From an uncultured Aquificales bacterium (GTDB taxonomy: Bacteria; Thermosulfidibacterota; Thermosulfidibacteria; Thermosulfidibacterales; Thermosulfidibacteraceae): a stretch of 64,000 bases of DNA. The stretch is taken from NCBI GenBank assembly GCA_964453345.1, contig CAYVOC010000001.1, positions 28,468 through 92,467 of the forward strand, given 5' to 3'. A program made the translations under genes and the position numbers. Of the stretch, positions 1-64,000 are shown piece after piece. Position 1 is the stretch's first letter; each line of letters starts with the position of its first letter. The notes under the pieces were generated by a model. That model had not been told where the DNA came from. It worked only from the letters and a program-made list of their open reading frames with translations, and made no database searches.

Positions 1-1
1 C

Positions 2-391
2 GCAAGGGGGATGCTGGGGGGCACCTATCGCGTTGAGAAGACATACAGGGATGTGAACTGGGAGAATTTTGACGCGGTTGTTCTTGTGGGGGGATCCGGG
101 GCGGTTGTCTTCTGGAAGGACGAGACGCTGAAGGGCCTTTTGAGGGAGGCCTACAGGAATGGAAAGATTGTTGCGGCCATCTGCCTTTCCCCGGTTACCC
201 TTGCTCAGGCGGGAATACTTAAGGGGCGGAAGGCCACCTGCTGGCCCTCTGTGGGCAGGATGCTCTCCAAATACGGAGCCATCTACACCGGAAGGGATGT
301 GGTTGTATCTGGCAGGGTGGTGACCGCAGCGGGTCCCTTTGCGGCGAGAAGCTTCGGTAGAGCCATCTGTGAGCTTCTGGGATACAGGTGA
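2..391 (+). CDS. DJ-1/PfpI family protein (probably 5'-truncated by the window edge)
   Basis: AVVLVGGSGA, AAIC nucleophile elbow, GRKATCW and VVTAAGP motifs; reading frame is open to the window edge upstream of the ATG at 11. Confidence 0.85.
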   Translation, partial: ARGMLGGTYRVEKTYRDVNWENFDAVVLVGGSGAVVFWKDETLKGLLREAYRNGKIVAAICLSPVTLAQAGILKGRKATCWPSVGRMLSKYGAIYTGRDVVVSGRVVTAAGPFAARSFGRAICELLGYR

Positions 392-1782
392 TACTGGAAA
401 GGGTGAGGGAGACCATTCGTCGCTTTTCAATGTTCGGCCCCGGGGATAGGGTGGGGGTTGCCGTATCCGGGGGGCCGGATTCCGTCTGTCTGCTTGATCT
501 GCTCTTTAGACTAAGGGACGAGCTGGGTGTGGAGCTTGTCGTCCTTCACTTCAACCACGGGTTGAGGGAGACCGCCTTGAGGGATCAGAGGTTTGTTGAG
601 GAACTTGCCGGATCCTACGGCCTTGAGCTTGTGTTGGGTTCTGACGATGTTCGGAAGTTAGCCGAGGAGAGGGATCTTGGGCTTGAGGATGCGGCGCGAT
701 ACGCCCGATACACCTTCTTTGAGCGGGTTGCAAAGGATAGGGATCTTAAAAGGATAGCCTTAGGGCACACTCTCTCCGACAATGTGGAGACCTTCTTCAT
801 CCGGGTCATAAGGGGGGCTTCCCTTGAGGGGCTGAGGGGCATTCTTCCGGTCAGGGACCTTTACGTAAGGCCCCTTATAGAGGTGTCAAGATCCGAGGTT
901 GTGGAGTATCTGAAGGGAAGGGGGCTGTTGTGGGTTGAGGATGAGACCAACTATCAGGAGAGCTATTTGAGAAACTGGGTGAGGTTGAGGCTGATACCGC
1001 TGCTGTCCGAGAGGAACCCTTCCATAGAGGAGACCGTGGGGGGGATACTCGACTCCCTGCGTATGGACTGGGAGCTGGTGGAGAGGGCTGTTGATGAGGC
1101 TGAGGGGAGAGTTCATTATAGTTATAAAGATGGCGTGCTGGAGATAGAGCTTGATGATTTTAATAGACTGGAGGAACCCTTAAAGAGGCATCTGCTCTCC
1201 CGGCTTTTATACCGGTATTTTTACCCGGGGAGAAGCGGGCTTTTGAGCAGAAACCATTTAGAGGTCCTGGTTGCCATGGCGGGGAACAGCCAGGGAAGCA
1301 AAAGGGTCTGCCTCCCTCAGGGGGTGGAGGCTGTAAGGGAGTATGGTAGGCTCAGGGTGGGCAGGGGAATATGGAGGGAGGATGCCGTTGATGGGGAGGT
1401 TCTTGTAACCTCTGAGGGGGTGTATCCCTTTGATGATTACATCTTTGTGGTTAGAAAGGGGAGCTTTGGAAATCTCGTTTCTGCGGGCAGGTGGTGTGCC
1501 CTTTTTGACCCGGAGGCTGTTAAAATGCCCCTGATTATAAGGTATAGAAGACCGGGGGACAGGCTTTTTATACCTGGTGTGGGGAGGAAGAAGCTGCAGG
1601 ACTTCTTCGTTGATCTGAAGGTGCCGAGGAGCAGAAGGGGAAGGATTCCCCTTGTCCTCAACTCAAGGGGAGAGGTTCTCTGGATAGTGGGATACAGGCA
1701 GCGGGAGGACCTCAGGCCCAGGGGGAAGGAGGCCTTGATGATAGAGGTGAGGAAGGTGAAGGATGAGGGTGCTGATACCTGA
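388..1782 (+). CDS. tilS: tRNA(Ile)-lysidine synthase
   Basis: PP-loop SGGPDS, HFNHGLR, LGHTLSD, DETN, YLRNWVR; C-terminal KKLQDFF..KVP domain; adjacent to hpt. Confidence 0.95.
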   Translation: MILERVRETIRRFSMFGPGDRVGVAVSGGPDSVCLLDLLFRLRDELGVELVVLHFNHGLRETALRDQRFVEELAGSYGLELVLGSDDVRKLAEERDLGLEDAARYARYTFFERVAKDRDLKRIALGHTLSDNVETFFIRVIRGASLEGLRGILPVRDLYVRPLIEVSRSEVVEYLKGRGLLWVEDETNYQESYLRNWVRLRLIPLLSERNPSIEETVGGILDSLRMDWELVERAVDEAEGRVHYSYKDGVLEIELDDFNRLEEPLKRHLLSRLLYRYFYPGRSGLLSRNHLEVLVAMAGNSQGSKRVCLPQGVEAVREYGRLRVGRGIWREDAVDGEVLVTSEGVYPFDDYIFVVRKGSFGNLVSAGRWCALFDPEAVKMPLIIRYRRPGDRLFIPGVGRKKLQDFFVDLKVPRSRRGRIPLVLNSRGEVLWIVGYRQREDLRPRGKEALMIEVRKVKDEGADT

Positions 1783-2272
1783 GGAGAAGATAACAGAGAG
1801 GGTGAACGAGCTTGCCAGAAGTATCTCGGCGGATTACGCCGGCGGGAGCATGCTTGCCCTTGTGGTGCTCAAAGGGGCCTTCGTCTTTGCGGCGGATCTT
1901 CTGAGGCGTGTGGAGGGGGTCAAAATTTACTGCGATTTCATAAAGGCGTCTTCCTACGGCTACTCGAAGGAGTCATCAGGGGTGGTGAATATTGAGCTTG
2001 TTCCCAAGCTTTCCATGGAGGGGGAGAGGGTTCTCATCGTGGACGATATAGTGGACACGGGCTACACCATATCCAAGATCAAGGAGTGGGTTCTATCAAG
2101 GGGAGCCGCCTCCTGCAGGGTCTGTGTTTTGCTGGATAAGCCCTCCAGAAGAAGGGTCCCCTTCCAGGCGGATTATGTGGGCTTCACCATACCGGACGAG
2201 TTCGTTGTGGGGTATGGAATGGACTGTGCCGAGGAATACAGGACCCTGCCCTATGTTGCGGTGGTGGATTGA
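1763..2272 (+). CDS. hpt: hypoxanthine phosphoribosyltransferase
   Basis: VLKGAFVFAADL, PRPP motif VLIVDDIVDTGYT, FVVGYGMD. Confidence 0.95.
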   Translation: MRVLIPEEKITERVNELARSISADYAGGSMLALVVLKGAFVFAADLLRRVEGVKIYCDFIKASSYGYSKESSGVVNIELVPKLSMEGERVLIVDDIVDTGYTISKIKEWVLSRGAASCRVCVLLDKPSRRRVPFQADYVGFTIPDEFVVGYGMDCAEEYRTLPYVAVVD

Positions 2273-4887
2273 TCCCTTTGCAGGGTTAGCTCGGAGATCA
2301 GCCTCTTTGCCAGCTCAAGCTCCTCCTCCTTGGTTCTCACCTCGCCCCTTATCTTTGCCTCAAGCACCCTGTTGAGTATTTTGCCGAATATGGGGCCGGG
2401 GGTGAGTCCTAAGGCCATGAGATCCCTGCCCCCTATCTCCGTCTTTATGTCCATCCACTCCATCAGGTATCTTCCTATCTTCTGCTGGTTCTCCTCGCTG
2501 GCGAGGGCCATAAAGTATAAGACCGCCTCCAGGGGGTAGGGGATAAGCAGCTTGTAGATCTGGGCGGGATCCTCCGTTTGCGAGAGCCTCGCTATGGTTG
2601 TATGGGCCTTCTCTATGCCCGCCGTTATGGTCTCCTTCTCCTTCTTGCTCACCCCAAACCACCTCAGCAGCTCTTTCAGCTCCTCCTTCGGCAGCTTCCT
2701 CACCAGTATCATCAGATTGGTCATCCAGGTTTCGGGCTGTTGCCTTTTGAAGAGCAGCTCATACCAGTTGAATATCTCCTGGGCCTTTTCGAAGAGTTCT
2801 CTGGTCTCCTCGTCCGCCTTCAGCTTGGGGTTGACGAACTTGAGGATCCCGAGATCCTCCATTCTCTTTACCATCAAAAAGGCGTTCTTTTCAGACAGCA
2901 TGTGTTTCAGCTCGTTGAAGACCCTTTTTCCGGAGAGCTTTTCAAATATCCCTTCCTTCACGGCGAGCTTTATGAGCCTTTCGGTGTGGGGGCCTATCCT
3001 GAAGCCGTATCGCTGTTCAAACCTTATGGCCCTGAAGGCCCTGGTGGGATCCTCCACGAAGCTGAGGTTGTGGATTACCCTTATAACCTTCTCCTTCAGG
3101 TCCCTCAGCCCACCGTAGTAGTCTATCAGGGTGTAGGCGTCGTCTCCGGTTATCTTTATGGCCATGGCGTTTATGGTGAAGTCCCTCCGGTATAGATCCC
3201 TCTTTATGGATCCCCTGGCCACCTCGGGCAGGGCGGCGGGTTCCCTGTAGTATTCAAATCGTGCGGTTGTCACATCAACCCTGGTCCCGTCGGGCAGTAT
3301 CACCACGGCGGTTTCAAACTTTCTGTGGATGCTCGCCCTGCCCCCAAGTTCTTTGGCAAGCTCCTCGGCGAGCCTCGGCCCATCCCCTTCCACCACAAAG
3401 TCCAGATCAAAGTTTTCCACCCTCAGAAGCAGGTCCCTTACGAACCCTCCCACTATGTATACGTTGTATCCCAGCCTCTCTCCGATCTGTCTTGCCTTCT
3501 CTATTATCTCCATCAAGAATCGCGGTATGCGGTCCCTCATGAGGGACTTGAGGTTCTTTTTGTAGAGGTGTTCCCCTCTGCTTATGGTGGTTTTCAGCAT
3601 GTCCTGGTAGAGGGCCTTGAAGAGTTCTCCCCTCGTGACCACTCCAACAACCCTGCCCTCCCGGTTGAGTATGGGGATGAGCCTCTGGTTCTTCAGAAGG
3701 GCTATCCTTTCAAGCTCCGTTATGGGGGTGTCCTCATAGGCCACCTCTATATCGGAGTTCATGTAGTCGCCAACAAGCCCCTCCTCGAGGTGGTGGTATA
3801 GCGCCCTTTCCACCGTCTGGCGGGTTATGATGCCCACCAGCTCGTCGCCGTCCAGAACGGGCATTGCGTTTATGTTGTATTTCACCAGCAGGTCTTCCGC
3901 TTCCTTCAGGGTTTTTGTGGCCTGTATGGTTATTGCGGGCTGGGTCATGATGTTCTTTGCGGTCTGGGTTTTGCCCAGATCTAACTTGATCCTCTCAAGG
4001 AGCCTCTCCTTTGCCTGTATGAGGGTGAGATCCCTGACCGTGGCGCTTCCTGCGGTGGCGTGTCCCCCCCCTCCGAAATCGCTCAGTATGTTTCCCACAT
4101 GCACGGCCTCTGTTCTGCTTCTGCCGATGATCGTTATCTTGTTGTCCATTCTGGCAAGAACGAATAGAACGCTCAGGGCCTCCATGTCCCTCAGCTTGTG
4201 GGCGAGAACAGCCAGATCTCCCACGTATTTGTCCCTTGAGATGCTGGTTATGCCTATCTCCACCCCGGCTATCTTTACCCTCTCAAGGTTGTTTATCATC
4301 TCGTTCAGCACATCTATCTGTTCCGAGGTAAGCTCCCTCTTCAGGTAGTCGGATACTATGTTGAGGTTTGCACCGAGTCCGAGCAGGTATGCGGCCGCCT
4401 CCATGTCCCTTGTGGTTGTGGAGTTGAAGGTGAAGGATCCCGTATCCTCGTGTATGCCGAGCAGAAATATGGTGGCCTCCTGGGGCGTTATGGGTATCTC
4501 CTTCTTCCTCAGTATCTCAACCAGTATTGTGGTGCAGGCGCCTGTCTCCTCTATGACCTCAAGATCTCCGGATATATCCTTTCCGTGGGCGGGATGGTGG
4601 TCGTATATGTGGATCTTTGGCCTTGAGTGCTGGAGGATCTTTTCCACTAAACGGTTCCTGTCCCTCCTTTTGAAGTCCACCAAGATCAGCAGCTCCACCT
4701 CTTCGGGCTTCACGCTGGATGGCCTGGTGAAGGCCGTTTCAAGCTCGGCCTCCTTTATCAGATCCCTGACGTTCTTCTCCATGGACTGGGGCAGAACCAT
4801 CAGAGCATCCGGGTATAGCTTTTTGGCGGCGATCATTGAGGCTATGGCGTCCATGTCTGCGGTCTCGTGGCAGAGGATCAGCTTCAT
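2251..4887 (-). CDS. DHH/DHHA1 + 2xCBS + tRNA nucleotidyltransferase (CCA/A-adding type)
   Basis: IYDHHP, HEDTGSF, GGGGHATAGSA, CBS pair, VGGFVRDLL..DLD, RRDFTINAMA, EDPTRAFRAIRF; ATG at 4887 overlaps the upstream stop (ATGA). Confidence 0.9.
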   Translation of the reverse strand: MKLILCHETADMDAIASMIAAKKLYPDALMVLPQSMEKNVRDLIKEAELETAFTRPSSVKPEEVELLILVDFKRRDRNRLVEKILQHSRPKIHIYDHHPAHGKDISGDLEVIEETGACTTILVEILRKKEIPITPQEATIFLLGIHEDTGSFTFNSTTTRDMEAAAYLLGLGANLNIVSDYLKRELTSEQIDVLNEMINNLERVKIAGVEIGITSISRDKYVGDLAVLAHKLRDMEALSVLFVLARMDNKITIIGRSRTEAVHVGNILSDFGGGGHATAGSATVRDLTLIQAKERLLERIKLDLGKTQTAKNIMTQPAITIQATKTLKEAEDLLVKYNINAMPVLDGDELVGIITRQTVERALYHHLEEGLVGDYMNSDIEVAYEDTPITELERIALLKNQRLIPILNREGRVVGVVTRGELFKALYQDMLKTTISRGEHLYKKNLKSLMRDRIPRFLMEIIEKARQIGERLGYNVYIVGGFVRDLLLRVENFDLDFVVEGDGPRLAEELAKELGGRASIHRKFETAVVILPDGTRVDVTTARFEYYREPAALPEVARGSIKRDLYRRDFTINAMAIKITGDDAYTLIDYYGGLRDLKEKVIRVIHNLSFVEDPTRAFRAIRFEQRYGFRIGPHTERLIKLAVKEGIFEKLSGKRVFNELKHMLSEKNAFLMVKRMEDLGILKFVNPKLKADEETRELFEKAQEIFNWYELLFKRQQPETWMTNLMILVRKLPKEELKELLRWFGVSKKEKETITAGIEKAHTTIARLSQTEDPAQIYKLLIPYPLEAVLYFMALASEENQQKIGRYLMEWMDIKTEIGGRDLMALGLTPGPIFGKILNRVLEAKIRGEVRTKEEELELAKRLISELTLQRDQSTTAT

Positions 4888-6773
4888 TCTTCCTCTTCCA
4901 GAAGCTCCCTGAGAAGCTCGGATTCGCTGAAGGGCTTGAGGAGTATTTTGCAACCGCTTGACCTGATGGCTATCCTCTCGTCGGCCTTCAGCGGAACCGA
5001 TACGAGGGCTATGCAGCGGTTTCTGAAGTAGGGGTATAGCTCCATAATTTCGCTGACCAGCTTTGGAAGCGGTATATCTTCTGTGGTTTCGTTTATGATG
5101 ATCCTGCTGAAGGGTCCCTGCTTTTCCAGCAGTTTAAAGATCTCCTCTTTGTCCTTTGCGATTGCGGTTTCTGCCCCGCTTCTTTCCAAGAGCATGGCGA
5201 GCATCTCTGAAACCACAGGTTCCTGGGAGACTATGAGGATCCTTTCGCCTGTGAGCTGCAGCCTTTTCATCATTCTTTCGGATCTGGGGGTGTGGGCGGG
5301 AATCTGTATGGTGAATCTGACCCCTGTTGGCTCAAGGTTTTCCACAATTATCCGGCCGCCTATCTGCTCAATCGCCTCCTTTGCCAAGGACAGCCCCACT
5401 CCCGTGCCCTCTCCCTTGGGCTTTGTGGAGAAGAAGGGTTCGAAGATCTTCTCCATTATCTCCGGCGGGATGGAGGGGCCGTTGTTCTCTATGTCTATGT
5501 TTATGTATTCGCCGTCGGAAGAGGTTCTTATCCTTATGAGCCTGTCCCTCTCCCTTTTGAGGACGGCGTCCTCTGCGTTGTTCACTATGTTGTTCACCGC
5601 CTCATACACCGCCGAGGGGATGGTGTATATGCTGGGTATGTCCGGGTCCAGCTCCAGCTGCAGTTTGATGCTGTGCATCTTGTAGAAGGAAAGCTTCAGC
5701 TCCGTTATGCCGGTTATCACCTGGTTTATGTCCGTTATGGTGTAGTCGGGGAAGGCGTTGGGGGCCAAAGCGTATAGCCCCTTTATTATCGAGGCGCAGC
5801 GGTTGGCCTCCTGATGGATCTTTTTCAGAAGCGCCTTTTTGGTCTTGTCTTTCTCCATATCCAGCAGAATGCCTGCGAAGCCTATGATGGCCGTCAGCGG
5901 GTTGTTTATCTCGTGGGCCAAGCCCGCCGTGATCCTCTCCATGTTCTTGGCCCTGTCCGCCTGTATGAGCTGCATGTGGTAGCGAACGTGCTTGCTTATC
6001 TCCCTTGCTATGTAAATGTAGATGGTTCCGGCGCCTTCGGTCTTCATCCTGTATACGTTGAGGCTGTATATGAGTCCGGCCCTGCTCTCTATGGCGCTTG
6101 CCCTGCCTGTGGCCGCCGCCTTTCTGGTCAGGGCGCACACGTTTGGGAAGTATTCGTATTCCGCCGCCACCTCCTGGCAGCTTTTGCCTATGAGATCGAC
6201 TAAGGGGACGCCGAACATGGCCTCCGCTGCAGGGTTGGCGTCGAGAATGATGTCGTTTTCATCTATCACCCATATTGCCTCATCGACTAAGTTGAGGATG
6301 TCGGCCACAATGGAGGGGTTGCTTATTATGCGCTTTCTTATGATGATCACAGAGAATATCTCGCCGAGCAGCTTCACAAGCGTTTTTGCGTGTTTGGGTT
6401 TGCTGTCGCCCCTGCAGGCTATGAAGAGCGATCCGAAGCACCTTTTGCCCCTGGTTAAAAGGGGATATCCGTGCAGGGTTATGGGGAAGGAGGCGTCGGT
6501 GATCTTGAAGGAGACGGGCCTGTTTTCGGATATTATCTTCCAGTGCATCTGCTCCATGGCCTCTTCTGCATGCAGGCGCTCGCATATTTCGGGTTCCGCG
6601 CAGCAGCAGGAGTGCTTTATCAGCTGTATCTTGCCCGGCGCCTCCATGTAGAGGAGACAGACCCCTAAGAAGTTTTCATCCTCAAACCTTGAGCATATCT
6701 CCTTCAGGACCTCCTCCTCGCTCTGGGCCTTGGCCAGCTTTGCCTTAAGCCTGTCAATTACCCTTTGTTCCAT
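4884..6773 (-). CDS. PAS-containing hybrid histidine kinase with degenerate receiver domain
   Basis: PAS (ANPAAEAMFG), H-box LAHEINNPL, N/G boxes NNAEDA, NNGPSI, FFSTKPKGEGTGVGL; C-terminal REC-like segment ending LLKPF. Confidence 0.85.
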   Translation of the reverse strand: MEQRVIDRLKAKLAKAQSEEEVLKEICSRFEDENFLGVCLLYMEAPGKIQLIKHSCCCAEPEICERLHAEEAMEQMHWKIISENRPVSFKITDASFPITLHGYPLLTRGKRCFGSLFIACRGDSKPKHAKTLVKLLGEIFSVIIIRKRIISNPSIVADILNLVDEAIWVIDENDIILDANPAAEAMFGVPLVDLIGKSCQEVAAEYEYFPNVCALTRKAAATGRASAIESRAGLIYSLNVYRMKTEGAGTIYIYIAREISKHVRYHMQLIQADRAKNMERITAGLAHEINNPLTAIIGFAGILLDMEKDKTKKALLKKIHQEANRCASIIKGLYALAPNAFPDYTITDINQVITGITELKLSFYKMHSIKLQLELDPDIPSIYTIPSAVYEAVNNIVNNAEDAVLKRERDRLIRIRTSSDGEYINIDIENNGPSIPPEIMEKIFEPFFSTKPKGEGTGVGLSLAKEAIEQIGGRIIVENLEPTGVRFTIQIPAHTPRSERMMKRLQLTGERILIVSQEPVVSEMLAMLLERSGAETAIAKDKEEIFKLLEKQGPFSRIIINETTEDIPLPKLVSEIMELYPYFRNRCIALVSVPLKADERIAIRSSGCKILLKPFSESELLRELLEEEE

Positions 6774-7230
6774 AGATTCTCTCCAGGTAGGCTACGATTC
6801 TTCTTGTGGATCGGCTGAGCCTCTGGCCGGCGTAGTAGGAGAGTCCGCCGGATAAAAGAAAACAGAAGGCGGAGAAGATGAGGAGCTTCAGCAGGGTGTG
6901 GGGCGGCTTCCATCCCTTGTGCATGGCCAGGAAGGACCAGCTGTAAACGATGATTCCGGCCACCACGGACGCCATGGATGCGCTGATGATCCTTGAGAGG
7001 GCCTTGGTGTCGGGAAGCAGCCTCTCCATGGTCTCCATGCGGCTCTTGTATTCCTCTGTTCCTATCCTGAGCTGTCTTCTCTCATCCTGCCACATGAGCA
7101 TGAGATCTCTAACCCTCTGATAGAACTTCTTTTCCACCTGAACGCACATGAATATCATCATGCTGGAGATGAGTCCCAGAAAGCCTATGCTCAAAAGCGC
7201 CCATATGAGTCCTCTTATCTGTTCAGCCAT
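6754..7230 (-). CDS. hypothetical membrane protein (about 3 TM segments)
   Basis: three hydrophobic segments; fills the gap in an overlapping minus-strand operon. Confidence 0.6.
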   Translation of the reverse strand: MAEQIRGLIWALLSIGFLGLISSMMIFMCVQVEKKFYQRVRDLMLMWQDERRQLRIGTEEYKSRMETMERLLPDTKALSRIISASMASVVAGIIVYSWSFLAMHKGWKPPHTLLKLLIFSAFCFLLSGGLSYYAGQRLSRSTRRIVAYLERIYGTKGN

Positions 7231-8339
7231 TTCTCAAGCCTTTCCACGCCGAGTTTGATTTTCTCTATGGAGGTGGCGTAGGAGAAGCGGACGTATCTTT
7301 CGGTCAGGTTTTCTCCGAAGTCCCTTCCCGGGGTTATGGCCACCTTCGCCTCCTCAAGGGCCTTCATGGCGAATTCAAAGCTGTCGTGGGTGAACCTGTC
7401 AACCCTGGCGAAGATGTAGAAGGCCCCTTGGGGTGTGTGGGATATGCCGAAGCCGAGCCTTTTCAGGCTGGGGATGAGGTAGTCCCGCCTCCTTTTGTAT
7501 TCTTCAACGTAGGATCTGTAGATCTCAAGGACCTCCGGCCTGAAACATTCAACGGCTGCATACTGCAGGGGAGTGGGGGCGCATATGAACAGGTTCTGGG
7601 CTATGCACTGGAAAAGCCTTACTTTGTCCTCGGGAACGATCACCCATCCCAAACGCCACCCGGTTGCGGCGAAGAACTTGGAGAAGCCGTTGGCCACGAT
7701 GGCTCTGTCGCATATCTCCAGTATCGTTGCCGATCCCTCGGCGTATTCTATCCCCTGGTATATCTCGTCGCAGACTATGCCCATCCCCTCCGATAGCGCC
7801 CTTTCAGCTATCTTCTCGAGCTCCTCGCGCTGCAGGAGGGTTCCCGTGGGGTTGCTGGGGGTGTTGATGACCAGCACTCCCTTGCCCCTGAGGCTGTCGG
7901 GTTCTATCTTGAAGCCGTTTTCCTCAAATACGGGTATGGGAGCCTCATCAAGCTCCAGAAACCTCGCCATGTTCTTGTAGCACGGGTATCCAGGGTCCGT
8001 GTAGATGACCCTTTTGCCGTGCTCCTCTGCGAGCATCTTTATGGCGGCCATGAGCGCCGGTGAGCTTCCGGGGGTGATAAAGATCCTTTCGGGGTTCACA
8101 TCCACTCCGTATCTTTCCCAGTAGTAGGCTGCAATGGCCTCCCTCAGCTCCCATACGCCAAAGCTCGGGGAGTAGCTGTTGAGGTTGTCCCTTATGGCCC
8201 TGCGCGCCGCCTCCTTTACCGGCTCTGGTATGGGAAAGTCCGGCTCCCCCACCTCCATGTGGACGATCTCTTCCCCTGCTCTCTCCATCTCCATGGCCCT
8301 TTCAAGCACGTCCATCACTATAAAGGAGGTGAGCTTCAT
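7215..8339 (-). CDS. PLP-dependent aminotransferase class I/II
   Basis: GEPDF, NTPSNPTG, DEIY, GFSKFFAATGWRLGW, VRFSYA. Confidence 0.92.
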   Translation of the reverse strand: MKLTSFIVMDVLERAMEMERAGEEIVHMEVGEPDFPIPEPVKEAARRAIRDNLNSYSPSFGVWELREAIAAYYWERYGVDVNPERIFITPGSSPALMAAIKMLAEEHGKRVIYTDPGYPCYKNMARFLELDEAPIPVFEENGFKIEPDSLRGKGVLVINTPSNPTGTLLQREELEKIAERALSEGMGIVCDEIYQGIEYAEGSATILEICDRAIVANGFSKFFAATGWRLGWVIVPEDKVRLFQCIAQNLFICAPTPLQYAAVECFRPEVLEIYRSYVEEYKRRRDYLIPSLKRLGFGISHTPQGAFYIFARVDRFTHDSFEFAMKALEEAKVAITPGRDFGENLTERYVRFSYATSIEKIKLGVERLEKWLNR

Positions 8340-10036
8340 TTAGACTCCTCCCTTCTGACCTTGAGGGTTCTCATCCTGTTTAAAGAAGAGCTTACCTCAA
8401 AGCTTCTGGCATAGGCAAGCCCGAAGGCGTATCTGTTGAACATGGCGTCAAATCCCTGTTCCCTCACGAGCCTGTCTATGGCTTCTATCTCTTTCCTGAT
8501 GGCGCCGGGTCGCCTCTTCTGGGCCAGGTATTTGAGGGCTTCTGCTATGAACCTGAGCTGGCTGTCGTCCACAAGCTGCTCCACAAAGGAGACATCTATG
8601 GTTTCGGTTCCGAACTGTATCTCCTTCAGCCCCTTAGACTTGACCTTGTGGCTCTTTTTCACGGTGAAGGTTTCCGGAAGAATCACCCTTGATATGTCTG
8701 CATCTATGGGGTCCCTTGCCTCCTCAATCCTTCCCGAAGGCATCTCTTCAGCTATCTCTTTTGCCCTCTGGGTGTAGTCCCTGGGGATGTAGCTGTCCAT
8801 GCAGATTACGGTGTCCGCCACGTCCAAGTAGTCGCCTGCTCCTCCCACCACCATGATGGTGGAGATGCCGAGCCTTTCATACAGCTCCCTTACCCTGTCT
8901 ATGAAGGGGGTTATGGGTTCCTTCTCCTTTACGATCAGCTTCTGCATGCGGGCGTCCCTGATGAGGAAGTTCGTGGCCGTGGTGTCCTCGTCTATCAGAA
9001 GGACCCTTGCCCCCATCTCTATGGCCTCCATTATGGCGGCTGCAACCGAGGTTGATCCCGAGGCGTTCTCCGTGGAGAAGAAGGTGGTGTCGATCCCCAA
9101 GGGCAGGTTCTTTATGAAGCAGGATATGTTGACCCCGGCCACATACCTTCCGTCCTCGCTTCTCACCTTCACCGCGGCGGGATGGGTCACCACGAATTCC
9201 CTGCCGTCCCCGGGTATGTGGGGGTATATGCCCTGCTCAATGGCGTTCAGGAGGGTGCTTTTGCCGTGGAAGCCTCCACCCACAATCAGGGTGACCCCCT
9301 GTGGTATTCCCATTCCCGTGATCTCCCCGTGATGGAGGGTCTTGAAGCTGATCTTTAAGGTTTCCGGACTCTTGAAGGGGATGGCCTTGGGGAGGGGGGT
9401 GTCCTCGACCCCGGATCTTCTGGGCAGAATACTTCCGTCGGCTATGAAGGCGACTATGCCCTTTTCGGTAAGCTGGGACCTTATGTGTTCTGCATCCTCG
9501 ACGGTGTTGATGAAGTCCAGGGCCTCCCTCTGATTGAACAGCTCCCATCTTATGCGGGATGTTGCCTCCGGAACCTCCCTACAGAGCATGTCCGCCGCCA
9601 CATGCCCTAAGATGCTTCTTCCCCTTGCCGGAAGACCGGCGCAAAAGCGTATGATGAGGTGATCCTCCCTGATCTGGCAGTCGGACCGCAGAAGGACCTT
9701 TTGCCTTCCCGCATCCACAAAATACAGCCCGCTTTTCCCCGTGCCCCTGGGCCTTGAGAAGCGGCGTATGCTTTTCTCAAATACCCGGAGGGTGTAGTCC
9801 TGAAGGGCGATTCTCCTCACCGGGTCCCTGTATAGATCCTCCGGGAAGCCCACCACCTCGAGGGGGATCCTCAGCTGCATCCTGCTGGGCGAGGCGAAGG
9901 GATCCCCCTGCACATGGACAACATCCAGCCATACGCCCTGTCCCATCTGGTAGGATCCGGAAATTTCTTTAAGGGCCTTGTAGCCCCTGCCCTCAAGTCT
10001 TCTGAGCTTTGCTTCAAGCTGAGACAGACTCCTCAT
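8336..10036 (-). CDS. ABC-class ATPase domain protein (COG3044-like, no TM partner)
   Basis: HVQGDPFASPS N-domain, Walker A GGGFHGKST, ASGSTS, Walker B LLIDEDT. Confidence 0.85.
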   Translation of the reverse strand: MRSLSQLEAKLRRLEGRGYKALKEISGSYQMGQGVWLDVVHVQGDPFASPSRMQLRIPLEVVGFPEDLYRDPVRRIALQDYTLRVFEKSIRRFSRPRGTGKSGLYFVDAGRQKVLLRSDCQIREDHLIIRFCAGLPARGRSILGHVAADMLCREVPEATSRIRWELFNQREALDFINTVEDAEHIRSQLTEKGIVAFIADGSILPRRSGVEDTPLPKAIPFKSPETLKISFKTLHHGEITGMGIPQGVTLIVGGGFHGKSTLLNAIEQGIYPHIPGDGREFVVTHPAAVKVRSEDGRYVAGVNISCFIKNLPLGIDTTFFSTENASGSTSVAAAIMEAIEMGARVLLIDEDTTATNFLIRDARMQKLIVKEKEPITPFIDRVRELYERLGISTIMVVGGAGDYLDVADTVICMDSYIPRDYTQRAKEIAEEMPSGRIEEARDPIDADISRVILPETFTVKKSHKVKSKGLKEIQFGTETIDVSFVEQLVDDSQLRFIAEALKYLAQKRRPGAIRKEIEAIDRLVREQGFDAMFNRYAFGLAYARSFEVSSSLNRMRTLKVRREESK

Positions 10037-10611
10037 AGCTCTATCCCCACGGCTCCTGTTTCGTATAGCTCCTCAAGGGCCCTTTCACTGTCCCCCGGCT
10101 CAAGATCCACCCCCTTTACGGCGTCAAGCAGAATGAAGGTCTGATACCCCAAGTTTATTCCGCCCAAAGCCGTGTGTTTAACGCAGTAATCGGTGGCTAT
10201 GCCGCAGACGAAGATCCTCCTGATCCCCCTTTCCTGCAGAAGCTGGTGCAGGTCTGTTCCCTGGAATCCGGAGTAGGCGTCAAAGCCGGGATCCGTTCCC
10301 TTGCTGATGATGAACAGGTTGTCCTTGGGGATGCGGAGATCCTCGTGGAAGCGCGCCCCTTCCGTGTTCTGAACGCAGTGCTTGGGCCATGTTCCCCCGT
10401 TCTCCCTGAAGGATATGTGGTTTTCCGGATGCCAGTCCCTGGTGAAGAAGAGGGGACAGCCCGCTGAAGAGAAAAGCTCTATGTAGCGGTTCACCGGCTC
10501 TATTATCTTTTGTGCTCCCTTAACCGCAAGGCTTCCCGTGATGAAGTCCTTCTGCATGTCCACCACGATCAGTGCGTCCCTGCGGGTGAGCATCAGCTCA
10601 AGCCTTGCCAT
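10033..10611 (-). CDS. pncA: nicotinamidase/pyrazinamidase
   Basis: VVDMQKDF, TRDWHP, WPKHCVQ, KG...YSGF, GIATDYCV; AGGAGG upstream of ATG 10611 (the ORF-track start is over-extended). Confidence 0.9.
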   Translation of the reverse strand: MARLELMLTRRDALIVVDMQKDFITGSLAVKGAQKIIEPVNRYIELFSSAGCPLFFTRDWHPENHISFRENGGTWPKHCVQNTEGARFHEDLRIPKDNLFIISKGTDPGFDAYSGFQGTDLHQLLQERGIRRIFVCGIATDYCVKHTALGGINLGYQTFILLDAVKGVDLEPGDSERALEELYETGAVGIEL

Positions 10612-10663
10612 GGTCCACCTCCTGAGGTTATCAAGCGTTAAAAGGATAATATTAGCGGGAGCC

Positions 10664-11335
10664 ATGGATAGACAAGCCCTTCTCAGAAAGGTTGAGTTTT
10701 TTTCGGGACTTTCGGATTCTGTTTTGGCCGAGCTTTCAAGGGCCTTCGAGGTTGTTCGGGTTCCCAAGGGGAAGCTTCTCTTCGTCGAGGGGGCGAGGGC
10801 GGAGTATCTGTGGGCTGTTGCGGAGGGGAGGGTTAAGCTCTTTAAGGTTTCCCCTTCGGGCAGGGAGCAGACGGTGATCATCGTGGAGCCGGGAGAGACC
10901 TTTGCGGAGATAGCCGCTTTGAAGGGGCAGAGCTACCCCGTCTTTGCCAAATCCCTTGAGGATTCCCTTCTTTTAAGGGCACCGGGCCATAGGATAGAGG
11001 AGATAGTGAGGCAGAATCCGGCCGTTGCCCTCAGCATGATGGGGGCCATGGCGGAGAAGTTGAAGCATTTGACCAGCCTTGTGGAGGATCTTTCCCTGAG
11101 GGATGTTCCCGCAAGACTGTGCAGATACATACTTGAAGCCTCAAGGGGCAAAGAAATACTTGTGCTTGCCGTGTCAAAGGCCGAGCTTGCAAGGTATTTG
11201 GGAACCACCCCGGAGACTCTCTCCAGATCCCTGTCAAGGCTTTCCAAGCTCGGCGTTGTAGAGGTCAGAGGCAGCATGATAAGGATCCTTTCCCGCTCCC
11301 GCCTTGAGGAGATGGCGGAATCTGAAGTCTCTTGA
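10664..11335 (+). CDS. Crp/Fnr family transcriptional regulator (HcpR/DNR-like)
   Basis: cNMP-binding fold (GRVKLFK..SGREQ, PGETFAE), HTH LARYLGTTPETLSR; no FNR Fe-S cysteine cluster; directly upstream of hcp. Confidence 0.9.
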   Translation: MDRQALLRKVEFFSGLSDSVLAELSRAFEVVRVPKGKLLFVEGARAEYLWAVAEGRVKLFKVSPSGREQTVIIVEPGETFAEIAALKGQSYPVFAKSLEDSLLLRAPGHRIEEIVRQNPAVALSMMGAMAEKLKHLTSLVEDLSLRDVPARLCRYILEASRGKEILVLAVSKAELARYLGTTPETLSRSLSRLSKLGVVEVRGSMIRILSRSRLEEMAESEVS

Positions 11336-11373
11336 TCTTGATCAAGGCGGGCTTTCCCCTTCCGGCATAAACT
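11331..11373 (+). promoter_or_regulatory. FNR/DNR-type box (CTTGAT-CTTG-ATCAAG) plus -10 TAAACT; class II activated promoter of hcp
   Basis: perfect TTGAT-N4-ATCAA at 11332-11345; TAAACT at 11368-11373 places the box centre at -41.5. Confidence 0.85.
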
Positions 11374-11406
11374 AAAATCAGCAACAAAAAATTGAGGAGG
11401 TTTGCC

Positions 11407-13014
11407 ATGTTTTGTAATCAGTGTGAGCAGGCTGCTGTAGGCGGATGCAGGAGGATTGGAGTCTGTGGTAAGGATAACACCACGGATCTTTTGCAGGATC
11501 TCTTGATCTACGCCTTGGCCGGGCTTGGTGAGGTTGCCCTTGAGGCCAAAAAATCGGGAAAGGACACCACGGATATGGACGCCTTCACCTGTGAGGCCAT
11601 CTTTTCCACCCTGACCAATGTCAACTTTGACCCCGACAGGATCGAGGATTACATCAACCGGGCCGTTGAATACAGGGACTCCTTAGCCAAGGAGATGGGC
11701 TATCAGCCCCAGACGGAGCCGGGCAGGTTCGTTCCCGCCTCAACCAGAGAGGAGAGGGTTAAGCAGGGGGAGCAGGTTGAGCTGAAGATGAACGGTTCCG
11801 AAAACCCCGATGTTATGGGCTTAAAGCTCACCACCCTCTACGGCCTCAAGGGAGCCGCATCCTACGCCTTCCACGCGTGGGAGCTGGGCAAGACCGACCC
11901 TGATCTTTTTGAGTTTGTCCACAGGGTTCTGGTCAGGCTCTATCAGGACGGATCCATGGAGGAGTGGCTTGAGCTTGCCCTTGAGACAGGAAAGTTCAAC
12001 ATAGTTGCCATGGAGCTGCTCGACCACGGCCATGTGGAGAGGTTCGGCCATCCCGAACCCACGAGGGTGAGCATAGGAAGCAAAAGGGGCAAGGCCATTC
12101 TGGTCTCTGGACACGATCTTCTGGCCCTTGAGAAGTTGCTGGAACAGACCAAGGACAAGGGGATAAACATTTACACCCACGGTGAGATGCTGCCCGCCCA
12201 CGGCTACCCTGGATTGAAGAAGTATCCCCATCTTGTGGGCCACTACGGGACTGCCTGGCAGAACCAGAGAAGGGAGTTTGAGGAGTTTCCCGGTCCCATA
12301 GTTATGACCACCAACTGCCTCATGCCCCCCAAGGATTCCTATAAGGACAGGCTTTTCACAATGGGTCCTGTGGGCTATCCGGGGGTTAAGCACATAAAGG
12401 ATCATGATTTCTCTGAAGTTGTGGATTGTGCCCTTAGGCTCGATGGCTACTCTGAGGATAAGGAGTTTGACTACTGCTACACCGGTTTTGCCAGAAACGC
12501 CGTTCTTTCCGTTGCCGATAAGCTCGTTGAGCTTGTGAAGGCCGGCAGGATAAGACACATCTTTTTGGTTGGTGGATGCGACGGGGCGAGACCGGGCAGA
12601 AACTACTACACGGAGTTCGTTGAGAAGGCGCCTTCCGACACCCTTATACTGACCTTGGCGTGCGGTAAGTTCAGGTTCTTCACCAAGAAACTCGGGGACA
12701 TAGAGGGGATCCCCAGGCTGCTCGATATGGGGCAGTGCAACGATGCCTACTCGGCCGTGCAGGTGGCCTTGAAGCTTGCCGAGGTCTTTGAGACGGATGT
12801 CAACAATCTGCCACTCTCCCTTATCCTTTCCTGGTATGAGCAAAAGGCGGTGGCGATCCTTCTGTCTCTGCTCTATCTGGGCATAAAGAACATAAAGATA
12901 GGTCCCACAGCCCCTGCCTTCTTTACCGAAAACATCTTGAAATTTATCCAGGAAAAATACAATCTTCAGCTTATAAAGACTCCAGAGGAGGATCTGAAGG
13001 AGATACTGGGCTAA
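11407..13014 (+). CDS. hcp: hybrid cluster protein (hydroxylamine/NO reductase)
   Basis: MFCNQCEQ..C..GVCGK, SGHDL, YTHGEMLPAH, TTNC, GGCDG, LACGK, GQCNDAY, SWYEQKA; GAGGAGG RBS. Confidence 0.97.
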   Translation: MFCNQCEQAAVGGCRRIGVCGKDNTTDLLQDLLIYALAGLGEVALEAKKSGKDTTDMDAFTCEAIFSTLTNVNFDPDRIEDYINRAVEYRDSLAKEMGYQPQTEPGRFVPASTREERVKQGEQVELKMNGSENPDVMGLKLTTLYGLKGAASYAFHAWELGKTDPDLFEFVHRVLVRLYQDGSMEEWLELALETGKFNIVAMELLDHGHVERFGHPEPTRVSIGSKRGKAILVSGHDLLALEKLLEQTKDKGINIYTHGEMLPAHGYPGLKKYPHLVGHYGTAWQNQRREFEEFPGPIVMTTNCLMPPKDSYKDRLFTMGPVGYPGVKHIKDHDFSEVVDCALRLDGYSEDKEFDYCYTGFARNAVLSVADKLVELVKAGRIRHIFLVGGCDGARPGRNYYTEFVEKAPSDTLILTLACGKFRFFTKKLGDIEGIPRLLDMGQCNDAYSAVQVALKLAEVFETDVNNLPLSLILSWYEQKAVAILLSLLYLGIKNIKIGPTAPAFFTENILKFIQEKYNLQLIKTPEEDLKEILG

Positions 13015-13025
13015 GGAGGTGGGAT

Positions 13026-13205
13026 GTGGACAAGAAGGAGCTTGTGTTGAAGGCCATGAGGGAGGCGGGGAAGCCCGTGAGACCCGGTGACATTGCAAAG
13101 GCAACCGGGCTTGACAGCAAGGAGGTTTCCAAGATCATCAAGGAGCTGAGACAGGAGGGAAAGGTCGTATCACCCAAGAGGTGCTACTACGCCCCTGCTG
13201 AGTAG
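13026..13205 (+). CDS. 59-aa winged-helix protein (absent from the ORF track)
   Basis: AGGAGGT RBS then GTG; translates MDKKELVLKAMREAGKPVRPGDIAKATGLDSKEVSKIIKELRQEGKVVSPKRCYYAPAE. Confidence 0.8.
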   Translation: MDKKELVLKAMREAGKPVRPGDIAKATGLDSKEVSKIIKELRQEGKVVSPKRCYYAPAE

Positions 13206-13214
13206 CGAAGAAGG

Positions 13215-13246
13215 GGGTGGAGCCGGTCTTTATGGCCGGCCCGCCC
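13215..13246. terminator. GC-rich hairpin between convergent genes
   Basis: gggtggagccggtc / ggccggcccgccc stem with G-U pairs and a bulge; no U-tract. Confidence 0.4.
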
Positions 13247-13521
13247 TATCCCTCAAATTCCTGAAATATGTAGTATTTGTCCGGGGTAATCTGGAAGACC
13301 ACGCGCTTTTCCGTCTCCTCTATCAACCTTCCGAATATCTGCCTTCTCGCCTCGAAGTCGAAGAAGTTTATCACGTGGGTGGGATCCACCTCCGTTGTGG
13401 GGATCTCTTTCTTCTCCTCTTCCTTCAGGGGGCGGATGGAGAGCTGGGTGCATCTGCCCGGCTTCTCCCAGTCGCCCACCTTCAGGATCATCCAGTAGTA
13501 TTTGTTCGGGGATATCTGCAT
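13246..13521 (-). CDS. hypothetical protein (91 aa)
   Basis: GGAGG RBS, typical codon usage, follows nadE. Confidence 0.65.
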   Translation of the reverse strand: MQISPNKYYWMILKVGDWEKPGRCTQLSIRPLKEEEKKEIPTTEVDPTHVINFFDFEARRQIFGRLIEETEKRVVFQITPDKYYIFQEFEG

Positions 13522-13536
13522 GCTTTAACCTCCCTG

Positions 13537-15264
13537 CTAAAAGGGCTTGAACTTGTTGGTTATGGGGAGTCTTCTGTCCTTGCCGAAGGCCCTGGGAGTG
13601 ATCTTTATGCCCGGTGGGGCCTGGCGCCTCTTGTATTCGTTTCTGTCAACCATGGATATCACCCTTTTTACAATATCCGGATCGAATCCCATGGCCACAA
13701 TCTCCCTGTAGGAGCGGTCCTCCTCCACGTAGGCCTTAAGTATGGGATCGAGTATCTCGTAGGGGGGGAGGGTGTCCTCGTCCTTCTGTCCGGGCTTCAG
13801 TTCTGCGGAGGGCGGCTTCTCAAACACCCTCTTCGGGATAACGTCCCACCCTTTAATTTTGTTGTAGTATTCCGCAACCCTGTAGACCATGGTCTTCATA
13901 ACATCCTTTATGACGGCGAACCCCCCCGCCATGTCCCCGTAAAGGGTTGCGTATCCGCAGCTCATTTCGCTCTTGTTCCCCGTGGTCAGAACCAGCCATC
14001 CGAACTTGTTGGACATGGCCATGAGGATGTTTCCCCTTATTCTGGCCTGGATGTTCTCCTCTGTGACGTCCTCCGGCGCATCACCCCACACGCTCTCCCT
14101 CATCTGGCGCTTGAAGGTCTCAAAGATCTCGGTGATGGGCACGGTGTATGTTTTTATCCCCAGGTTTTCCGCAAGCCGGGTTGCGTCCTCTATGCTTTCC
14201 TTGGAGGTGTAGGGGGAGGGCATGAGCACTCCCACAACCCTGTCCGGTCCTAAGGCCTCCGTTGCCACCGCTGCAACAAGGGAGGAGTCCATGCCTCCCG
14301 ATAGGCCTATGAGGACCTTGCTGAAGCCGTTTTTGTTGACGTAGTCCTTGGTTCCCAGAACAAGGGCCCTGAAGATCTCCCCCTCTATGGGGAGGGGGGC
14401 CTCAACCTTGGGTTCGATCTTTGCCTTTGACTCCCTCTTTGGGGGTGCAATGTATACCCTCTCCACCTGGGCGGCGGCTTCCGCCTCCTTTCTTATCCTT
14501 GGATCGTGCAGCCTCGCCCTGAGAACGCTGTCCACCTCAAGATCCACCACCAGCAGATCCTCTTCAAAGAGCTTCGCCCTTGCGATGATCTCGCCTGAGG
14601 GGCTGGCCACAATGCTTCCGCCGTCAAAGACCAGCTCGTCCTGTCCCCCCACGGCGTTCAGGTAGGCCACATAGGCAACGTGATCCATGGCCCTGACGGC
14701 TATCATCCTCTCCCTGTAGCTTCTTTTGCCCACGCAGAAGGGAGACGACGAGATGTTTACTATCAACTCTGCTCCGGCGAGGGCCTGCAGGTGCCCTGGC
14801 CCGTCCGGATACCATATGTCCTCGCAGATGTTCACCCCAACCCTGCAGCCCCTTATCTCGTAAACGGGAACCCTATTGCCCCGGGAGAAGTATCTATCCT
14901 CGTCAAAAACGGAGTAGGTGGGAAGAAATATCTTGTGGTATACATCCACGACCCTGTGCTGATGGATGATTGCAGCGGCGTTGTATATATCCTCCTTCAG
15001 GTCCACGAAGCCCACAATGGCAACAATATCTCCGATGTTTTCAGCGATCCTTTTCAGGGTTTCAAGGTTGGTCTCTATGAACTGGGGCTTGAGCAGCAGA
15101 TCCTCTGGAGGATAGCCCGTCACCGCAAGCTCAGGAAAGACAACGATATCGGCCTGCTGTTCCTGAGCCCTTTTTGCGTAGTCAAGTATCTTTTCGGCGT
15201 TTCCATCGAAGTCGCCCACGGTGAGGTTTACCTGGGCGAGGGCCACTCTCAGCGTGCGAATCAT
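13537..15264 (-). CDS. nadE: glutamine-dependent NAD+ synthetase
   Basis: nitrilase-type domain ([20 protein letters not shown]) plus [46 protein letters not shown] upstream of ATG 15264. Confidence 0.95.
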
Positions 15265-15362
15265 GCCCCTCTCCTTGAGATTTGTTGCCCAATATAAACA
15301 GCAATTATTGTCTTCTTTCAAGCATGTGTGCTAAAGCTTAAGGGCAAAACCCTTCGGAGGTA

Positions 15363-15614
15363 GTGGACGTGAAGGTGAGGATTATAGTGAATCTCAAAGG
15401 GTCCGTGCTTGATCCCCAGGGCAAGGCCGTCTGCGGTGCCCTGAAGAATCTGGGTTTTGATGCGGTTGAGGATGTGAGGGTGGGCAAGGTTATATATATA
15501 ACCCTTAAGGGTGTGTCCGAGGACGAGGTGGGGAATCTGGTGGAGGAGATGTGCGCCAAGCTTCTGGTTAACCCGGTGATAGAGGAATACCAGTGGGAGA
15601 TTGTGGAGGAGTAG
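15363..15614 (+). CDS. purS: phosphoribosylformylglycinamidine synthase subunit PurS
   Basis: [28 protein letters not shown]. Confidence 0.95.
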
Positions 15615-15615
15615 G

Positions 15616-16308
15616 ATGCTTTTTGGGGTGGTGATCTTTCCCGGATCCAACTGCGATATGGACTGCTACTGGGCGGTTAAAAATGTAGTCGGTCGGGATT
15701 GCGAATACATATGGCACGAGGAAACGGATATAGAGGACTTTGACTGCATCATACTTCCCGGAGGCTTTTCCTACGGGGATTACCTGAGGCCCGGTGCCAT
15801 TGCCAAGGTTTCTCCCGTTGTGGAGGCGCTGAAGGGGTTTGTGAAGAGGCCGAATAAGCTTGTCATGGGCATCTGCAACGGGTTCCAGATCCTGCTTGAG
15901 GCGGGCTTCCTCCCTGGGGCCATGCTGAGGAACAGGGGACTGAAGTTTATCTGCGAGTATGTGGAGCTGGAGGTGGTCAACCCGAACACTCCCTTCACAT
16001 GCGCATGCCGGGAGGGAGAAGTTCTCTCCATACCCATAGCCCACATGGAGGGCAACTACTTTGCGGACGAAGGGACCCTTGAGGACTTGAAAAATAATAA
16101 CCAGATTGTATTCCGATACCACGGGTTTAACCCCAACGGCTCCGTTCTGGATATAGCCGGCATATGCAGCAGGGAGAGGAAGGTTCTGGGGATGATGCCC
16201 CATCCTGAGAGGTGCTGCGAGGATATACTCGGCGGGACGGATGGCCTCAAGATCTTTGAGTCCATAGTGAGCTATCATGAGGGAAGAAAGGCTGTTGAGG
16301 TTGAATAG
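15616..16308 (+). CDS. purQ: phosphoribosylformylglycinamidine synthase subunit PurQ
   Basis: [35 protein letters not shown]. Confidence 0.95.
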
Positions 16309-17026
16309 GTTTCTTGCGGAGGCGGGTCTGGGCGCCAGGAGGAAGGTGGAAAGGCTCATTGAGGAGGGCAGGGTAGCTGTAAACGGCATGGTTGTGAAGG
16401 AATACGGTTACAGGGTCAACCCTAAGGAGGACATAGTAACCGTTGACGGTAAGGTGGTGGAGATACAGCCCAAGGTTTACCTTCTCTTTAACAAGCCCAA
16501 GAACATCCTCACCACCATGAAGGACGAGAGGGGAAGGCTCACCGTTTACGATGTTTTGCCCATTAAAGATATACGGGTTTATCCCGTCGGCAGGCTTGAC
16601 AGGGCATCCAGGGGCCTTTTGCTTCTCACCAACGACGGGGAGCTCGCCTATAGACTCCTGCATCCCAAGTATCACGTGGAGAAGCGCTACATAGTTCTGG
16701 TTGAGGGATCCCCCTCCGAGGAGAAGCTGAACAAGCTGAGGAGGGGGATATACCTATACCCCGAGGGGAAGACTTTGCCCTGCAAGATCAGGGTGATAGA
16801 GAGGACCAAGTGGCACACAAAGCTTGAGGTTATACTGAGGGAGGGCAGGAAGCGTCAGATAAGGCGCATGTTCAAAAAGATAGGTCATCCCGTTAAGGAT
16901 CTGGTGAGGGTCGCCATGGGGCCTCTGACCCTGAAGGGGTTGCCCGAGGGACACTTCAGGTATCTTACAGAGGAAGAGGTTGCCCAGCTTAAAAAGCTTG
17001 TGGGCCTTGAGAGGGAGAGGAAATGA
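16277..17026 (+). CDS. rRNA pseudouridine synthase, RsuA/RluB family
   Basis: N-terminal S4 domain, [28 protein letters not shown]. Confidence 0.92.
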
Positions 17027-18354
17027 AAGGATTGGCGGCGCTTTTGGGGATTCTGCTTTTTTCCACAACAGCACTTGCGGGAGGTAGTGCCTTGAGGATC
17101 GAAGCTAAGGAGAAGACTCTTAAAAACGGGTTAAAGGTCATAGTGGTTGAGGATCACTCGACCCCTACCGTGACCTTTCAGGTCTGGTATAAGGTGGGTT
17201 CCTACTACGAGCAGTTTGGGAAGACCGGCATCTCCCATCTTCTCGAGCACATGATGTTCAAGGGAACCGAGAAGCATCCCCCGGGGGAGTTTTCAAAGAT
17301 CGTTTCCCGAAACGGGGGCCAGGAGAACGCCTTCACCAGCAGGGACTATACCGCCTACTTTGAGAACTGGGCGGCTGATAGGCTGAAGATATCCATGGAG
17401 CTTGAATCGGACAGGATGGTGAACCTGAAGCTGGATCCCGAAGAGTTCAAGAGGGAAAAGAGCGTGGTCATGGAGGAGAGGAGGCTCAGGACCGAGGACG
17501 ATCCCACCTCCCTTTTGGTTGAGGAGGTCTATGCTGCGGCCTTCAAGGCCCACCCCTATCACTGGCCCGTCATAGGCTGGATGAAGGACATAGAGTCCAT
17601 AACCCTTGAGGATCTAAAAAGACACTACAAAACCTTTTATGCGCCCAACAACGCTGTGATAGTGGTCGTGGGGGATGTGAAGGCCGACGAGGTTTTCAAG
17701 ATGGTGGAGGAGTATTTCGGCAAGATCCCCCCTTCTCCTCACATACCTGAGTTTTCCTACACCGAGCCGCCCCAGAGGGGGGAGAGGAGGGTTGTTGTTA
17801 AAAGTCCGGAGGCGAAGCTCCCCTTTGTCTTCGGAGGGTTTCATGTTCCCAATGCGGGCTCCGGCGATGAGTATGCCCTAAAGGTTCTTGCCCTTATTCT
17901 GGGCGGTGGAAGAAGCTCCAGGATCTACAAGAGGCTTGTGTTTAAGGATCAGAAGGCCCTCTATGCGGGTGCCTATTACTCTTCCAAGACAAAGGATCCG
18001 GGACTCTTCTGCTTCTATGCGGCGGTTAAGCCGGGTGCGACCCCTGAGGAGGTGGAAAAACTCATCTGGGATGAGATAGAGAGGATCAAGAAGGATGGAA
18101 TAGGTGAGGAGGAACTGGAGAAGGCCAAGAACCAGATAGAGGCGGAGTTCGTCTATGGGCTTGATTCAAACTTCTACAGGGCCATGAACATAGGGATACT
18201 TGAGACCATCGGCCTTGGCTGGAGGTATCTGAATACCTTTGTGGATCGCATAAGGGAGGTTAGGGCCGAGGACGTGGTGAGGGTTGCAAGAAGGTATCTT
18301 GTCAGGGACAACCTCACCATAGGATACCTGATTCCAGAGGTGAAGGTCCAATGA
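17023..18354 (+). CDS. secreted M16B zinc peptidase, catalytic subunit
   Basis: signal peptide, HLLEH (HXXEH), NAFTS, EERR. Confidence 0.9.
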   Translation: MKGLAALLGILLFSTTALAGGSALRIEAKEKTLKNGLKVIVVEDHSTPTVTFQVWYKVGSYYEQFGKTGISHLLEHMMFKGTEKHPPGEFSKIVSRNGGQENAFTSRDYTAYFENWAADRLKISMELESDRMVNLKLDPEEFKREKSVVMEERRLRTEDDPTSLLVEEVYAAAFKAHPYHWPVIGWMKDIESITLEDLKRHYKTFYAPNNAVIVVVGDVKADEVFKMVEEYFGKIPPSPHIPEFSYTEPPQRGERRVVVKSPEAKLPFVFGGFHVPNAGSGDEYALKVLALILGGGRSSRIYKRLVFKDQKALYAGAYYSSKTKDPGLFCFYAAVKPGATPEEVEKLIWDEIERIKKDGIGEEELEKAKNQIEAEFVYGLDSNFYRAMNIGILETIGLGWRYLNTFVDRIREVRAEDVVRVARRYLVRDNLTIGYLIPEVKVQ

Positions 18355-19646
18355 GGGCGATAACAATAGCACTTTTGGGAGGATTGCTCATGGCTACATC
18401 CCTTTTTGCAAAGATAAATCCAGAAGTTGTGCGTCTTGATAATGGTCTTGAGGTGTGGGTGGTTGAGAGACATGTGCTTCCCTTTGCCGTTTTCAAGCTT
18501 GTTATCCCTGCAGGATCCGTTTTTGACCCCGAAAGCAAGGCCGGCCTGGCCTATCTCACGGCCCAGATGATAGGTGAAGGCGTAAAGGGAATGAGGGCCG
18601 AGGAGATTTCTGAGCGCTTTGATTTCATGGGCGCCGATTTTGATGTGGACTGCAACAAGGATTATGTAACCCTCTCCCTTAAGGTCACCAGAAGATACAT
18701 GGACGACGCCTTGGCCCTTTTTGCCAAGGTTCTGCTTGAGCCCACCTTCCCGAATAAGGAGTTTGTCAGGGTCAAGACCGAGGTGCTGGGAGAGATAATG
18801 AAGGATCAGGAGGATCCCTCAATTGTTGCCGATGAGAAGTTTAACGAGGTGGTGTATCAGAAGCATCCCTACCACAGGCCCGTTAAGGGCTACCTTGAGA
18901 CGGTTAAGGGCATCTCGAGGGACGAGGTGGTCCAGTTCTACAAGGCCCACTACCTCCCCGAGGGAAGCAAGCTCGTGGTTGTGGGGGATGTTGATACCGG
19001 TGAGATTGTGAAGAAGCTGGGGAAACTTTTTTCCGGCTGGCTCGGCAAGGCTCCCGGCTATCCGAAGGTTGATGGACCCTCCTTTAACCCCGGCACCTTT
19101 GTGGTTTCCAAGGATGTCTCCCAGGCCAACATAGTGATAGGCCATGTAGGGGTGTCCAGAAGCAACCCGGATTTTATCAAGCTTTACGTTGCCAACCAGA
19201 TCCTCGGTGGGGGAGGGCTTGTCTCAAGGCTCTTCGAGCGCATAAGGGAGAAGGGGGGCTACTCCTATTCGGTGTATAGCCTCTTTATTCCCTCCTACTA
19301 TCAGGGGGCCTTCAAGATAGTCCTTCAGACCAAAAACGACAGGGCCGACGATGCCATCAGAGAGGTTCTGGAGGAGGTGAACAGGTTCGTCAAGGAGGGT
19401 CCCACCGAAGGGGAGCTTGAGGATGCCAAAAGGTATCTCACGGGAAGTTTCCCCTTAAGAATAGATACGAATGCAGAGATTGCATCCTATCTTGCCTTTG
19501 CGGCCTTCCACAATCTGGGTAAGGATTACCTGAACAGGTTTACAGATATGATAAACTCGGTGACCCTTGAGGATGTGAGGGAGGTCATCAAAAAATACAT
19601 ACATCCCGACAAGTTCAGCATTGTGGTGGTGAGAAGGGAGAAATAG
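18351..19646 (+). CDS. secreted M16B peptidase, non-catalytic partner subunit
   Basis: signal peptide; HXXEH replaced by YLTAQ; RLFERIREKGGYSY carries the R/Y pair. Confidence 0.88.
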   Translation: MRAITIALLGGLLMATSLFAKINPEVVRLDNGLEVWVVERHVLPFAVFKLVIPAGSVFDPESKAGLAYLTAQMIGEGVKGMRAEEISERFDFMGADFDVDCNKDYVTLSLKVTRRYMDDALALFAKVLLEPTFPNKEFVRVKTEVLGEIMKDQEDPSIVADEKFNEVVYQKHPYHRPVKGYLETVKGISRDEVVQFYKAHYLPEGSKLVVVGDVDTGEIVKKLGKLFSGWLGKAPGYPKVDGPSFNPGTFVVSKDVSQANIVIGHVGVSRSNPDFIKLYVANQILGGGGLVSRLFERIREKGGYSYSVYSLFIPSYYQGAFKIVLQTKNDRADDAIREVLEEVNRFVKEGPTEGELEDAKRYLTGSFPLRIDTNAEIASYLAFAAFHNLGKDYLNRFTDMINSVTLEDVREVIKKYIHPDKFSIVVVRREK

Positions 19647-20715
19647 CGGTTTTCAGGGTTCTGGAGGAGCTGTAGATTATCTCAAAGGCTATCTCCTGCA
19701 GATCCTTGCCGGAGGCCTCTATATCAAACAGCAGAAGTTTTCTCACCGGTCTTTTCAGGTATCGCAGGGGGTTGGTGGTTATCATTGCAAGCACCGTCAG
19801 CGGATCGGTTCCCAGCTCCACCATGAGCTGTGCCTCGTGCCACAGATTCAGATCGGGGCTTGATGCCAGGCTGTCCGTCCCAAGAACCAGGTTCACCCCG
19901 GCCTTCAGCAGGTCCTTCACCGGGGCTATCCTTCCGGAAAGATAGAGGTTGCTTCTGGGACATACGCAAACGGTGCATCTGTGTTTGGATATGGTCTCCA
20001 CATCCCTTTTGTCTATAAAGCAGCAGTGGACCAGAAGGGCGTTTTGCGAAAGCAGGCCAACCCTTTCTAAGTAATCCACGGGACTCCGGTAGGTTCCCAC
20101 GCCCCGGGTTCTGCCAACCACAGGATAGATCCTCTCCTCGAAGAGGTTGGGTTCGCCCCTTACAAATTTCACCTCCTCCTCGCTTTCGGCCACATGGATG
20201 CTCAAAAGCCTATCCGTGAACTTTCGGGCCACGGCTTTCAGCAACTCTTCGCTTGTGCTGTAGGGGGCGTGGGGACTCACCATGTAGGCTGGGGGAATAT
20301 CGGGAATGTCCTTTTCGGATGAGCCTGTTATCTCCAGAAAGGGTATGACCCCGAGATTGATTGCCGGATGCCGGGGGTCCCTGGTTATATCAAGCATGGT
20401 CTCTACGCCCAGACTCCGGATTCTTTTCACCTTTTCTATGGTTGATTTGCTGATTCTCCTTGCCTTCGGAAACTTTAGGATTATTTTCTCCAGCCAGGAG
20501 ATGAGATCCGTAGCATACACGGGATCCTCTATATCGAGATGCGTGTGGCAGTTGGTGAGGGCAGGTATAACAACGCCCTTGTGGGTGAATCTGCCTGTTC
20601 CCTCCCGGAATTTCAAAAGGTTTCCTTCTGTTCGGATCTCCGGGTTCTTTATGGCCGTCCCCGGGGGTATCAGAAGAAGCCCTTCCACACGCATGTCTCT
20701 TTCCCCGTTTGACAT
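19615..20715 (-). CDS. amidohydrolase-family metal-dependent deaminase (TRZ/ATZ or aminofutalosine deaminase-like)
   Basis: HTHLD, SPHAPYS, HVAES, VH, CPRSN, GTDS. Confidence 0.8.
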   Translation of the reverse strand: MSNGERDMRVEGLLLIPPGTAIKNPEIRTEGNLLKFREGTGRFTHKGVVIPALTNCHTHLDIEDPVYATDLISWLEKIILKFPKARRISKSTIEKVKRIRSLGVETMLDITRDPRHPAINLGVIPFLEITGSSEKDIPDIPPAYMVSPHAPYSTSEELLKAVARKFTDRLLSIHVAESEEEVKFVRGEPNLFEERIYPVVGRTRGVGTYRSPVDYLERVGLLSQNALLVHCCFIDKRDVETISKHRCTVCVCPRSNLYLSGRIAPVKDLLKAGVNLVLGTDSLASSPDLNLWHEAQLMVELGTDPLTVLAMITTNPLRYLKRPVRKLLLFDIEASGKDLQEIAFEIIYSSSRTLKTAISPFSPPQC

Positions 20716-20759
20716 GGAGCGATCTCTAAAGTAAGTTATTTCAAAGGAGAGGTAAAGCC

Positions 20760-23192
20760 ATGTTTGAGAATTTCACCGAAAGGGCAAGGAAGGCGATAAT
20801 CATAGCAAGGGGCGAGGCTGAGAGATACCAGCACGACACCCTGACGACAGCCCATCTATTAATGGGCATCCTTAAGGAAGCCTCCGGAATGGGGGTCCTG
20901 GTCCTTGAGAGGCTGGGGGTGGATCTCGCCTATCTGAGGGAGGAGCTGCAGCGCAGGATGCCCTACGGCAGAAGGGGCTTTGTGGTTGGGGCCATACCCT
21001 TTGCCCCCGATGCCAAAAAGGTTCTGGAATACGCTCAAGAAGAGGCTGCCCTTCTGGGGCAGGACTATGTGGGAACGGAACACCTGATTTTGGGAATCAT
21101 CAGGGAGAGGACGGGCATAGCGGGTAAGCTTCTCAGAAGGCTGGGGGTGGAGATAGAGGATGCCAGAGAGGCGGTCAGGGAGCTGACCGGTGAGGAGGGT
21201 ATTCCCAAGAGGAAGGCGAGAAAGACCCCCGCCCTTGATGAGTTCGGGGTTGATCTCACCAAGCTTGCAAGGGAAGGCAAGTTGGATCCGGTTATAGGAA
21301 GGGAGAAGGAGATAGAAAGGGTCATACAGATACTTTCCAGGAAGACCAAGAACAATCCTGTCCTCATAGGTGAGCCTGGCGTGGGTAAAACCGCCATAGT
21401 TGAGGGGCTTGCCCAGAGGATAGTCAACAGGGATGTGCCGGAAGATCTTTTGGATATGAGGGTGATAGCCCTCGATCTTGGCGCCCTTGTCGCCGGAACC
21501 AAATACAGGGGTCAGTTTGAGTCAAGAATGAAGGCCATCATAAAGGAGGCCTCCCAGGGGGACGATATCATTCTCTTTATAGATGAGCTGCACACCCTTG
21601 TGGGGGCCGGCGCGGCGGAGGGGTCCATTGATGCCGCCAACATGCTCAAACCCGCCCTCGCCAGGGGCGATATCAGGGTGATAGGGGCGACCACCCTTTC
21701 GGAATACAGAAAGTATATCGAAAAGGACGGTGCCCTTGAGAGAAGGTTCCAGGTTGTTCTGGTTGAGCCAACTTCCCTTGAGGATACCCTCGAGATACTG
21801 AGGGGGTTGAGGCCCAAGTATGAGGAGTATCACAGCGTTGTCATAACAGACGAGGCCCTGGAAGCGGCGGTCAAGATGGCGGACAGATACCTTACGGATA
21901 AATTTATGCCGGATAAGGCCATAGATCTGCTGGATGAGGCCTGTTCCATGGTTCATGTCAAGGCCACCAAAATTCCGCCCCACATAAGGGAGGTGGAGCT
22001 GGAGCTTGAGAGCATAGAGGAGCAGAAGCGCAGGGCCATAGACGATCAGGACTACCAGAGGGCCTCCGATCTCAGGACAAAAGAGGTTGAGGTGCGGCAC
22101 AGGCTTAAGAAGCTGAGGAAGCAGTGGAGGGAGGAGCGCGGTCAGGAGAGACCGGTTGTGACCGATGAGGATATCGCCTTTGTGATCTCGAGGATGACCG
22201 GCATCCCCCTGCACAGGATAAGCGTTGATGAGGAAAAGCGCCTTATGATGCTGGAAGAGGAGCTGAAGAAGCATATAGTTGGTCAGGACGAGGCCCTTGA
22301 GCAGATAGCCAGGGCCATTCGCAGGGCCAGGGTGGGCTTGAGCAACACGAAAAAGCCCATAGGCGTCTTCTTCTTCCTCGGTCCCACCGGAGTTGGTAAA
22401 ACCAGAACGGCGGAGGTTTTGGCGGAGCAGCTCTTTGGAAGCAGGGATGCCCTCATCAGGATAGATATGTCCGAGTATATGGAGAAGTTCAACGTTTCCA
22501 AACTCATAGGCGCACCTCCTGGATACGTGGGCTATGAGGAGGGTGGACAGCTGACTGAGGCTGTGAGAAGGCGTCCCTACTCTGTGGTGCTCTTTGACGA
22601 GATGGAGAAGGCCCATCCGGATGTCTTCAATATGCTGCTTCAAATAATGGACAGCGGAAGGTTGACGGATGCCTTTGGACGAACGGTTGATTTCAGAAAC
22701 ACCATCATAATTATGACCTCAAACATAGGGGCCAATCTCTTCTTCAAGGGTGTTTCCCTTGGCTTTGGGGATGAGGAGAGCGACTACGAAAGGGTAAAGC
22801 AGCAGGTTCTGCAGCTGTTCAAGAAGAGGTTCCCGCCTGAGTTTGTGAACAGGCTGGATCATGTGGTGGTCTTCAGGCCCCTCAAGGAGAAGGATGTCCT
22901 GGCCATTCTGGATATAATGATGAGGGAGATAAGGGAGCTGTTGAGGGACAAGTCCATGGATATAGAGCTTACGGCAAAGGCTAAGAAGTGGCTTGTTGAA
23001 AGGGGGTATGAGCCTCAGTTCGGCGCCAGGCCCCTGAGGAGGGTTATAGAGAGATTTGTGGTTGATCCTGTTTCGGAGAGAATCTTGAGCGGAGAGTTCA
23101 TAGAGGGAGATGTGATCCTTGTGGACGTCAGCAGAAATAACCTCGTGTTCAAGAAGAAGGCTGTCGGCAAAAGGGATAAGGTGGTGGTTTAG
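20760..23192 (+). CDS. clpC: ATP-dependent Clp protease ATPase ClpC
   Basis: two Clp-N repeats, [11 protein letters not shown]-like coiled coil, [15 protein letters not shown]. Confidence 0.93.
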
Positions 23193-25476
23193 TCTATTAT
23201 TGATCTTTGCCCTTTGGGGAATAGCCGGGGCGGCTGAGAAGGCTCCGGTTGTTCCCGTCAAGGTAATAGAGATTAAGGGCAACAGGCGTATAGACAGAAA
23301 TACCATCCTTTTCAAGCTTGAGACCCGCGAGGGAGAGCCCTTCTCCATCTACAAGATCCGAAGGGATGTCAAAACCCTCTATGAGACCGGCTTTTTTGAC
23401 GATGTGAAGGTCGATGTGGAGCCCTTCGAGGGTGGAGTGAAGGTCACCTTTATTGTGAAGGAGAGGCCCGTTGTAACCCGGATCAGGATTGTGGGCAACA
23501 AGCACATAAAGAGCAGCGAGATAAGAAAGGAGCTGAAGCAGTTTCCCTTCAACATCTACAACGAAAAGATTTTGAACGAGAACATCCAGAAGATAAAGCA
23601 GCTCTATCAGTCCAAGGGGTATTACAGCGTCCAGGTGATCCCGGAGGTGAAGCCCCGGGGAGAGGGCAGAATTGAGCTAACTTACAAGATAAAGGAGGGG
23701 AAAAAGGCCTCGGTTGCCAGAATAGAGTTTGTGGGCAACAAGTTCTTTTCCGATAGAGAGCTTAAAAAGCAGATGGTTACCAAGGAAAAAACCCTTTTCA
23801 ACATGGTTTATGTGTTCGTCAACGCCCTCTTTGGAAAGCCTGCCACCTACTATTACATCCCGGATCTTCTGGAAGTGGATCTTATGAAGATAAGGCAGTT
23901 TTACAAGGATCACGGCTTTTTGAGGGTTGTGGTGGGGACCCCGGAGGTGAAGACGGACAAAAGAAGGGGCAAGATCTACATCCGCATACCCATTGAGGAG
24001 GGGCCGAGATACAAGGTTGAGTCTGTGGATATAAAGATGGGCAAGGACGACCCCTTCAAGAAGGAGGATCTCTTAAAGATCCTGCTCCTCAAGCCCGGCG
24101 AATACTACAACGCCAAGAAGATGAGGAAGGATGTTACAAACCTCACCGATCTATACGGATCCAAGGGCTACGTTAACGCCGACGTGAGGCCCCTTCTTGA
24201 TACGGACGATGAGAAGCACACGGTGTCCGTGGTTTACAGGATAGAGAAGGGCAAGAAGTGGTATGTGGGAAGGATTGAAATTTCGGGGAATGTGAAGACC
24301 AGGGATAAGGTGATAAGAAGGGAGATTCCTTTAGCTGAAGGCGAAGTTATGAACACCATGTATCTTAAGCTTGCCAAGAAGAGGCTTGAGAGGCTCGGAT
24401 ACTTCTCCAGCGTCAACATAGAGACCAAGCCGGCGGAGGATCTCAAGGGCGATTACATGAATGTTTTCGTGAAGGTGGAGGAGCAGCCCACAGGTTCCAT
24501 GATGCTGGGCGGCGGTTATTCAACAGCCGAGTCCTTCGGTGTCATGGCCCAGATATCCGAGAAGAATCTTTTTGGAACGGGAAGATCCATCTCCCTCACG
24601 GGAGAGTTCACCACAAAGAGGGTTGATTACACCTTGAACTTCTACGATCCATACTTCATGGATACCATCTACTCCTTTGCCCTGTCCTCCTATCACCAGG
24701 AGTATGAATACGATCTCTACACCGAGAAGGGCTTCGGTCTGACTGTATCCTTCGGGAGGCCCCTGTGGAACTGGTATACCAGGGTTTCGGCTGGATACTC
24801 CTTTGAGTATGTCAGGATAACCGATGTGGATTACGATGCCCCGGACTTCATAAAGGACGAGGAGGATGAGTCCAACATCTCCTCTGCTGTTGTCTTCAGC
24901 ATCTCCCAGGACACCAGGAACAGCCATGTGTTGCCCACCGAGGGCTTTTACAGGACCCTTTCCCTGAAGCTTGCAGGACTGGGAGGCGATTACGCCTACT
25001 ACAGGGTCTATGCGAACTGGGAAAGGTTCATCAGCGTGGGCAAGTTCATAAAGGACTCCGTTTTCCATCCGAGGGTTCGCGTGGGGTTTGTGAATCCCCT
25101 GCCCTGGGGCGATGGAAGGCCGGTTTACGAAAGGTTCTATGTGGGCGGGCAGACCACCGTGAGGGGCTTTGATACCGATGAGGCAAGCCCCGAAGAAGAC
25201 GGTGATGCCATAGGCGGAACCAAGGAGTTCATCATGAACCTCGAGTATCTCTTCCCCATCATCGGTGGCCTCAAGGGCCTTTTATTCTACGACATGGGAG
25301 CCGCCTTTGACAACGGCCAGATGATAAGCATGGGCCCCATGAGGGAGAGTGTTGGTGTGGGAATAAGGTTTATAACCCCCTTCGGCCCTCTGAAGGTGGA
25401 TTGGGCCTACAAGCTTGACAGAAGGAAGGACGAGGATGCATTTAAGATACACTTTTCCGTTGGAACCATATTCTAA
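23119..25476 (+). CDS. bamA: outer-membrane protein assembly factor BamA (start codon uncertain)
   Basis: POTRA repeats, GNVKTRDKVIRRE, VRGF motif, C-terminal Phe; skp-lpxD-fabZ synteny. Confidence 0.93.
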   Translation: MWTSAEITSCSRRRLSAKGIRWWFSLLLIFALWGIAGAAEKAPVVPVKVIEIKGNRRIDRNTILFKLETREGEPFSIYKIRRDVKTLYETGFFDDVKVDVEPFEGGVKVTFIVKERPVVTRIRIVGNKHIKSSEIRKELKQFPFNIYNEKILNENIQKIKQLYQSKGYYSVQVIPEVKPRGEGRIELTYKIKEGKKASVARIEFVGNKFFSDRELKKQMVTKEKTLFNMVYVFVNALFGKPATYYYIPDLLEVDLMKIRQFYKDHGFLRVVVGTPEVKTDKRRGKIYIRIPIEEGPRYKVESVDIKMGKDDPFKKEDLLKILLLKPGEYYNAKKMRKDVTNLTDLYGSKGYVNADVRPLLDTDDEKHTVSVVYRIEKGKKWYVGRIEISGNVKTRDKVIRREIPLAEGEVMNTMYLKLAKKRLERLGYFSSVNIETKPAEDLKGDYMNVFVKVEEQPTGSMMLGGGYSTAESFGVMAQISEKNLFGTGRSISLTGEFTTKRVDYTLNFYDPYFMDTIYSFALSSYHQEYEYDLYTEKGFGLTVSFGRPLWNWYTRVSAGYSFEYVRITDVDYDAPDFIKDEEDESNISSAVVFSISQDTRNSHVLPTEGFYRTLSLKLAGLGGDYAYYRVYANWERFISVGKFIKDSVFHPRVRVGFVNPLPWGDGRPVYERFYVGGQTTVRGFDTDEASPEEDGDAIGGTKEFIMNLEYLFPIIGGLKGLLFYDMGAAFDNGQMISMGPMRESVGVGIRFITPFGPLKVDWAYKLDRRKDEDAFKIHFSVGTIF

Positions 25477-25491
25477 GGGGAGGTTGCTGGT

Positions 25492-26007
25492 ATGAGGAAG
25501 CTGTTGATTGCTGTGGTTCTTTTGTTCATGCTTTTCGGATGGTCGTGGGCCGGGGTCAAGATCGGGGTGGTGAACGTTCAGAAGATCGTGTTTGAGTCTA
25601 AGCAGGGGAAGAAGGCAAAGGCGCAGTGGGAGAAGGAGTTTGCCCAGAAGAAGAAGGAGATAGAAAAGAAGGAGAAGGAGCTTGAAAAGCTGAGGGAGGA
25701 GCTGAAGAAGAACGCCGCCGTTCTGTCCGAAAAGGCCAAGAAGCAGAAGCAGGAGGAGCTGAGGCGCAAGGCCATGGAGTTGCAGTTTGCCAAGCAGGAG
25801 GCCATGCGGTATCTCCAGAAGAGAAACGCCGAGCTTGTTGACGCCATTCTCAAGAAGGTCCTCAAAAAGGTGGAGGATTATGGTAAAAGGAACGGATACA
25901 CCCTTATACTGGATGTTACAGGCAGGGTTGTCTATAAGGCCAAGAACATCGATCTTACGGATCAGATCATAAAGATCATGAATTCTGAGCCTGCTTCCAA
26001 GAAATGA
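25492..26007 (+). CDS. skp: periplasmic chaperone Skp/OmpH
   Basis: signal peptide, KIGVVN, long coiled coil, GYTLILD...DLT. Confidence 0.9.
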
Positions 26008-26999
26008 CTTACAGGGCTTCCTACATAGCGGAGCTTGTTGGCGGAAGACTTGTGGGGGAGGATGTGGAGGTATCCTCCATAAGGGGCTATCATGAGGCCG
26101 GCCCCGATGATATCACCTTCGTTCTGGATGCCTCCCTTCTCTCAAAACCCACGGATGCCAGGGTTGTAATAGCCCCTGACGGGGTGGAGGGTGTGGAGGG
26201 CAAAAGCCTCATTCTTGTTAAGAATCCCCTTGAGGCGGCAGTTGTTGTTGCCAACCTCTTTTACAGGGAGGAGTTCGGGGAGGGGATTTCGGACAGGGCC
26301 GTGGTCTATCCCGGGGCCAAGATTTCCGAGGGTGTGGTGATCAGGGAGTTCGCCGTTGTTGAGGATGGGGTTGAGCTTGGCAGGAATGTGGTTGTCATGC
26401 CCTATGTCTACATAGGCAGGAATAGCGTTATAGGGGATGGGACGGTGCTGTTCCCCGGGGTGATCATCTATCCCGGAACGATTGTGGGCAAAAGGTGCAG
26501 GATACATGCGGGTGCCGTTATCGGTGCGGATGGATTCGGATACTTTGAAAAGTCCGGGAAAAGGATAAAGATTCCCCAGATAGGCAGGGTCGTCATAGGG
26601 GACGATGTGGAGATAGGTGCAAACACCTGCATAGACAGGGCCACCTTTGGCGAGACGGTTATAGGGGATGGGACCAAGATAGATAACCTGGTTCAGATAG
26701 GCCACAATGTGAAGGTGGGCAGGGATTGCGCCTTTGCAGGGCAGGTGGGGATTTCGGGGAGCGTTGTTGTAGGTGACAGGGTGCTCATGGGTGGTCAGGC
26801 GGGGATAGCCGACCACGCCGTTATAGGCAGTGATGTCAAGGTGGCCGCCAAGGCGGGGGTCTTTGGCAGGGTTAGGGATGGGGAGGCCATCGTGGGTGCA
26901 CCGGCCATGCCCGCACCCCGCTGGAAGAGGATACAGGCCATCATAAACAGACTGCCCGAGATGTATCAGCTCTTTAAGAGGTTGAAGAGGAGGGGCTGA
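26004..26999 (+). CDS. lpxD: UDP-3-O-acylglucosamine N-acyltransferase
   Basis: hexapeptide repeats, [24 protein letters not shown]. Confidence 0.95.
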
Positions 27000-27439
27000 T
27001 GCAGATGGATATAAGGAGAATTATGGAGCTTCTGCCCCACAGATATCCCTTTTTGCTTGTTGACAGGGTTCTGGAGCTGAGGGTGGGCGAGTATGTGAAG
27101 GCCCTGAAGAATGTCACCATAAATGAGCCCTTCTTTGTGGGGCACTTTCCCGGTGATCCTGTGATGCCCGGCGTCCTCATAATTGAGGCCCTTGCCCAGG
27201 CCGGTGCCCTTATAGCCCTGCCGGCTGTGGAGGATGAGGGCAAGGATTACATCGTCTATTTCGGGGGTATTGAGAAGGCCAGGTTCAGGAGGATCGTCAG
27301 GCCCGGGGATCAGCTCATACTGGAGGGGAAAACCATAAAGAGGAAGGGGCCTGTCTGGAAGATGGAGGGGGTTGCCACCGTTGACGGTGAGGTGGCCGTT
27401 GAGGCGGTTATGCAGGCCTTCCTGACGGAGAGGAGATGA
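26999..27439 (+). CDS. fabZ: 3-hydroxyacyl-ACP dehydratase
   Basis: [29 protein letters not shown]. Confidence 0.96.
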
Positions 27440-29235
27440 GAAGGGCGGTTCTCCTTTTCCTCTTTGTTTTTGTCCTTTGCGGGGTTTCCCACGGAATCTC
27501 AAGGGACAGGCTAAAGGAGATTGCGGATCTGGTCTATTCCCTCTTCCCTCCCGTTGAGGGGTTTGTGGTTGCCACTAAGGGGGGGATCGCCGTTGTCGAT
27601 CTGGGGGTAAAAAACAGGGTCTATCCGGGGATGGTGCTGACCGTTTCCGAAAAGGGGCTCCCCTTCAAGAATCCCATAACCGGCCAGATCATAGGCTATA
27701 CCGAAAAGGTTGTGGGGTATCTTCAGATACTTGAGGTATATCCAAATGCATCAATCGGCAGGGTGTACACCTTAGGGGGAGCGGCGGTCAAGGCCGGGGA
27801 TATAGTCAGAATAACTAAGGCGAGGGTGAATCTCTTTATCCTTCCCATAGTTGATAACACTGGTGAGGGGTTCAACATTCTCGCCTTCTCCGATGGTCTG
27901 CGCAGATACCTTGATAAGACGGGAAGATTCAACGTTATGGGGGAGGAGAGGGTTATACAGGAGATTTCGGCCTACAAGGGTTCCTTTCAGGAAGAGGGGA
28001 TACTCAGGACCTTCTATTCCCTATACAGGGACAAATACGAGGCCTTCTTTGCCCTGTCTGGCAGGATTGAAAAGCGGGCGAAAAGCTATTTTTTTGAGGG
28101 CAGCATCTACTGCCTGAACATCGGGAAGAGGGTTAAGGATTTTTCGGTTTACTTGGGCGAGGCGGGCTGGCGTCCCTCCTTTGAAGAGGAGGTTGTTTAC
28201 GCCTCATCGCCCGTTGAGGGCAAGCCCTACGCACTTGCCCTTGGTGATGCTAACGGTGATGGTCTGAATGAGATAGTCTATGTTGTGGACAACAACATAC
28301 AGGTCATGAGGTATAGATCCAAGGACAGGACCTACAGACCCGTCTGTTCCTTCAAGGTTCCGTGGACCTTCAAGGTGTATGACGCCCATCTTTCGGATGT
28401 GGATGGAGACGGTAGGGATGAGCTCTTCCTGCTGGGGGCGGATATAAAGGACTTCACCGTGTATACTAAGGTTTACAGGTGGAAGGATAACTGTTTTGTT
28501 CGCAAAAAGGTTTACGATGGCCACTTTGTCAAGGCCTTTGGCAGAATCGGAGTCAGCCAGTATCTTCTGAAGGAGGATCCCCTTTCCCTTGCCCCCGATA
28601 GGATCCTCTTTAAGGGGCTTGAGATTGAGAAGGTGGGATCTATTCCGGCTTTGAAGGGGGATCTCATACTTGGCATGTCCGCCTTTGACGCCAACGGCGA
28701 CGGGGTCCTTGACTACATGGTGAATGAGGAGGGAAGGGTTCTGATCAAGGATGGGAAGACCGGGGAGGTTATTGCAGACATTGCCGGGGATTTTGGAAAT
28801 ACCGGTTATGCCTTCTTCTACAGGGAGCCGCAGGTCAAGGTCTTCTACGAGGGCGAAGGTTTTATGGAGATCAGCAAGGAGGATTACGCAAGGTTCAAGG
28901 AGCTGACCCTCGCCGTTCCTGGAAGCATAGCCGTTGCTGAGGTGAAGGGCCAGAGGCTTGTAGCCCTTTTCCGCAACAAGCCCTACGTGTGGGGTGCCTA
29001 CTTTGCCCCCTTCAAGTCCGGAACGGTAAAAATTTACAGATGGGCTGATGGATACTTTGAGGATACAGGATGGATAAGGACCCTGCCCGAAGGCGTAGTT
29101 GCCGTGGCCCTGGGGGATGTGAACGGGGATGGACGCGAGGAGGTGGTGCTGCTCACGGTCAGGGGAATAAAATCCAGAAGGGAAGGGTTGAAGTTCACCA
29201 CCAGGTTGGTTATTTACAAGGGGCCGGGTGAGTAG
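27436..29235 (+). CDS. secreted FG-GAP/VCBS-repeat protein
   Basis: signal peptide; [38 protein letters not shown] repeats. Confidence 0.75.
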
Positions 29236-29239
29236 TTTT

Positions 29240-29287
29240 GCCCTCTCTCCGGGATGATCTTTCCCGGGGATAAAAAACCAAGGGGGT
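29240..29287 (+). promoter_or_regulatory. S6:S18 ribosomal-protein leader (autoregulatory RNA)
   Basis: gccctct can pair with the SD region agggggt; internal hairpin ctccggga/tcccgggg; CCA immediately 5' of the SD; directly upstream of rpsF. Confidence 0.65.
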
Positions 29288-29292
29288 GTGAT

Positions 29293-29622
29293 ATGGAAAG
29301 ACGCTGTTATGAGACTGTTGTGGTTTTCACTCCTGATCTGACCGAGCAGGAGTTTGAGGAGCAGATCAACTGGGTCAGGGATCTTATTGAGAAGAACGAG
29401 GGGCAGGTTCTTAAAGTTGAGAAGTGGGGTAAGAGGAAGCTCGCCTACGAGATTGAGAAGAAGAAGGAGGGCTATTACGTTCTCTTCCTTTTCTGGGGAA
29501 GCCCCTCAACCGTTGAGAACATTGAGAGGCAGTATAGGATCAACCATAACGTGATCAGGTATCTGTCCGTCAAGCGGAAGGATAAGGAGTGCCAGCAGCA
29601 CGAGACGGAACAGCAGGGCTGA
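29293..29622 (+). CDS. rpsF: 30S ribosomal protein S6
   Basis: YETVVVF.PDL, WGKRKLAYEI, VIRYL; ATG 29293 follows the SD. Confidence 0.95.
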   Translation: MERRCYETVVVFTPDLTEQEFEEQINWVRDLIEKNEGQVLKVEKWGKRKLAYEIEKKKEGYYVLFLFWGSPSTVENIERQYRINHNVIRYLSVKRKDKECQQHETEQQG

Positions 29623-29625
29623 TCC

Positions 29626-30042
29626 ATGGCGCCTCTTTATGTCAATAGGGTTTTCCTTGCGGGGAACCTCACCAGAGATCCTGAGATGCGTTATATGCCC
29701 TCCGGTATGCCCGTCACCAACTTCAGACTGGCGGTTAACAGAAGGTATAGGAACAAAAACGGGGAGGAGGCAGAGGAAGTCTGCTTTATAGACGTTGTGG
29801 TTTACGGGAAGCTCGCTGAGGTCTGTAATGAGTATCTTAGCAAGGGAAGGAATGTCTTTGTTGAGGGAAGATTGAGGCTTGACACCTGGGATACCGATGC
29901 GGGCAAGCGCAGCAAACATGTGGTTGTTGCGGATGTGGTTAAGTTTATAGGCGGTAGGGGTGATAAGGTTGAGGAAGAGGATATTGTTAAGCCGGATGTT
30001 TCCGGCATAGATCTTGAGGAGGATGATGAGTTTCCCTTTTAA
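29626..30042 (+). CDS. ssb: single-stranded DNA-binding protein
   Basis: NRVFLAGNLTRDPE, acidic tail DDEFPF. Confidence 0.96.
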   Translation: MAPLYVNRVFLAGNLTRDPEMRYMPSGMPVTNFRLAVNRRYRNKNGEEAEEVCFIDVVVYGKLAEVCNEYLSKGRNVFVEGRLRLDTWDTDAGKRSKHVVVADVVKFIGGRGDKVEEEDIVKPDVSGIDLEEDDEFPF

Positions 30043-30069
30043 ACAAAAAGTTTTTATGGAGGTATAAAA

Positions 30070-30300
30070 ATGGCGGATGTGAGAAGGCGCTTTGTAAGAA
30101 AGAAGGTTTGCAGGTTCTGTGCCGAGGGGATAGAGGAGATCGATTACAAGGATGTGGAAAGGTTAAAGCATTACCTGAGCGAGAGGGGCAAGATCATGCC
30201 CAGAAGGATGACGGGGGTGTGCGCCAAGCACCAGAGGCAGCTTGCAAGGGCTATAAAGAGGGCGAGGATCCTGGCGCTTCTGCCCTTCGTTGTGAGATAG
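30070..30300 (+). CDS. rpsR: 30S ribosomal protein S18 (Zn-binding C+ type)
   Basis: CRFC, IDYKD, GKIMPRR.TG.CAKHQR. Confidence 0.97.
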
Positions 30301-30310
30301 GGGGTGGGCT

Positions 30311-30883
30311 ATGAGTATGATCGATGCCGCCCATGTCAAAACCAACATGAAGCTGGAGATAGACGGTGAGCCCTACCTTGTGGTGGGTGCCGAGCACATA
30401 AAGCCGGGCAAGGGGCAGGCCTTTTCCAGGATAAAGCTCAAGAACCTTCAGACGGGCGCCGTTATTGAGAAGACCTACAAGGCGAATGAAATGCTAAAGG
30501 TTGCCGATTTTGTCTCCAGAAAGGCCCAGTTCCTCTATGCCCAGGGTGACGAATACTACTTCATGGATATAGAAAACTACGAGCAGTATATGCTCAAGGA
30601 GGAGACCTTAGACAGGGATCGGTTCTTCCTGAAGGAGGGGCTTGAGGTTAAGGTTTTGCTGTATAAGGGAAATCCCATAGGCATTGAGCTTCCCAAGGCC
30701 GTTGAGCTTGAGGTGGTGGAGACCGAGCCCGGTGTGAAGGGGGATACTGCGGCGGGCGGCACCAAGCCTGCCAAGCTTGAAACGGGCTATGTGGTTCAGG
30801 TTCCCCTGTTCATTTCCGAGGGAGATGTGGTGAGGATCGATACAAGAACAGGCGAGTATGTGGAGAGGGTGACGGGCAAATGA
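30311..30883 (+). CDS. efp: elongation factor P
   Basis: KPGKG loop, PGVKGDT, VPLFI..G. Confidence 0.96.
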
Positions 30884-31362
30884 GCCTTTTCAAAAGCATA
30901 GATGACATAGTTGCCCTGATGGAAAAATTTTCGTCCATGGGGCTTTCCAAGCTCAAGATAGAGCTGGATGGTTTTGAGCTTGTGCTTGAGAAACAGCAGA
31001 CGGTTGTTCAGCAGGTGAGTCCCCCTGTCCAGCCCCAGCAGGTTCAGCAGCCCCAGCCGGTCCAGCAGCAGGCTTCTCAGCCTGAGAAGGAGCATGAGGA
31101 AGAGGAGAGCTACGAGGGATATGTGGTTATAAGGTCTCCCATAGTGGGGACCTTTTACAGGGCTCCTGCTCCCGATGCCCCTCCCTATGTTGAGGTGGGG
31201 GATATTGTTGAGAAGGGGCAGGTGCTCTGCATCGTTGAGGCCATGAAGATAATGAATGAGATAGAATCGGATGTTAAAGGGCGCATAGTTAAGATACTCG
31301 TTGAGAATGCCCAGCCCGTTGAGTATGGACAGCCGCTCTTTTTGATTGAGCCTCTGGAGTAG
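30880..31362 (+). CDS. accB: acetyl-CoA carboxylase biotin carboxyl carrier protein
   Basis: [17 protein letters not shown]. Confidence 0.95.
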
Positions 31363-31364
31363 AT

Positions 31365-32696
31365 ATGTTCAGGAGGGTCCTTGTCGCCAATAGGGGTGAG
31401 ATAGCGCTGAGGATCATTAGGACCCTTCGGGAGCTTGAGATAGAATCGGTGGTTGTATATTCCGAGGCGGATGCGGATTCCCTGCCTGTGAAGCTTGCAG
31501 ACAGAGCCATCTGTGTGGGTCCTCCCGATCCCTCCTCAAGCTATCTCAACATCCAGAACATTCTTTCCGCCGCCGAGATAGCGGGCTGTGACGCTGTCCA
31601 TCCGGGTTACGGCTTTCTCGCTGAGAATCCAAGCTTTGCCGAGGTCTGTCAGGACGTTGGACTGAAGTTTATAGGTCCCTCAGCCTCGGTGATAAGGCTG
31701 ATGGGGGATAAGATTGCGGCCATTGAGGCTGCTAAAAGGGCGGACGTTCCCACCATTCCCGGAAGCGAGGGGCCGGTTGAGAGCTTCGAGGAGGCCCTTG
31801 AGTTCGCCAGAAGGGTTGGTTTCCCGGTTCTGCTGAAGGCCGCTGCAGGTGGCGGCGGCAGGGGAATGAGGGTGGCGAGAAACGAGGAGGATCTCAGAAG
31901 GAGCTTTGATGCGGCAAGGAGGGAGGCTGAGGCCGGTTTTGGTAATCCTACCGTTTATCTTGAGAAGCTCATAGAGGATGCGCGGCATATAGAGGTGCAG
32001 ATCCTCGGAGATTCCCACGGCAACGTTATCCATCTTGGGGAGAGGGAGTGTTCCATCCAGAGGAGGCATCAGAAGCTTCTGGAGGAATCCCCCGCTGTAA
32101 TTGAGCAGCGTTTGAGGGAGGCCATCTGCAGGGATGCGGTAAAGCTTGCAAGGAGCGTCGGGTATGAGGGGGCCGGGACGGTGGAGTTTCTGGTGGATTC
32201 CTCGGGCAATCATTACTTTATTGAGATGAACACCAGAATACAGGTTGAGCACCCCGTTACCGAGATGGTGACGGGAATCGATATTGTCAAACTGCAGGTT
32301 CAGGTGGCTGCCGGCATGAAGTTGCCCCTATCCCAGCAGGATGTCTCCTTTAGGGGCTGGGCCATTGAGATGAGGATAAACGCAGAAGACCCAAAAACCT
32401 TTGCCCCGTCCCCGGGAAGGATAGAGAAGCTTGTGTTGCCCGGAGGTTACGGGGTGAGGGTGGATACAGCCGTCTATCAGGGCTATTCCATCCCGCCCTA
32501 TTACGATTCCATGATTGCAAAGCTGGTGGTGTGGGGGGACAACAGGCTTGAGGCCATCAGGCGCGCAAGGAGGGCCCTTGATGAGTGTGTGGTGGAGGGA
32601 GTCAAGACCACCATCCCCCTTCACAGGCTGATCCTGTCTCATGAGGACTTTGTGAATGCCAACATCAACGTCAACTGGCTGGAGTCCATCCTCTAA
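31365..32696 (+). CDS. accC: biotin carboxylase
   Basis: ANRGEIA, HPGYGFLAEN, GGGGRGMR, EMNTRIQVEH, YDSMIAK. Confidence 0.96.
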   Translation: MFRRVLVANRGEIALRIIRTLRELEIESVVVYSEADADSLPVKLADRAICVGPPDPSSSYLNIQNILSAAEIAGCDAVHPGYGFLAENPSFAEVCQDVGLKFIGPSASVIRLMGDKIAAIEAAKRADVPTIPGSEGPVESFEEALEFARRVGFPVLLKAAAGGGGRGMRVARNEEDLRRSFDAARREAEAGFGNPTVYLEKLIEDARHIEVQILGDSHGNVIHLGERECSIQRRHQKLLEESPAVIEQRLREAICRDAVKLARSVGYEGAGTVEFLVDSSGNHYFIEMNTRIQVEHPVTEMVTGIDIVKLQVQVAAGMKLPLSQQDVSFRGWAIEMRINAEDPKTFAPSPGRIEKLVLPGGYGVRVDTAVYQGYSIPPYYDSMIAKLVVWGDNRLEAIRRARRALDECVVEGVKTTIPLHRLILSHEDFVNANINVNWLESIL

Positions 32697-33615
32697 AACC
32701 CTTCTCATTGTGAAGCTTTCCGCCCTCGGTGATATTGTTCATGCTTTGGGTGCCGTTTCCATAGTGAAGCGGAGGACAGACCTGGAAGTGGTCTGGTTGA
32801 CAAAGCCCCAGTATTCTCCCCTGTTTGGGACGGTTGGTTTTGTTGACAGGATTATTTTCCCTCGGGATGCGGTAAAATTCGCCCGAAGATTTGATCTGGT
32901 TATAGATCTGCAGGGGCTTGTTAAGTCTGCTTTTTTTTCTCTTTTGCTTGGAAGCAGGCGATGGGGTTTTGCAAGGGGCTTTGCCAGGGAGCCTCTGGCC
33001 CCTTTCTTTTACACCTCCAGGGTTAAGCCTGAGGGCAGGCATGTGGTCCATCTGCTGAGGTCCCTTGTTTGTGAAGCCCTTGGCCTTGAGGATGACGGAA
33101 TCTTTGATTTCGGCATAGACGCCACGCCTGCGGAGCTTGAGGAAAGCCGGCGGCTTGTTGTCGATGATAAGTTCGTCCTTCTCTTTCCGTCGGCCGGCTG
33201 GAGGACCAAGGAGCTTGACGCCCTCTGGTGCTCGAAGTTTCTGGGGGAGTGGTTCAGAAGATCCAGCATTCCGGTCTATCTGGTTCCGGGCGTAGGGGAT
33301 GATCTCAGGCTTTCTGGGCTTTCCCCCTGGCTTCTTCCGAACCTTTCCCTGCGTCAGGTCATAGCCCTCATCAAGAGGTGCAGTGCCGTTGTGGCACCGG
33401 ATACGGGTTTTCTGCATGTGGCTGCCGCCATGGGGAAACCTGTCGTGGGGCTGTTCTGCCCCTCCGATCCTTTAAGGAACGGTCCCTTTCCCGAGGGAGA
33501 GATCCTTCTGTGCGATTGCCCCTCGGTGGGCTGCTTTAGAAGAAGGTGCGTTTCAGCGTGCACCTGTTCAATTTCGCCCCTGCTGGCGGTTGAGAGGACG
33601 CTTGCTTTGTTGTAA
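32656..33615 (+). CDS. glycosyltransferase family 9 (LPS heptosyltransferase-like)
   Basis: KLSALGDIVH, IDLQGL.KS, DTGFLHVAAA. Confidence 0.85.
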   Translation: MPTSTSTGWSPSSKTLLIVKLSALGDIVHALGAVSIVKRRTDLEVVWLTKPQYSPLFGTVGFVDRIIFPRDAVKFARRFDLVIDLQGLVKSAFFSLLLGSRRWGFARGFAREPLAPFFYTSRVKPEGRHVVHLLRSLVCEALGLEDDGIFDFGIDATPAELEESRRLVVDDKFVLLFPSAGWRTKELDALWCSKFLGEWFRRSSIPVYLVPGVGDDLRLSGLSPWLLPNLSLRQVIALIKRCSAVVAPDTGFLHVAAAMGKPVVGLFCPSDPLRNGPFPEGEILLCDCPSVGCFRRRCVSACTCSISPLLAVERTLALL

Positions 33616-33639
33616 TCTTTCCCTATCGGGAGGGTGTCC

Positions 33640-34737
33640 ATGAGGTTCATAGACCTGCAGCGCCAGTATAGGCGTATTCAGGATGATGTAAAGGCGGCCA
33701 TAGACAGGGTGCTTGAGTCTTCCCAGTTTATCCTGGGGCCAGAGGTGGAGGCCTTTGAAGAGGAGATAGCCGCCTTTGTGGGGGTGAAGCATGCCGTAAG
33801 CTGCGCCTCCGGGACCGATGCCCTGATGCTCGCTTTGATGGCCATCGGCGTTGGTCCCGGGGATGAGGTTATAGTTCCGGCCTTCACCTTCTTTGCAACA
33901 GCCGAAGTTGTGGCCCTTCTCGGGGCTAAACCCGTCTTTGTTGATATTGAGGAGGATACCTACAATGTAAGGGTTGATCAGGTTGAGGATGCCATAGGCC
34001 CGAAAACCAAGGCTGTCATAGCCGTCAGCCTGTATGGTCAGTGCGCTGAGCTGATGGAGCTGAAGAGGCTTGCCGATGAGAGGGGAATATTCTTGATAGA
34101 GGATGCCGCCCAGTCCTTGGGGGCGGAGCACAGGGGATTCAAGTCCTGTTCCATTGCCCACATATCCGCCACCTCCTTCTTCCCTGCAAAGCCCTTGGGT
34201 TGCTACGGGGACGGGGGATGTGTCTTCACCAATGACGATGGCATTGCTGACAGGTTGAGGGCGCTGAGGAACCACGGTCAGGTGAAAAGATACCTACACA
34301 AGTATATAGGGCTTAATTCAAGGCTGGATGCCGTGCAGGCGGCCATTCTGAGGGTTAAGTTGAAGATCTTTCCCCAGGAGATAGAGCTGAGGCAGATAGC
34401 GGCGGGAAGATACGATTCCCTTTTGAGGGAGAAGGGCATAGATCCGCCGGTGGTGCGGGATTACAACCTTTCGGTCTATGCCCAATACACCGTCCGGGTT
34501 CCCAACAGGGACAGGGTTGCAGAGTTTCTGAATGCCAACGGCATCCCCACCGCCGTTCACTACCCTGTGCCCGTTCCCTATCAGGAGGCCTTTGCGGGTC
34601 TTGGGCATGCCAAGGGGGATTTCCCGGTTGCTGAAAGGGCGGCGCAGGAGGTGCTGAGTCTTCCCTTCCATCCCTATATTAACATTGAAGAGCAGGTGAA
34701 GGTGGTGGAAGCACTCTGGGAGGCTCTAAATAGCTGA
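33640..34737 (+). CDS. DegT/DnrJ/EryC1/StrS nucleotide-sugar aminotransferase (WbpE-like)
   Basis: SGTDAL, EDAAQS, SFFPAKPLGCYGDGG, NSRLD, HYP. Confidence 0.92.
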   Translation: MRFIDLQRQYRRIQDDVKAAIDRVLESSQFILGPEVEAFEEEIAAFVGVKHAVSCASGTDALMLALMAIGVGPGDEVIVPAFTFFATAEVVALLGAKPVFVDIEEDTYNVRVDQVEDAIGPKTKAVIAVSLYGQCAELMELKRLADERGIFLIEDAAQSLGAEHRGFKSCSIAHISATSFFPAKPLGCYGDGGCVFTNDDGIADRLRALRNHGQVKRYLHKYIGLNSRLDAVQAAILRVKLKIFPQEIELRQIAAGRYDSLLREKGIDPPVVRDYNLSVYAQYTVRVPNRDRVAEFLNANGIPTAVHYPVPVPYQEAFAGLGHAKGDFPVAERAAQEVLSLPFHPYINIEEQVKVVEALWEALNS

Positions 34738-34751
34738 TGGGAGGTGTGGCC

Positions 34752-36470
34752 ATGCAGGTCAGTTTTCTGGTGATAGGGGGCATTGTTCTTTACGTGCTTT
34801 TATACTTTCTTTATGGGAGGTATCTCGCCAACAACGTGGTCAGGGTCACCGATGAACCCACTCCGGCCGTGAGGCTCTACGATGGGGTCGATTTCGTTCC
34901 GGCCAACAAGTATGTGCTTTTCGGTCACCACTTTGCCTCCATAGCCGGTGCCGCTCCCATCGTGGGACCCGCCATAGGAATCGCCTGGGGCTGGGCGCCG
35001 GCGCTTCTGTGGGTGTGGCTGGGCAACGCCTTCATAGGAGCCGTTCACGATTATCTCTCCCTCATGAGTTCGGTGAGATACGATGGGCATTCGGTCCAGT
35101 GGATAGCCGGCAAGGTGATAAAGCAGAGGACCCGTTATATCTTTGCCGTTTTCATCTTCTTTGTTCTCATCCTCGTTGTGGCGGCCTTCGGCGCCGTTTT
35201 GGGCAAACTCTTTATTAAGCAGCCCGCTGTTCCCACGGCCTATCTCATCAAGATCATAGGCGCCTTTATCCTGGGTGCTCTGCTCTACAGGCTCAGGGTG
35301 CCCTTGGCCCTGGGAACCGTCTTTGCGATAGCGTGGCTTATAGGTTCCATATTTTTGGGTAAGTTCTTGCCCATAAAGGCGAGCTATCAGACCTGGATGA
35401 TCGTCTTCTTCTTCTACATTATTATAGCCTCCGCCATCCCCGTCCATGTTTTGCTTCAGCCCAGAGACTACATGAACGCCTGGCTTCTGGTGGGCGGTTT
35501 GATCCTCGGCGGTCTTGCTCTGATACTTTCACCCGCCAAGGCGGTGTTTCCCGCCTTTGCCAGCTTTTCTCCGAAGATCGTTGCCGGTCAGCCCTCTCCC
35601 TTCTGGCCGGTGGTGGTGCTCATCATAGCCTGCGGTTCCCTTTCCGGATTCCACTCCCTTGTTGCCTCTGGAACCTCTTCCAAGCAGCTTTCCAAGGAGG
35701 TTGAGGGGCTGTTTGTGGGATACGGAGGCATGCTCGCCGAGGGCTTCCTCTCCACTATTGTTGTTGCCTCCATAGTGGGTTACGGGTTGCAGGTGCTGCC
35801 CAAGGATGTTGCCGCCAAGGTGACCCAGGACTTTGCTGCGAATATCCTAAAGGCGGAAAAGAGCGTGGGCGGACCCGTCGGCTTCTTCTCCAAGTCTTAC
35901 GGAACCGCCGTCCACAGCGTGCTTGGGCTTCCCAAGGACTTCATGGTTATTCTTGCCTCCATGTGGGTTGCGGCCTTCGCCATGACCACTCTGGATACCA
36001 CAAACAGGCTTGCCAGATACACCCTGACCGAGCTCTTTGAGCCCCTTGAGAAGGTTTCCGAGGGCCTATACAACCTTCTCACCAACAGGTGGGTGGCTTC
36101 TCTCATCCCTGCAGCCATAGGAATAGGGCTTGCCTGGAGCGGTGCCTGGACGGTTATATGGCCTGCCTTTGGCGGCGCCAACCAGATGCTCGCATCCATC
36201 GCCCTTCTCACGGCCGCCGCCTGGGTGGTGAAGGTGCAGCGCTCCAAGGGCTTTATGGTTGTGATTCCGGCTCTGCTTCTGTGGTTTACCGTTTCCTGCG
36301 CCCTTGTCTGGTTTTTGATCAAGGCCATACCCGTTTTCATGGCCAAAAACCCTGTCAGGGCCTATATACTGGGCGGTTTCGTGGTTATCATGCTGCTTCT
36401 GAACCTCATACTGATATTCGACTACTTCACATCCAAGCCCGAAGGGGTCTCTGCCTATGAATCTGAGTGA
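34752..36470 (+). CDS. cstA: carbon starvation CstA family transporter
   Basis: DGVDFVP, GHHFASIAGAAPIVGP, LLQPRDY, IACGSLSGFHSLV, WPAFGGANQ. Confidence 0.92.
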   Translation: MQVSFLVIGGIVLYVLLYFLYGRYLANNVVRVTDEPTPAVRLYDGVDFVPANKYVLFGHHFASIAGAAPIVGPAIGIAWGWAPALLWVWLGNAFIGAVHDYLSLMSSVRYDGHSVQWIAGKVIKQRTRYIFAVFIFFVLILVVAAFGAVLGKLFIKQPAVPTAYLIKIIGAFILGALLYRLRVPLALGTVFAIAWLIGSIFLGKFLPIKASYQTWMIVFFFYIIIASAIPVHVLLQPRDYMNAWLLVGGLILGGLALILSPAKAVFPAFASFSPKIVAGQPSPFWPVVVLIIACGSLSGFHSLVASGTSSKQLSKEVEGLFVGYGGMLAEGFLSTIVVASIVGYGLQVLPKDVAAKVTQDFAANILKAEKSVGGPVGFFSKSYGTAVHSVLGLPKDFMVILASMWVAAFAMTTLDTTNRLARYTLTELFEPLEKVSEGLYNLLTNRWVASLIPAAIGIGLAWSGAWTVIWPAFGGANQMLASIALLTAAAWVVKVQRSKGFMVVIPALLLWFTVSCALVWFLIKAIPVFMAKNPVRAYILGGFVVIMLLLNLILIFDYFTSKPEGVSAYESE

Positions 36471-36738
36471 TCTGTGGAAGGCCTTTGTCCAGATCCTTTC
36501 CGGTATAAAGGGAGGGATAGCGGACAGAAGCATCGAGGTGATAGAGGAGGAGCTGAAGGAGCTGGAGGGCGCATACGCCTTCCTGCTCCTCGGCTCCTTT
36601 TTCGGTTTCCCTGCTCCTCCCTCCTTCGTGGGGCTCTCTTTTATGCCCTACCTTGAGAGGGAATTGATAATCGCCCTTTCCAGGAGCAGGTTCATAGGGG
36701 ATGGGGCTGCATTCTGGTTTGAGCTGGCGGATATATGA
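36457..36738 (+). CDS. small CstA/ArsA-associated protein
   Basis: 93 aa, overlaps both neighbours; LLLGSFFGFPAPP hydrophobic/Pro motif. Confidence 0.7.
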   Translation: MNLSDLWKAFVQILSGIKGGIADRSIEVIEEELKELEGAYAFLLLGSFFGFPAPPSFVGLSFMPYLERELIIALSRSRFIGDGAAFWFELADI

Positions 36739-37646
36739 AGAGGATACTGGTATTTCTCGGCAAGGGCGGTGTTGGTAAGACCACCTCCTCGGCTTCCGCC
36801 GCCTTTTACCTTGCGGAGAAGGGATTCAGGGTCTTCTGGTTTTCGGTCGATCCCGCCCACAACCTTTCCGATGTGACGGGCCTTGATCTGTCCAGGGAGA
36901 GAGAGATTGTGGAAAACCTGCGGGGCCTGGAGGTGGATGTGGAGGGATATCTTACCTCCTACATTGAGGAAACTATAAGGCGGATGAAGAAGATGTATAG
37001 GCAGCTTTCCGTGGTGGGGCTTGAGGGGGTGATAGACTCTTTAAAGTATTCGCCCGGCATGGAGGAGGTGGCGATACTCTACGCCATGGGGGACGTGATT
37101 GATAGACACATGGATGCGGATTTCATCGTTGTGGACACCCCTCCAACGGGCCTGACCTTGAGGATACTTTCTTTGCCCAAGCTCAACCTTGACTGGCTCA
37201 ATGTGCTAAGAATGTGGCGTTTGAAGATTCTTGAGAGGAGGAGCATGGTCGCTTCCCTCAAGGGTAGGGAGCACCTGGGGGAGGGGGTTCCGGTTGATCC
37301 GGATGAGGATCCGGTTATATCCGAGATAAAAGAGCACACCGGTTTCATGAAAAGGATGTGGGATCTTCTGGCGGGGAAGCTATGTCTTAGGGTGCTGGTT
37401 GTGAATCAGGACAGATTATCCGTGGAGGAGGGACTCAGAATAAGGGAAAGGATGAAGCGGCTTGGCATGGATCTTTCCGCGGTTCTCGTCAACAAGTTCG
37501 GCCTTATCCCGGGTCGTAAAGCGGATTTGAAGAAGGAGTTTGAAGGGATCAGAATCTTTGAGCTTCCCTATATTGAAAACAAAGAGAGGCTTGATAGGGA
37601 AGATTACCTCAAGATAGCCTCTTGCTGGGTGGAGAGTCTTCTATGA
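36735..37646 (+). CDS. ArsA/Get3-family ATPase (single domain)
   Basis: GKGGVGKTT, DPAHNLSD, PGMEE, DTPPTG. Confidence 0.92.
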   Translation: MKRILVFLGKGGVGKTTSSASAAFYLAEKGFRVFWFSVDPAHNLSDVTGLDLSREREIVENLRGLEVDVEGYLTSYIEETIRRMKKMYRQLSVVGLEGVIDSLKYSPGMEEVAILYAMGDVIDRHMDADFIVVDTPPTGLTLRILSLPKLNLDWLNVLRMWRLKILERRSMVASLKGREHLGEGVPVDPDEDPVISEIKEHTGFMKRMWDLLAGKLCLRVLVVNQDRLSVEEGLRIRERMKRLGMDLSAVLVNKFGLIPGRKADLKKEFEGIRIFELPYIENKERLDREDYLKIASCWVESLL

Positions 37647-38266
37647 CGGTATCCTACACCTACTTTGCCCTGGCGGTTGTGGCAAGTTTTATTGTTGTTT
37701 TCTTCTTTTACAGGGGTGTAAAGGTCAACGTCAGAAGGGCAAGGATGGTGGCCGAGAATCTGGAAAAAGCCCTTGATCCGGAGGATAAGCTTTACACCTG
37801 GCTCGGCGGGGTTATAGGTTTTACCGCCGACTATAAGGTCAAGGGCTTCAGACAGGTGAAGGCCAATTTCCGCATGATCCCGCGGCATGTATTTTTTTGG
37901 ATTCCCATAAACTGGCTTCTGGGGAGAAAGGATAATTTGCAACTTCTCTTTTTTCTTGAGATCCCCGTCAGCGGCGAGTTCCACATTATAGTTGAGGGGA
38001 AGCCCAAACCCAAGATATACAATAAGAACCTCTACAGAGAGTCTTTAGAGCATTCGGGAAGGCGGTTAACCCTTATGTTTGATAGCAAAAAGCCGGAGAA
38101 GAAACTGTTGAGGGTGCTTGATCTGCTCGGTGATGGTCTCAGGCATGTGGCCTTGACTCCTGCAAGGCGGGTGTTTTATGTGAGCATGGATGTGGAGGAT
38201 CCGTCCTCTTTGAGCGAGTCCCTTGGCGGGCTTTGCCAATACCTGAGAAGGCTAAGAAAGCTTTAG
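37643..38266 (+). CDS. hypothetical membrane-anchored protein
   Basis: N-terminal TM helix; ATGA coupling to the ArsA gene. Confidence 0.7.
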   Translation: MTVSYTYFALAVVASFIVVFFFYRGVKVNVRRARMVAENLEKALDPEDKLYTWLGGVIGFTADYKVKGFRQVKANFRMIPRHVFFWIPINWLLGRKDNLQLLFFLEIPVSGEFHIIVEGKPKPKIYNKNLYRESLEHSGRRLTLMFDSKKPEKKLLRVLDLLGDGLRHVALTPARRVFYVSMDVEDPSSLSESLGGLCQYLRRLRKL

Positions 38267-38275
38267 GGGTGGAGC

Positions 38276-41200
38276 ATGGGGGAGTTTGTTCATCTTCACC
38301 TTCACACCCAATACAGCCTGCTTGATGGCGCCATAAGGATAAGGGATCTGTTTCCCAGGGCGAAGGAGCTTGGTTACCATGCGGTTGCCATAACGGATCA
38401 CGGCAATATGTTCGGGGTGCTGAAGTTTTATCAGGCTGCCAAAAGCAACGAGGTCAAGCCCATAATCGGATGCGAGATGTATGTGGCGCCCGGATCGAGG
38501 CACGATAGGCACTCCACCAGGGGCGGCGCCGATGCTGCCCACCACCTCGTGCTTCTGGTGAAAAACGAAGAGGGCTACAAGAATCTCATAAAGCTCGTCA
38601 CCATAGGCTACCTTGAAGGATTCTACTACAAGCCGAGGATAGACAAGGAGGTTTTGAGGGAACACAGCGAGGGGCTTATCGCCTTAAGCGCTTGTCTCAA
38701 GGGGGAGATACCCCAGCAGGTCCTTTCGGGAAATGTGGATGGGGCGAAAAAGGCCCTCTATGAGTATCTGGACATCTTTGGCAAAGAGAACTTCTATCTT
38801 GAGCTTATGAGGCACGGCCTTGAGGATGAGGAGAGGGCCAATGAGGGGCTTTTAGAGCTTGCCAGAAGGGAGGGGGTTGGCGTTGTTGCCACCAACGACT
38901 GCCATTACCTCTTCCCGGAGGATGCCGAGGCCCACGACATACTCCTCTGCGTTCAGACGGGCAAAAGGATCACCGATGAGAACCGCATGCGGATGGATAC
39001 CGATCAGCTATACTTCAAGTCTCCCGCCGAGATGATTTCCCTGTTTGCCGATATTCCGGAGGCCATTGAGAACACCCTGAGGATAGCGGAAACTTGCAAC
39101 TTCGACTTTGTTCTGGGCGAACCCAAGCTTCCCGTGTATGAGGTGCCGGAGGGGCACACCCTTGAAAGCTACCTCAGGGAGCTTGCCTATCGGGGCCTTG
39201 AGCAGAGAAGAGAGAATGGGGAGCTTTACGATAAGATTCCCTATGAGGAGTATCTGAAGAGGCTGGAGTATGAGCTTTCCGTCATAAACCAGATGGGTTT
39301 CCCGGGCTATTTTCTGATAGTCTGGGACTTCGTCAATTACGCCAAGACCCATGGAATACCGGTGGGGCCGGGAAGGGGATCTGCGGCGGGTTCGCTTGTC
39401 TCCTATGTTCTGGGTATAACCGACATAGATCCCCTGAGGTGGGGTCTGCTCTTTGAAAGGTTCCTCAACCCCGAAAGGGTCTCTATGCCTGACATAGATA
39501 TAGACTTCTGCAAGGAGAGAAGGGATCTGGTTATAGATTATGTCCGCAAAAAGTATGGAGAGAAGAACGTTGCCAAGATCCTTGCCGTTGGAACCCTCGC
39601 CACCAGGGCCGCTGTGAGGGATGTGGGCAGGGCCTTGGGCTTCTCGCCCTCGGAGGTTGATAGAATAGCGAAGCTCTTTCCCCAGTCCCAGGATGTGACG
39701 GTTGAGGATGCCATAAGGCTTGAGCCCAAGATCCAGCAGGAGATGGAGAAGAATCCGAAGGTGAAGCGCCTTGTGGAGATAGCCAGCAGATTGGAGGGGT
39801 TGTGCAGGCAGGCCTCTACCCATGCCGCAGGTGTGGTCATAACGCCCGAGGAGCTTACAGAGTATGTGCCTTTATACAAAAACGAAAAGGAGAACGAGAT
39901 AACCACCCAATACGACAAGGATGATCTTGAGGCCCTGGGACTTCTCAAGATGGATATGCTGGGTCTCAGGACCCTCACCGTTATAGACACCACCCTGAAA
40001 CTGATAGAGACCTACAAGGGCGAGAGGGTTGATCTGAAGCACCTCCCGCTGGATGATGAGGAGACCTATCGGCTTCTGCAGTCCGGGAGGACCCTCGGGG
40101 TTTTCCAGCTTGAAAGCTCTGGAATGAGGGAGCTTCTGAGGCGTTTAAGGCCCTCAAGGTTTGAGGATCTGATAGCCCTCGTTGCCCTATACAGGCCCGG
40201 ACCCTTGGGTTCAGGCATGGTGGACGAGTTCATTGAGAGAAAGCACGGCAAAAAGCCCATAGAGTATGAGCTGCCCCAGCTTGAGCCTATTCTTGCAGAG
40301 ACCTACGGGGTCATCCTGTATCAGGAACAGGTTATGAAGATAGCATCTGAGGTTGCCGGCTTCACCCTGGGGCAGGCCGACCTTTTGAGAAAGGCCATGG
40401 GCAAAAAGAAGAAGGATCTCATGGCCCAGATGAGGGAGAAGTTCATAACGGGGGCGGTGGAGAGGGGTGTGGATAAGAAGCTCGCCGAGGATCTCTTTGA
40501 TAAGATGGCCAAGTTTGCCGAATACGGATTCAACAAGTCCCACTCGGCCGCCTACGCCATGGTTGCCTATCAGACCGCCTATCTCAAGGCCCACTATCCG
40601 GTTGAGTTTATGGCCGCCCTCATCTCCAGCGAAATAAACAACACTGAAAAGATCTATCTGTATCTCCAGGAATGCAGGGAGATGGGGATTGAGGTCTATC
40701 CTCCCGATGTGAACGAGAGCCATGTTATATTCAGGGTTGATGGGAATTCCCTGAGATTTGGCCTTGCCGCCATAAAGGGGGTGGGGGAGGCCGCCGCCGA
40801 AGCGATCGTGAAGGCGAGAAAGGGTGGTCCCTTTGAGGACTTTTACGACTTCTGCAAGAGGGTTGCTTCCCACAGGGTTAACAGAAAGACCATAGAGGCG
40901 CTTATAAAGGCGGGGGCGCTCGACAGATTCGGCGACAGAAACGCTCTGCTTGCTTCCCTTGATCAGTTCCTCGATGCAGCCACAAGATCCAGCAGATCCT
41001 CAAGTGTGCAGTTGAGCTTCTTTGAGATAGGCAGCATGGAGGAGGAGAAGCCCAAGCTTGTTGATGCGGTTCCTGCAACCCCCCGGGAGAAGCTTGCCAT
41101 GGAGAAGGAGGCCCTGGGCTTTTACCTCAGCGGCCATCCCTTGGATACGGTGGAGGAGCATCTTAAGAGGTATCGCATAACGACCACGGGCATGCTGGAG

Positions 41201-41734
41201 GAAAGGGAGGATGGTGAAGAGGTGATCCTTGCCGGGATGGTGGTCTCCATAAAGGAGATAACCACGAGAAACGGCGAAAGGATGGCCTTTGTCAGCTTTG
41301 AGGATAGGGAGGGCAGAACCGAGATCGTGGTCTTCCCGGATGTCTATAAGGAGACCGATATGATCTTTGCCTTGGATGAACCCATTCTTGTCAGGGGGAC
41401 AGTCACCACCGATGCGGCCAACGATAGCAAGAAGATAATAGCCTTGGATGCTGCAAGGCTGGAGGAGGGCTTTAAGGATAGGGAGCTTGCCTCTAACGCA
41501 AGATGCTGTATCCTTATTCTTGAGGATACGGTTTCCAAGGAGCTGGTGGAGACGGTGAAGAGGGAGGCAGAGGCGAACGCCGGTAATTCCCCTCTCTTCC
41601 TTAGAGTGGTAAACGGTGAGTATCAGGTTGTCATAAACACGGGCGTTGCAGTGAACGATGCCTTCGCTGCGAAGATGAGGGCCATGGGCCTTAGCATAAC
41701 CTTTGCAGAGGTGCCAAATGGTAAAACCGCTTGA
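38276..41734 (+). CDS. dnaE: DNA polymerase III alpha subunit
   Basis: [45 protein letters not shown] fold; no intein-sized insertion. Confidence 0.97.
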
Positions 41735-42683
41735 GTTTGAGAAGGATATATACGAGATTGAGAAAAAGATAGAGGAGTTAAGGTCCATAGGAACCGGCGC
41801 CCAGCTTGATATAGAGAGGGAGATCCGGACCTTAGAGCGCAAGGTCAAAAGAAAGCTGATAAAGCTATACAGGGAGCTTACCCCCTGGCAGAGGGTTCAG
41901 GTTGCAAGGCATCCCAATCGTCCTTACACCCTCGATTATGTGAACCACATGCTTGAGGATTTTGTGGAGTTTGCAGGGGATAGAAGGTTCGGTGATGATA
42001 AGGCTATAGTTGCGGGCATAGGCAGGTTTGAGGGGATGACCGTTGCTGTAATAGGCCATCAAAAGGGCAGAAATACCAAGGAGAACATAGAGAGGAACTT
42101 CGGAATGGCTCACCCTGAGGGCTACAGGAAGGCCCTGAGGGTGGCCAAGCTTGCCGAAAAGTTTGGTTTTCCAATTCTCACCTTTGTGGACACCCCCGGC
42201 GCATATCCCGGCATAGGCGCCGAGGAAAGGGGACAGGCCGAGGCCATAGGGGAGAATCTTTACGAGTTTGTGGCTCTTCGGGTTCCCATTGTGGTCTCCA
42301 TCATAGGAGAGGGGGGATCCGGTGGCGCCCTTGCCATAGGCGTGGGTGACAGAATCCTCATGCAGGAAAACGCTGTATATGCGGTTATATCCCCTGAGGG
42401 ATGCGCATCTATTTTGTGGAGGGATGCTTCAAAGGCTCCCTTGGCTGCGGAGGCCCTGAAGCTGACGGCTAAGGATCTTTACGAGCTTGGGGTTATAGAC
42501 GAGATCGTTAAGGAGCCCATAGGTGGGGCGCACAGGGATCACAGACTTGCCGCCAGCATATTGAAGAGGGCCATCAGAAGAAACCTGAAGGAGCTTGTGA
42601 AGATCCCTCCCGACGAGCTCGTGGAGAGAAGGTATGAGAAATTCAGAAGAATAGGGGTGTTTAAGGAAGAACCACAATCCTGA
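41718..42683 (+). CDS. accA: acetyl-CoA carboxyltransferase alpha subunit
   Basis: [30 protein letters not shown]. Confidence 0.96.
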
Positions 42684-43440
42684 AACCGACGGAGTCGTAG
42701 TTTCTCTCAGGTGACAGCCCCCTTCTTGCAGAGCACCTCAGGACCTTTTTCTTGCTCTCCCAGCCTCCCCCCTTCACAACCCTTCTCTCCTTTGGGGTGG
42801 GGAGGTTGGGAAGGCCATACCAGGAGTCGGTCCACTCCCATGCGTTGCCTATGAGATCGCAGATCCCGATGCTGTTGGGCTTAAAACTGCAGACGGGGCC
42901 GGTTTCCCTGTAGCCGTCCCTTTCGGATCTGCCGCTAAATCCCGACCAGAAGTTTGCGTTATCGTCTATGGCCTCATCGCTCTTTCCAAGCTTGCAGGCG
43001 TATTCCCACTCCTCTTCCGTGGGTAGCCTCACCTTTCTTTTGATCTTTTTGCTCAGCCACTCGGCAAAGGCGTGTGCGTCATACCAGTTGACGCAGACAA
43101 CGGGATGGTCTTTCCCCTGCTTGAACATGGGTTTTGCGGTGTCCTCGCATCCCCATAAATCCTTCTTCTTGGGGGTGTATCCCGTCTCCTTTACGAATTT
43201 CTCCCACTGAGAAATAGTGATTTCGGTTTTGGAGATCCAGAATCCCCTTTTGATGCAGACCTTCCTTTCGGGCTTTTCGTCAAAGTAGCAGTTTTTGTTT
43301 TTCGCTTTGCATCCCATCTGAAAGCATCCGGGCGGGATGTATATGAAGGTTATTCCGGTAACTTTCTCTGTCCATGTGTTGGGGTGTGCCCATAACATCT
43401 GTGCAGAAAACAGCAGTAAAAGGATCAGAAGGTATCTCAT
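42661..43440 (-). CDS. secreted FGE/SUMF1-fold protein (NirV-like, lacks FGE catalytic cysteines)
   Basis: signal peptide, [29 protein letters not shown]. Confidence 0.85.
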
Positions 43441-43471
43441 AGGGATTAACCCTCCGGATTTTTGATGTTGG

Positions 43472-43499
43472 AAAAGGGGAGGGGAAGCGCCCCCTCCCC
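43472..43499 (-). terminator. intrinsic terminator after the octaheme cytochrome gene
   Basis: GGGGAGGGG/CCCCTCCCC 9-bp stem followed by TTTT on the minus strand. Confidence 0.7.
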
Positions 43500-43509
43500 G
43501 GTTTTGCTC

Positions 43510-44871
43510 TTAGTAGGGAGCGGAGGACATAACAGGCGAGAGCTCCTCTATCTTGTTGTGCTTTATCCTCCAGTTGTAGATGGCCTGCATGTCCTTGTAA
43601 ACCTGGAACATCTGGAAGAATCCATGCCAGTGGGCGTAGTCCGGTGCATCCATTGCGGCACCCTGTCTGGCCCTTCTGCCGGTGTGGTGCCAGAAGTAGT
43701 AGTAGAGTTCCTGGAAGGCGTCGCTCCAGGGATCCTTCTTGAGCAGGCCCTTGGACTTGAGGTCCTTCAGCATGGCCACCACCTTGTCGTAGTAGAAGTT
43801 GTAGAGCTTCACAGCATCGTCAAACTTCTTGAAGAAGTTCTTTGTATGGGTGGTGGAGTGGCAGTTTTCGCAAACCTTCATCATCAGCTCTCTGCCCTTG
43901 GGACCGAATCCGCGCTCAGGTCCGGCGAAGGGCTTCTTCAGATACTCCTCTGTGCCTCTGACCATGCTCTTTTTGTGCATGAGGTCCCAGTAGAGCCTTT
44001 CGCCAACATTGTGGGTGGTCTTGAGATCCCCTATGCCGCTCATGTGGCACACGGCGCAGGTGGGTGCTTCATAGTCTCCAGGCTCCCATGTGTCGGGGGC
44101 GCTGTCCCACTTCCACTTCTCGCCGTGGGCGAGATACAACTGGCCGTGGGCGCTCTCCAGGTAGATCTCTATATCGGGGTGATCGGGTCCAAGGTGGCAC
44201 CTGCCGCAGGTGTCGGGCTTTCTGGCCTGCTCAATGGAGAATTTGTGCCTGTAGTGGCAGGCAACACAGTTGCCTATGCCGCCGTCGGGATACCTGGTTC
44301 CGATACCACCGGGCCATCCGGCAACGGGCTTCTTGTCCGGTCCGAGCTTGACCACAGCTCCATGACACATCTGACAGCCGGTTCTTCTTGTGGCTGTGGT
44401 TCTGGGATCCCCCTTGGGCAGACCGGCGAACTGCCCGCCCTCGTAGTATTCCTGCAGTTTTCTGAACTTTGCAACTTCCACCACGGGACGGGATGCGAGC
44501 CTTGCGTGGGCGCTCTTGGTGAACTGCTCAACCTCTGTGGGGTGGCACTTGGCGCAGGTCTTGGGGGACACCATGGGGGAGATGTAGATGTTGGTTCCCC
44601 TTATCCCGTCGCACTGGCTCGCCATGGGGGAACTTTTGGGAACCACGTGACAGTCGTAGCAGGAGACGCCCGCATGCGCCATGCGGCTCTCCTTCCACTG
44701 GAGCACTATTCCGGGGGTCTTTTTGGTGTGGCACTCGATACACTGAAGGGCTTCCTTGGAGAATCCGCGCTTGACCACCAGGTTGGTGTTCTTAACCAGA
44801 TTCGGGTAGTATTGGGCCCATAGCCCCGACCAGGCAAGGATGGTAATTAACAGGACAAGACACCTCATCAT
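43510..44871 (-). CDS. octaheme cytochrome c, hydroxylamine oxidoreductase family (epsilon-HAO-like)
   Basis: signal peptide; 8 CXXCH motifs (CIECH, CYDCH, CAKCH, CQMCH, CVACH, CGRCH, CAVCH, CENCH); [20 protein letters not shown]. Confidence 0.88.
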
Positions 44872-45431
44872 GGCGCTACACCTCCTTTATCTTTTTTGGC
44901 TTCTTCAAGAAGCGCTGCCAACACATCTCCATGTCCCACCGTGTGATGGCAGGAAACGCAGGTCTTTTTGGTTTCCCCTATGAGATACGCCTTGTGTGCG
45001 GTTATGGCTTTGATGGGGATTCCGTTGCCTATCAGCTCCTTGTGGCATTCCTTGCACCCGGACTCGTAGGCCTTGTGAACATAGGGCTTTTTGTGCTTCC
45101 AGTGTTCAACCCAATGCTCTGCGGAGGCCTTGGCACCGGTCAGGTGAACATACATGTCGTTGACGCCGTAGAATATCTTTGCCGCTAAGTATTTTATGAT
45201 TCCCTCGTGGGGCAGGTGGCAGTCGCTGCACTTGGCCCTCACAACCCCCCTGTGGTTCAGCCCGTGGGCCGCTTTGACCCAGGTCTGGTAAAAGACCTTC
45301 ATCTCGTGGCAGGATGCGCAAAAAGAGACCTTGTTTGAATGAATCAACTGGCTTGCCGAGATAAGCCCTACAATGGCTGCTACAAAGACGCCTACAATAA
45401 AGCCCAGAATCGCTTTCTTCAATCCCCTCAC
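44868..45431 (-). CDS. NapC/NirT (cM552/NrfH-like) membrane tetraheme cytochrome c
   Basis: N-terminal TM; CASCHEM, CSDCH, CKECH, CVSCH..VGH; TTG at 45422 is a plausible alternative start. Confidence 0.9.
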
Positions 45432-45506
45432 CTCCTTCCCTTTGAGATTTCGGCCTTTTTTATAAAAAGATATTGGCGGGTTCTGGGGCTTTCAACATTT
45501 TTCAGG

Positions 45507-45539
45507 CGTTAAATTTCTGTTAAAGTCTGTTACTAACAG
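45507..45539 (-). promoter_or_regulatory. TTAACA-type direct-repeat operator upstream of the tetraheme/octaheme operon
   Basis: minus strand GTAACA-N4-TTAACA-N5-TTAACG; contains the 17-mer also found at 48548-48564; candidate TTGAAA-N17-TATCTT promoter just downstream. Confidence 0.65.
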
Positions 45540-45577
45540 TTGTCCCGTGAGGGTTTGCCTCCTATAGTGATAGTGAA

Positions 45578-46174
45578 ATGGGAGATATGGTGGGGGTGAT
45601 CTGTATCCTTACGGGTGGAGAGAGTCGGAGAATGGGGAGGGACAAGGCCGGGCTTTCCTTTCGTGGCAGGACCTTTTTAGAGCATATGGTTTGCAAGGCG
45701 CGGGAGCTTTCCTTCAGGGTCGTTCTCTCGGTGAAGAGAAAAAGAGAAGAGTTTTCCCGATACGAGCAGATAGAGGATGTCAAGGGGCGTGGCCCCATCG
45801 CCGGGATATACTCCGTCCTCCAGCGCTTTGATAGGGTGCTGTTTGTGCCTGTGGATATGCCCATGCTGGATACGTCGGTTTTGAAGATGCTGTGGGAGGC
45901 GTCGCAGGGGTATGATGTAACGGTGTGTGAGGTTGAAGGCAGGCTCCAGCCTCTGGTGGGGGTCTATACAAGGGGCGTTTTGCCTCTGCTGGAGGAGGCG
46001 ATAGAGTCGGGAGACTACAGCATCAGGCGGGTTGTTTTGAAGTGTGATAGGGCGAGGATCCTCAAAGCCGAGGATTTCGGGTGGGACCCTGCGTGGTTTT
46101 TGAATGTGAATACCCCTGAGGATGTGGAGGTGCTGAATGTCCTTCAGGATGGTGGATGTTTCCGGCAAGTTTGA
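45578..46174 (+). CDS. mobA: molybdenum cofactor guanylyltransferase
   Basis: [31 protein letters not shown]. Confidence 0.9.
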
Positions 46175-47054
46175 GACGAAAAGGTTTGCGAGGGCCTCTG
46201 GAAGGATAAGGCTTCCCAAGGAGGTGGTGGATCTCATCAGGGAGGGTAGGGTGAAGAAGGGAGATGTTCTGAGGGCCTCCGAGATTGCGGGAATGATGGG
46301 GGCAAAGAGAACCTTTGAGCTTCTGCCCTTCTGCCATCCCATCCCCTTTGATGCGGTTGAGGTGAGGGCGGAGCTCGAGGAGGACGGTGTGAGGGTGGAG
46401 GCCACCGTCAGCGGAGTGTGGAGGACCGGATACGAGATGGAGGCTGTTACGGCGGTGGTTGTTGCACTCACCAACGTTTACGATATGTGCAAGGCCTACA
46501 CGGGGGAGATGGTTATAGAGGATGTGAGGGTTGTTGAAAAGGGTGGGGGCAAAAGCGATTGGTATGACGATCTGAGCGGGTTGAGGGTGGCGATTATAGT
46601 GGTGAGCGATTCCGTTTACGAGGGGAAAAGGGAAGATAGAAGCGGCAAGGCCTTGAGGGAAATGTGCGAAGAGCTGGGGGCGAAGGTTGTTTGGGAGAGG
46701 GTGGTGCCGGACGAGGTGGACGCCATAAAAGGCGCCATAGAGGAGGCGTCGGGTGTGGCGGATCTCATACTCACCACGGGGGGGACCGGAGCTTCCTTCA
46801 GGGATGTGACCCCGGAGGCGAGTCAGGACCTTCTTGTCAAGGAGATGCCCGGATTGGCGGAGGCTATGAGGATACTCGGCGTGAGGTTCACCCCCAGAAC
46901 CCTTCTTTCAAGGGCGAAGGCGGGCATTGTGAAGGAGGGATGTGTCTTGATAAATCTTCCCGGGAGTGTGAGGGGCGCTACCGAGAGCCTGTCCATGGTG
47001 GCCCCCCTGATCAAGCATCTCATAGAGATGTCAAGGGGTGGAGGGCACGAATGA
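46137..47054 (+). CDS. moaC: bifunctional MoaC / MogA-MoaB protein
   Basis: MVDVSGK, LLPFCHP, TGYEMEA, YDMCK, then VSD..REDRSG, TTGGTG..RDVTPEA, NLPGS. Confidence 0.9.
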
Positions 47055-47362
47055 AGTATGGCCCCAACGTCGGAATGATACTCATTCATAAAGGTATAGT
47101 GAGGGGATTCTCCAGGGATGGCTCTCCTGTAAAGGGCATGGTGGTTGAGTATGACCCCTCTGAAGTAGAGGCGATTGTTGAGGAAATGCTGAACAGAGAG
47201 GGCATAGAGCACATAGATGTTAAGATAAATTCCGGCAGGTTATCTGTGGGCGATGAGATAATGACGGTGACGGTTGCAGGAAGATACAGGAGGGATGTTC
47301 TGCCCGTTATGGATGAGCTTTTGAGCAGAATAAAAGCGGTAGTGAAGGAGAGAGAGTTTTAG
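47051..47362 (+). CDS. moaE: molybdopterin synthase large subunit MoaE (short form)
   Basis: [31 protein letters not shown]-coupled start at 47051. Confidence 0.75.
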
Positions 47363-48282
47363 CCTCCTATTTCAACCATCTGGCTTTTGCTTTCCCATCT
47401 GGGCTTGTGTATGCGCCCTTTAATCGCGAAAAGCTCTGTCAGTATCTCCTTTAGCCTCTTTTCCGGTTCCTTTCCCCTCAGTATTTTTCTGATGTCAACT
47501 TCGTGCCTGCTGTGCAGACATGCCTTGAGCCTGCCGGAGGCAGTCACTCTTAACCTATCGCATCCCCTGCAGAAGGGGCTGGAGACCGGTGTTATAAATC
47601 CCACCTTTCCCTTAAGTTCCGGCACGTAAAAGACCTTCGCCACCCCCTCTGTCCCTGCGGCCCTCAAGCTGTATCTTTTTTCTATAATCTCCATGAGCTC
47701 TGTGTAGGGCATGAACAGATCATGAAACCTCTCTCTGGTGTGAGGGAAGGGCATAAGTTCGATGAACCTCACCTGTATCCCCTTCGGAAGGAAGGTTTCC
47801 ATAAATTTTGTTGCCTCATCATGGTTCAGGCCTTTCATTATAACGGTGTTAATTTTGACTTCCAGCCCCTGTCGCCTGGCCTCTTCTATTCCTGACAGCA
47901 CTGAATCCAGCAGATCCCTTCCGGTTATGGCCCTGTATTTTTCCGGGGAGAGGGTGTCAATACCCACGTTTACCCTTTTTATCCCCGCTTCTTTTAGATC
48001 CGCGGCGAACCTAAACAGAAAAGAACCATTTGTTGAAAGGTATATTGGTATGTTCAAGGAGGCTATTTTTTCTATAAGTGAACATATGTTTCTTCTGAGA
48101 AGCGGTTCTCCGCCGGTTATTCTTACCTTTCTCAGACCAAAGTTTTTGAGGATTTCTACTAAGGTTGTTAGCTCCTCAAAGCTTAAAAGTGAACTTTTAG
48201 GAAGCTTTTTGTAGTTGTCAGGGAAACAGTATATGCATCTGAGATTGCAGCGGTCCGTTACGGAAATTCTGAGATACATCAC
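47359..48282 (-). CDS. moaA: GTP 3',8-cyclase
   Basis: YLRISVTDRCNLRCIYC, TGGEPL, FCRGCDRLR..G.LKAC, C-terminal GG. Confidence 0.93.
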   Translation of the reverse strand: MMYLRISVTDRCNLRCIYCFPDNYKKLPKSSLLSFEELTTLVEILKNFGLRKVRITGGEPLLRRNICSLIEKIASLNIPIYLSTNGSFLFRFAADLKEAGIKRVNVGIDTLSPEKYRAITGRDLLDSVLSGIEEARRQGLEVKINTVIMKGLNHDEATKFMETFLPKGIQVRFIELMPFPHTRERFHDLFMPYTELMEIIEKRYSLRAAGTEGVAKVFYVPELKGKVGFITPVSSPFCRGCDRLRVTASGRLKACLHSRHEVDIRKILRGKEPEKRLKEILTELFAIKGRIHKPRWESKSQMVEIGG

Positions 48283-48443
48283 TCTTTGCTTATGGGTTCT
48301 TCTATCTCCCTTGCGGCCTTTCTGAACTCCTTTAGGGCCTGTCCCGCACCTCTTGCGAATTCAGGAAGTTTTTTGGCGCCAAAAAGGAGCATTACCACAA
48401 AGCATATGAGAAGCAGTTCAGAAAATCCTATCCCTCCTATCAT
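48279..48443 (-). CDS. tatA: twin-arginine translocase TatA (54 aa, absent from the ORF track)
   Basis: MIGGIGFSELLLICFVVMLLFGAKKLPEFARGAGQALKEFRKAAREIEEPISKE; GGAGG RBS; its stop overlaps the moaA GTG. Confidence 0.9.
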   Translation of the reverse strand: MIGGIGFSELLLICFVVMLLFGAKKLPEFARGAGQALKEFRKAAREIEEPISKE

Positions 48444-48517
48444 GTCTTCCTCCCGCAACTGTTGACTTTACACTTTAATTTACATATCCATGCCTGACAA
48501 TTCCACACTTCAAGTCG

Positions 48518-48566
48518 TGTTAATTTTTTTAACATCAGTTAACACTTCTTTAACAGAAATTTAAAC
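48518..48566 (+). promoter_or_regulatory. TTAACA direct-repeat operator upstream of the porin-nap operon
   Basis: TTAACA at 48529, 48539, 48550 and TTAAAC at 48561 (10/11/11-bp period); inverted TGTTAA at 48518. Confidence 0.7.
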
Positions 48567-48639
48567 GATTCCTCTATTGAGCTTTTGAGATAGTGAATGA
48601 AATAATATGCTCAAAGGAAAAATGTGCAGGAGGGAGAGG

Positions 48640-50142
48640 ATGAGGGGGAGAAGTTGGGCTTTGATCTTTTCTCTGATCCTTTCTGTAATTTTTCTGGGGT
48701 GGACCCTTGGTGCGGCGAAGGTCTATAATGTGAAAGAGGTAAAACTCAGGTTGGATTTCAGTGAGCAGGTGAGGATGGAATACTGGAACACCTTTGATAA
48801 CGGAAAGCCCGGGCTTGACGACAGCTACAGCTTCTACTCCAGCAAGGCGAGGCTGGGAGCGGGTGTGAGCTGGAAGTATTTTGATGCCTATGTTCAGCTG
48901 CACTACACCCAGTTCTTCGATCTACCCGATGACGGCATGTTCGGAACGGGTGTCCTCTATCATAAGTTCAACAACCTTGAGGCCTATCAGGCGGGCAGGC
49001 GTAAAGAAGCAGCCGACAGCCCCGGTTATGCGGCGATTTCCCAGGCCTGGATAGCGGCTAAGGTGCCCTGGGTGAAGGGGCTGAAGGTTAAGCTTGGCAG
49101 GTTTGCCTACAATTCCGGTCTGGAGGCCGGGGCGAAGAATCCAACCATAAAGATCCTTAAAAAGACCAGAATCTCCCAGAGGCTGATCGGAACCTTTGAG
49201 TGGTCCAGGGTGGGCCGTTCCTTTGATGGCTTCCAGGTGGTTTACGACAGGCCCTACTGGAACCTTTCCCTCACCGCCGTCTATCCCACCGCCGGTGGCT
49301 TCTATCTCAAGAGGGACGAGAACGAGGTGAACGGCTATAAGATGAGGGATATAAGCATTGTGGCGGCGGCCCTTTCTCTGAAGGATTCCTTTATAGACGG
49401 GCTGGATGCCCAGGCCTTCTACTACTACTACAACGACGACAGGGGCCTGTATAAGGCCGGGAAGGGCGCCGATCCTGAGATTCACACCGTTGGCGGGCAT
49501 GTGATCTTTACCAGACCCTTGGGACCGGGCGCCTTTGACCTTCTCTTCTGGGGTGCCTACCAGTGGGGAACCTGGGGCGCCAACGGGAGGATTCTTGACC
49601 ATGACGCCTACGCCTTTGCCGTTGAGGGCGGATACAAGTTTACCTCCCTCGCCTTTAAGCCCTGGATCAGGGCTGGATATTTCTATGGTTCCGGTGACGA
49701 TGATCCCAACGATGGGGACCATGAGACCTTCTTCATGATGATCCCCACCCTCAGAATCTATGCGAGGACCCCCTTCTATAATCTTATGAACACCGAGTAT
49801 GTGTTCGGTCAGCTGATCTTCAAGCCCCTGAAGAATGTGGTGGTGAGGACCGACGTCACCAAGCTGTGGTTAACAGAGGATAAGGACGGGTGGTATCTGG
49901 GTTCCGGTGTTTGCAGGCCCGATGTGTTCGGTTATTCCAGCAAGCCGTCCGGCGGGGATGATGATCTTGCCACCATGTGGGATATTTCCGCCACCATAAA
50001 GAACATCTTCAACTATGCGGGATTCAAGGTGAATCTGGTTCTCTACTACTCCCATGTGTGGGGCGGCGATGTGATAGAGAACAACTTCAAGAAGGATGAG
50101 GACATGGATTTCTTCTACACAGAGCTTCAAATAAAATTTTAA
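48640..50142 (+). CDS. outer-membrane beta-barrel porin (alginate-export-family-like)
   Basis: signal peptide, alternating aromatic beta-strands, RSFDG, Y.YGSGDDDP.DG..ETF, C-terminal Phe; ATG 48640 has a GGAGG RBS. Confidence 0.8.
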   Translation: MRGRSWALIFSLILSVIFLGWTLGAAKVYNVKEVKLRLDFSEQVRMEYWNTFDNGKPGLDDSYSFYSSKARLGAGVSWKYFDAYVQLHYTQFFDLPDDGMFGTGVLYHKFNNLEAYQAGRRKEAADSPGYAAISQAWIAAKVPWVKGLKVKLGRFAYNSGLEAGAKNPTIKILKKTRISQRLIGTFEWSRVGRSFDGFQVVYDRPYWNLSLTAVYPTAGGFYLKRDENEVNGYKMRDISIVAAALSLKDSFIDGLDAQAFYYYYNDDRGLYKAGKGADPEIHTVGGHVIFTRPLGPGAFDLLFWGAYQWGTWGANGRILDHDAYAFAVEGGYKFTSLAFKPWIRAGYFYGSGDDDPNDGDHETFFMMIPTLRIYARTPFYNLMNTEYVFGQLIFKPLKNVVVRTDVTKLWLTEDKDGWYLGSGVCRPDVFGYSSKPSGGDDDLATMWDISATIKNIFNYAGFKVNLVLYYSHVWGGDVIENNFKKDEDMDFFYTELQIKF

Positions 50143-50154
50143 AGGAGGGTGGCT

Positions 50155-50538
50155 GTGAAGAGGTGGTTTTTGTTGGTGGCGTTTTTGGCGCTGGCCGCCT
50201 GTGTTAACACAGGGAATGCACAGCGGCCCGCTGCCAAGACAGAGCCGAAAAAAGCAGAGGTTGCGGGACACCCTCAGCTGACGGACCAGGAGAAGCTCAT
50301 CGCCTGCTCCCAGTGTCATAGGGATGTGACCCCTGATGTGTATAACGAGTGGTATAACTCCGTTCACGGTATCGCCAATGTCAAGTGCTTCCAGTGCCAT
50401 GGAACCTTTGAGGACTTCCATGTGGTTCCCCAGCTCAAAAAGTGCGAGGCCTGCCATGCAAGGGAGGTGTCCCACGCGCCTAAAGGGAGGGATTGCTGGA
50501 GCTGTCATCCTTCCCACAGGTTTACCGTTCACAAGTAA
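50155..50538 (+). CDS. small tetraheme cytochrome c lipoprotein (NapM-like)
   Basis: lipobox LAAC; CSQCH, CFQCH, CEACH, CWSCH. Confidence 0.85.
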   Translation: MKRWFLLVAFLALAACVNTGNAQRPAAKTEPKKAEVAGHPQLTDQEKLIACSQCHRDVTPDVYNEWYNSVHGIANVKCFQCHGTFEDFHVVPQLKKCEACHAREVSHAPKGRDCWSCHPSHRFTVHK

Positions 50539-50556
50539 ATGAGGGGAGGTGGAAGG

Positions 50557-52965
50557 ATGGGCCTTTCCAGAAGGGAGTTTTTGAAGAGAATGGCTGCGGT
50601 CACCGCAGCCTCCATGGTGGGGTTGCATCTGCCCCTTGACCTTTCGGGAAACGAGGCCAAGGCCGCCACTGCGGATAAATGGGTAAGGGGGACCTGCAGG
50701 TTCTGCGGCGTGGGGTGCAGGGTTGAGCTTGGAATAAAGGACGGCAAGCCCGTTGCCATAAGGGGAGTGCCGGACTCCAAAACCAACTTCGGCTTTTTGT
50801 GCATGAAGGGAATGCTCTTTTATAAGATAATGGTTCATCCGGACAGGCTGAAGAAACCCTTGTATCGTGAAAGGAAGGATCAGCCCTTCAGGGAGATATC
50901 CTGGGAAGAGGCCCTGGATATAGCCGCCAAAAAATTCGCTGAGGCCGTTAAAAAGTATGGACCAAACTCTGTGGCCTATTACGGATCGGGACAGGCGCTG
51001 ACCGAAGAGACCTATCTCTTCCAGAAGATATTCAGGGCAGGACTCAGGACGAACAACGTGGAGGGCAACCCCAGGCTCTGCATGGCCAGTGCGGTTGGCG
51101 GATATCTTACCTCCTTTGGAGCCGACGAGCCCATCGGTGCCTATGAGGATATAGAGAAGGCCTACTGCTTCTTCATAATCGGGAGCAACATGGCCGAGGC
51201 TCACCCCGTGCTCTTCAGGAGGGTGATGAGAAGGAAGCTCAGTCATCCCGGCGAGGTGAAGGTGATAGTTGCGGATCCGAGGATATCCCCCACATCCAGA
51301 ATAGCCGATCTGCATCTGCAGTTCAGACCCGGAACGGATCTGGCCCTGCTCAACGCCATGGCCTATGTGATAATCGAAGAAAAACTCTACGATGAGGGCT
51401 TTATAAAGGATTACTGTGTCTTCAAGGTGGGCAAGGGCAAAACGGTCAGCTTTGAGGATTACAAGCGCTTCTTACAGGATTACACCCCCGAGAAGGCCGC
51501 CAGGATCTGCGGCGGCAACATAACCCCGGAAAAGATCAGGCAGGCCGCCAGGTGGTTCGCCAAATCCAAGGCAACCATGTCCATGTGGACCATGGGTCTT
51601 AACCAGAGAAGCAGGGGCGTGTGGGCGAACAACCTGGTCCACAACCTGCACCTTCTTACGGGACAGCTCTGTAAGCCGGGAGCCGACAGCTTCTCCCTCA
51701 CGGGCCAGCCCAACGCCTGCGGTGGTGTGAGGGAGGGTGGCGGTCTGTGCCACATACTTCCCGGACACAGGCCCGTTAAGGTTGCAAAGCTGCGCCACGA
51801 GGTTGAAAGGCTCTGGGGCGTTCCCGAGGGGAGGATCCCTCCCAAGCCGGGTTATCACACCATTGCCATGTTCAGAGCCGTGAACGAAGGGAAGATAAAG
51901 GCCCTGTGGGTCAACTGCACAAGCCCCGCCCAGAGCCTGCCCAACTGCGATCTCTACAGAAAGGGGATGGCGAGGGACGATGTCTTTATCGTGGTCACGG
52001 ATATATTCCCCACCAAGACCACAAAACTTGCCAACCTCGTTCTGCCCACCGCCTTCCACTTTGAGAAGACGGGGGTTTACGGATGCACGGAGAGGAGATC
52101 CCAGCTCACGCTCAAGGCCATAGATCCCCCCGGCGAGGCTAAACCCGAGGTCTGGATAGTCAGGGAGTGGGCCCTGAGGCTGGCGAAATACCTGAAGGAT
52201 CCGGTTATAAAGAAGCTGGTTGAGCCCTTCATCGGTCTTGAGCCGGGCTTTGAGCTGCCCAAGGCCATCTGGACCGAATACACCCAGAAGCTGACCAAGG
52301 GCAGGGACAACGATCTTTCCGGTGCCACCTATGAGGTGCTTATGAAGCGGCCCGATGGGGTCCAGTGGCCTGCTCCCACGGTGGAGATAGCCATGAGGGG
52401 TGGGACCTACAAGAAGTTTGTCAGGGGAATAGATCCCCTTGCCGACAGGCACGCCAAGGACACCAAGCCCTATCAGTTCTACGGTCCTGCCCATAAGGAT
52501 AAAAAACTCTACATATGGCTCAGGCCCTACAAGGGCGCTGCTGAGGAACCCGATGCCGAGTATCCCTTCTATCTGTCAACGGGAAGGGTTATCGATCACT
52601 GGCATACCTCAAGCATGACCGGAAGGATTATAGAGCTTCTCAGGGCCAATCCCTACGCCTATGTTGAGATTAATCCTAAGGACGCCAGAAGGCTCGGGAT
52701 CAAGCCCAACGATATGGTGGAGGTGGAGACCAGAAGGGGCAAGATCGTTCTTCCTGCCAAGGTGGTTGAGGGACCCATGGAGGGAATGGTCTTTGTATAC
52801 TGGCACGACATGGCCGAGGAGAGGATGGCGAATCGTGTCACCAAGGATGCCTTTGATCCCGGTTCCAAGGAGCCCGAATACAAGATCTGCGCCTGCAGGA
52901 TAAGGAGGGTTTCCGGTCCCAAGCCCTTGAAGCCCTTCGTGGAGGGAATGAGCAAGGCCATATAA
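50557..52965 (+). CDS. napA: periplasmic nitrate reductase catalytic subunit
   Basis: Tat signal SRREFLK, CRFCGVGC..C [4Fe-4S] motif, GSGQ, RLCMASAV (Cys Mo ligand), SLTGQPNACG, GR..DHWH. Confidence 0.93.
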   Translation: MGLSRREFLKRMAAVTAASMVGLHLPLDLSGNEAKAATADKWVRGTCRFCGVGCRVELGIKDGKPVAIRGVPDSKTNFGFLCMKGMLFYKIMVHPDRLKKPLYRERKDQPFREISWEEALDIAAKKFAEAVKKYGPNSVAYYGSGQALTEETYLFQKIFRAGLRTNNVEGNPRLCMASAVGGYLTSFGADEPIGAYEDIEKAYCFFIIGSNMAEAHPVLFRRVMRRKLSHPGEVKVIVADPRISPTSRIADLHLQFRPGTDLALLNAMAYVIIEEKLYDEGFIKDYCVFKVGKGKTVSFEDYKRFLQDYTPEKAARICGGNITPEKIRQAARWFAKSKATMSMWTMGLNQRSRGVWANNLVHNLHLLTGQLCKPGADSFSLTGQPNACGGVREGGGLCHILPGHRPVKVAKLRHEVERLWGVPEGRIPPKPGYHTIAMFRAVNEGKIKALWVNCTSPAQSLPNCDLYRKGMARDDVFIVVTDIFPTKTTKLANLVLPTAFHFEKTGVYGCTERRSQLTLKAIDPPGEAKPEVWIVREWALRLAKYLKDPVIKKLVEPFIGLEPGFELPKAIWTEYTQKLTKGRDNDLSGATYEVLMKRPDGVQWPAPTVEIAMRGGTYKKFVRGIDPLADRHAKDTKPYQFYGPAHKDKKLYIWLRPYKGAAEEPDAEYPFYLSTGRVIDHWHTSSMTGRIIELLRANPYAYVEINPKDARRLGIKPNDMVEVETRRGKIVLPAKVVEGPMEGMVFVYWHDMAEERMANRVTKDAFDPGSKEPEYKICACRIRRVSGPKPLKPFVEGMSKAI

Positions 52966-52966
52966 A

Positions 52967-53001
52967 CGGGTTCGGGGAGGGATAACTCCCTCCCCGGCTC
53001 G
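52967..53001 (+). other. intercistronic GC-rich hairpin between napA and napD
   Basis: cgggttcggggaggga-taac-tccctccccggctcg, about 15-bp stem, no U-tract. Confidence 0.6.
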
Positions 53002-53016
53002 ATTAGGAGGTTTTGG

Positions 53017-53304
53017 ATGCCCATCGGCGGTTTTGTGGTGACTGTGTTGCCGGATCACAGGGATCAGGTGGCGGGCAGGGTTGAGGCCATTGAGGGTGCT
53101 GAGGTTTACGGGTGGGATGATAAGGGAAACCTTGTGGTGGTTATAGAGACGGAGACCTCGGATGATATGGAAAGGCTGGTTGATGAGATAAAGGAATACG
53201 ATGGGGTTGTATCCGTGGGCCTTGCCTATCTCTACTTTGAGGATGAGGTGGAAAAAATTGAGCGGGGAGAAATCAAACCGGAAATCCCGAGAAGAAAAAA
53301 TTAG
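53017..53304 (+). CDS. napD: NapA chaperone NapD
   Basis: 95 aa, IGGFVV, G.LVVVIE, GVVSVGLAY; follows napA. Confidence 0.88.
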   Translation: MPIGGFVVTVLPDHRDQVAGRVEAIEGAEVYGWDDKGNLVVVIETETSDDMERLVDEIKEYDGVVSVGLAYLYFEDEVEKIERGEIKPEIPRRKN

Positions 53305-53887
53305 CAGAAGGAATTTCTTGGCCCTTCTTTCCACATCCTTTGTATCCTTGCTTGCCTTGGGTGATAAGTCGGCTGAGGCTTCCCTCTTCAAATCCCCTGT
53401 CGCCACCAACAGGTTGAGGCCCCCCGGGGCTGTTCCCGAGGAGATTTTTGCCGGAAAGTGCATCAGGTGCGGCCGTTGTGCCGAGGTGTGTCCCTATCGG
53501 TGCATACGTGTGCTGGATATAAGATGGGGTGTCTGGGCGGGAACCCCTCTCATCTTTGTGGATGAGAACCCCTGCTATCTGTGTATGAAGTGTGTGGAGG
53601 TCTGTCCCACGGGAACCTTAGTCAAGATAAAGCAGAGTGAGACCAGGATGGGGCTGGCGGTTATAAACAAGCGTTACTGTGTTACCTGGAGGGAGATGGC
53701 TCTGTGCCGCAGCTGTTACAACGCCTGCCCCTTCAAGGATGTGGCCATAAGGCTGGAGGAACTCAAGCCCGTGGTTGTGGAGGACAAGTGCACGGGCTGT
53801 GGGCTGTGCGTTCACGCCTGCCCCATGAATCCGAAGGCGATAAACGTTGAACCCATATACTCCTTCGCCAGGGTCAAGTGGAAATGA
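53258..53887 (+). CDS. napG: NapG/MauM ferredoxin-type protein
   Basis: Tat SRRNFL, LRPPGA, CIRCGRC..CP, C..C..C..CP repeats; TTG start at 53258 inferred from a GAGGT RBS. Confidence 0.88.
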   Translation: MSGEKSNRKSREEKISRRNFLALLSTSFVSLLALGDKSAEASLFKSPVATNRLRPPGAVPEEIFAGKCIRCGRCAEVCPYRCIRVLDIRWGVWAGTPLIFVDENPCYLCMKCVEVCPTGTLVKIKQSETRMGLAVINKRYCVTWREMALCRSCYNACPFKDVAIRLEELKPVVVEDKCTGCGLCVHACPMNPKAINVEPIYSFARVKWK

Positions 53888-54666
53888 AGAGGATCAAGTA
53901 TAGAAACCTCAGGTTTCTTTCGCTGACGGCGGCCTTTTTGATCATTCTGGTCAATCCCTTTTTGAACTACTACTTTCACTTCAACTTTATCCAGGGGTGG
54001 TATCAGTCCATAGGCATAGGCAAGCTCTGGTTCGTTTCACCCCTTGAGGGTCTGGAGTCCATACTCGTTTCCAAGCTCATCTACCTTCCCCTGATTATAG
54101 CCATGCTTATTCCTGTTACCGTTGCCCTGTTTCTGGGCAGGGTCTTCTGCAGCTGGATATGTCCCATAAGCTTTCTCTCCGAGCTTTCGGATAGGCTCTG
54201 GAGGAGGGTTTACAAGAGGGATAGGCTGCTTCTTCCAAAGTGGTTTCTGTGGTTTTCCCTTATCACGGAGCTTCTGCTTGCCATGATTATCGCTGCTCCC
54301 ATCTTCGTCTTTCTTTCCCCTCCCGGTCTTGTGGGAAGGGAGATTATGATGATGGTCTTCTTCAAGAGATTTGCCCCGGAGGGCGTTATCGTCTTTGCCG
54401 TTTTGCTGATGCACTTTGTGACCAGAAGGTTTTTCTGCAGATACTTCTGCCCCTTGGGGGCGCTGCTTGCCTTTCTGGGTATGAAGAGAAAGCTTGTGGT
54501 GAAAAGGCAGAAGGATCTGTGCGTTAACTGCGGCGCCTGCGATAGGGTGTGTCCCTTGGGCATAGATCCTTCAAAGATGGATAAGCCCTCTGCTTACTGC
54601 TGGAACTGCGGGGAGTGCGTTGATGTCTGCAAAAAATCGGCCATCCGTTTCAAGTGGGAGCTGTAG
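53884..54666 (+). CDS. napH: NapH/MauN membrane ferredoxin (quinol dehydrogenase)
   Basis: TM helices, GRVFCSWICP, RFFCRYFCPLG, two CxxCxxCxxxC motifs. Confidence 0.9.
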   Translation: MKRIKYRNLRFLSLTAAFLIILVNPFLNYYFHFNFIQGWYQSIGIGKLWFVSPLEGLESILVSKLIYLPLIIAMLIPVTVALFLGRVFCSWICPISFLSELSDRLWRRVYKRDRLLLPKWFLWFSLITELLLAMIIAAPIFVFLSPPGLVGREIMMMVFFKRFAPEGVIVFAVLLMHFVTRRFFCRYFCPLGALLAFLGMKRKLVVKRQKDLCVNCGACDRVCPLGIDPSKMDKPSAYCWNCGECVDVCKKSAIRFKWEL

Positions 54667-54669
54667 GTC

Positions 54670-55293
54670 ATGAAGGTTGTGTGTATATGCGGGCCCCACA
54701 ACAGCGGAAAAACAACCCTGATGAAAAGATTGATAGAGGAGCTTTCGCAAAAGGGGCTTTGGGTAAGTGCGGCCAAATCCACCAAGCATAGGGATCTGTT
54801 TCTGGAAACCGGAAGGGATAGCTCCATCCTTGTGGATGCGGGAAGCCGTGAGGTGGGGGTTTTTGAACCGAAAAGAACAGTTTTCTTTTTGGAGGGAGCC
54901 GTTTCGCCGGAGCTGATCCCCTTTATGTTTACCTGTGATGTGCTGCTGCTGGAGGGCTTTCGGCACAGCCCGTTTCCAAAGATAGCCATCTACAAGGGTG
55001 ATGATGAAGACTACTGGCGGGACGTCGATAATGTGGTGGCGGCTATTGCGCCGCCTTCTGTTTCCGTTCCCTGGCAGGTTCCCCGCTTTCTCTTTGAGGA
55101 TGTGGAAAGGATAGCGGACTTTATTCGGCAAGAAGCACCGGACTTTGAAGGGGTGCTGCTTGAGGTCAACGGCAGAGTTGTGGGAATGAAGCCCTTTGTG
55201 CAGAGACTGCTCAGGGATGCGGTTATGGGAATTGTAAAGAACCTGAAGAATACGGAAAACGCCCGGCAGGTGAAAATAAGGATTGTGTTGTAG
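54670..55293 (+). CDS. mobB: molybdopterin-guanine dinucleotide biosynthesis protein B
   Basis: GPHNSGKTTL, DS..L..AG, LLEGF. Confidence 0.85.
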   Translation: MKVVCICGPHNSGKTTLMKRLIEELSQKGLWVSAAKSTKHRDLFLETGRDSSILVDAGSREVGVFEPKRTVFFLEGAVSPELIPFMFTCDVLLLEGFRHSPFPKIAIYKGDDEDYWRDVDNVVAAIAPPSVSVPWQVPRFLFEDVERIADFIRQEAPDFEGVLLEVNGRVVGMKPFVQRLLRDAVMGIVKNLKNTENARQVKIRIVL

Positions 55294-55297
55294 AACT

Positions 55298-55336
55298 GGG
55301 GGAGGGTGGGGGAGATCCCCCCGATCCCCCTTTTAT
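55298..55336 (+). terminator. intrinsic terminator of the nap operon
   Basis: G-rich/C-rich stem followed by TTTTATT between convergent genes. Confidence 0.65.
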
Positions 55337-56919
55337 TCAAGCAGTATCCTTTCGGCTTCCTCTCTGTAGGCGTCCATCACGTAGGGGATGCCGGAGACTC
55401 TGGCTGCCTCCTCTGTGAGCGCCATGAGATCGTTGCGGGATATGGTTGAGAGCTTGAAGTTTCTGCTTCCCGCCATGAGCTGCTGGAGTCCCACCTTGAA
55501 CTTCTGGCAGAAGGTATACATGGCTATGGCTCCGAGGGGCATCTTGTCCACTTCGCTGCCGTATTTGGCCTTCAGCTCCTCGTAGCAGATGAAGATCTCC
55601 TCCACCGTGTTTCCGTATTTGGCGACGGTCTTGGGAAGCTTGCCTTCCTTGAGCCACTTGCCGATGTTCTTGCCCACCATTCCGGGAATCATGAGCGCCC
55701 TTCCCATGCAGACCGCCTTCACATAGGGAGCGCCCATGGCTATGGCCTTGAAGACGCCGTCCTCTGTGGAGAAGCCTCCGCCGATGGCTATATCGGGAAC
55801 CCTGAAGCCCTTCTCCTCAAGCTTCTTGCAGAACTGGTAGGCCAGCGCCTCGAGGTAGAAGGTGGGGATACCCCACTCGTTCATCATGGGCCAGGGGCTC
55901 ATTCCGGTTCCGCCGGGTGCGCCGTCTATGGTGATAAGATCAAGTCCCGCCTCGGCTCCGAATCTCAAAGCCATTGCCAGATCCACGGCGGAGTAGGCTC
56001 CCGTCTTCAGGGTGATCCTCTTGAAGCCCAGCTTTCTCAGCCTTTCTATCTCCTTGAAGAAGGACTCCCTGGTGACAAACCCGAGCCTTGAGTGCCTCTC
56101 AAACTCCTTGATCTCCCCTTCCTCAAAGGCCTTTCTCACCGCGGGGTTTTCGGGATCGGGAAGGACAACGTATCCCCTTCTCTTCAGTTCAATTGCCCTC
56201 TCAATGTCCCTTACCTTTATCTCTCCACCTATGCTCTTGGCGCCCTGTCCCCACTTGAGCTCGATGGTTTCAAGGTGGTGCTTCTCTATAAGGTATTCGG
56301 CAACGCCGAGCCTTGTGTCCTCAACGTTCATCTGGACAAGTATCTCGCCGTAGCCCTCGTGATACCTTTTGTAGGACTCTATCCTGCGGTCCATCTCGGG
56401 GGATTTTTTGACCTTACCGTTTGAGTCAAGCTCAAGCTCCGGATCCACGCCGCACACGTTCTCACCGCACACCAGGGTGATTCCGGAGATGGCTGCGCCC
56501 ACCGCGAAGTGCTCCCAGTTCTTGCGGGCTATGTCGGTGGATCCCAGTGCGCCTGTGAAGATGGGAAGGCGCATCTTCACCTTCTTCTCCCATCCGTATT
56601 CCGTTGTGGTGTCCACGTTGGAGAAGATGGCCTCATCGGGTCCCGCGTTTTCTCCAAGGCCCTTTGCGCCCCTGGCATAGCCCTGGATGCTCAGGTGGGA
56701 ATAGTCCACAGGATAATCCTTGTCCGCACCGGCCGTTATCTCCCCGTAGGGCTGGGGATACAGCACTTCCCTGCCCCTAAAGGAGGCAAGCCAGATCTCA
56801 CATCCGCCTGTGCAGCCGTCTATGCATCTGGTGCACAGTCCGGACATGGGAACAACGTTTCTTGAGCGGTTAAAGGTCTGGGTTGCGTCGTTCGCATTGG
56901 GCCTTCTCAGGTTTCCCAT
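55333..56919 (-). CDS. stand-alone FMN-binding glutamate synthase family protein
   Basis: N-terminal CTRCIDGCTGGC, ELKWGQGAKSIGGE, IDGAPGGTG, MGR; AGGAGGT RBS. Confidence 0.88.
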   Translation of the reverse strand: MGNLRRPNANDATQTFNRSRNVVPMSGLCTRCIDGCTGGCEIWLASFRGREVLYPQPYGEITAGADKDYPVDYSHLSIQGYARGAKGLGENAGPDEAIFSNVDTTTEYGWEKKVKMRLPIFTGALGSTDIARKNWEHFAVGAAISGITLVCGENVCGVDPELELDSNGKVKKSPEMDRRIESYKRYHEGYGEILVQMNVEDTRLGVAEYLIEKHHLETIELKWGQGAKSIGGEIKVRDIERAIELKRRGYVVLPDPENPAVRKAFEEGEIKEFERHSRLGFVTRESFFKEIERLRKLGFKRITLKTGAYSAVDLAMALRFGAEAGLDLITIDGAPGGTGMSPWPMMNEWGIPTFYLEALAYQFCKKLEEKGFRVPDIAIGGGFSTEDGVFKAIAMGAPYVKAVCMGRALMIPGMVGKNIGKWLKEGKLPKTVAKYGNTVEEIFICYEELKAKYGSEVDKMPLGAIAMYTFCQKFKVGLQQLMAGSRNFKLSTISRNDLMALTEEAARVSGIPYVMDAYREEAERILLE

Positions 56920-56974
56920 TCTCTACCTCCTTTTGAGAATTGTGGCGAGAAATTGCCAATAGCTTATACAAAAT

Positions 56975-58180
56975 TTAGCTGGGGTTTGCAACCCTTAGCG
57001 CCTCTAAAATTTCCCCCTTGCGGGCGATTTCCCTTTCGGCCTCTACTATGACGAAACCCTGGCAGATTGCGCTTGTTAGATAATTTGACGTCAGCTGGCT
57101 TCCGGCGGAGTAGGCTATGATTCTTCCGTTTTCGTGTTTGAAGTTTGCCCTTATGAAGTAGACCTTCCCCTTGCGGGATTTGAAGTCTTCCCCTGCTATC
57201 ACCTTGAAGTAGGTGTTGTCGGGCTTTGAATATCCCTGCATCTTCCTGAGGGCGGGCACCAGAAACTCCAGGGCGTTTACCAGCATGGCCGATGGGTATC
57301 CTGGCAGGCCAAAGAAGAGTTTCCCATTTTTGGTCCCAAAACAAAGGGGTCTTCCCGGTTTTATGTTGGTGTATTCAAACTTCACATCCACTTCTATCAT
57401 GGAGAGGGCTTTTTTGATGTAATCCGCCTTTCCCACCGAAACCCCTCCTGTGGTGACCACCGCATCGTAGCGCTCAAGGCACATGTTCAGGGTTTCGGCT
57501 ATCCCTTCGGGGTTATCCTCCACTATGCCCATGTATGAAACCTGGGCGTATCTTTTCAGCATCGATTTCAGAATGATGCTGTTGACGTTTCTTATCGCGC
57601 CTTTGTCGGTGCAGAAGGGTTCCCTGATTTCGCTGCCTGTGGCAACTATTGCCACCCTTGGTCTGGAAAATACCCTTACCTGGTATATTCCGAGCCTTGC
57701 AAGAAGCCCCACTTTTCTGTAGTCGAGCTCCTCTCCTCTGGGAAGCACCCTTTCCCCGCAGCGGATTTCCGATGCAGGTGGGTTGATGTAATCGCCTGTT
57801 CGGGGAGGGGTTCTGGGCTTTAGGATGTCTCCCTCAACCTCTGCGTCCTCCACCCTTACCACGGCGTTTGCCCCCTGGGGCAGAAAGGCCCCCGTTGCCA
57901 CATAGCATGCCTCGTTCTCTTTAAGGGTGAAGCTGGGTGTGTCTCCCGCAAGTATCCTGCCGATGATGCGAAACTCCTTCTGTGGCGCCTCAGGATTCAC
58001 TTTTACGGCGTATCCGTCCATGGCCGATGTGGCACAGGAAGGTATATCTTCTTGAGAGATGATATCCTCTGCGAGCACCCTACCTGTGGCCTCCTCGATT
58101 GTGACCACTTCTGTCCCGAGCTCCCTTGCGTGCTCAAGTATGATCCTTTTTGCCTCTTCCCTTTTCACCCTTTTGCCCAT
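56975..58180 (-). CDS. moeA: molybdopterin molybdotransferase
   Basis: GRVLAED, SAMDGYAV, TGSE, TGGVSVG..D, IKPGRP, LPGYP. Confidence 0.93.
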   Translation of the reverse strand: MGKRVKREEAKRIILEHARELGTEVVTIEEATGRVLAEDIISQEDIPSCATSAMDGYAVKVNPEAPQKEFRIIGRILAGDTPSFTLKENEACYVATGAFLPQGANAVVRVEDAEVEGDILKPRTPPRTGDYINPPASEIRCGERVLPRGEELDYRKVGLLARLGIYQVRVFSRPRVAIVATGSEIREPFCTDKGAIRNVNSIILKSMLKRYAQVSYMGIVEDNPEGIAETLNMCLERYDAVVTTGGVSVGKADYIKKALSMIEVDVKFEYTNIKPGRPLCFGTKNGKLFFGLPGYPSAMLVNALEFLVPALRKMQGYSKPDNTYFKVIAGEDFKSRKGKVYFIRANFKHENGRIIAYSAGSQLTSNYLTSAICQGFVIVEAEREIARKGEILEALRVANPS

Positions 58181-58181
58181 C

Positions 58182-59201
58182 CTATCCCCTCCCGAAGGGG
58201 CATACCGGAAAGACGCAGACGTTGCATCTGTGGCACAGCCCCCCGTGGAACTTTCTCGCCACCATCTCTCTGGTTATTTCTCTTCCCGTAAGTATATAGG
58301 GCAGCCAGACGTCTAAGGAGGTGGCCCTGAAAAAGAGGGCGGCCGCCGGGACCGCTATGACGGGGACTTCGTCTACCCATCCCATTGTCAGCATGTTCCC
58401 CGGTTGCATGGGGTTGCCCCTTATGAAGTTTCGGGCACCCGCCTCCCGTATCGCCCTGTAGGTGACATCGTCCGGATCCACGGATGTGCCCCCGGTGAGA
58501 AGGACCAGATCGTATCTCTGGCAGAACTCCTTTATCTTCTCTTTGATGTCCGGGAGGCTATCCGGCAGTATCACCTTCTCCTCAATCTTCACCAGAAGCT
58601 CCTCGAGCTTGGGGCGGAGTCTGTCGTAAAACTTATCCTTTATCCTTCCGGTGTAGATTTCGGTTCCGGTTATTATAAGCCCCGCCCTTTTGGGGGTGAG
58701 GGGATCCACGGATATGGCATCCTTACCGATTTCAGCGGCCCTTTCAATCTCATCCCTTTTGGCGACAAGTGAGATGATCCTTACCGCTGCCACCACATCC
58801 CCCTCTCTGACCACCATCCCGTCGTGGATGGTGGCGCAGGACGGCTCCCCGATGAGGTTGAACTCTGTTAGCGCTTCGACATTTATCCGTGTGACCCCAT
58901 AGACGGAGGAGTATATCTTTATCTTTCCCTCGGATGGCTCCTCGTCCCTGTATGTGTTTTGCCCCATGAGGGCGTCCGCCAGGATCACGGCGGCGTCATC
59001 CTCGTGGATTTCGTCCTCCTTCAGCTCAAGTATGTAGATGAACTCCTTGCCCAGCCTTTTCAGCTTGGGGATGTCCTCTTCTCTTATGATGTGTCCCTTT
59101 TTGAAGGCCGCTCCCTTCACGCCCCTTTCGGGATCCACCTCGGTTATGTCATGGCAGAGGACCATCCCCACCGCATCCTCAACCTTCACCAACTTTGCCA
59201 T
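58182..59201 (-). CDS. molybdopterin-binding (MoeA/CinA-like) protein with C-terminal Cys cluster
   Basis: [40 protein letters not shown]. Confidence 0.8.
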
Positions 59202-59204
59202 TGC

Positions 59205-60254
59205 TCACGCCTCCTCGGGTATTAGATGAAACAACCTTGTGGAAAAGAGAAAGTCGGTTCTTTTGCCAGGTTCTAACACGAGATTGGGGGCCAAGGATAG
59301 GGGGAGACTGAAGGTGAGCGCATCCCCTTCTCCCATCTCAACCAGTATGTTTACGCTGTCTCCCACCCTTTCTACCCTCAGGATTTTCACTTCTATTCTA
59401 ATGGTGTGCCTTTCCTTCTTCAAAGCTAAGGCCGCAGATGGAATGAGGAGATAGGCTCTTCCCCTTATGCTGTATCTTTTGGGTATGGTTATTCTGTGGG
59501 CAGGCGGGATCGTGATTTCCGTCCGGTTCTCTCCTGCTTCCGTCACGAGCACGCGGACGAAGTTCTTGTGTCCCAAAAGCTCTGCGATCTTTTTGGAGGC
59601 CGGAAAGAAGAAGATCTTTTCGGCCCTTCCCCATTGAGCCACGTTGCCCTTTAGATATATGGCGCAGTTGCCGCCCAAGGACAGCATCTCCTTTACATCG
59701 TGGGTCACCATGATGAGGGGTATCCCGTGGGCTATGCACAGCTCCTTTATCATGGAAAGAAGCCTCGCCCTCAGGGTTGCGTGTATGGAGGAGAGGGGTT
59801 CGTCTAAAAGAAGCAGCCTGGGGCGTATGGCGAGCGCCCTCACAAGCGCCGCCCTCTGGCTCTCACCGCCGGACAGGTTTTTCGGGTATTTTTCAAGAAG
59901 CTCTCCTATCTCCGCCCTGTCAACAAGGTATTTTACCCAGTCTTTGTCGATCCCTTTGCCAAAGGTGATGTTTTCAAAGACTGTGAGATGGGGAAAGAGG
60001 GCGTGGTTCTGGGGAAGGTATCCCACCCTTCTCTCGTTGACCGGCAGAGAGATCTTTCTGCTGGAGTCGTAAAATACCTTTTCGCCTATCTTTATGTATC
60101 CCTCATCCGGCTTTATGAGACCCGCTATTGCCTTCAGGGTGAGGCTCTTGCCGGAACCGGAGGGACCAAAGATGACGTTTATAAGGCTATTGCTTTTCCA
60201 GTGGACGTCTAAGGTGAATCTGCCGAGCCCCTTTTTGAGCCTTACTTCAACCAT
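59205..60254 (-). CDS. modC: molybdate ABC transporter ATP-binding protein
   Basis: [25 protein letters not shown]. Confidence 0.88.
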
Positions 60255-60922
60255 TTTTCGGTGACCCTGTTGATGAGGATAAGAAGGCTTACCGATACTG
60301 CCGCCGCAATTGCTGCAAGAAGATTTGCCCTGTGAAACTGCCCCTCGGATACGGCGTTGTATATCTCTATGGGTAAGGTGGTGGTCTTGAAGGGAATGTT
60401 TCCTGCAAGCATCAGGGTTATGCCGAATTCCCCGAAGGATCTGGCGAAGGCCAGTCCTGTTCCTGCAAGTATCCCGGGCTTTGCCATGGGCAGGACGACC
60501 CTGAAAAAGGTGTATAGCCTTCCCCTTCCCAAGGTGTAGGAGACAAATATGTATTCGGAGTCAACCCCTTCAAAGGCGGCCTTTACCGTTTTGAAAAACA
60601 ACGGGAAGGATGCCACAAAGGCCGCCAGAACCGCCGCATGCCACGTGAAAAGAATTGTGCTTCCGAAAAGCTCATGGATCAACTTCCCCAAGGGGCCGCG
60701 TCTTCCAATGACCAGAAGCAGCAGGTATCCTGTGACGGTGGGGGCAAAGACCACGGGCAGCATAAAGAGGGTTTCAAGAAGTCCCTTCATCCTGAATCTG
60801 CTTCTGGCAAAGATGTAGGCGAGGGGAGTGCCTATGAGAACAACAAGCATGGTGGATATGAGGGAGACTTTTAAAGAGAGCTTTATGGCAAACAGCGCCT
60901 CCCTATCTGCAAACAACCTCAA
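60242..60922 (-). CDS. modB: molybdate ABC transporter permease
   Basis: LP...[20 protein letters not shown]. Confidence 0.92.
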
Positions 60923-61637
60923 ATCCCCACTTCTTGAAAATCTCCTTTTTACTGCACATAAATTCCAAAAATGTCTTCCCCTTTTCGGTTACAGCGGCAG
61001 CTTTGAAGATAACAGGGCTGTGGGAAGCTTCGGGAAGGATCTTTAGCAGCTTGAGTTTTTCTTTAAACATCAGGTAGTCGGAGTAATAGACAACCGCCGC
61101 ATCCACCTCCCCAAGGATGGTCCAGGTTGCGGCCTGGGCCACGGTGTTTGCAAGAACGATTCTGTCCTGCAGGCAGTTCCATATCCCGAGGTTTTTGAAG
61201 GATTCCGCCGCATATTTTCCGCAGGGGGCGAATCTGTAGTTTCCTATTGCAACCCTTTTAAGCTTGCACAGATCCCTCCAGTTCTTGAGGGAAATTTCCT
61301 TTTTCGATACCAAAACGAGAGATGTCTTTGCCAAGCTGATGTCCCCTGATAGGATTCCCTTTGCCTTGAGATAGTCCATCCACCTGCGGGACGCCGATAT
61401 AAAGAGATCGCAGGGTGCCCCCATCTCTATCTGCCTTGCCAGCTTCCCGGAGGAGGAGACGATGACACGGACTTTGACCCTTTTTGCCCCCTCAAAGTCC
61501 CTGCCCAGGGCCTTTACGGGCATTCTTATTCCGGCGGCGCTACAGACAAAGAGCTCCTCTGCATGGCACACGCTTACAAGGGCAAAAAGCAGTATGATGA
61601 GGAGATTACCCTTCACCTTCGGAGTCGGGAGGCTCAA
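60903..61637 (-). CDS. modA: molybdate ABC transporter substrate-binding protein
   Basis: signal peptide, [26 protein letters not shown]. Confidence 0.9.
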
Positions 61638-62304
61638 ACTTGTAGCCCACCCCCGGATAGGTTACTATTATTCTTGGGTTTTCCGGATCAGGCTCTATCT
61701 TCTCCCTCAACCTCTTTATGTGCACATCAATTGCCCTGCTCCAGGGGTATATCTCCTTGTTGGGCCACAGCTGGCTCTTGATGAAGTCCCTGCTGAGAAC
61801 GGTTCCTGCGTTGGAGGCGAGCAGCTCTAACAGCTCAAACTCCCTTTTGGTCAGTTTCACAGGCTTTCCCTTCACCAGCACCCTTCTCTGGGAGGTGTAG
61901 ATCTTTATGTATCCGAAGTCGTAGTCCTTGGGCCTGTATCTCTGACTTCTGGACAGATGCACCCTTATTCTGGCGGCAAGCTCCAGAAATTCAAAGGGCT
62001 TGGTCACATAGTCGTCTGCACCGCACTCAAAGCCCCTCAATTTGTCCGAGACGCTGTCCCTGACCGTCAGCATGATTATGGGAACGGAACTTTTCTGGCG
62101 GATGGTCTTGCACACCTTTAGTCCATCTGTGTCTGGCAGGTTAAGATCCAGAATGATCAGGTCGGGGTCGAAGGAGTCCATTTTCTCAAGCCCCTCCGTT
62201 CCCGATAGGGCCGTCTCCACGCTGTAGCCGTCCAGCTCCAATTGATCCTTCAGGATCCTCGCTATGTCCACATCGTCTTCAATTATGAGGATGCGCGCCT
62301 TCAT
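61606..62304 (-). CDS. OmpR/PhoB-family response regulator
   Basis: [40 protein letters not shown]. Confidence 0.95.
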
Positions 62305-63820
62305 CGCTTCCCTTGGGGATTGTTATGTTGAACACGGTTCCCACATGATTTTCGGGGTCCGACACCCATATCTTCCCTCCGTGGGCCTCCACTATCCCCT
62401 TGGCTATGAAAAGCCCCAGTCCCATGCCCCCGTTGTTGCCCCTGTAAAACTTCTGAAAGATTTTCTCCTTTTCTTTTTCCGGTATGCCGGGGCCGTAGTC
62501 CTCAACCGTTATGTGGACAAAGCCCTTCTTCTCTTTGAGGGCTACCCTGATTCGGGATTTTGGAGGGGAGAATCTTATGGCGTTTGTAAGGATGTTGGCT
62601 ATGGCCCTTGAAAGCTTTGCCCTGTCGAAGGATACGGTGCATCTGCCGTTGCAGCTGTAATCGAAATCTATCTCTACCTCCTTCTCCATGGCTAAGGGTG
62701 ATACGGCAAACAGGGTGTCCTCTATCAGGGCCACTATGTCTCCCTTCTCCCTGTTCAGTTCTAACTGACCGTGCTCCAGCCTTGTGGAATCCAGTATATC
62801 ATCCACCATTCTGTGGAGCTTTTCAACGTTCTTCATTATTATGAAGCCGTAGGGGTGGTTCTCCTTTCTTATCAGGAGATCGGCCGCACCTTTGATGGCG
62901 GTGATGGGGGTTTTTAGATCGTGGGTGATGTTGGAGAAGAATTCGGTTTTGAATCTCTCCGTTCGCTTCAGCTCTTCGTAGGCCTTCTTTAACTCTGCGG
63001 TTGCCTTCTGAACCTTCTCCTCCAGTTCCCTCTGGTGCTCCGCTATCTTCTCTATCATGCTGTTGAACCTGTCCGCTAGAAGCTTCCATTCGTCCCGGCT
63101 GTTTATGTTGACTCTGGCGTCAAGGTTGCCCCTTTCCACCTCCTCGGATGCCGTTATAAACTTCTTTAATGGGCTGAGAACCGTTGTGTTCAGCAGAAGG
63201 TATATGACGGTAAATATGAGAGTGAGGGCGCCGATGGAGACGAGGTAGGTGTAGATTCTTCCTGCCGCAAGCTCCCTGTAAACGGATGTGGCGGGAAAGG
63301 ATATGCTTATGCACCCCTTTGTGTGCTGGGTGTATTCCATGTGGCAGTGGCGGCACTCGCTTTTGAATTTCAGGGGAGCCGCATACTTAAAAATCTTTTC
63401 ATTCCGCTGGGATACAAGCTCCCAGTAGGCCCTCTCTTTTTCGTCCCAGATCTTTTTTATGGCTCTTGCCTCAAATTCATCGGGTATGTGTGCGGGATTC
63501 TGGCTGTTCAGAACCGCTATCTTGATCCTGTAGGGGAAGATGTTTTTTGCAAACTCGGTCAATTCGGCCACAAAATGGGAGGGGGTGATGAGCCTGTATC
63601 CATCTTCTGTTTTCACATAGATGCCCCCTCTGGATGCTATCCAGTGCCTGCTCAAAATCACCGTGTTGTATATGCCCTCCGCCTGGTGCCTCAGGTAGTT
63701 GAGCATGGTGGATTCCTGCCGCTTGTTTATCCAGTAGAGGAAGGAGAGCCACAGTATAAGCGTGGTGGAAAATAGAGCAAAGATAATCTTCGCCCTTATC
63801 CTTGTGAATTTCTGGAACAT
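62279..63820 (-). CDS. membrane sensor histidine kinase with periplasmic c-type heme (DUF3365/Tll0287-like) domain and HAMP
   Basis: TM, periplasmic NP...PDEFE and CRHCH, TM, HAMP, THDLKTP, NAIRFS, DYGPGI, GLGL. Confidence 0.9.
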
Positions 63821-63876
63821 GGCTGTGCTGATAATCAGTTAAGCACGAATGCCCTGTGGTATCAAGTCTTTCCCTT

Positions 63877-63890
63877 TTGATCTGCATCAA
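63877..63890. promoter_or_regulatory. FNR/DNR-type box TTGAT-CTGC-ATCAA upstream of the heme-sensor kinase
   Basis: perfect consensus about 57 bp upstream of ATG 63820; same GGCGGG flank as the hcp box. Confidence 0.75.
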
Positions 63891-63950
63891 GGCGGGAGGT
63901 TGCGGATGGGTGCAGAAATCATGGTTTCTGGGATGCCTTTAGAAAGGATC

Positions 63951-63979
63951 TTGACAGTTAGCGGTGCCGGTGTTATTTT
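63951..63979 (+). promoter_or_regulatory. sigma70 promoter firing out of the window
   Basis: TTGACA-N17-TATTTT with extended -10 TG at 63971-63972. Confidence 0.6.
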
Positions 63980-64000
63980 TTGCATCGCTTGTTGAGGGCG

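Follow-up and report, generated by a model that had tools for sequence, protein, structure and literature searches.

The window analysed here, a stretch of 64,000 nt from the genome of an uncultured bacterium, carries a gene block (42661-63820) that probably allows nitrate to be respired to ammonium in the periplasm with electrons from menaquinol, NapGH, NapM and NapA acting first and HaoCA second. Judging from the gene content, we give this reading a probability of about 0.6. The pathway itself has been described before; what is new is its presence in this host. The genome comprises 1.51 Mb with an estimated completeness of 99.92%, and the host lineage is represented by 18 species genomes only. 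The block starts right after accA (41703-42683, forward strand) and is seen up to the end of the contig, which coincides with the right end of the window and lies 180 bases past the last gene, so that the right border is set by the contig end and not by gene content. All genes named in the initial annotation were recovered in Pfam and NCBIfam searches. The term “island” used there overstated the case, since the GC content of the block matches that of the genome and since, in the fetched loci, the association of genes for molybdenum cofactor (Moco) synthesis, molybdate uptake and GltS with nap-hao is not conserved outside the lineage of the window itself. For comparison, 50 public loci were fetched, 42 of which have a near-full-length hao match.

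The nap genes are located on the forward strand, and the first gene of the string encodes an outer-membrane beta-barrel of the Alginate_exp family (48607-50142; 511 aa; PF13372, 7.2e-28). Its homologues (62% and 58% identity) precede napM at the corresponding position in two public loci (L016 and L020). This barrel gene went unnamed in the initial annotation. The next gene (50149-50538) encodes a NapM-like tetrahaem lipoprotein of 129 aa with four CXXCH motifs, a lipobox-like motif (LALAAC) and weak Pfam matches to cytochrome c3/c7, and a homologue precedes napA in all six nap-bearing loci. The gene napA (50539-52965) codes for a periplasmic nitrate reductase of the monomeric class with 808 aa, Pfam molybdopterin domains and a twin-arginine motif (SRREFLK) marking a Tat signal. 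It reaches 692 bits against the NapA model NF010055, below the model cut-off of 904, and its best solved match is NapA of Desulfovibrio desulfuricans (2nap/2jim, 5e-249), compared with 8e-160 for NapA of E. coli. This class assignment and the lack of any NapB match in a whole-genome search agree with the earlier proposal of a NapB-less Nap. The string ends with napD, napG and napH (53017-54666; PF03927, 3.1e-22; NapG NF007012, 3.8e-39; NapH TIGR02163, 2e-37), the scores for NapG and NapH lying below the cut-offs of these NCBIfam models. The listed ORF start of napG (53201) overlaps napD and, with the match to the NapG model starting only at residue 28, is probably placed too far upstream. NapH and NapG would take electrons from menaquinol, and the two [NiFe] hydrogenases encoded in the genome could provide them. 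NapM would then hand the electrons to the Tat-exported NapA for the reduction of nitrate to nitrite, with NapD as a chaperone.

Cofactor supply and export may be provided by adjoining genes. These are mobA, a moaC/moaB fusion and moaE (45578-47362, forward strand, assigned by Pfam and NCBIfam; moaE ORF at 47051-47362), moaA for GTP 3',8-cyclase (47359-48282, reverse strand; TIGR02666, 320 bits, above the cut-off of 284), tatA (48279-48458, reverse strand; 59 aa; PF02416, 8.8e-19), mobB (54670-55293, forward strand; TIGR00176, 81.8 bits, above the cut-off), as well as moeA, a gene for a MoCF-domain protein, modC, modB and modA (56975-61637, reverse strand; Pfam and NCBIfam). Between mobB and moeA lies a gene for a protein of 528 aa with a glutamate-synthase FMN domain (55333-56919, reverse strand; PF01645, 2.3e-19), for which NCBIfam gave no match and none of the 50 fetched loci shows a homologue next to nap or hao.

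The candidate ammonifying nitrite reductase is encoded by haoA (43510-44871, reverse strand), a HAO-family octahaem cytochrome c of 453 aa (PF13447, 93.5 bits, cut-off 21.9) with eight CXXCH motifs and no CXXCK, which scores only 16 bits against PF02335, below the cut-off of that family. It has 1292 homologues at E<=1e-10, and its best solved relative is IhOCC (4qo5; 9e-48, or 2.6e-90 with profile A1). A tyrosine (Y412) kept in 117 of 121 homologues is located two residues before the column aligned to the cross-linking Tyr467 of Nitrosomonas HAO, so the absence of a P460-type cross-link from HaoA is not proven. Directly upstream, haoC (44868-45431, reverse strand) encodes a membrane tetrahaem quinol dehydrogenase of the NapC/NrfH type (187 aa; PF03264, 103 bits) with an N-terminal hydrophobic helix and four CXXCH motifs. 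Its score against the NrfH model TIGR03153 (70 bits) is below the model cut-off, and its sole solved match is NrfH (2j7a_C), with which it shares a CXXCHxM motif. The haoC stop codon overlaps the haoA start by four bases (ATGA), a GGAGG sequence is visible there, and besides haoC the genome contains no other full NapC/NirT gene.

This pairing is conserved: an NrfH-type gene lies directly upstream of hao and on the same strand in 39 of the 42 loci, and in six of the 42 the fetched flank includes napMADGH as well, which argues against clustering by chance. The six loci in which nap and haoCA stand together come from at least two phyla. Downstream of haoA, at a distance of 70 bases, a gene absent from the initial annotation encodes a periplasmic FGE-sulfatase-domain protein (42661-43440, reverse strand; 259 aa; PF03781, 2.5e-56) with a signal-like stretch at the N-terminus of its translation; a homologue follows hao in three loci (L005, L006 and L007), all from the lineage of the window, but not in the remaining 39. 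We propose that HaoA reduces nitrite to ammonium with six electrons received from HaoC, the pair working like NrfHA. Haase reportedly found in 2017 that ammonium is the product of nitrite reduction by epsilon-HAO. According to the accessible part of one study, epsilon-HAOs without the tyrosine were able in vitro to reduce both nitrite and hydroxylamine and barely oxidised the latter, and an anammox tyrosine-less HAO (HAOr) yields NO and not ammonium (PMC8042395). IhOCC is termed an octahaem nitrite reductase without P460 in PMC9250108.

The lack of NrfA, NirK, NirS and NapB, noted earlier for the window, extends to the whole near-complete genome: profile searches gave no NrfA match above the cut-off and none for NirS, NirK or COX1/NorB, and in a scan of the multihaem ORFs of the genome CXXCK occurred only in a tetrahaem protein of 111 aa. 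A new, if modest, observation concerns the lineage of 18 species genomes, in which the sole carrier of a true, full-length NrfA (G013, 506.7 bits) lacks any match to hao, and nine others possess a hao orthologue without a full NrfA. As other candidates for nitrite reduction, the genome offers two further HAO-family octahaem proteins and a small sirohaem protein of the NIR_SIR type. The latter (264 aa, 70 bits, contig C52) adjoins a 4Fe-4S protein of 216 aa, and these two might reduce nitrite inside the cytoplasm after its import, leaving another role to HaoCA. Such an arrangement corresponds to the “NirA” put forward for Thermovibrio ammonificans, where NirA (Theam_1000), encoded next to an Fe-S protein (Theam_0999), was seen in the proteome and described as a putative nitrite reductase (eLife paper). 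In addition, a similar protein of 300 aa was up 29-fold in a study of DNRA, as the accessible part of PMC10949509 states, and a formate/nitrite-transporter family gene is present in our genome. We nevertheless regard cytoplasmic reduction as very unlikely, as gene order reveals no link to nap, small proteins of this kind are usually read as sulfite-reductase-like, and neither the conserved pairing of nap with haoCA nor the occurrence of NrfA in one lineage genome versus hao in others would be explained.

Concerning regulation, the last two genes before the contig end encode an OmpR/PhoB-type response regulator (61606-62304, reverse strand; PF00072 and PF00486) and a sensor histidine kinase (62279-63820, reverse strand) with a periplasmic haem-c Cache domain (Tll0287/DUF3365; PF11845, 49 bits) as well as HAMP, HisKA and HATPase_c domains. 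The kinase has a single CRHCH between two hydrophobic segments, and the CXXCH is kept in all ten kinases aligned from hao loci. Regulator homologues with 61-63% identity are found beside nap/hao in L005, L006, L009, L016 and L020, and five of the six loci combining nap and haoCA have a kinase and a regulator of these types. The recurrence of the haem-c Cache kinase beside haoCA across phyla is a second modest new observation. A third is an array of GTTAM direct repeats in each of the two divergent promoter regions, with a period of 10-11 bases between haoC and mobA (45508-45533) and a second array between tatA and the porin-napM genes (48519-48554). GTTAM-N5-6-GTTAM has four matches in the 64 kb against 0.2 expected, all of them in the two arrays, the pattern having been defined post hoc from the same two promoter regions in which it was then counted. 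Comparable arrays precede the porin gene in L016 and L020, and the NrfH-type gene in L006, L007 and L020. The arrays are a candidate operator of the OmpR-type regulator, through which the kinase and regulator would probably switch both promoter regions; the regulation of its own ascribed to the block earlier is thus plausible. NO or a related signal would probably be what they respond to; one study found a sensor of this type to act as an NO sensor.

The same sensor type is in line with a mainly detoxifying or NO-forming HaoCA, or with one of the two HAO paralogues as the respiratory nitrite reductase. The absence of napA from five of the nine hao-bearing lineage genomes means that HaoA may have a role outside nitrate respiration, such as the detoxification of nitrite, NO or hydroxylamine; moreover, the HAO family is spread through sulfate-reducer lineages, and the NO formation by HAOr cited above fits here as well. 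One paralogue (contig C14, 532 aa) is IhOCC-like (1.9e-43), with a similarity to IhOCC about equal to that of HaoA, and the other (contig C30), which resembles HAOr most (6h5l, 3.8e-24), has a nitrite/formate channel gene in its vicinity. However, a quinol dehydrogenase gene adjoins neither paralogue, linkage to nap is confined to the hao copy of the window, and NO would be formed in a genome without NorB to handle it, which makes these options improbable.

The initial annotation had instead favoured the reverse-HURM route, by which HaoCA would reduce nitrite with four electrons to free hydroxylamine, which would enter the cell and be converted to ammonium by Hcp. The components are indeed encoded, namely Nap, a reductive-looking HAO, a partner of the NapC/NrfH/cM552 type and Hcp (11392-13014, forward strand; PF03063 Prismane, 2.4e-163). 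For Nautilia profundicola, the accessible part of PMC3701875 describes the route and its induction by nitrate, and the route was proposed again for Deferribacter autotrophicus (PMC6896113). The step from free hydroxylamine to Hcp lacks specific support, however. The hcp gene ends 29.6 kb before the block, close to the 30 kb given earlier, and stands alone among unrelated neighbours with no partner gene adjoining, and hcp was found within the flank in only three of the 50 fetched loci (L024, L032 and L050). Furthermore, Hcp is nowadays frequently regarded as an NO reductase, according to the accessible part of PMC10949509, and the epsilon-HAOs mentioned above reduced hydroxylamine as well as nitrite. 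We therefore consider this route unlikely here.

Six-electron reduction by HaoCA, the preferred reading, has its closest parallel in epsilon-Hao/HaoCA of Campylobacterota (Nautilia profundicola, Caminibacter mediatlanticus, Campylobacter fetus and C. curvus), where, as far as the accessible parts of PMC8042395 and PMC10949509 describe it, a HAO octahaem gene is located just after a NapC/NrfH-type gene in nitrate-reducing genomes without NrfA. A quinol-linked nitrite reductase would be the expected role, the likeness being judged from gene arrangement and not implying clade membership. In contrast to these, our host belongs to an uncultured lineage from vents that public records label as Aquificota/Aquificales, its Nap is of the NapB-less NapM type, and HaoA has the conserved tyrosine two residues from the cross-link column. 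IhOCC of Ignicoccus hospitalis, the nearest solved structure by sequence, is a HAO-clade octahaem protein without the P460 cross-link and, with 521 aa, has long insertions compared with the 453 aa of HaoA. The NrfHA complex (2j7a) likewise joins a membrane tetrahaem quinol dehydrogenase with CXXCHxM to a periplasmic multihaem nitrite reductase, whereas the catalytic subunit here is an octahaem protein with CXXCH motifs throughout. Monomeric-class NapA, NapM instead of NapB, and NapDGH are shared with the napCMADGH clusters of D. desulfuricans (2nap) and T. ammonificans (PMC5441870), but the nap string here is without napC and begins with the outer-membrane barrel gene. The architecture as such has been published for Nautilia, Thermosulfurimonas, Dissulfuribacter and Deferribacter. 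In the vent thermophiles Thermosulfurimonas dismutans and Dissulfuribacter thermophilus (PMC5276818) and D. autotrophicus (PMC6896113), napMADGH without NapB or NapC is likewise combined with a nearby HAO homologue, hcp elsewhere or adjacent, no nrfA and a hydrothermal habitat. For the first two no partner of the NapC/CycB type was reported, whereas an NrfH-type gene overlaps hao here; in Deferribacter hao is accompanied by genes for a small membrane protein, Hcp and a decahaem protein, a set other than the one found here. Unlike all three, the block described here has Moco, mod and two-component genes interleaved with the respiratory genes.

The initial annotation had described a nitrate-ammonification block at window positions 42661-63820, and its gene inventory was confirmed by ORF listing and family scans. 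The block starts just after accA (41703-42683) with an FGE-sulfatase-like gene for a periplasmic protein (42661-43440), a gene for a HAO-family octahaem cytochrome (haoA, 43510-44871) and a gene for a NapC/NrfH-type tetrahaem cytochrome with four CXXCH motifs and a membrane helix (haoC, 44868-45431), all on the minus strand. The genes haoC and haoA overlap by four bases (ATGA) with GGAGG just upstream, and this placement of a NapC/NrfH-type gene directly before the octahaem gene is the gene order that characterizes Epsilon-Hao or HaoCA. Beyond haoC, mobA, moaC/moaB and moaE are found on the plus strand and moaA and tatA on the minus strand. One plus-strand string then comprises an Alginate_exp-type outer-membrane barrel (48607-50142), a tetrahaem lipoprotein, napA, napD, napG, napH and mobB, and one minus-strand string a GltS-FMN-domain gene, moeA, a MoCF-domain gene, modCBA, an OmpR-type regulator and a histidine kinase. 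The contig, and with it the window, ends 180 bases past the kinase gene, and the block is seen only up to that point. As had been noted, hcp (11392-13014) lies outside the block and is unlinked, about 30 kb away.

Several smaller features accompany these genes. In the 70-base gap between the FGE-like gene and haoA, a GC-rich hairpin is located at 43476-43499. A gene for a secreted protein with the FGE-sulfatase domain also follows hao in the loci L005 (11448-12167), L006 (7486-8190) and L007 (2141-2935), and these loci, all from the lineage of the window, are the only ones among those fetched around hao relatives to show it. NirV, encoded beside copper nitrite reductase genes, is presumably a member of the same domain family; if this kinship is right, it would point towards maturation or an accessory function for the FGE-like gene. 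A literature search for a link between NirV and formylglycine enzymes gave nothing useful. The barrel gene at the head of the nap string occupies the same place in two Thermodesulfobacteriota loci (L016:1072-2436 and L020:1141-2514), and the barrel may serve as an anion channel through which nitrate or nitrite passes. Two open reading frames were rejected as genes, namely 48286-48465 on the plus strand, an opposite-strand shadow of tatA without a family, and a frame of 453 aa (43462-44823, plus strand) antisense to nearly all of haoA, which also lacks a family and is likewise regarded as a shadow. Elsewhere in the window, the stretches 5083-7230 and 23197-25068 hold several ORFs of 100-210 aa without a Pfam family at 1e-5.

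HaoA belongs to the HAO family of octahaem cytochromes c, as is evident from its motifs, from profile matches and from its relatives of solved structure. It scores 93.5 bits against PF13447 (cut-off 21.9), and its eight CXXCH motifs are all invariant in an alignment of 32 family members, which was widened with 150 relatives from a representative search. The profile built from this alignment retrieved the solved structures 4qo5 (2.6e-90), 1fgj (1.8e-52), 6h5l (3.3e-51), 4n4j (3.3e-38) and 6hif (1.5e-35). By sequence, the nearest protein of solved structure is IhOCC of Ignicoccus (4qo5, 9e-48), followed by canonical HAO, HDH and the anammox reductive HAO. With no CXXCK motif and 16 bits against PF02335, HaoA falls outside the NrfA and ONR classes. 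It has 1292 homologues at E<=1e-10; the named relatives, obtained from a protein atlas and from cluster look-ups of ten representatives, belong to Thermodesulfobacteriota and Anaerolineae, with no Campylobacterota among them.

Oxidative members of this family are defined by a tyrosine cross-linked to the catalytic haem of the adjacent subunit, Tyr467 in the HAO of Nitrosomonas europaea. In the profile alignment, this position of 1fgj falls on His414 of HaoA, a histidine in 115 of 121 homologues. Two residues before it, Y412 is a tyrosine in 117 of the 121, a tryptophan in two and a phenylalanine in two; the stretch around both columns is weakly aligned. IhOCC carries Trp and Thr at the columns of Y412 and His414, respectively. 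On this alignment we lean towards a HaoA that would lack the P460-type tyrosine cross-link.

The assembly comprises 1.51 Mb in 64 contigs with a GC content of 52.2% and an estimated completeness of 99.92%. No match to NrfA (PF02335) exceeds the cut-off of 24.1 anywhere in it, the best reaching 21.5 bits across about 60 residues, and genome-wide family searches for NirS, NirK, NapB (PF03892) and COX1/NorB were blank. The absence of nrfA, nirK, nirS and napB, which the initial annotation had stated for the window, thus extends to these searches of the whole genome. Among ORFs of at least 60 aa, nine proteins carry two or more CXXCH motifs, and among these nine CXXCK occurs only in a tetrahaem protein of 111 aa. 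The single full member of the NapC/NirT family is encoded by the gene adjoining hao. Two [NiFe] hydrogenases are encoded as well.

Other candidates for nitrite reduction are encoded as well. Two of them are further PF13447 octahaem proteins, neither with a quinol dehydrogenase gene beside it. The one on contig C14 (532 aa) resembles IhOCC (1.9e-43), and the nearest structure to the one on contig C30 (409 aa) is the anammox reductive HAO 6h5l (3.8e-24). A formate/nitrite-transporter gene, the product of which has an N-terminal rubrerythrin-like part, is found at a distance of about 1 kb from the C30 gene (the pair L056:5817-7046 and L056:8147-9424). A pentahaem protein of 441 aa on contig C12 (C12:20729-22177; L057:6853-8178) was considered as a divergent NrfA on account of its length and five haems and was rejected; its nearest structure is the Thermochromatium tepidum cytochrome c552 5ze8 (4.6e-14), and it weakly resembles MccSep, a polysulfide-reducing selenoprotein. 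Its gene is followed by genes for proteins of 672 and 967 aa without a Pfam family (L057:8291-10309 and 10311-13214). On contig C52, a NIR_SIR protein of 264 aa, whose N-terminus is of the PCP_red type and which contains inserted ferredoxin motifs, is encoded beside a ferredoxin-like 4Fe-4S gene (L060:86-736 and 736-1530), a pair that can be likened to the Fe-S protein and 'NirA' named for Thermovibrio ammonificans. On contig C6, the gene for a cytochrome with seven haems and a membrane helix at its C-terminus (L058:5931-7591) adjoins a cytochrome b561-type (Ni_hydr_CYTB) gene, and the two products possibly form a membrane electron-transfer pair.

The nitrate reductase had been described as lacking NapB, and this view holds. 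NapA is closest to 2nap/2jim (5e-249), NapAB-type structures matching at 8e-160 or weaker, and it scores 692 against the NapA equivalog model of NCBIfam, below the cut-off of 904. The protein has a twin-arginine motif (SRREFLK), its gene is preceded by that of the napM-like tetrahaem protein, and NapD belongs to PF03927. By its closest structures, the tetrahaem gene, the Tat signal, NapD and the absence of NapB, this Nap fits the monomeric, NapM-type class of Desulfovibrio desulfuricans.

A scan of species genomes yielded 50 loci, with each of which the proteins of the window were compared. In 42 loci the hao match is nearly full-length; 39 of these have an NrfH-type gene directly upstream of hao on the same strand, and six of the 42 (L005, L009, L016, L020, L035 and L042) have napM-napA-napD-napG-napH inside the fetched flank, with the outer-membrane barrel before napM in L016 and L020. 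The GltS-domain gene was found in none of the compared loci. The conserved core therefore consists of nap, the two-component genes and haoCA, to which the molybdenum cofactor (Moco) and mod genes were added in this lineage specifically. The term 'island' used in the initial annotation is therefore too strong; the GC content of the block also resembles that of the remainder of the window.

The same module appears to be shared beyond the lineage. NapA is 75-83% identical to its counterparts in four genomes labelled Thermodesulfobacteriota and 93% to that of a genome of the same lineage; for AccA the corresponding values are 40-59% and 87%. Those for a Clp ATPase are 45-50% and 89%, a housekeeping yardstick blurred by paralogues, for which reason AccA was added. 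In a quick maximum-likelihood tree of HaoA (41 rows, rooted on two distant paralogues), the five rows of the lineage group with thermophilic Thermodesulfobacteriota and one Thermodesulfovibrio row in a supported set of 11. The contrast between NapA and AccA supports the published view that the nap-hao module moves among vent thermophiles, and the identities and the HaoA tree are consistent with the lateral transfer proposed there (PMC5276818, PMC5441870).

The nearest public records of the host are metagenome bins labelled Aquificota or Aquificales. Eight public sequencing runs match well, all of them DNA and none RNA, and four are labelled hydrothermal vent metagenome. The host phylum is represented in the genome collection by 18 species genomes of one order, all of them draft-like, with 20 to 330 contigs each. 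Thermovibrio, to which GC content and a published napCMADGH cluster had pointed as the host, was rejected in view of this set of genomes and of a differing gene order. A hao orthologue of at least 74% identity is present in nine of the 18 (one a fragment) and napA in four, all in the family of the window. Full-length NrfA was found in one genome only (G013, 506.7 bits), which has no hao match. The lineage thus offers a natural comparison, with NrfA and no hao in one genome and hao without NrfA in nine; as one case among kin, this fits a scenario in which one enzyme took the place of the other. Because five hao-bearing genomes show no napA (three of these being less than 90% complete), Hao may also act on nitrite from outside or in detoxification.

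The regulatory genes at the end of the block recur together with hao. The periplasmic domain of the kinase scores 49 bits against PF11845 (Tll0287/DUF3365; cut-off 24.1) and has a single CXXCH motif (CRHCH) between two hydrophobic segments, which is present in ten of ten aligned kinases from hao loci, distant ones among them. Profile and motif place the kinase in the sCache_heme sensor family. A protein matching the sensor-domain profile is encoded in 11 of the 50 loci. In six further genomes of the lineage (G011, G016, G017, G005, G007 and G009), the gene for a kinase homologue and a hao-type gene are separated by about 2.5 kb at most. According to a 2026 preprint, the DUF3365/Tll0287 domain family binds haem c and one signalling member resembles an NO sensor; the words 'nitrate' and 'nitrite' are absent from its main text. 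From 55333 to 63820 on the minus strand, kinase, regulator, modABC, the MoCF-domain gene, moeA and the GltS-FMN-domain gene share one direction and overlap slightly or leave only short gaps, in an operon-like manner; a single long operon, if it exists, would bring molybdate uptake under the control of the kinase.

Within the block, the two intergenic regions between divergent genes have in common a 17-base word and GTTAM arrays (45508-45533 and 48519-48554) with a repeat interval of 10-11 bases. The pattern GTTAM-N5-6-GTTAM matches four times in the 64-kb window (0.2 expected), always in these two regions, and 14 times in 528 kb of related loci, counts that overstate the significance because the pattern was drawn from the same data. 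Nine of the 14 matches are located either within 300 bases upstream of an NrfH-type gene (L006, L007, L020, L028 and L031) or just before the porin-nap string (L016 and L020), and five are elsewhere; a strict match is absent from L005, the nearest relative. The array is a lead to a candidate operator. We tentatively propose, with a probability of roughly three in ten, that the haem-c Cache (DUF3365/Tll0287) kinase and its OmpR-type partner would constitute a regulator devoted to octahaem nitrite reductases of the HaoCA type, and to napMADGH where present, and that this regulator would probably respond to NO, act via GTTAM direct repeats 10-11 bases apart and be conserved from the vent lineage to Thermodesulfobacteriota. 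If true, this would be the first proposed signal path and operator for nitrate ammonification that does not use NrfA; the recurring haem-Cache kinase and the common repeat array provide a concrete entry point for testing how Hao-based ammonification is turned on.

The pathway assignment of the initial annotation, reverse-HURM, is reasonable in that Nap, HaoA, a cM552/NapC-type cytochrome and Hcp are all encoded. In that route hydroxylamine would be a free intermediate, imported by an AmtB-type protein and converted by Hcp with an Fe-S protein of the NAMH_1302 type as electron donor. This hydroxylamine shuttle is less well supported than direct reduction of nitrite to ammonium by HaoCA. For epsilon-Hao, Haase in 2017 reportedly described haoC as located before haoA and ammonium as the product from nitrite. 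In Nautilia, where reverse-HURM was proposed, the described components are Nap, HaoA, a NapC/cM552-type cytochrome and Hcp, with induction by nitrate and the critical tyrosine absent (PMC3701875). Epsilon-HAOs are described as reducing both nitrite and hydroxylamine with scant hydroxylamine oxidation, and a tyrosine-less HAO of anammox bacteria as forming NO (PMC8042395). Another account counts epsilon-Hao among the dissimilatory nitrite reductases and reads Hcp as an NO reductase (PMC10949509). An uncultured, deep-branching hydrothermal-vent lineage is thereby predicted to respire nitrate to ammonium without NrfA, and surveys of ammonifiers based on nrfA overlook such organisms.

Comparable gene sets are known from other bacteria. 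In a microbial mat, tyrosine-less hao and hcp are described as the commonest nitrogen genes (PMC8940962). Thermovibrio ammonificans has a monomeric NapA, napCMADGH and 'NirA' as putative nitrite reductase, and hydroxylamine is not mentioned in the available portion of that account (PMC5441870). For Deferribacter autotrophicus, a nap-hao-hcp cluster is described (PMC6896113). Thermosulfurimonas and Dissulfuribacter combine napMADGH without NapB with HAO homologues and no NrfA, and they are said to be without a CycB-type partner (PMC5276818). The block studied here is a further instance of this already described arrangement.

Follow-up and report, generated by a model that had tools for sequence, protein, structure and literature searches.

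Two operons within this 64 kb window (the whole stretch of DNA that we analyzed), one encoding a Hao-type octahaem cytochrome and the other a periplasmic nitrate reductase, are each preceded by the same 17-mer, CTTTAACAGAAATTTAA, raising the question of what reads it. The genomes of hydrothermal-vent thermophiles already document nitrate ammonification in which a Hao-type octahaem takes the place of NrfA. In the literature that we searched in full text, no regulator for Hao-type ammonification is named and nothing closer was found; in PMC5276818, the terms 'regulat', 'two-component' and 'histidine kinase' occur 0 times. The table of nap/nrf regulators in a 2025 review comprises, in the part of the source available, only NarXL/QP, FNR/Crp/EtrA, NsrR, NssA/B/C and NrfS-NrfR, with 0 occurrences of 'OmpR' (PMC12285233). 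An OmpR-type control circuit for the nitrate-to-ammonium pathway would appear not to have been described yet. Here, we propose such a circuit in concrete form, specifying its operator, the gene of its regulator and the two operons that it would control.

The first target operon (42661–45431, minus strand) encodes a napC/nirT-type tetrahaem cytochrome (44868–45431), an octahaem Hao-like cytochrome (43510–44871) and an FGE-sulfatase-domain protein (42661–43440), a trio whose gene order is kept in four relatives (G001, G002, G003 and G008). The second (48607–55293, plus strand) encodes a porin of the Alginate_exp family, a cytochrome c3-like NapM (50149–50538), NapA (50539–52965), NapD, NapG-like and NapH-like proteins, and MobB; we name the gene string napMADGH after the usage in the available part of PMC5276818. 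The true start of the porin is probably an in-frame ATG at 48640. No porin orthologs were found in the order, where matches in 3 of 18 genomes all stayed at or below 33% identity. Nap promoters of relatives were located via NapA rather than the porin, using a threshold of E ≤ 1e-100, at which 4 of 18 genomes gave a match; in one of these the contig ends within the match region.

The 17-mer occurs at 45509–45525 on the minus strand, as the promoter-proximal TTAAC-N6-TTAA(C) dimer upstream of napC/nirT-hao, and at 48548–48564 on the plus strand, upstream of porin-napMADGH. Both copies re-read identically and run in the direction of their own operons, as the original prediction had them. Allowing up to three mismatches, the window holds 2 matches in total against an expectation of 0.12, and 0 of 100 shuffles of the window gave two or more. 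Exact copies likewise number two in the whole 1,507,602-bp genome (G000), in which the next-best matches are five sequences with three mismatches each. The sequences flanking the two copies are dissimilar, which rules out a larger duplicated segment. Genome-wide, TTAAC-N5/6-TTAAC has 4 exact matches, all of them intergenic and 3 inside the hao and nap promoters; with up to one mismatch there are 26 intergenic matches, 8 in the hao/nap promoters, compared with 5 intergenic matches for a reversed control word. The concern had been raised that the motif might be common in the AT-rich intergenic DNA of this genome, but the pair falls in 5 of 401 intergenic regions, two of which are the hao and nap promoters. 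We considered one-mismatch sites before an ABC substrate-binding/GGDEF pair, a DUF72 protein and a TPR/CsgG-like protein as further regulon members and rejected them, as none is tied to nitrogen metabolism or shows the expected geometry. Comparison of positions 45350–48700 with contigs of four other runs revealed 0 differences inside the arrays among 40 of the 53, with about one expected by chance; those at 45534 and 45538 fall just beyond the outermost GTAAC of the hao array, and those at 48587/48588 in the nap −35/−10 spacer. The sequencing runs listed as containing this DNA number eight, all of them DNA runs and none recorded as RNA.

Each copy of the 17-mer forms the promoter-proximal pair of a longer array of TTAAC pentamers spaced 9–11 bp apart. 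The hao array (45508–45533, minus strand) consists of GTAAC (45533–45529), TTAAC (45523–45519) and TTAAC (45512–45508) at steps of 10 and 11 bp, and the nap array (48519–48565, plus strand) of (G)TTAAT at 48520, TTAAC at 48529, 48539 and 48550, and TTAAA at 48561, at steps of 9, 10, 11 and 11 bp. TTAACA-like units every 10–11 bp had been described for both sites, which stands except for the single 9-bp step at nap. A consensus scan predicts a hao promoter (45467–45495, minus strand) with a −35 TTGAAA (45495–45490), a 17-nt spacer and a −10 TATCTT (45472–45467), and a nap promoter (48577–48606, plus strand) with a −35 TTGAGC (48577–48582), an 18-nt spacer and a TG-extended −10 AATAAT. The distance from the last pentamer to the predicted −35 is 12 bp at hao and 11 bp at nap. 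Counted from the 17-mer, a TTG hexamer follows in both cases, at a gap of 13 (hao) and 12 (nap) bases instead of the 13–14 first given. OmpR/PhoB regulators bind head-to-tail repeats one helical turn apart, and the arrangement found here is of that kind: direct repeats that follow one another at roughly a helical turn, point the same way as their operon and stand at a set distance just upstream of a −35-like hexamer, as had been recognized.

Both arrays lie in divergent intergenic regions, and the operons opposite them, mobA-moaCB-moaE at hao and tatA-moaA at nap, are molybdenum-cofactor operons that the original prediction did not mention. The predicted mobA promoter (45540–45568, plus strand; TTGTCC, 17 nt, TATAGT) starts only 7 bp from the outermost GTAAC, and the predicted tatA-moaA promoter (48472–48500, minus strand; TTGTCA, 17 nt, TAAAGT) has its −35 19 bp from the outermost nap-side pentamer, making each operon a possible co-target.

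We compared 16 hao/nap promoters from 12 genomes, and 11 of them contain a sense-strand [GT]TAAC-N4-6-[GT]TAAC pair; the background is the 5 of 401 intergenic regions in G000. The pattern was, however, shaped on these same promoters and the genomes are related, so that the counts are not independent and a binomial figure drawn from them exaggerates the evidence. The hao promoter of G008 holds an identical 16-mer, TTAACAGAAATTTAAC, and G014 and G015 carry four tandem units at exactly 11 bp. By eye, 9 of 11 promoters have a TTG hexamer 11–12 bp beyond the end of the last pentamer, a spacing that the promoter scans bear out for G000; TTAAC also stands 11–12 bp ahead of a TTG hexamer in the nap promoters of G002 and G008, while the distance is 17 bp in the hao promoter of G002. 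The strict pair is missing from 5 of the 16 promoters. Both the nap and hao promoters of G002 have only a 9-bp-spaced GTTAA-N5-TTAAC arrangement, the repeat units of G008 nap are 21 bp apart, and the repeats of G005 and G013 are degenerate, with a single TTAAT at G005 hao. As the pentamer pair and its reversed control are equally frequent in several relatives (10 versus 11 matches in G008, for example), the pair alone is unspecific across the order, and it is the position of the repeats, their tandem arrangement and the gene linkage that carry the case.

The gene at 61606–62304 (minus strand), which we propose encodes the repeat reader, specifies an OmpR/PhoB-family response regulator with a receiver domain (Response_reg, 3.3e-31), a Trans_reg_C domain (5.9e-25) and a 16-residue recognition helix, upholding its initial assignment to the OmpR family; its best solved-structure matches are MtrA, RegX3 and KdpE. 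Overlapping it is a sensor histidine kinase gene (62279–63820, minus strand), whose product has two transmembrane segments, a periplasmic Tll0287-like (sCache_haem) domain, HAMP, HisKA and HATPase. The sensor domain (PF11845, 1.1e-12) contains CRHCH at residues 156–160, and C156, C159 and H160 of this CxxCH motif, a putative haem attachment site, show no variation among the 6 orthologs aligned. The protein thus has the makeup of an sCache_haem sensor kinase, a Tll0287-like domain with a conserved CxxCH fused to HAMP-HisKA-HATPase.

In G000 the kinase-regulator pair is not beside hao or nap but 6–16 kb away, where it heads a modABC-moeA gene string. In G002, G003, G008, G011 and G013 it either immediately precedes napC/nirT-hao or diverges from it, and the same linkage recurs in at least three MAG loci outside the order (L134, L135 and L136); regulator orthologs adjoining napC/nirT-hao are 55–78% identical. 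The nap operon of G002 is divergent from the kinase gene. Of 18 genomes in the order, 11 contain a regulator ortholog (≥57% identity), among them 7 of 7 genomes that have both a high-identity hao ortholog and a repeat-bearing promoter; none was found in G005, though a hao ortholog is present there. In the locus search by kinase alignment, whose patterns came from the catalytic core, 76 of the 80 listed loci were generic kinases or the contig of G008 itself, and among the listed loci only L134–L137 matched the sensor domain. We dropped the description of L135 and L136 as a different phylum: they share 51% (DnaE) and 63% (GuaA) identity with G000, and dnaE neighbors the cluster in both; given these identities we claim them only as outside the order of the window. 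A search for signs of autoregulation in the 180 bp that precede the kinase gene turned up one TTAAC and no pair, in a stretch where the contig forks.

L135 and L136 each have napC/nirT-hao-porin-napM-napA...napD together on one strand, as a single cluster with just one repeat array ahead of it, which leaves room for a common promoter ancestor of the two G000 copies. A/T tracts phased at ~10.5 bp bend DNA, and the arrays combine richness in A/T with roughly this period. The repeats could be read as needing no dedicated regulator, being either phased, bent DNA (UP-element-like or a nucleoid-protein site) or the remnant of one promoter that was copied as a hao-nap cluster split. However, the unrelated flanks of the 17-mer argue against a recent segmental copy, the pair is confined to few intergenic regions of G000, and the pentamer itself, not mere A/T richness, is kept where DnaE is only 51% identical. 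Such a reading would also leave the co-occurrence and linkage of the regulator family unexplained, and we give it very little credence.

Since TTAA is self-complementary, the direct repeats might also be a by-product of palindromes, TTAAC-N4-GTTAA or GTTAA-N5-TTAAC, read by a CRP/FNR regulator of the NssR/HcpR-like type. TTAAC-N4-GTTAA is a reported NssR site in Campylobacter, and the only perfect copy in the genome lies within the nap array (48529–48542); GTTAA-N5-TTAAC occurs at the nap promoters of G000 and G002 and the hao promoters of G002 and G008. In G009 and G015, moreover, a CRP/FNR gene comes immediately after the kinase-regulator pair, and a second regulator may therefore share the hao/nap promoters. 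Nevertheless, CTTTAACAGAAATTTAA itself contains no such palindrome and neither does the G000 hao promoter, leaving no 5-N4-5 inverted repeat common to hao and nap. Pairs show a strong strand bias, with 11 promoters carrying them in sense and 1 of 16 in antisense orientation, and the three to four units at 11 bp in G014, G015 and G003 are unfit for one dimeric palindrome. The CRP/FNR gene of G000 is flanked by a different palindrome, TTGAT-N4-ATCAA. Direct reading of the arrays by a CRP/FNR protein is accordingly very improbable in our estimation.

The same palindrome would probably place a CRP/FNR regulator elsewhere in the circuit, at a point absent from the original prediction. A perfect TTGAT-N4-ATCAA lies between the single clear CRP/FNR gene of G000 and the adjoining hcp, and G000 has only two further sites of this kind. 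One is located where C52 begins; the other, a perfect copy (63877–63890), precedes the kinase gene by 57–70 bp. The latter is probably a site of the CRP/FNR regulator of the window (about 10665–11335), which probably acts upstream of the kinase operon and could form an upper tier of the circuit.

Apart from the 61606–62304 regulator, G000 encodes one other Trans_reg_C protein, the C44 regulator. Its recognition helix, GGILKVYIHHLRQKLK, differs clearly from that of the proposed reader, its gene has unrelated neighbors (DUF3568, rubrerythrin-VIT and a phosphoesterase), and neither of the two proteins has a PhoB-type helix. G000 has no GerE match above the cut-off and no LytTR domain; control of the NarL/NarP type does not fit here because a GerE/FixJ-type regulator match above the cut-off is lacking.

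The repeats do have the form of Pho boxes, being direct repeats of 11-bp period with a TTAAC-like core, and match those of the cyanobacterial PhoB ortholog SphR, which binds CTTAACCT repeats with 3-bp linkers (for example TTTAACCTttcGTTAACCT), as given in the available part of PMC1906773. The TTAACAGAAAATTAAC core also occurs in the pstS promoters of G001 and G005, immediately downstream of a PhoB/PhoR-like pair to which a PhoB-type paralog belongs, and G002 has a tandem triplet ahead of pstSCAB. The helix of the PhoB-type paralog, TERSVDVHIKKLRDKLG, nearly equals that of the hao-type regulator, and both share R-x-x-D-V-H-I-K/R-x-L-R. Neither this likeness to Pho boxes nor the pst-promoter copies in relatives had been noted before. 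Where a relative possesses both paralogs, its pst and hao promoters share this core, sequence alone cannot assign a reader to each site, and another OmpR-family protein (C44 in G000, the PhoB-type paralog in relatives) might read the repeats, or true or cross-regulated Pho boxes might tie ammonification to phosphate. Against this, a PhoB-type regulator is missing from G000 at 99.9% completeness, tblastn finds no PstS ortholog there, and no PBP_like_2 or PhoU match exceeds the cut-off; the targets are hao and nap, not phosphate genes alongside PhoB/PhoR/PhoU/Pst; and the linkage seen in eight to nine genomes involves the hao-type pair, not the Pho pair. With the distinct helix and setting of C44, we consider this alternative very improbable.

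On the observed layout, rarity, conservation and gene linkage of the repeats, we favor, at a probability of roughly 0.7, a tandem TTAAC operator read by the 61606–62304 regulator, which would jointly activate hao and nap with the haem-c Cache kinase as its partner. This comparative evidence supports the original prediction that the OmpR regulator co-activates nitrate and nitrite reduction through the shared site. In the proposed mechanism, CTTTAACAGAAATTTAA would be the dimer site nearest the promoter, and the strongest one, in an OmpR/PhoB-type operator of TTAAC(A) units, to which the phosphorylated regulator would bind head-to-tail, with the center of the proximal dimer ~55–56 bp upstream of each predicted transcription start. 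From there it would most likely activate, rather than repress, the sigma-70-type promoters of napC/nirT-hao and porin-napMADGH. The kinase (62279–63820) would sense through its periplasmic haem-c Cache domain, the likely signal being NO or another nitrogen-oxide or redox cue arising from nitrate respiration. Nitrate reduction by Nap and nitrite/hydroxylamine reduction by the Hao-type octahaem would thus be switched on together, and since the arrays sit between divergent promoters, mobA-moaCB-moaE and tatA-moaA may be co-controlled.

More speculatively, a PhoB-like lineage may have gained a periplasmic haem-c Cache kinase while keeping the ancestral Pho-box code, giving rise to a portable, self-regulated ammonification module of kinase-regulator pair, TTAAC operator, napC/nirT-Hao-type octahaem, porin-napMADGH and molybdenum-cofactor genes. 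Genomes with both paralogs would then either wire phosphate and nitrogen-oxide signals together at the DNA or insulate the paralogs only by site number and position, and an HcpR-like CRP/FNR protein would act one tier above via TTGAT-N4-ATCAA at hcp and the kinase operon. We regard this wider scenario as tentative and rather doubtful as a whole. A Pho-box-type DNA code that can be reused for respiration would raise the question of cross-talk in genomes with both systems.

Among known systems, the arrays most resemble the Pho boxes of PhoB, SphR and PhoP, which likewise are tandem direct repeats of 11-bp period at or just upstream of the −35 and are read by a winged-helix response regulator; the core recurs at the pstS promoters of relatives, and the helix is close to that of the PhoB-type paralog. 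Bacillus subtilis PhoP boxes are TT(A/T/C)ACA repeats. Pho boxes, however, serve phosphate uptake under a PhoR-type PAS kinase, whereas the targets here are nitrate/nitrite respiration genes and the kinase is a periplasmic haem-c Cache sensor in a genome in which no Pst/PhoU/PhoB system was found, and the arrays lie upstream of a recognizable predicted −35, not in its place.

NarX and NarQ kinases sense nitrate/nitrite via a P-box four-helix bundle, whereas the sensor here is a haem-c Cache domain and the nitrite reducer a Hao-type octahaem, not NrfA. NarL and NarP are GerE/FixJ-type readers of heptamers, in contrast to the OmpR-type regulator proposed here. Common to NarX-NarL/NarQ-NarP of E. 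coli and Shewanella, as covered in the available part of PMC12285233, and to the circuit predicted here is the two-component co-induction of a periplasmic nitrate reductase and an ammonifying nitrite reductase by nitrogen oxides. The same part of PMC12285233 describes NssA/B/C of Wolinella and NrfS-NrfR of Desulfovibrio, which resemble the proposed circuit as dedicated activators of the nap/ammonifying branch in non-enteric anaerobes. The Nss proteins are of the CRP/FNR type, and neither they nor NrfR are known to use OmpR-type direct repeats. NrfR is a sigma-54 activator.

With sCache_haem (DUF3365/Tll0287) proteins, the kinase shares the Tll0287-like periplasmic domain and the retained CxxCH. 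A signalling-type member from Pseudomonas azotoformans, the only characterized signalling member of the family, has NO-sensor-like properties according to the available part of bioRxiv 10.64898/2026.02.01.703092; it ends in HAMP, lacks a kinase of its own and has a Ser/Thr kinase as its partner, according to that of bioRxiv 10.64898/2026.05.25.727664. For histidine-kinase members, neither target genes nor an operator are mentioned in the available parts of the two preprints, and with the hao and nap operons a set of targets would be proposed for the first time for a histidine kinase in this newly defined haem-c Cache sensor family.

The original prediction placed an identical 17-mer, CTTTAACAGAAATTTAA, in the promoter regions of the hao (napC/nirT-hao) and nap (porin-napMADGH) operons, and the sequence bears out both positions, 48548-48564 (+) and 45525-45509 (-). 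These copies are the only matches in the window at up to three mismatches (expectation 0.12; two or more matches in none of 100 shuffles), and the only exact copies in the window's own genome, G000 (1,507,602 bp including the window, 64 contigs, 52% G+C, 99.9% completeness), where the next best are five matches with three mismatches. The flanks of the two copies are unrelated to each other, so the pair is not part of a larger duplicated block. Exact TTAAC-N5/6-TTAAC occurs four times on the two strands of G000, always in intergenic DNA: once at hao, twice at nap and once on contig C28. With one mismatch allowed, 26 intergenic matches (8 of them in the hao and nap promoters) and 34 coding matches were counted, against 5 and 14 for a reversed control word, the intergenic counts resting on a crude mask of coding sequence (94% of the genome, leaving 93,824 bp as intergenic). 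A [GT]TAAC-N4-6-[GT]TAAC pair is present in 5 of 401 intergenic regions of at least 50 bp, two of which are the hao and nap promoters; in keeping with the original prediction, the motif is thus not common in the A/T-rich intergenic DNA of this genome. The sole exact TTAAC-N6-TTAAC outside hao and nap (C28:9945-9960; locus L050 at ~5946-5961, minus strand) is located 57 bp ahead of an MCP-cheW-cheB-cheR operon and lacks a TTG hexamer at the distance seen elsewhere. This chemotaxis operon may be a third target, perhaps for taxis toward nitrate, or the match may be due to chance.

In both arrays the promoter-proximal pair of units is the shared 17-mer. The nap array (+) runs from TTAAT at 48520 through TTAAC at 48529, 48539 and 48550 to TTAAA at 48561, in steps of 9, 10, 11 and 11 bp, and the hao array (-) consists of GTAAC at 45533 and TTAAC at 45523 and 45512, spaced by 10 and 11 bp. 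From an independent scan for promoter consensus, a hao promoter (TTGAAA at 45495-45490, 17 nt, TATCTT; -) and a nap promoter (TTGAGC at 48577-48582, 18 nt, TG-AATAAT; +) are predicted. Between the end of the last pentamer and the predicted -35 there are 12 bp (hao) or 11 bp (nap), which would place both proximal dimers ~55-56 bp before the inferred starts. Both array-bearing regions are divergent: hao faces mobA-moaC/moaB-moaE, with a predicted mobA promoter from 45540 (TTGTCC, 17 nt, TATAGT; +), and nap faces tatA-moaA, with a predicted tatA promoter from 48500 (TTGTCA, 17 nt, TAAAGT; -). The porin reading frame as listed begins at 48607, and the predicted nap -10 extends to 48606; the true start is therefore probably the in-frame ATG at 48640, which has the strong ribosome-binding site AGGAGGGAG before it.

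Direct-repeat operators are the textbook binding sites of OmpR/PhoB regulators. We favor, at a probability of roughly 0.7, a reading of these sequences in which an OmpR/PhoB-type activator would sit head-to-tail upstream of the two sigma-70-type promoters and turn on the Hao-type branch jointly with Nap, perhaps along with the divergent molybdenum cofactor (Moco) operons. Downstream of the hao-side 17-mer are genes for a NapC/NirT-type tetrahaem cytochrome (44868-45431, -) and an octahaem Hao-like cytochrome (43510-44871, -). The nap side (+) encodes a porin of the alginate-export family, a cytochrome c3-like protein, NapA (808 aa), NapD, NapG-like and NapH-like proteins and MobB; the cytochrome c3-like protein corresponds to NapM of the napMADGH clusters described in the accessible passages of PMC5276818. 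Hao is followed by a gene for an FGE-sulfatase-domain protein (42661-43440, -), which recurs in the same gene order in G001, G002, G003 and G008 (55-59% identical) and seems to be a conserved accessory gene within the Hao-type module. A gene that separates the nap operon from moeA encodes a 528-aa protein (55333-56919, -) with only a partial Glu_synthase-domain match.

A search with Hao gave some match in 21 of 41 relatives, and orthologs with 72-89% identity are present in seven genomes of the same order (G001, G002, G003, G005, G008, G014 and G015), with a fragment in G017. The hao promoter of G008 contains an identical 16-mer, TTAACAGAAATTTAAC, and that of G001 carries GTAACAGAAAATTAAC; G003 has three units, and G014 and G015 have four, exactly 11 bp apart. 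G011 has GTAAC-N4-TTAAC and G002 only a 9-bp-spaced GTTAA-N5-TTAAC, and the repeats are degenerate in G005 and G013. Four of the order's 18 genomes have a NapA ortholog at E up to 1e-100 (G000, G002, G008 and G001, the last cut by a contig end), and in all three readable nap promoters TTAAC or TTAAA ends 11-12 bp before a TTG hexamer. Counted uniformly over 12 genomes, 11 of 16 hao and nap promoters have a sense-strand pair and one of the 16 an antisense pair as well, a count whose pattern was shaped on these same promoters and whose genomes are related and hence not independent, so that its binomial tail is not to be read as a probability. In an order-wide scan the bare pentamer pair was not specific in every genome (e.g., 10 matches in G008 vs 11 for the reversed control), and overlapping tandem matches were confined to the hao promoters of G014, G015 and G003, the nap promoter of G000 and a pst promoter of G002. 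That the arrays are phased bent DNA, or a copied promoter without a dedicated reader, we consider improbable, given how closely a candidate reader accompanies them.

This candidate is the OmpR-type regulator at 61606-62304 (-), whose gene overlaps that of its partner sensor kinase (62279-63820, -). An ortholog lies directly upstream of napC/nirT-hao, preceded by the kinase gene, in G008 (78% identical), G003 (62%) and G002 (63%); the pair is divergent from hao in G011 and G013 and from a hao fragment in G016, and in G002 the kinase gene and the nap operon are divergent. Regulator orthologs (at least 57% identity) are present in 11 of 18 genomes, including every genome with repeats in its hao promoter. 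None was found in G005 (88% complete), whose hao promoter retains just one TTAAT. In G000 the pair heads a same-strand, partly overlapping string with modA, modB, modC, a moeA-like gene and moeA (56975-63820, -), and seems to have been relocated there beside molybdate uptake and cofactor genes; in relatives it heads hao.

Outside the order, a kinase-alignment scan found at least four loci matching over the sensor domain. Two of these, L135 and L136, encode on one strand NapC/NirT (50% identical to G000), Hao (63-64%), the porin (53%), NapM (52-55%), NapA (77-79%) and NapD, a cluster from which a small cupin gene, with the kinase and regulator (56-58%) behind it, is divergent; L134 has the same arrangement at a contig end. 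GTAACA and TTAACA units 9-11 bp apart lie in the shared region of L135 and L136, so that a single array would serve the contiguous hao-nap cluster there; in G000 Moco genes split this cluster, and there is one array per half. The cluster adjoins dnaE in all three cases (window 38276-41734, +; L135 10350-13841; L136 10237-13728), and DnaE and GuaA of L135 and L136 are 51% and 63% identical to the G000 proteins. The common neighborhood hints that the synteny is old and shared, and that the module was not transferred recently. By eye, the hao-porin gap of L135 (5350-5470, minus strand) holds a G+C-rich inverted repeat and then a T-rich run, possibly an attenuator inside the cluster.

G000 encodes exactly two Trans_reg_C proteins, the window's regulator and one on contig C44 that has unrelated gene neighbors and a different recognition helix, GGILKVYIHHLRQKLK; no GerE domain above cut-off and no LytTR domain was found in the genome. 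A different OmpR-type reader is accordingly a poor candidate. True Pho control draws on a real likeness: G001 (L083, C124) and G005 (L082, C250) carry the same TTAACAGAAAATTAAC after a PhoB/PhoR-like pair and before pstS-pstC-pstA, and G002 (L085, C48) has a tandem triplet before pstSCAB. The PhoB-like regulator of G001 and G005 is ~41% identical to the window's regulator and is paired with a kinase that contains HAMP and PAS domains. Across the order, PhoB-type regulators share TER(T/S)VDVHI(K/R)xLRxKLG, a reading face near-identical to that of the hao type, and SphR, the PhoB ortholog of cyanobacteria, recognizes CTTAACCT repeats separated by 3-bp linkers, according to the accessible text of PMC1906773. 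Because of these pst promoters, this reading face and the SphR repeats, the hao/nap operator is, as judged from sequence, Pho-box-like in form. However, a PhoB-type regulator, PstS and PhoU were not found in G000 at its 99.9% completeness, which rules out a working Pho box there and makes true Pho control very unlikely. How the two regulators stay apart in relatives with both paralogs cannot be told from sequence alone.

A CRP/FNR protein reading an inverted repeat is likewise a remote prospect. The sole clear CRP/FNR gene of G000 (~10665-11335) directly precedes hcp (11392-13014), and a perfect TTGAT-N4-ATCAA lies between them at 11332-11345, a word that differs from the TTAAC repeats. The same perfect word occurs in three places in G000: here, at 63877-63890, 57-70 bp ahead of the sensor kinase gene, and at C52:15-28. 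Contig C52 shares a 55-base stretch around it with contig C1, either an assembly fork or a true repeat, and then runs on into two genes, one for a 4Fe-4S ferredoxin and a small one for a NIR_SIR-domain protein. These sites suggest an HcpR-like regulon, with the kinase-regulator operon either inside it or next to it. In L130 (G009:C206) and L131 (G015:C35) a CRP/FNR-family gene directly follows the kinase-regulator pair, and in G009 this gene is in turn followed by one for a 478-aa multihaem cytochrome; the regulatory unit of three genes is absent in that form from G000.

For the favored OmpR/PhoB-type activator, the kinase offers a clue to the signal. Its Tll0287-like domain lies between two hydrophobic segments and contains CRHCH (residues 156-160); HAMP, HisKA and HATPase domains come after it, and the CRHCH cysteines and histidine are invariant in six of six aligned orthologs. 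Two recent preprints (bioRxiv 10.64898/2026.02.01.703092 and 10.64898/2026.05.25.727664) define the family as a haem-c Cache domain, with enrichment in several phyla rich in anaerobes, and describe NO-sensor-like kinetics for its characterized signaling member; in the available passages they name no target genes. We infer that the input is NO or another nitrogen-oxide or redox signal.

The accessible passages of PMC5276818, which describe napMADGH-type gene clusters, mention no regulator, and our search of indexed texts found no closer precedent for this operator, regulator and target pairing. The known nap and nrf regulators tabulated in the part of PMC12285233 available to us belong to other families than the window's regulator. 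For nap and a Hao-type octahaem cytochrome, the predicted pairing with an OmpR/PhoB-type direct-repeat operator and a haem-c Cache kinase is new.
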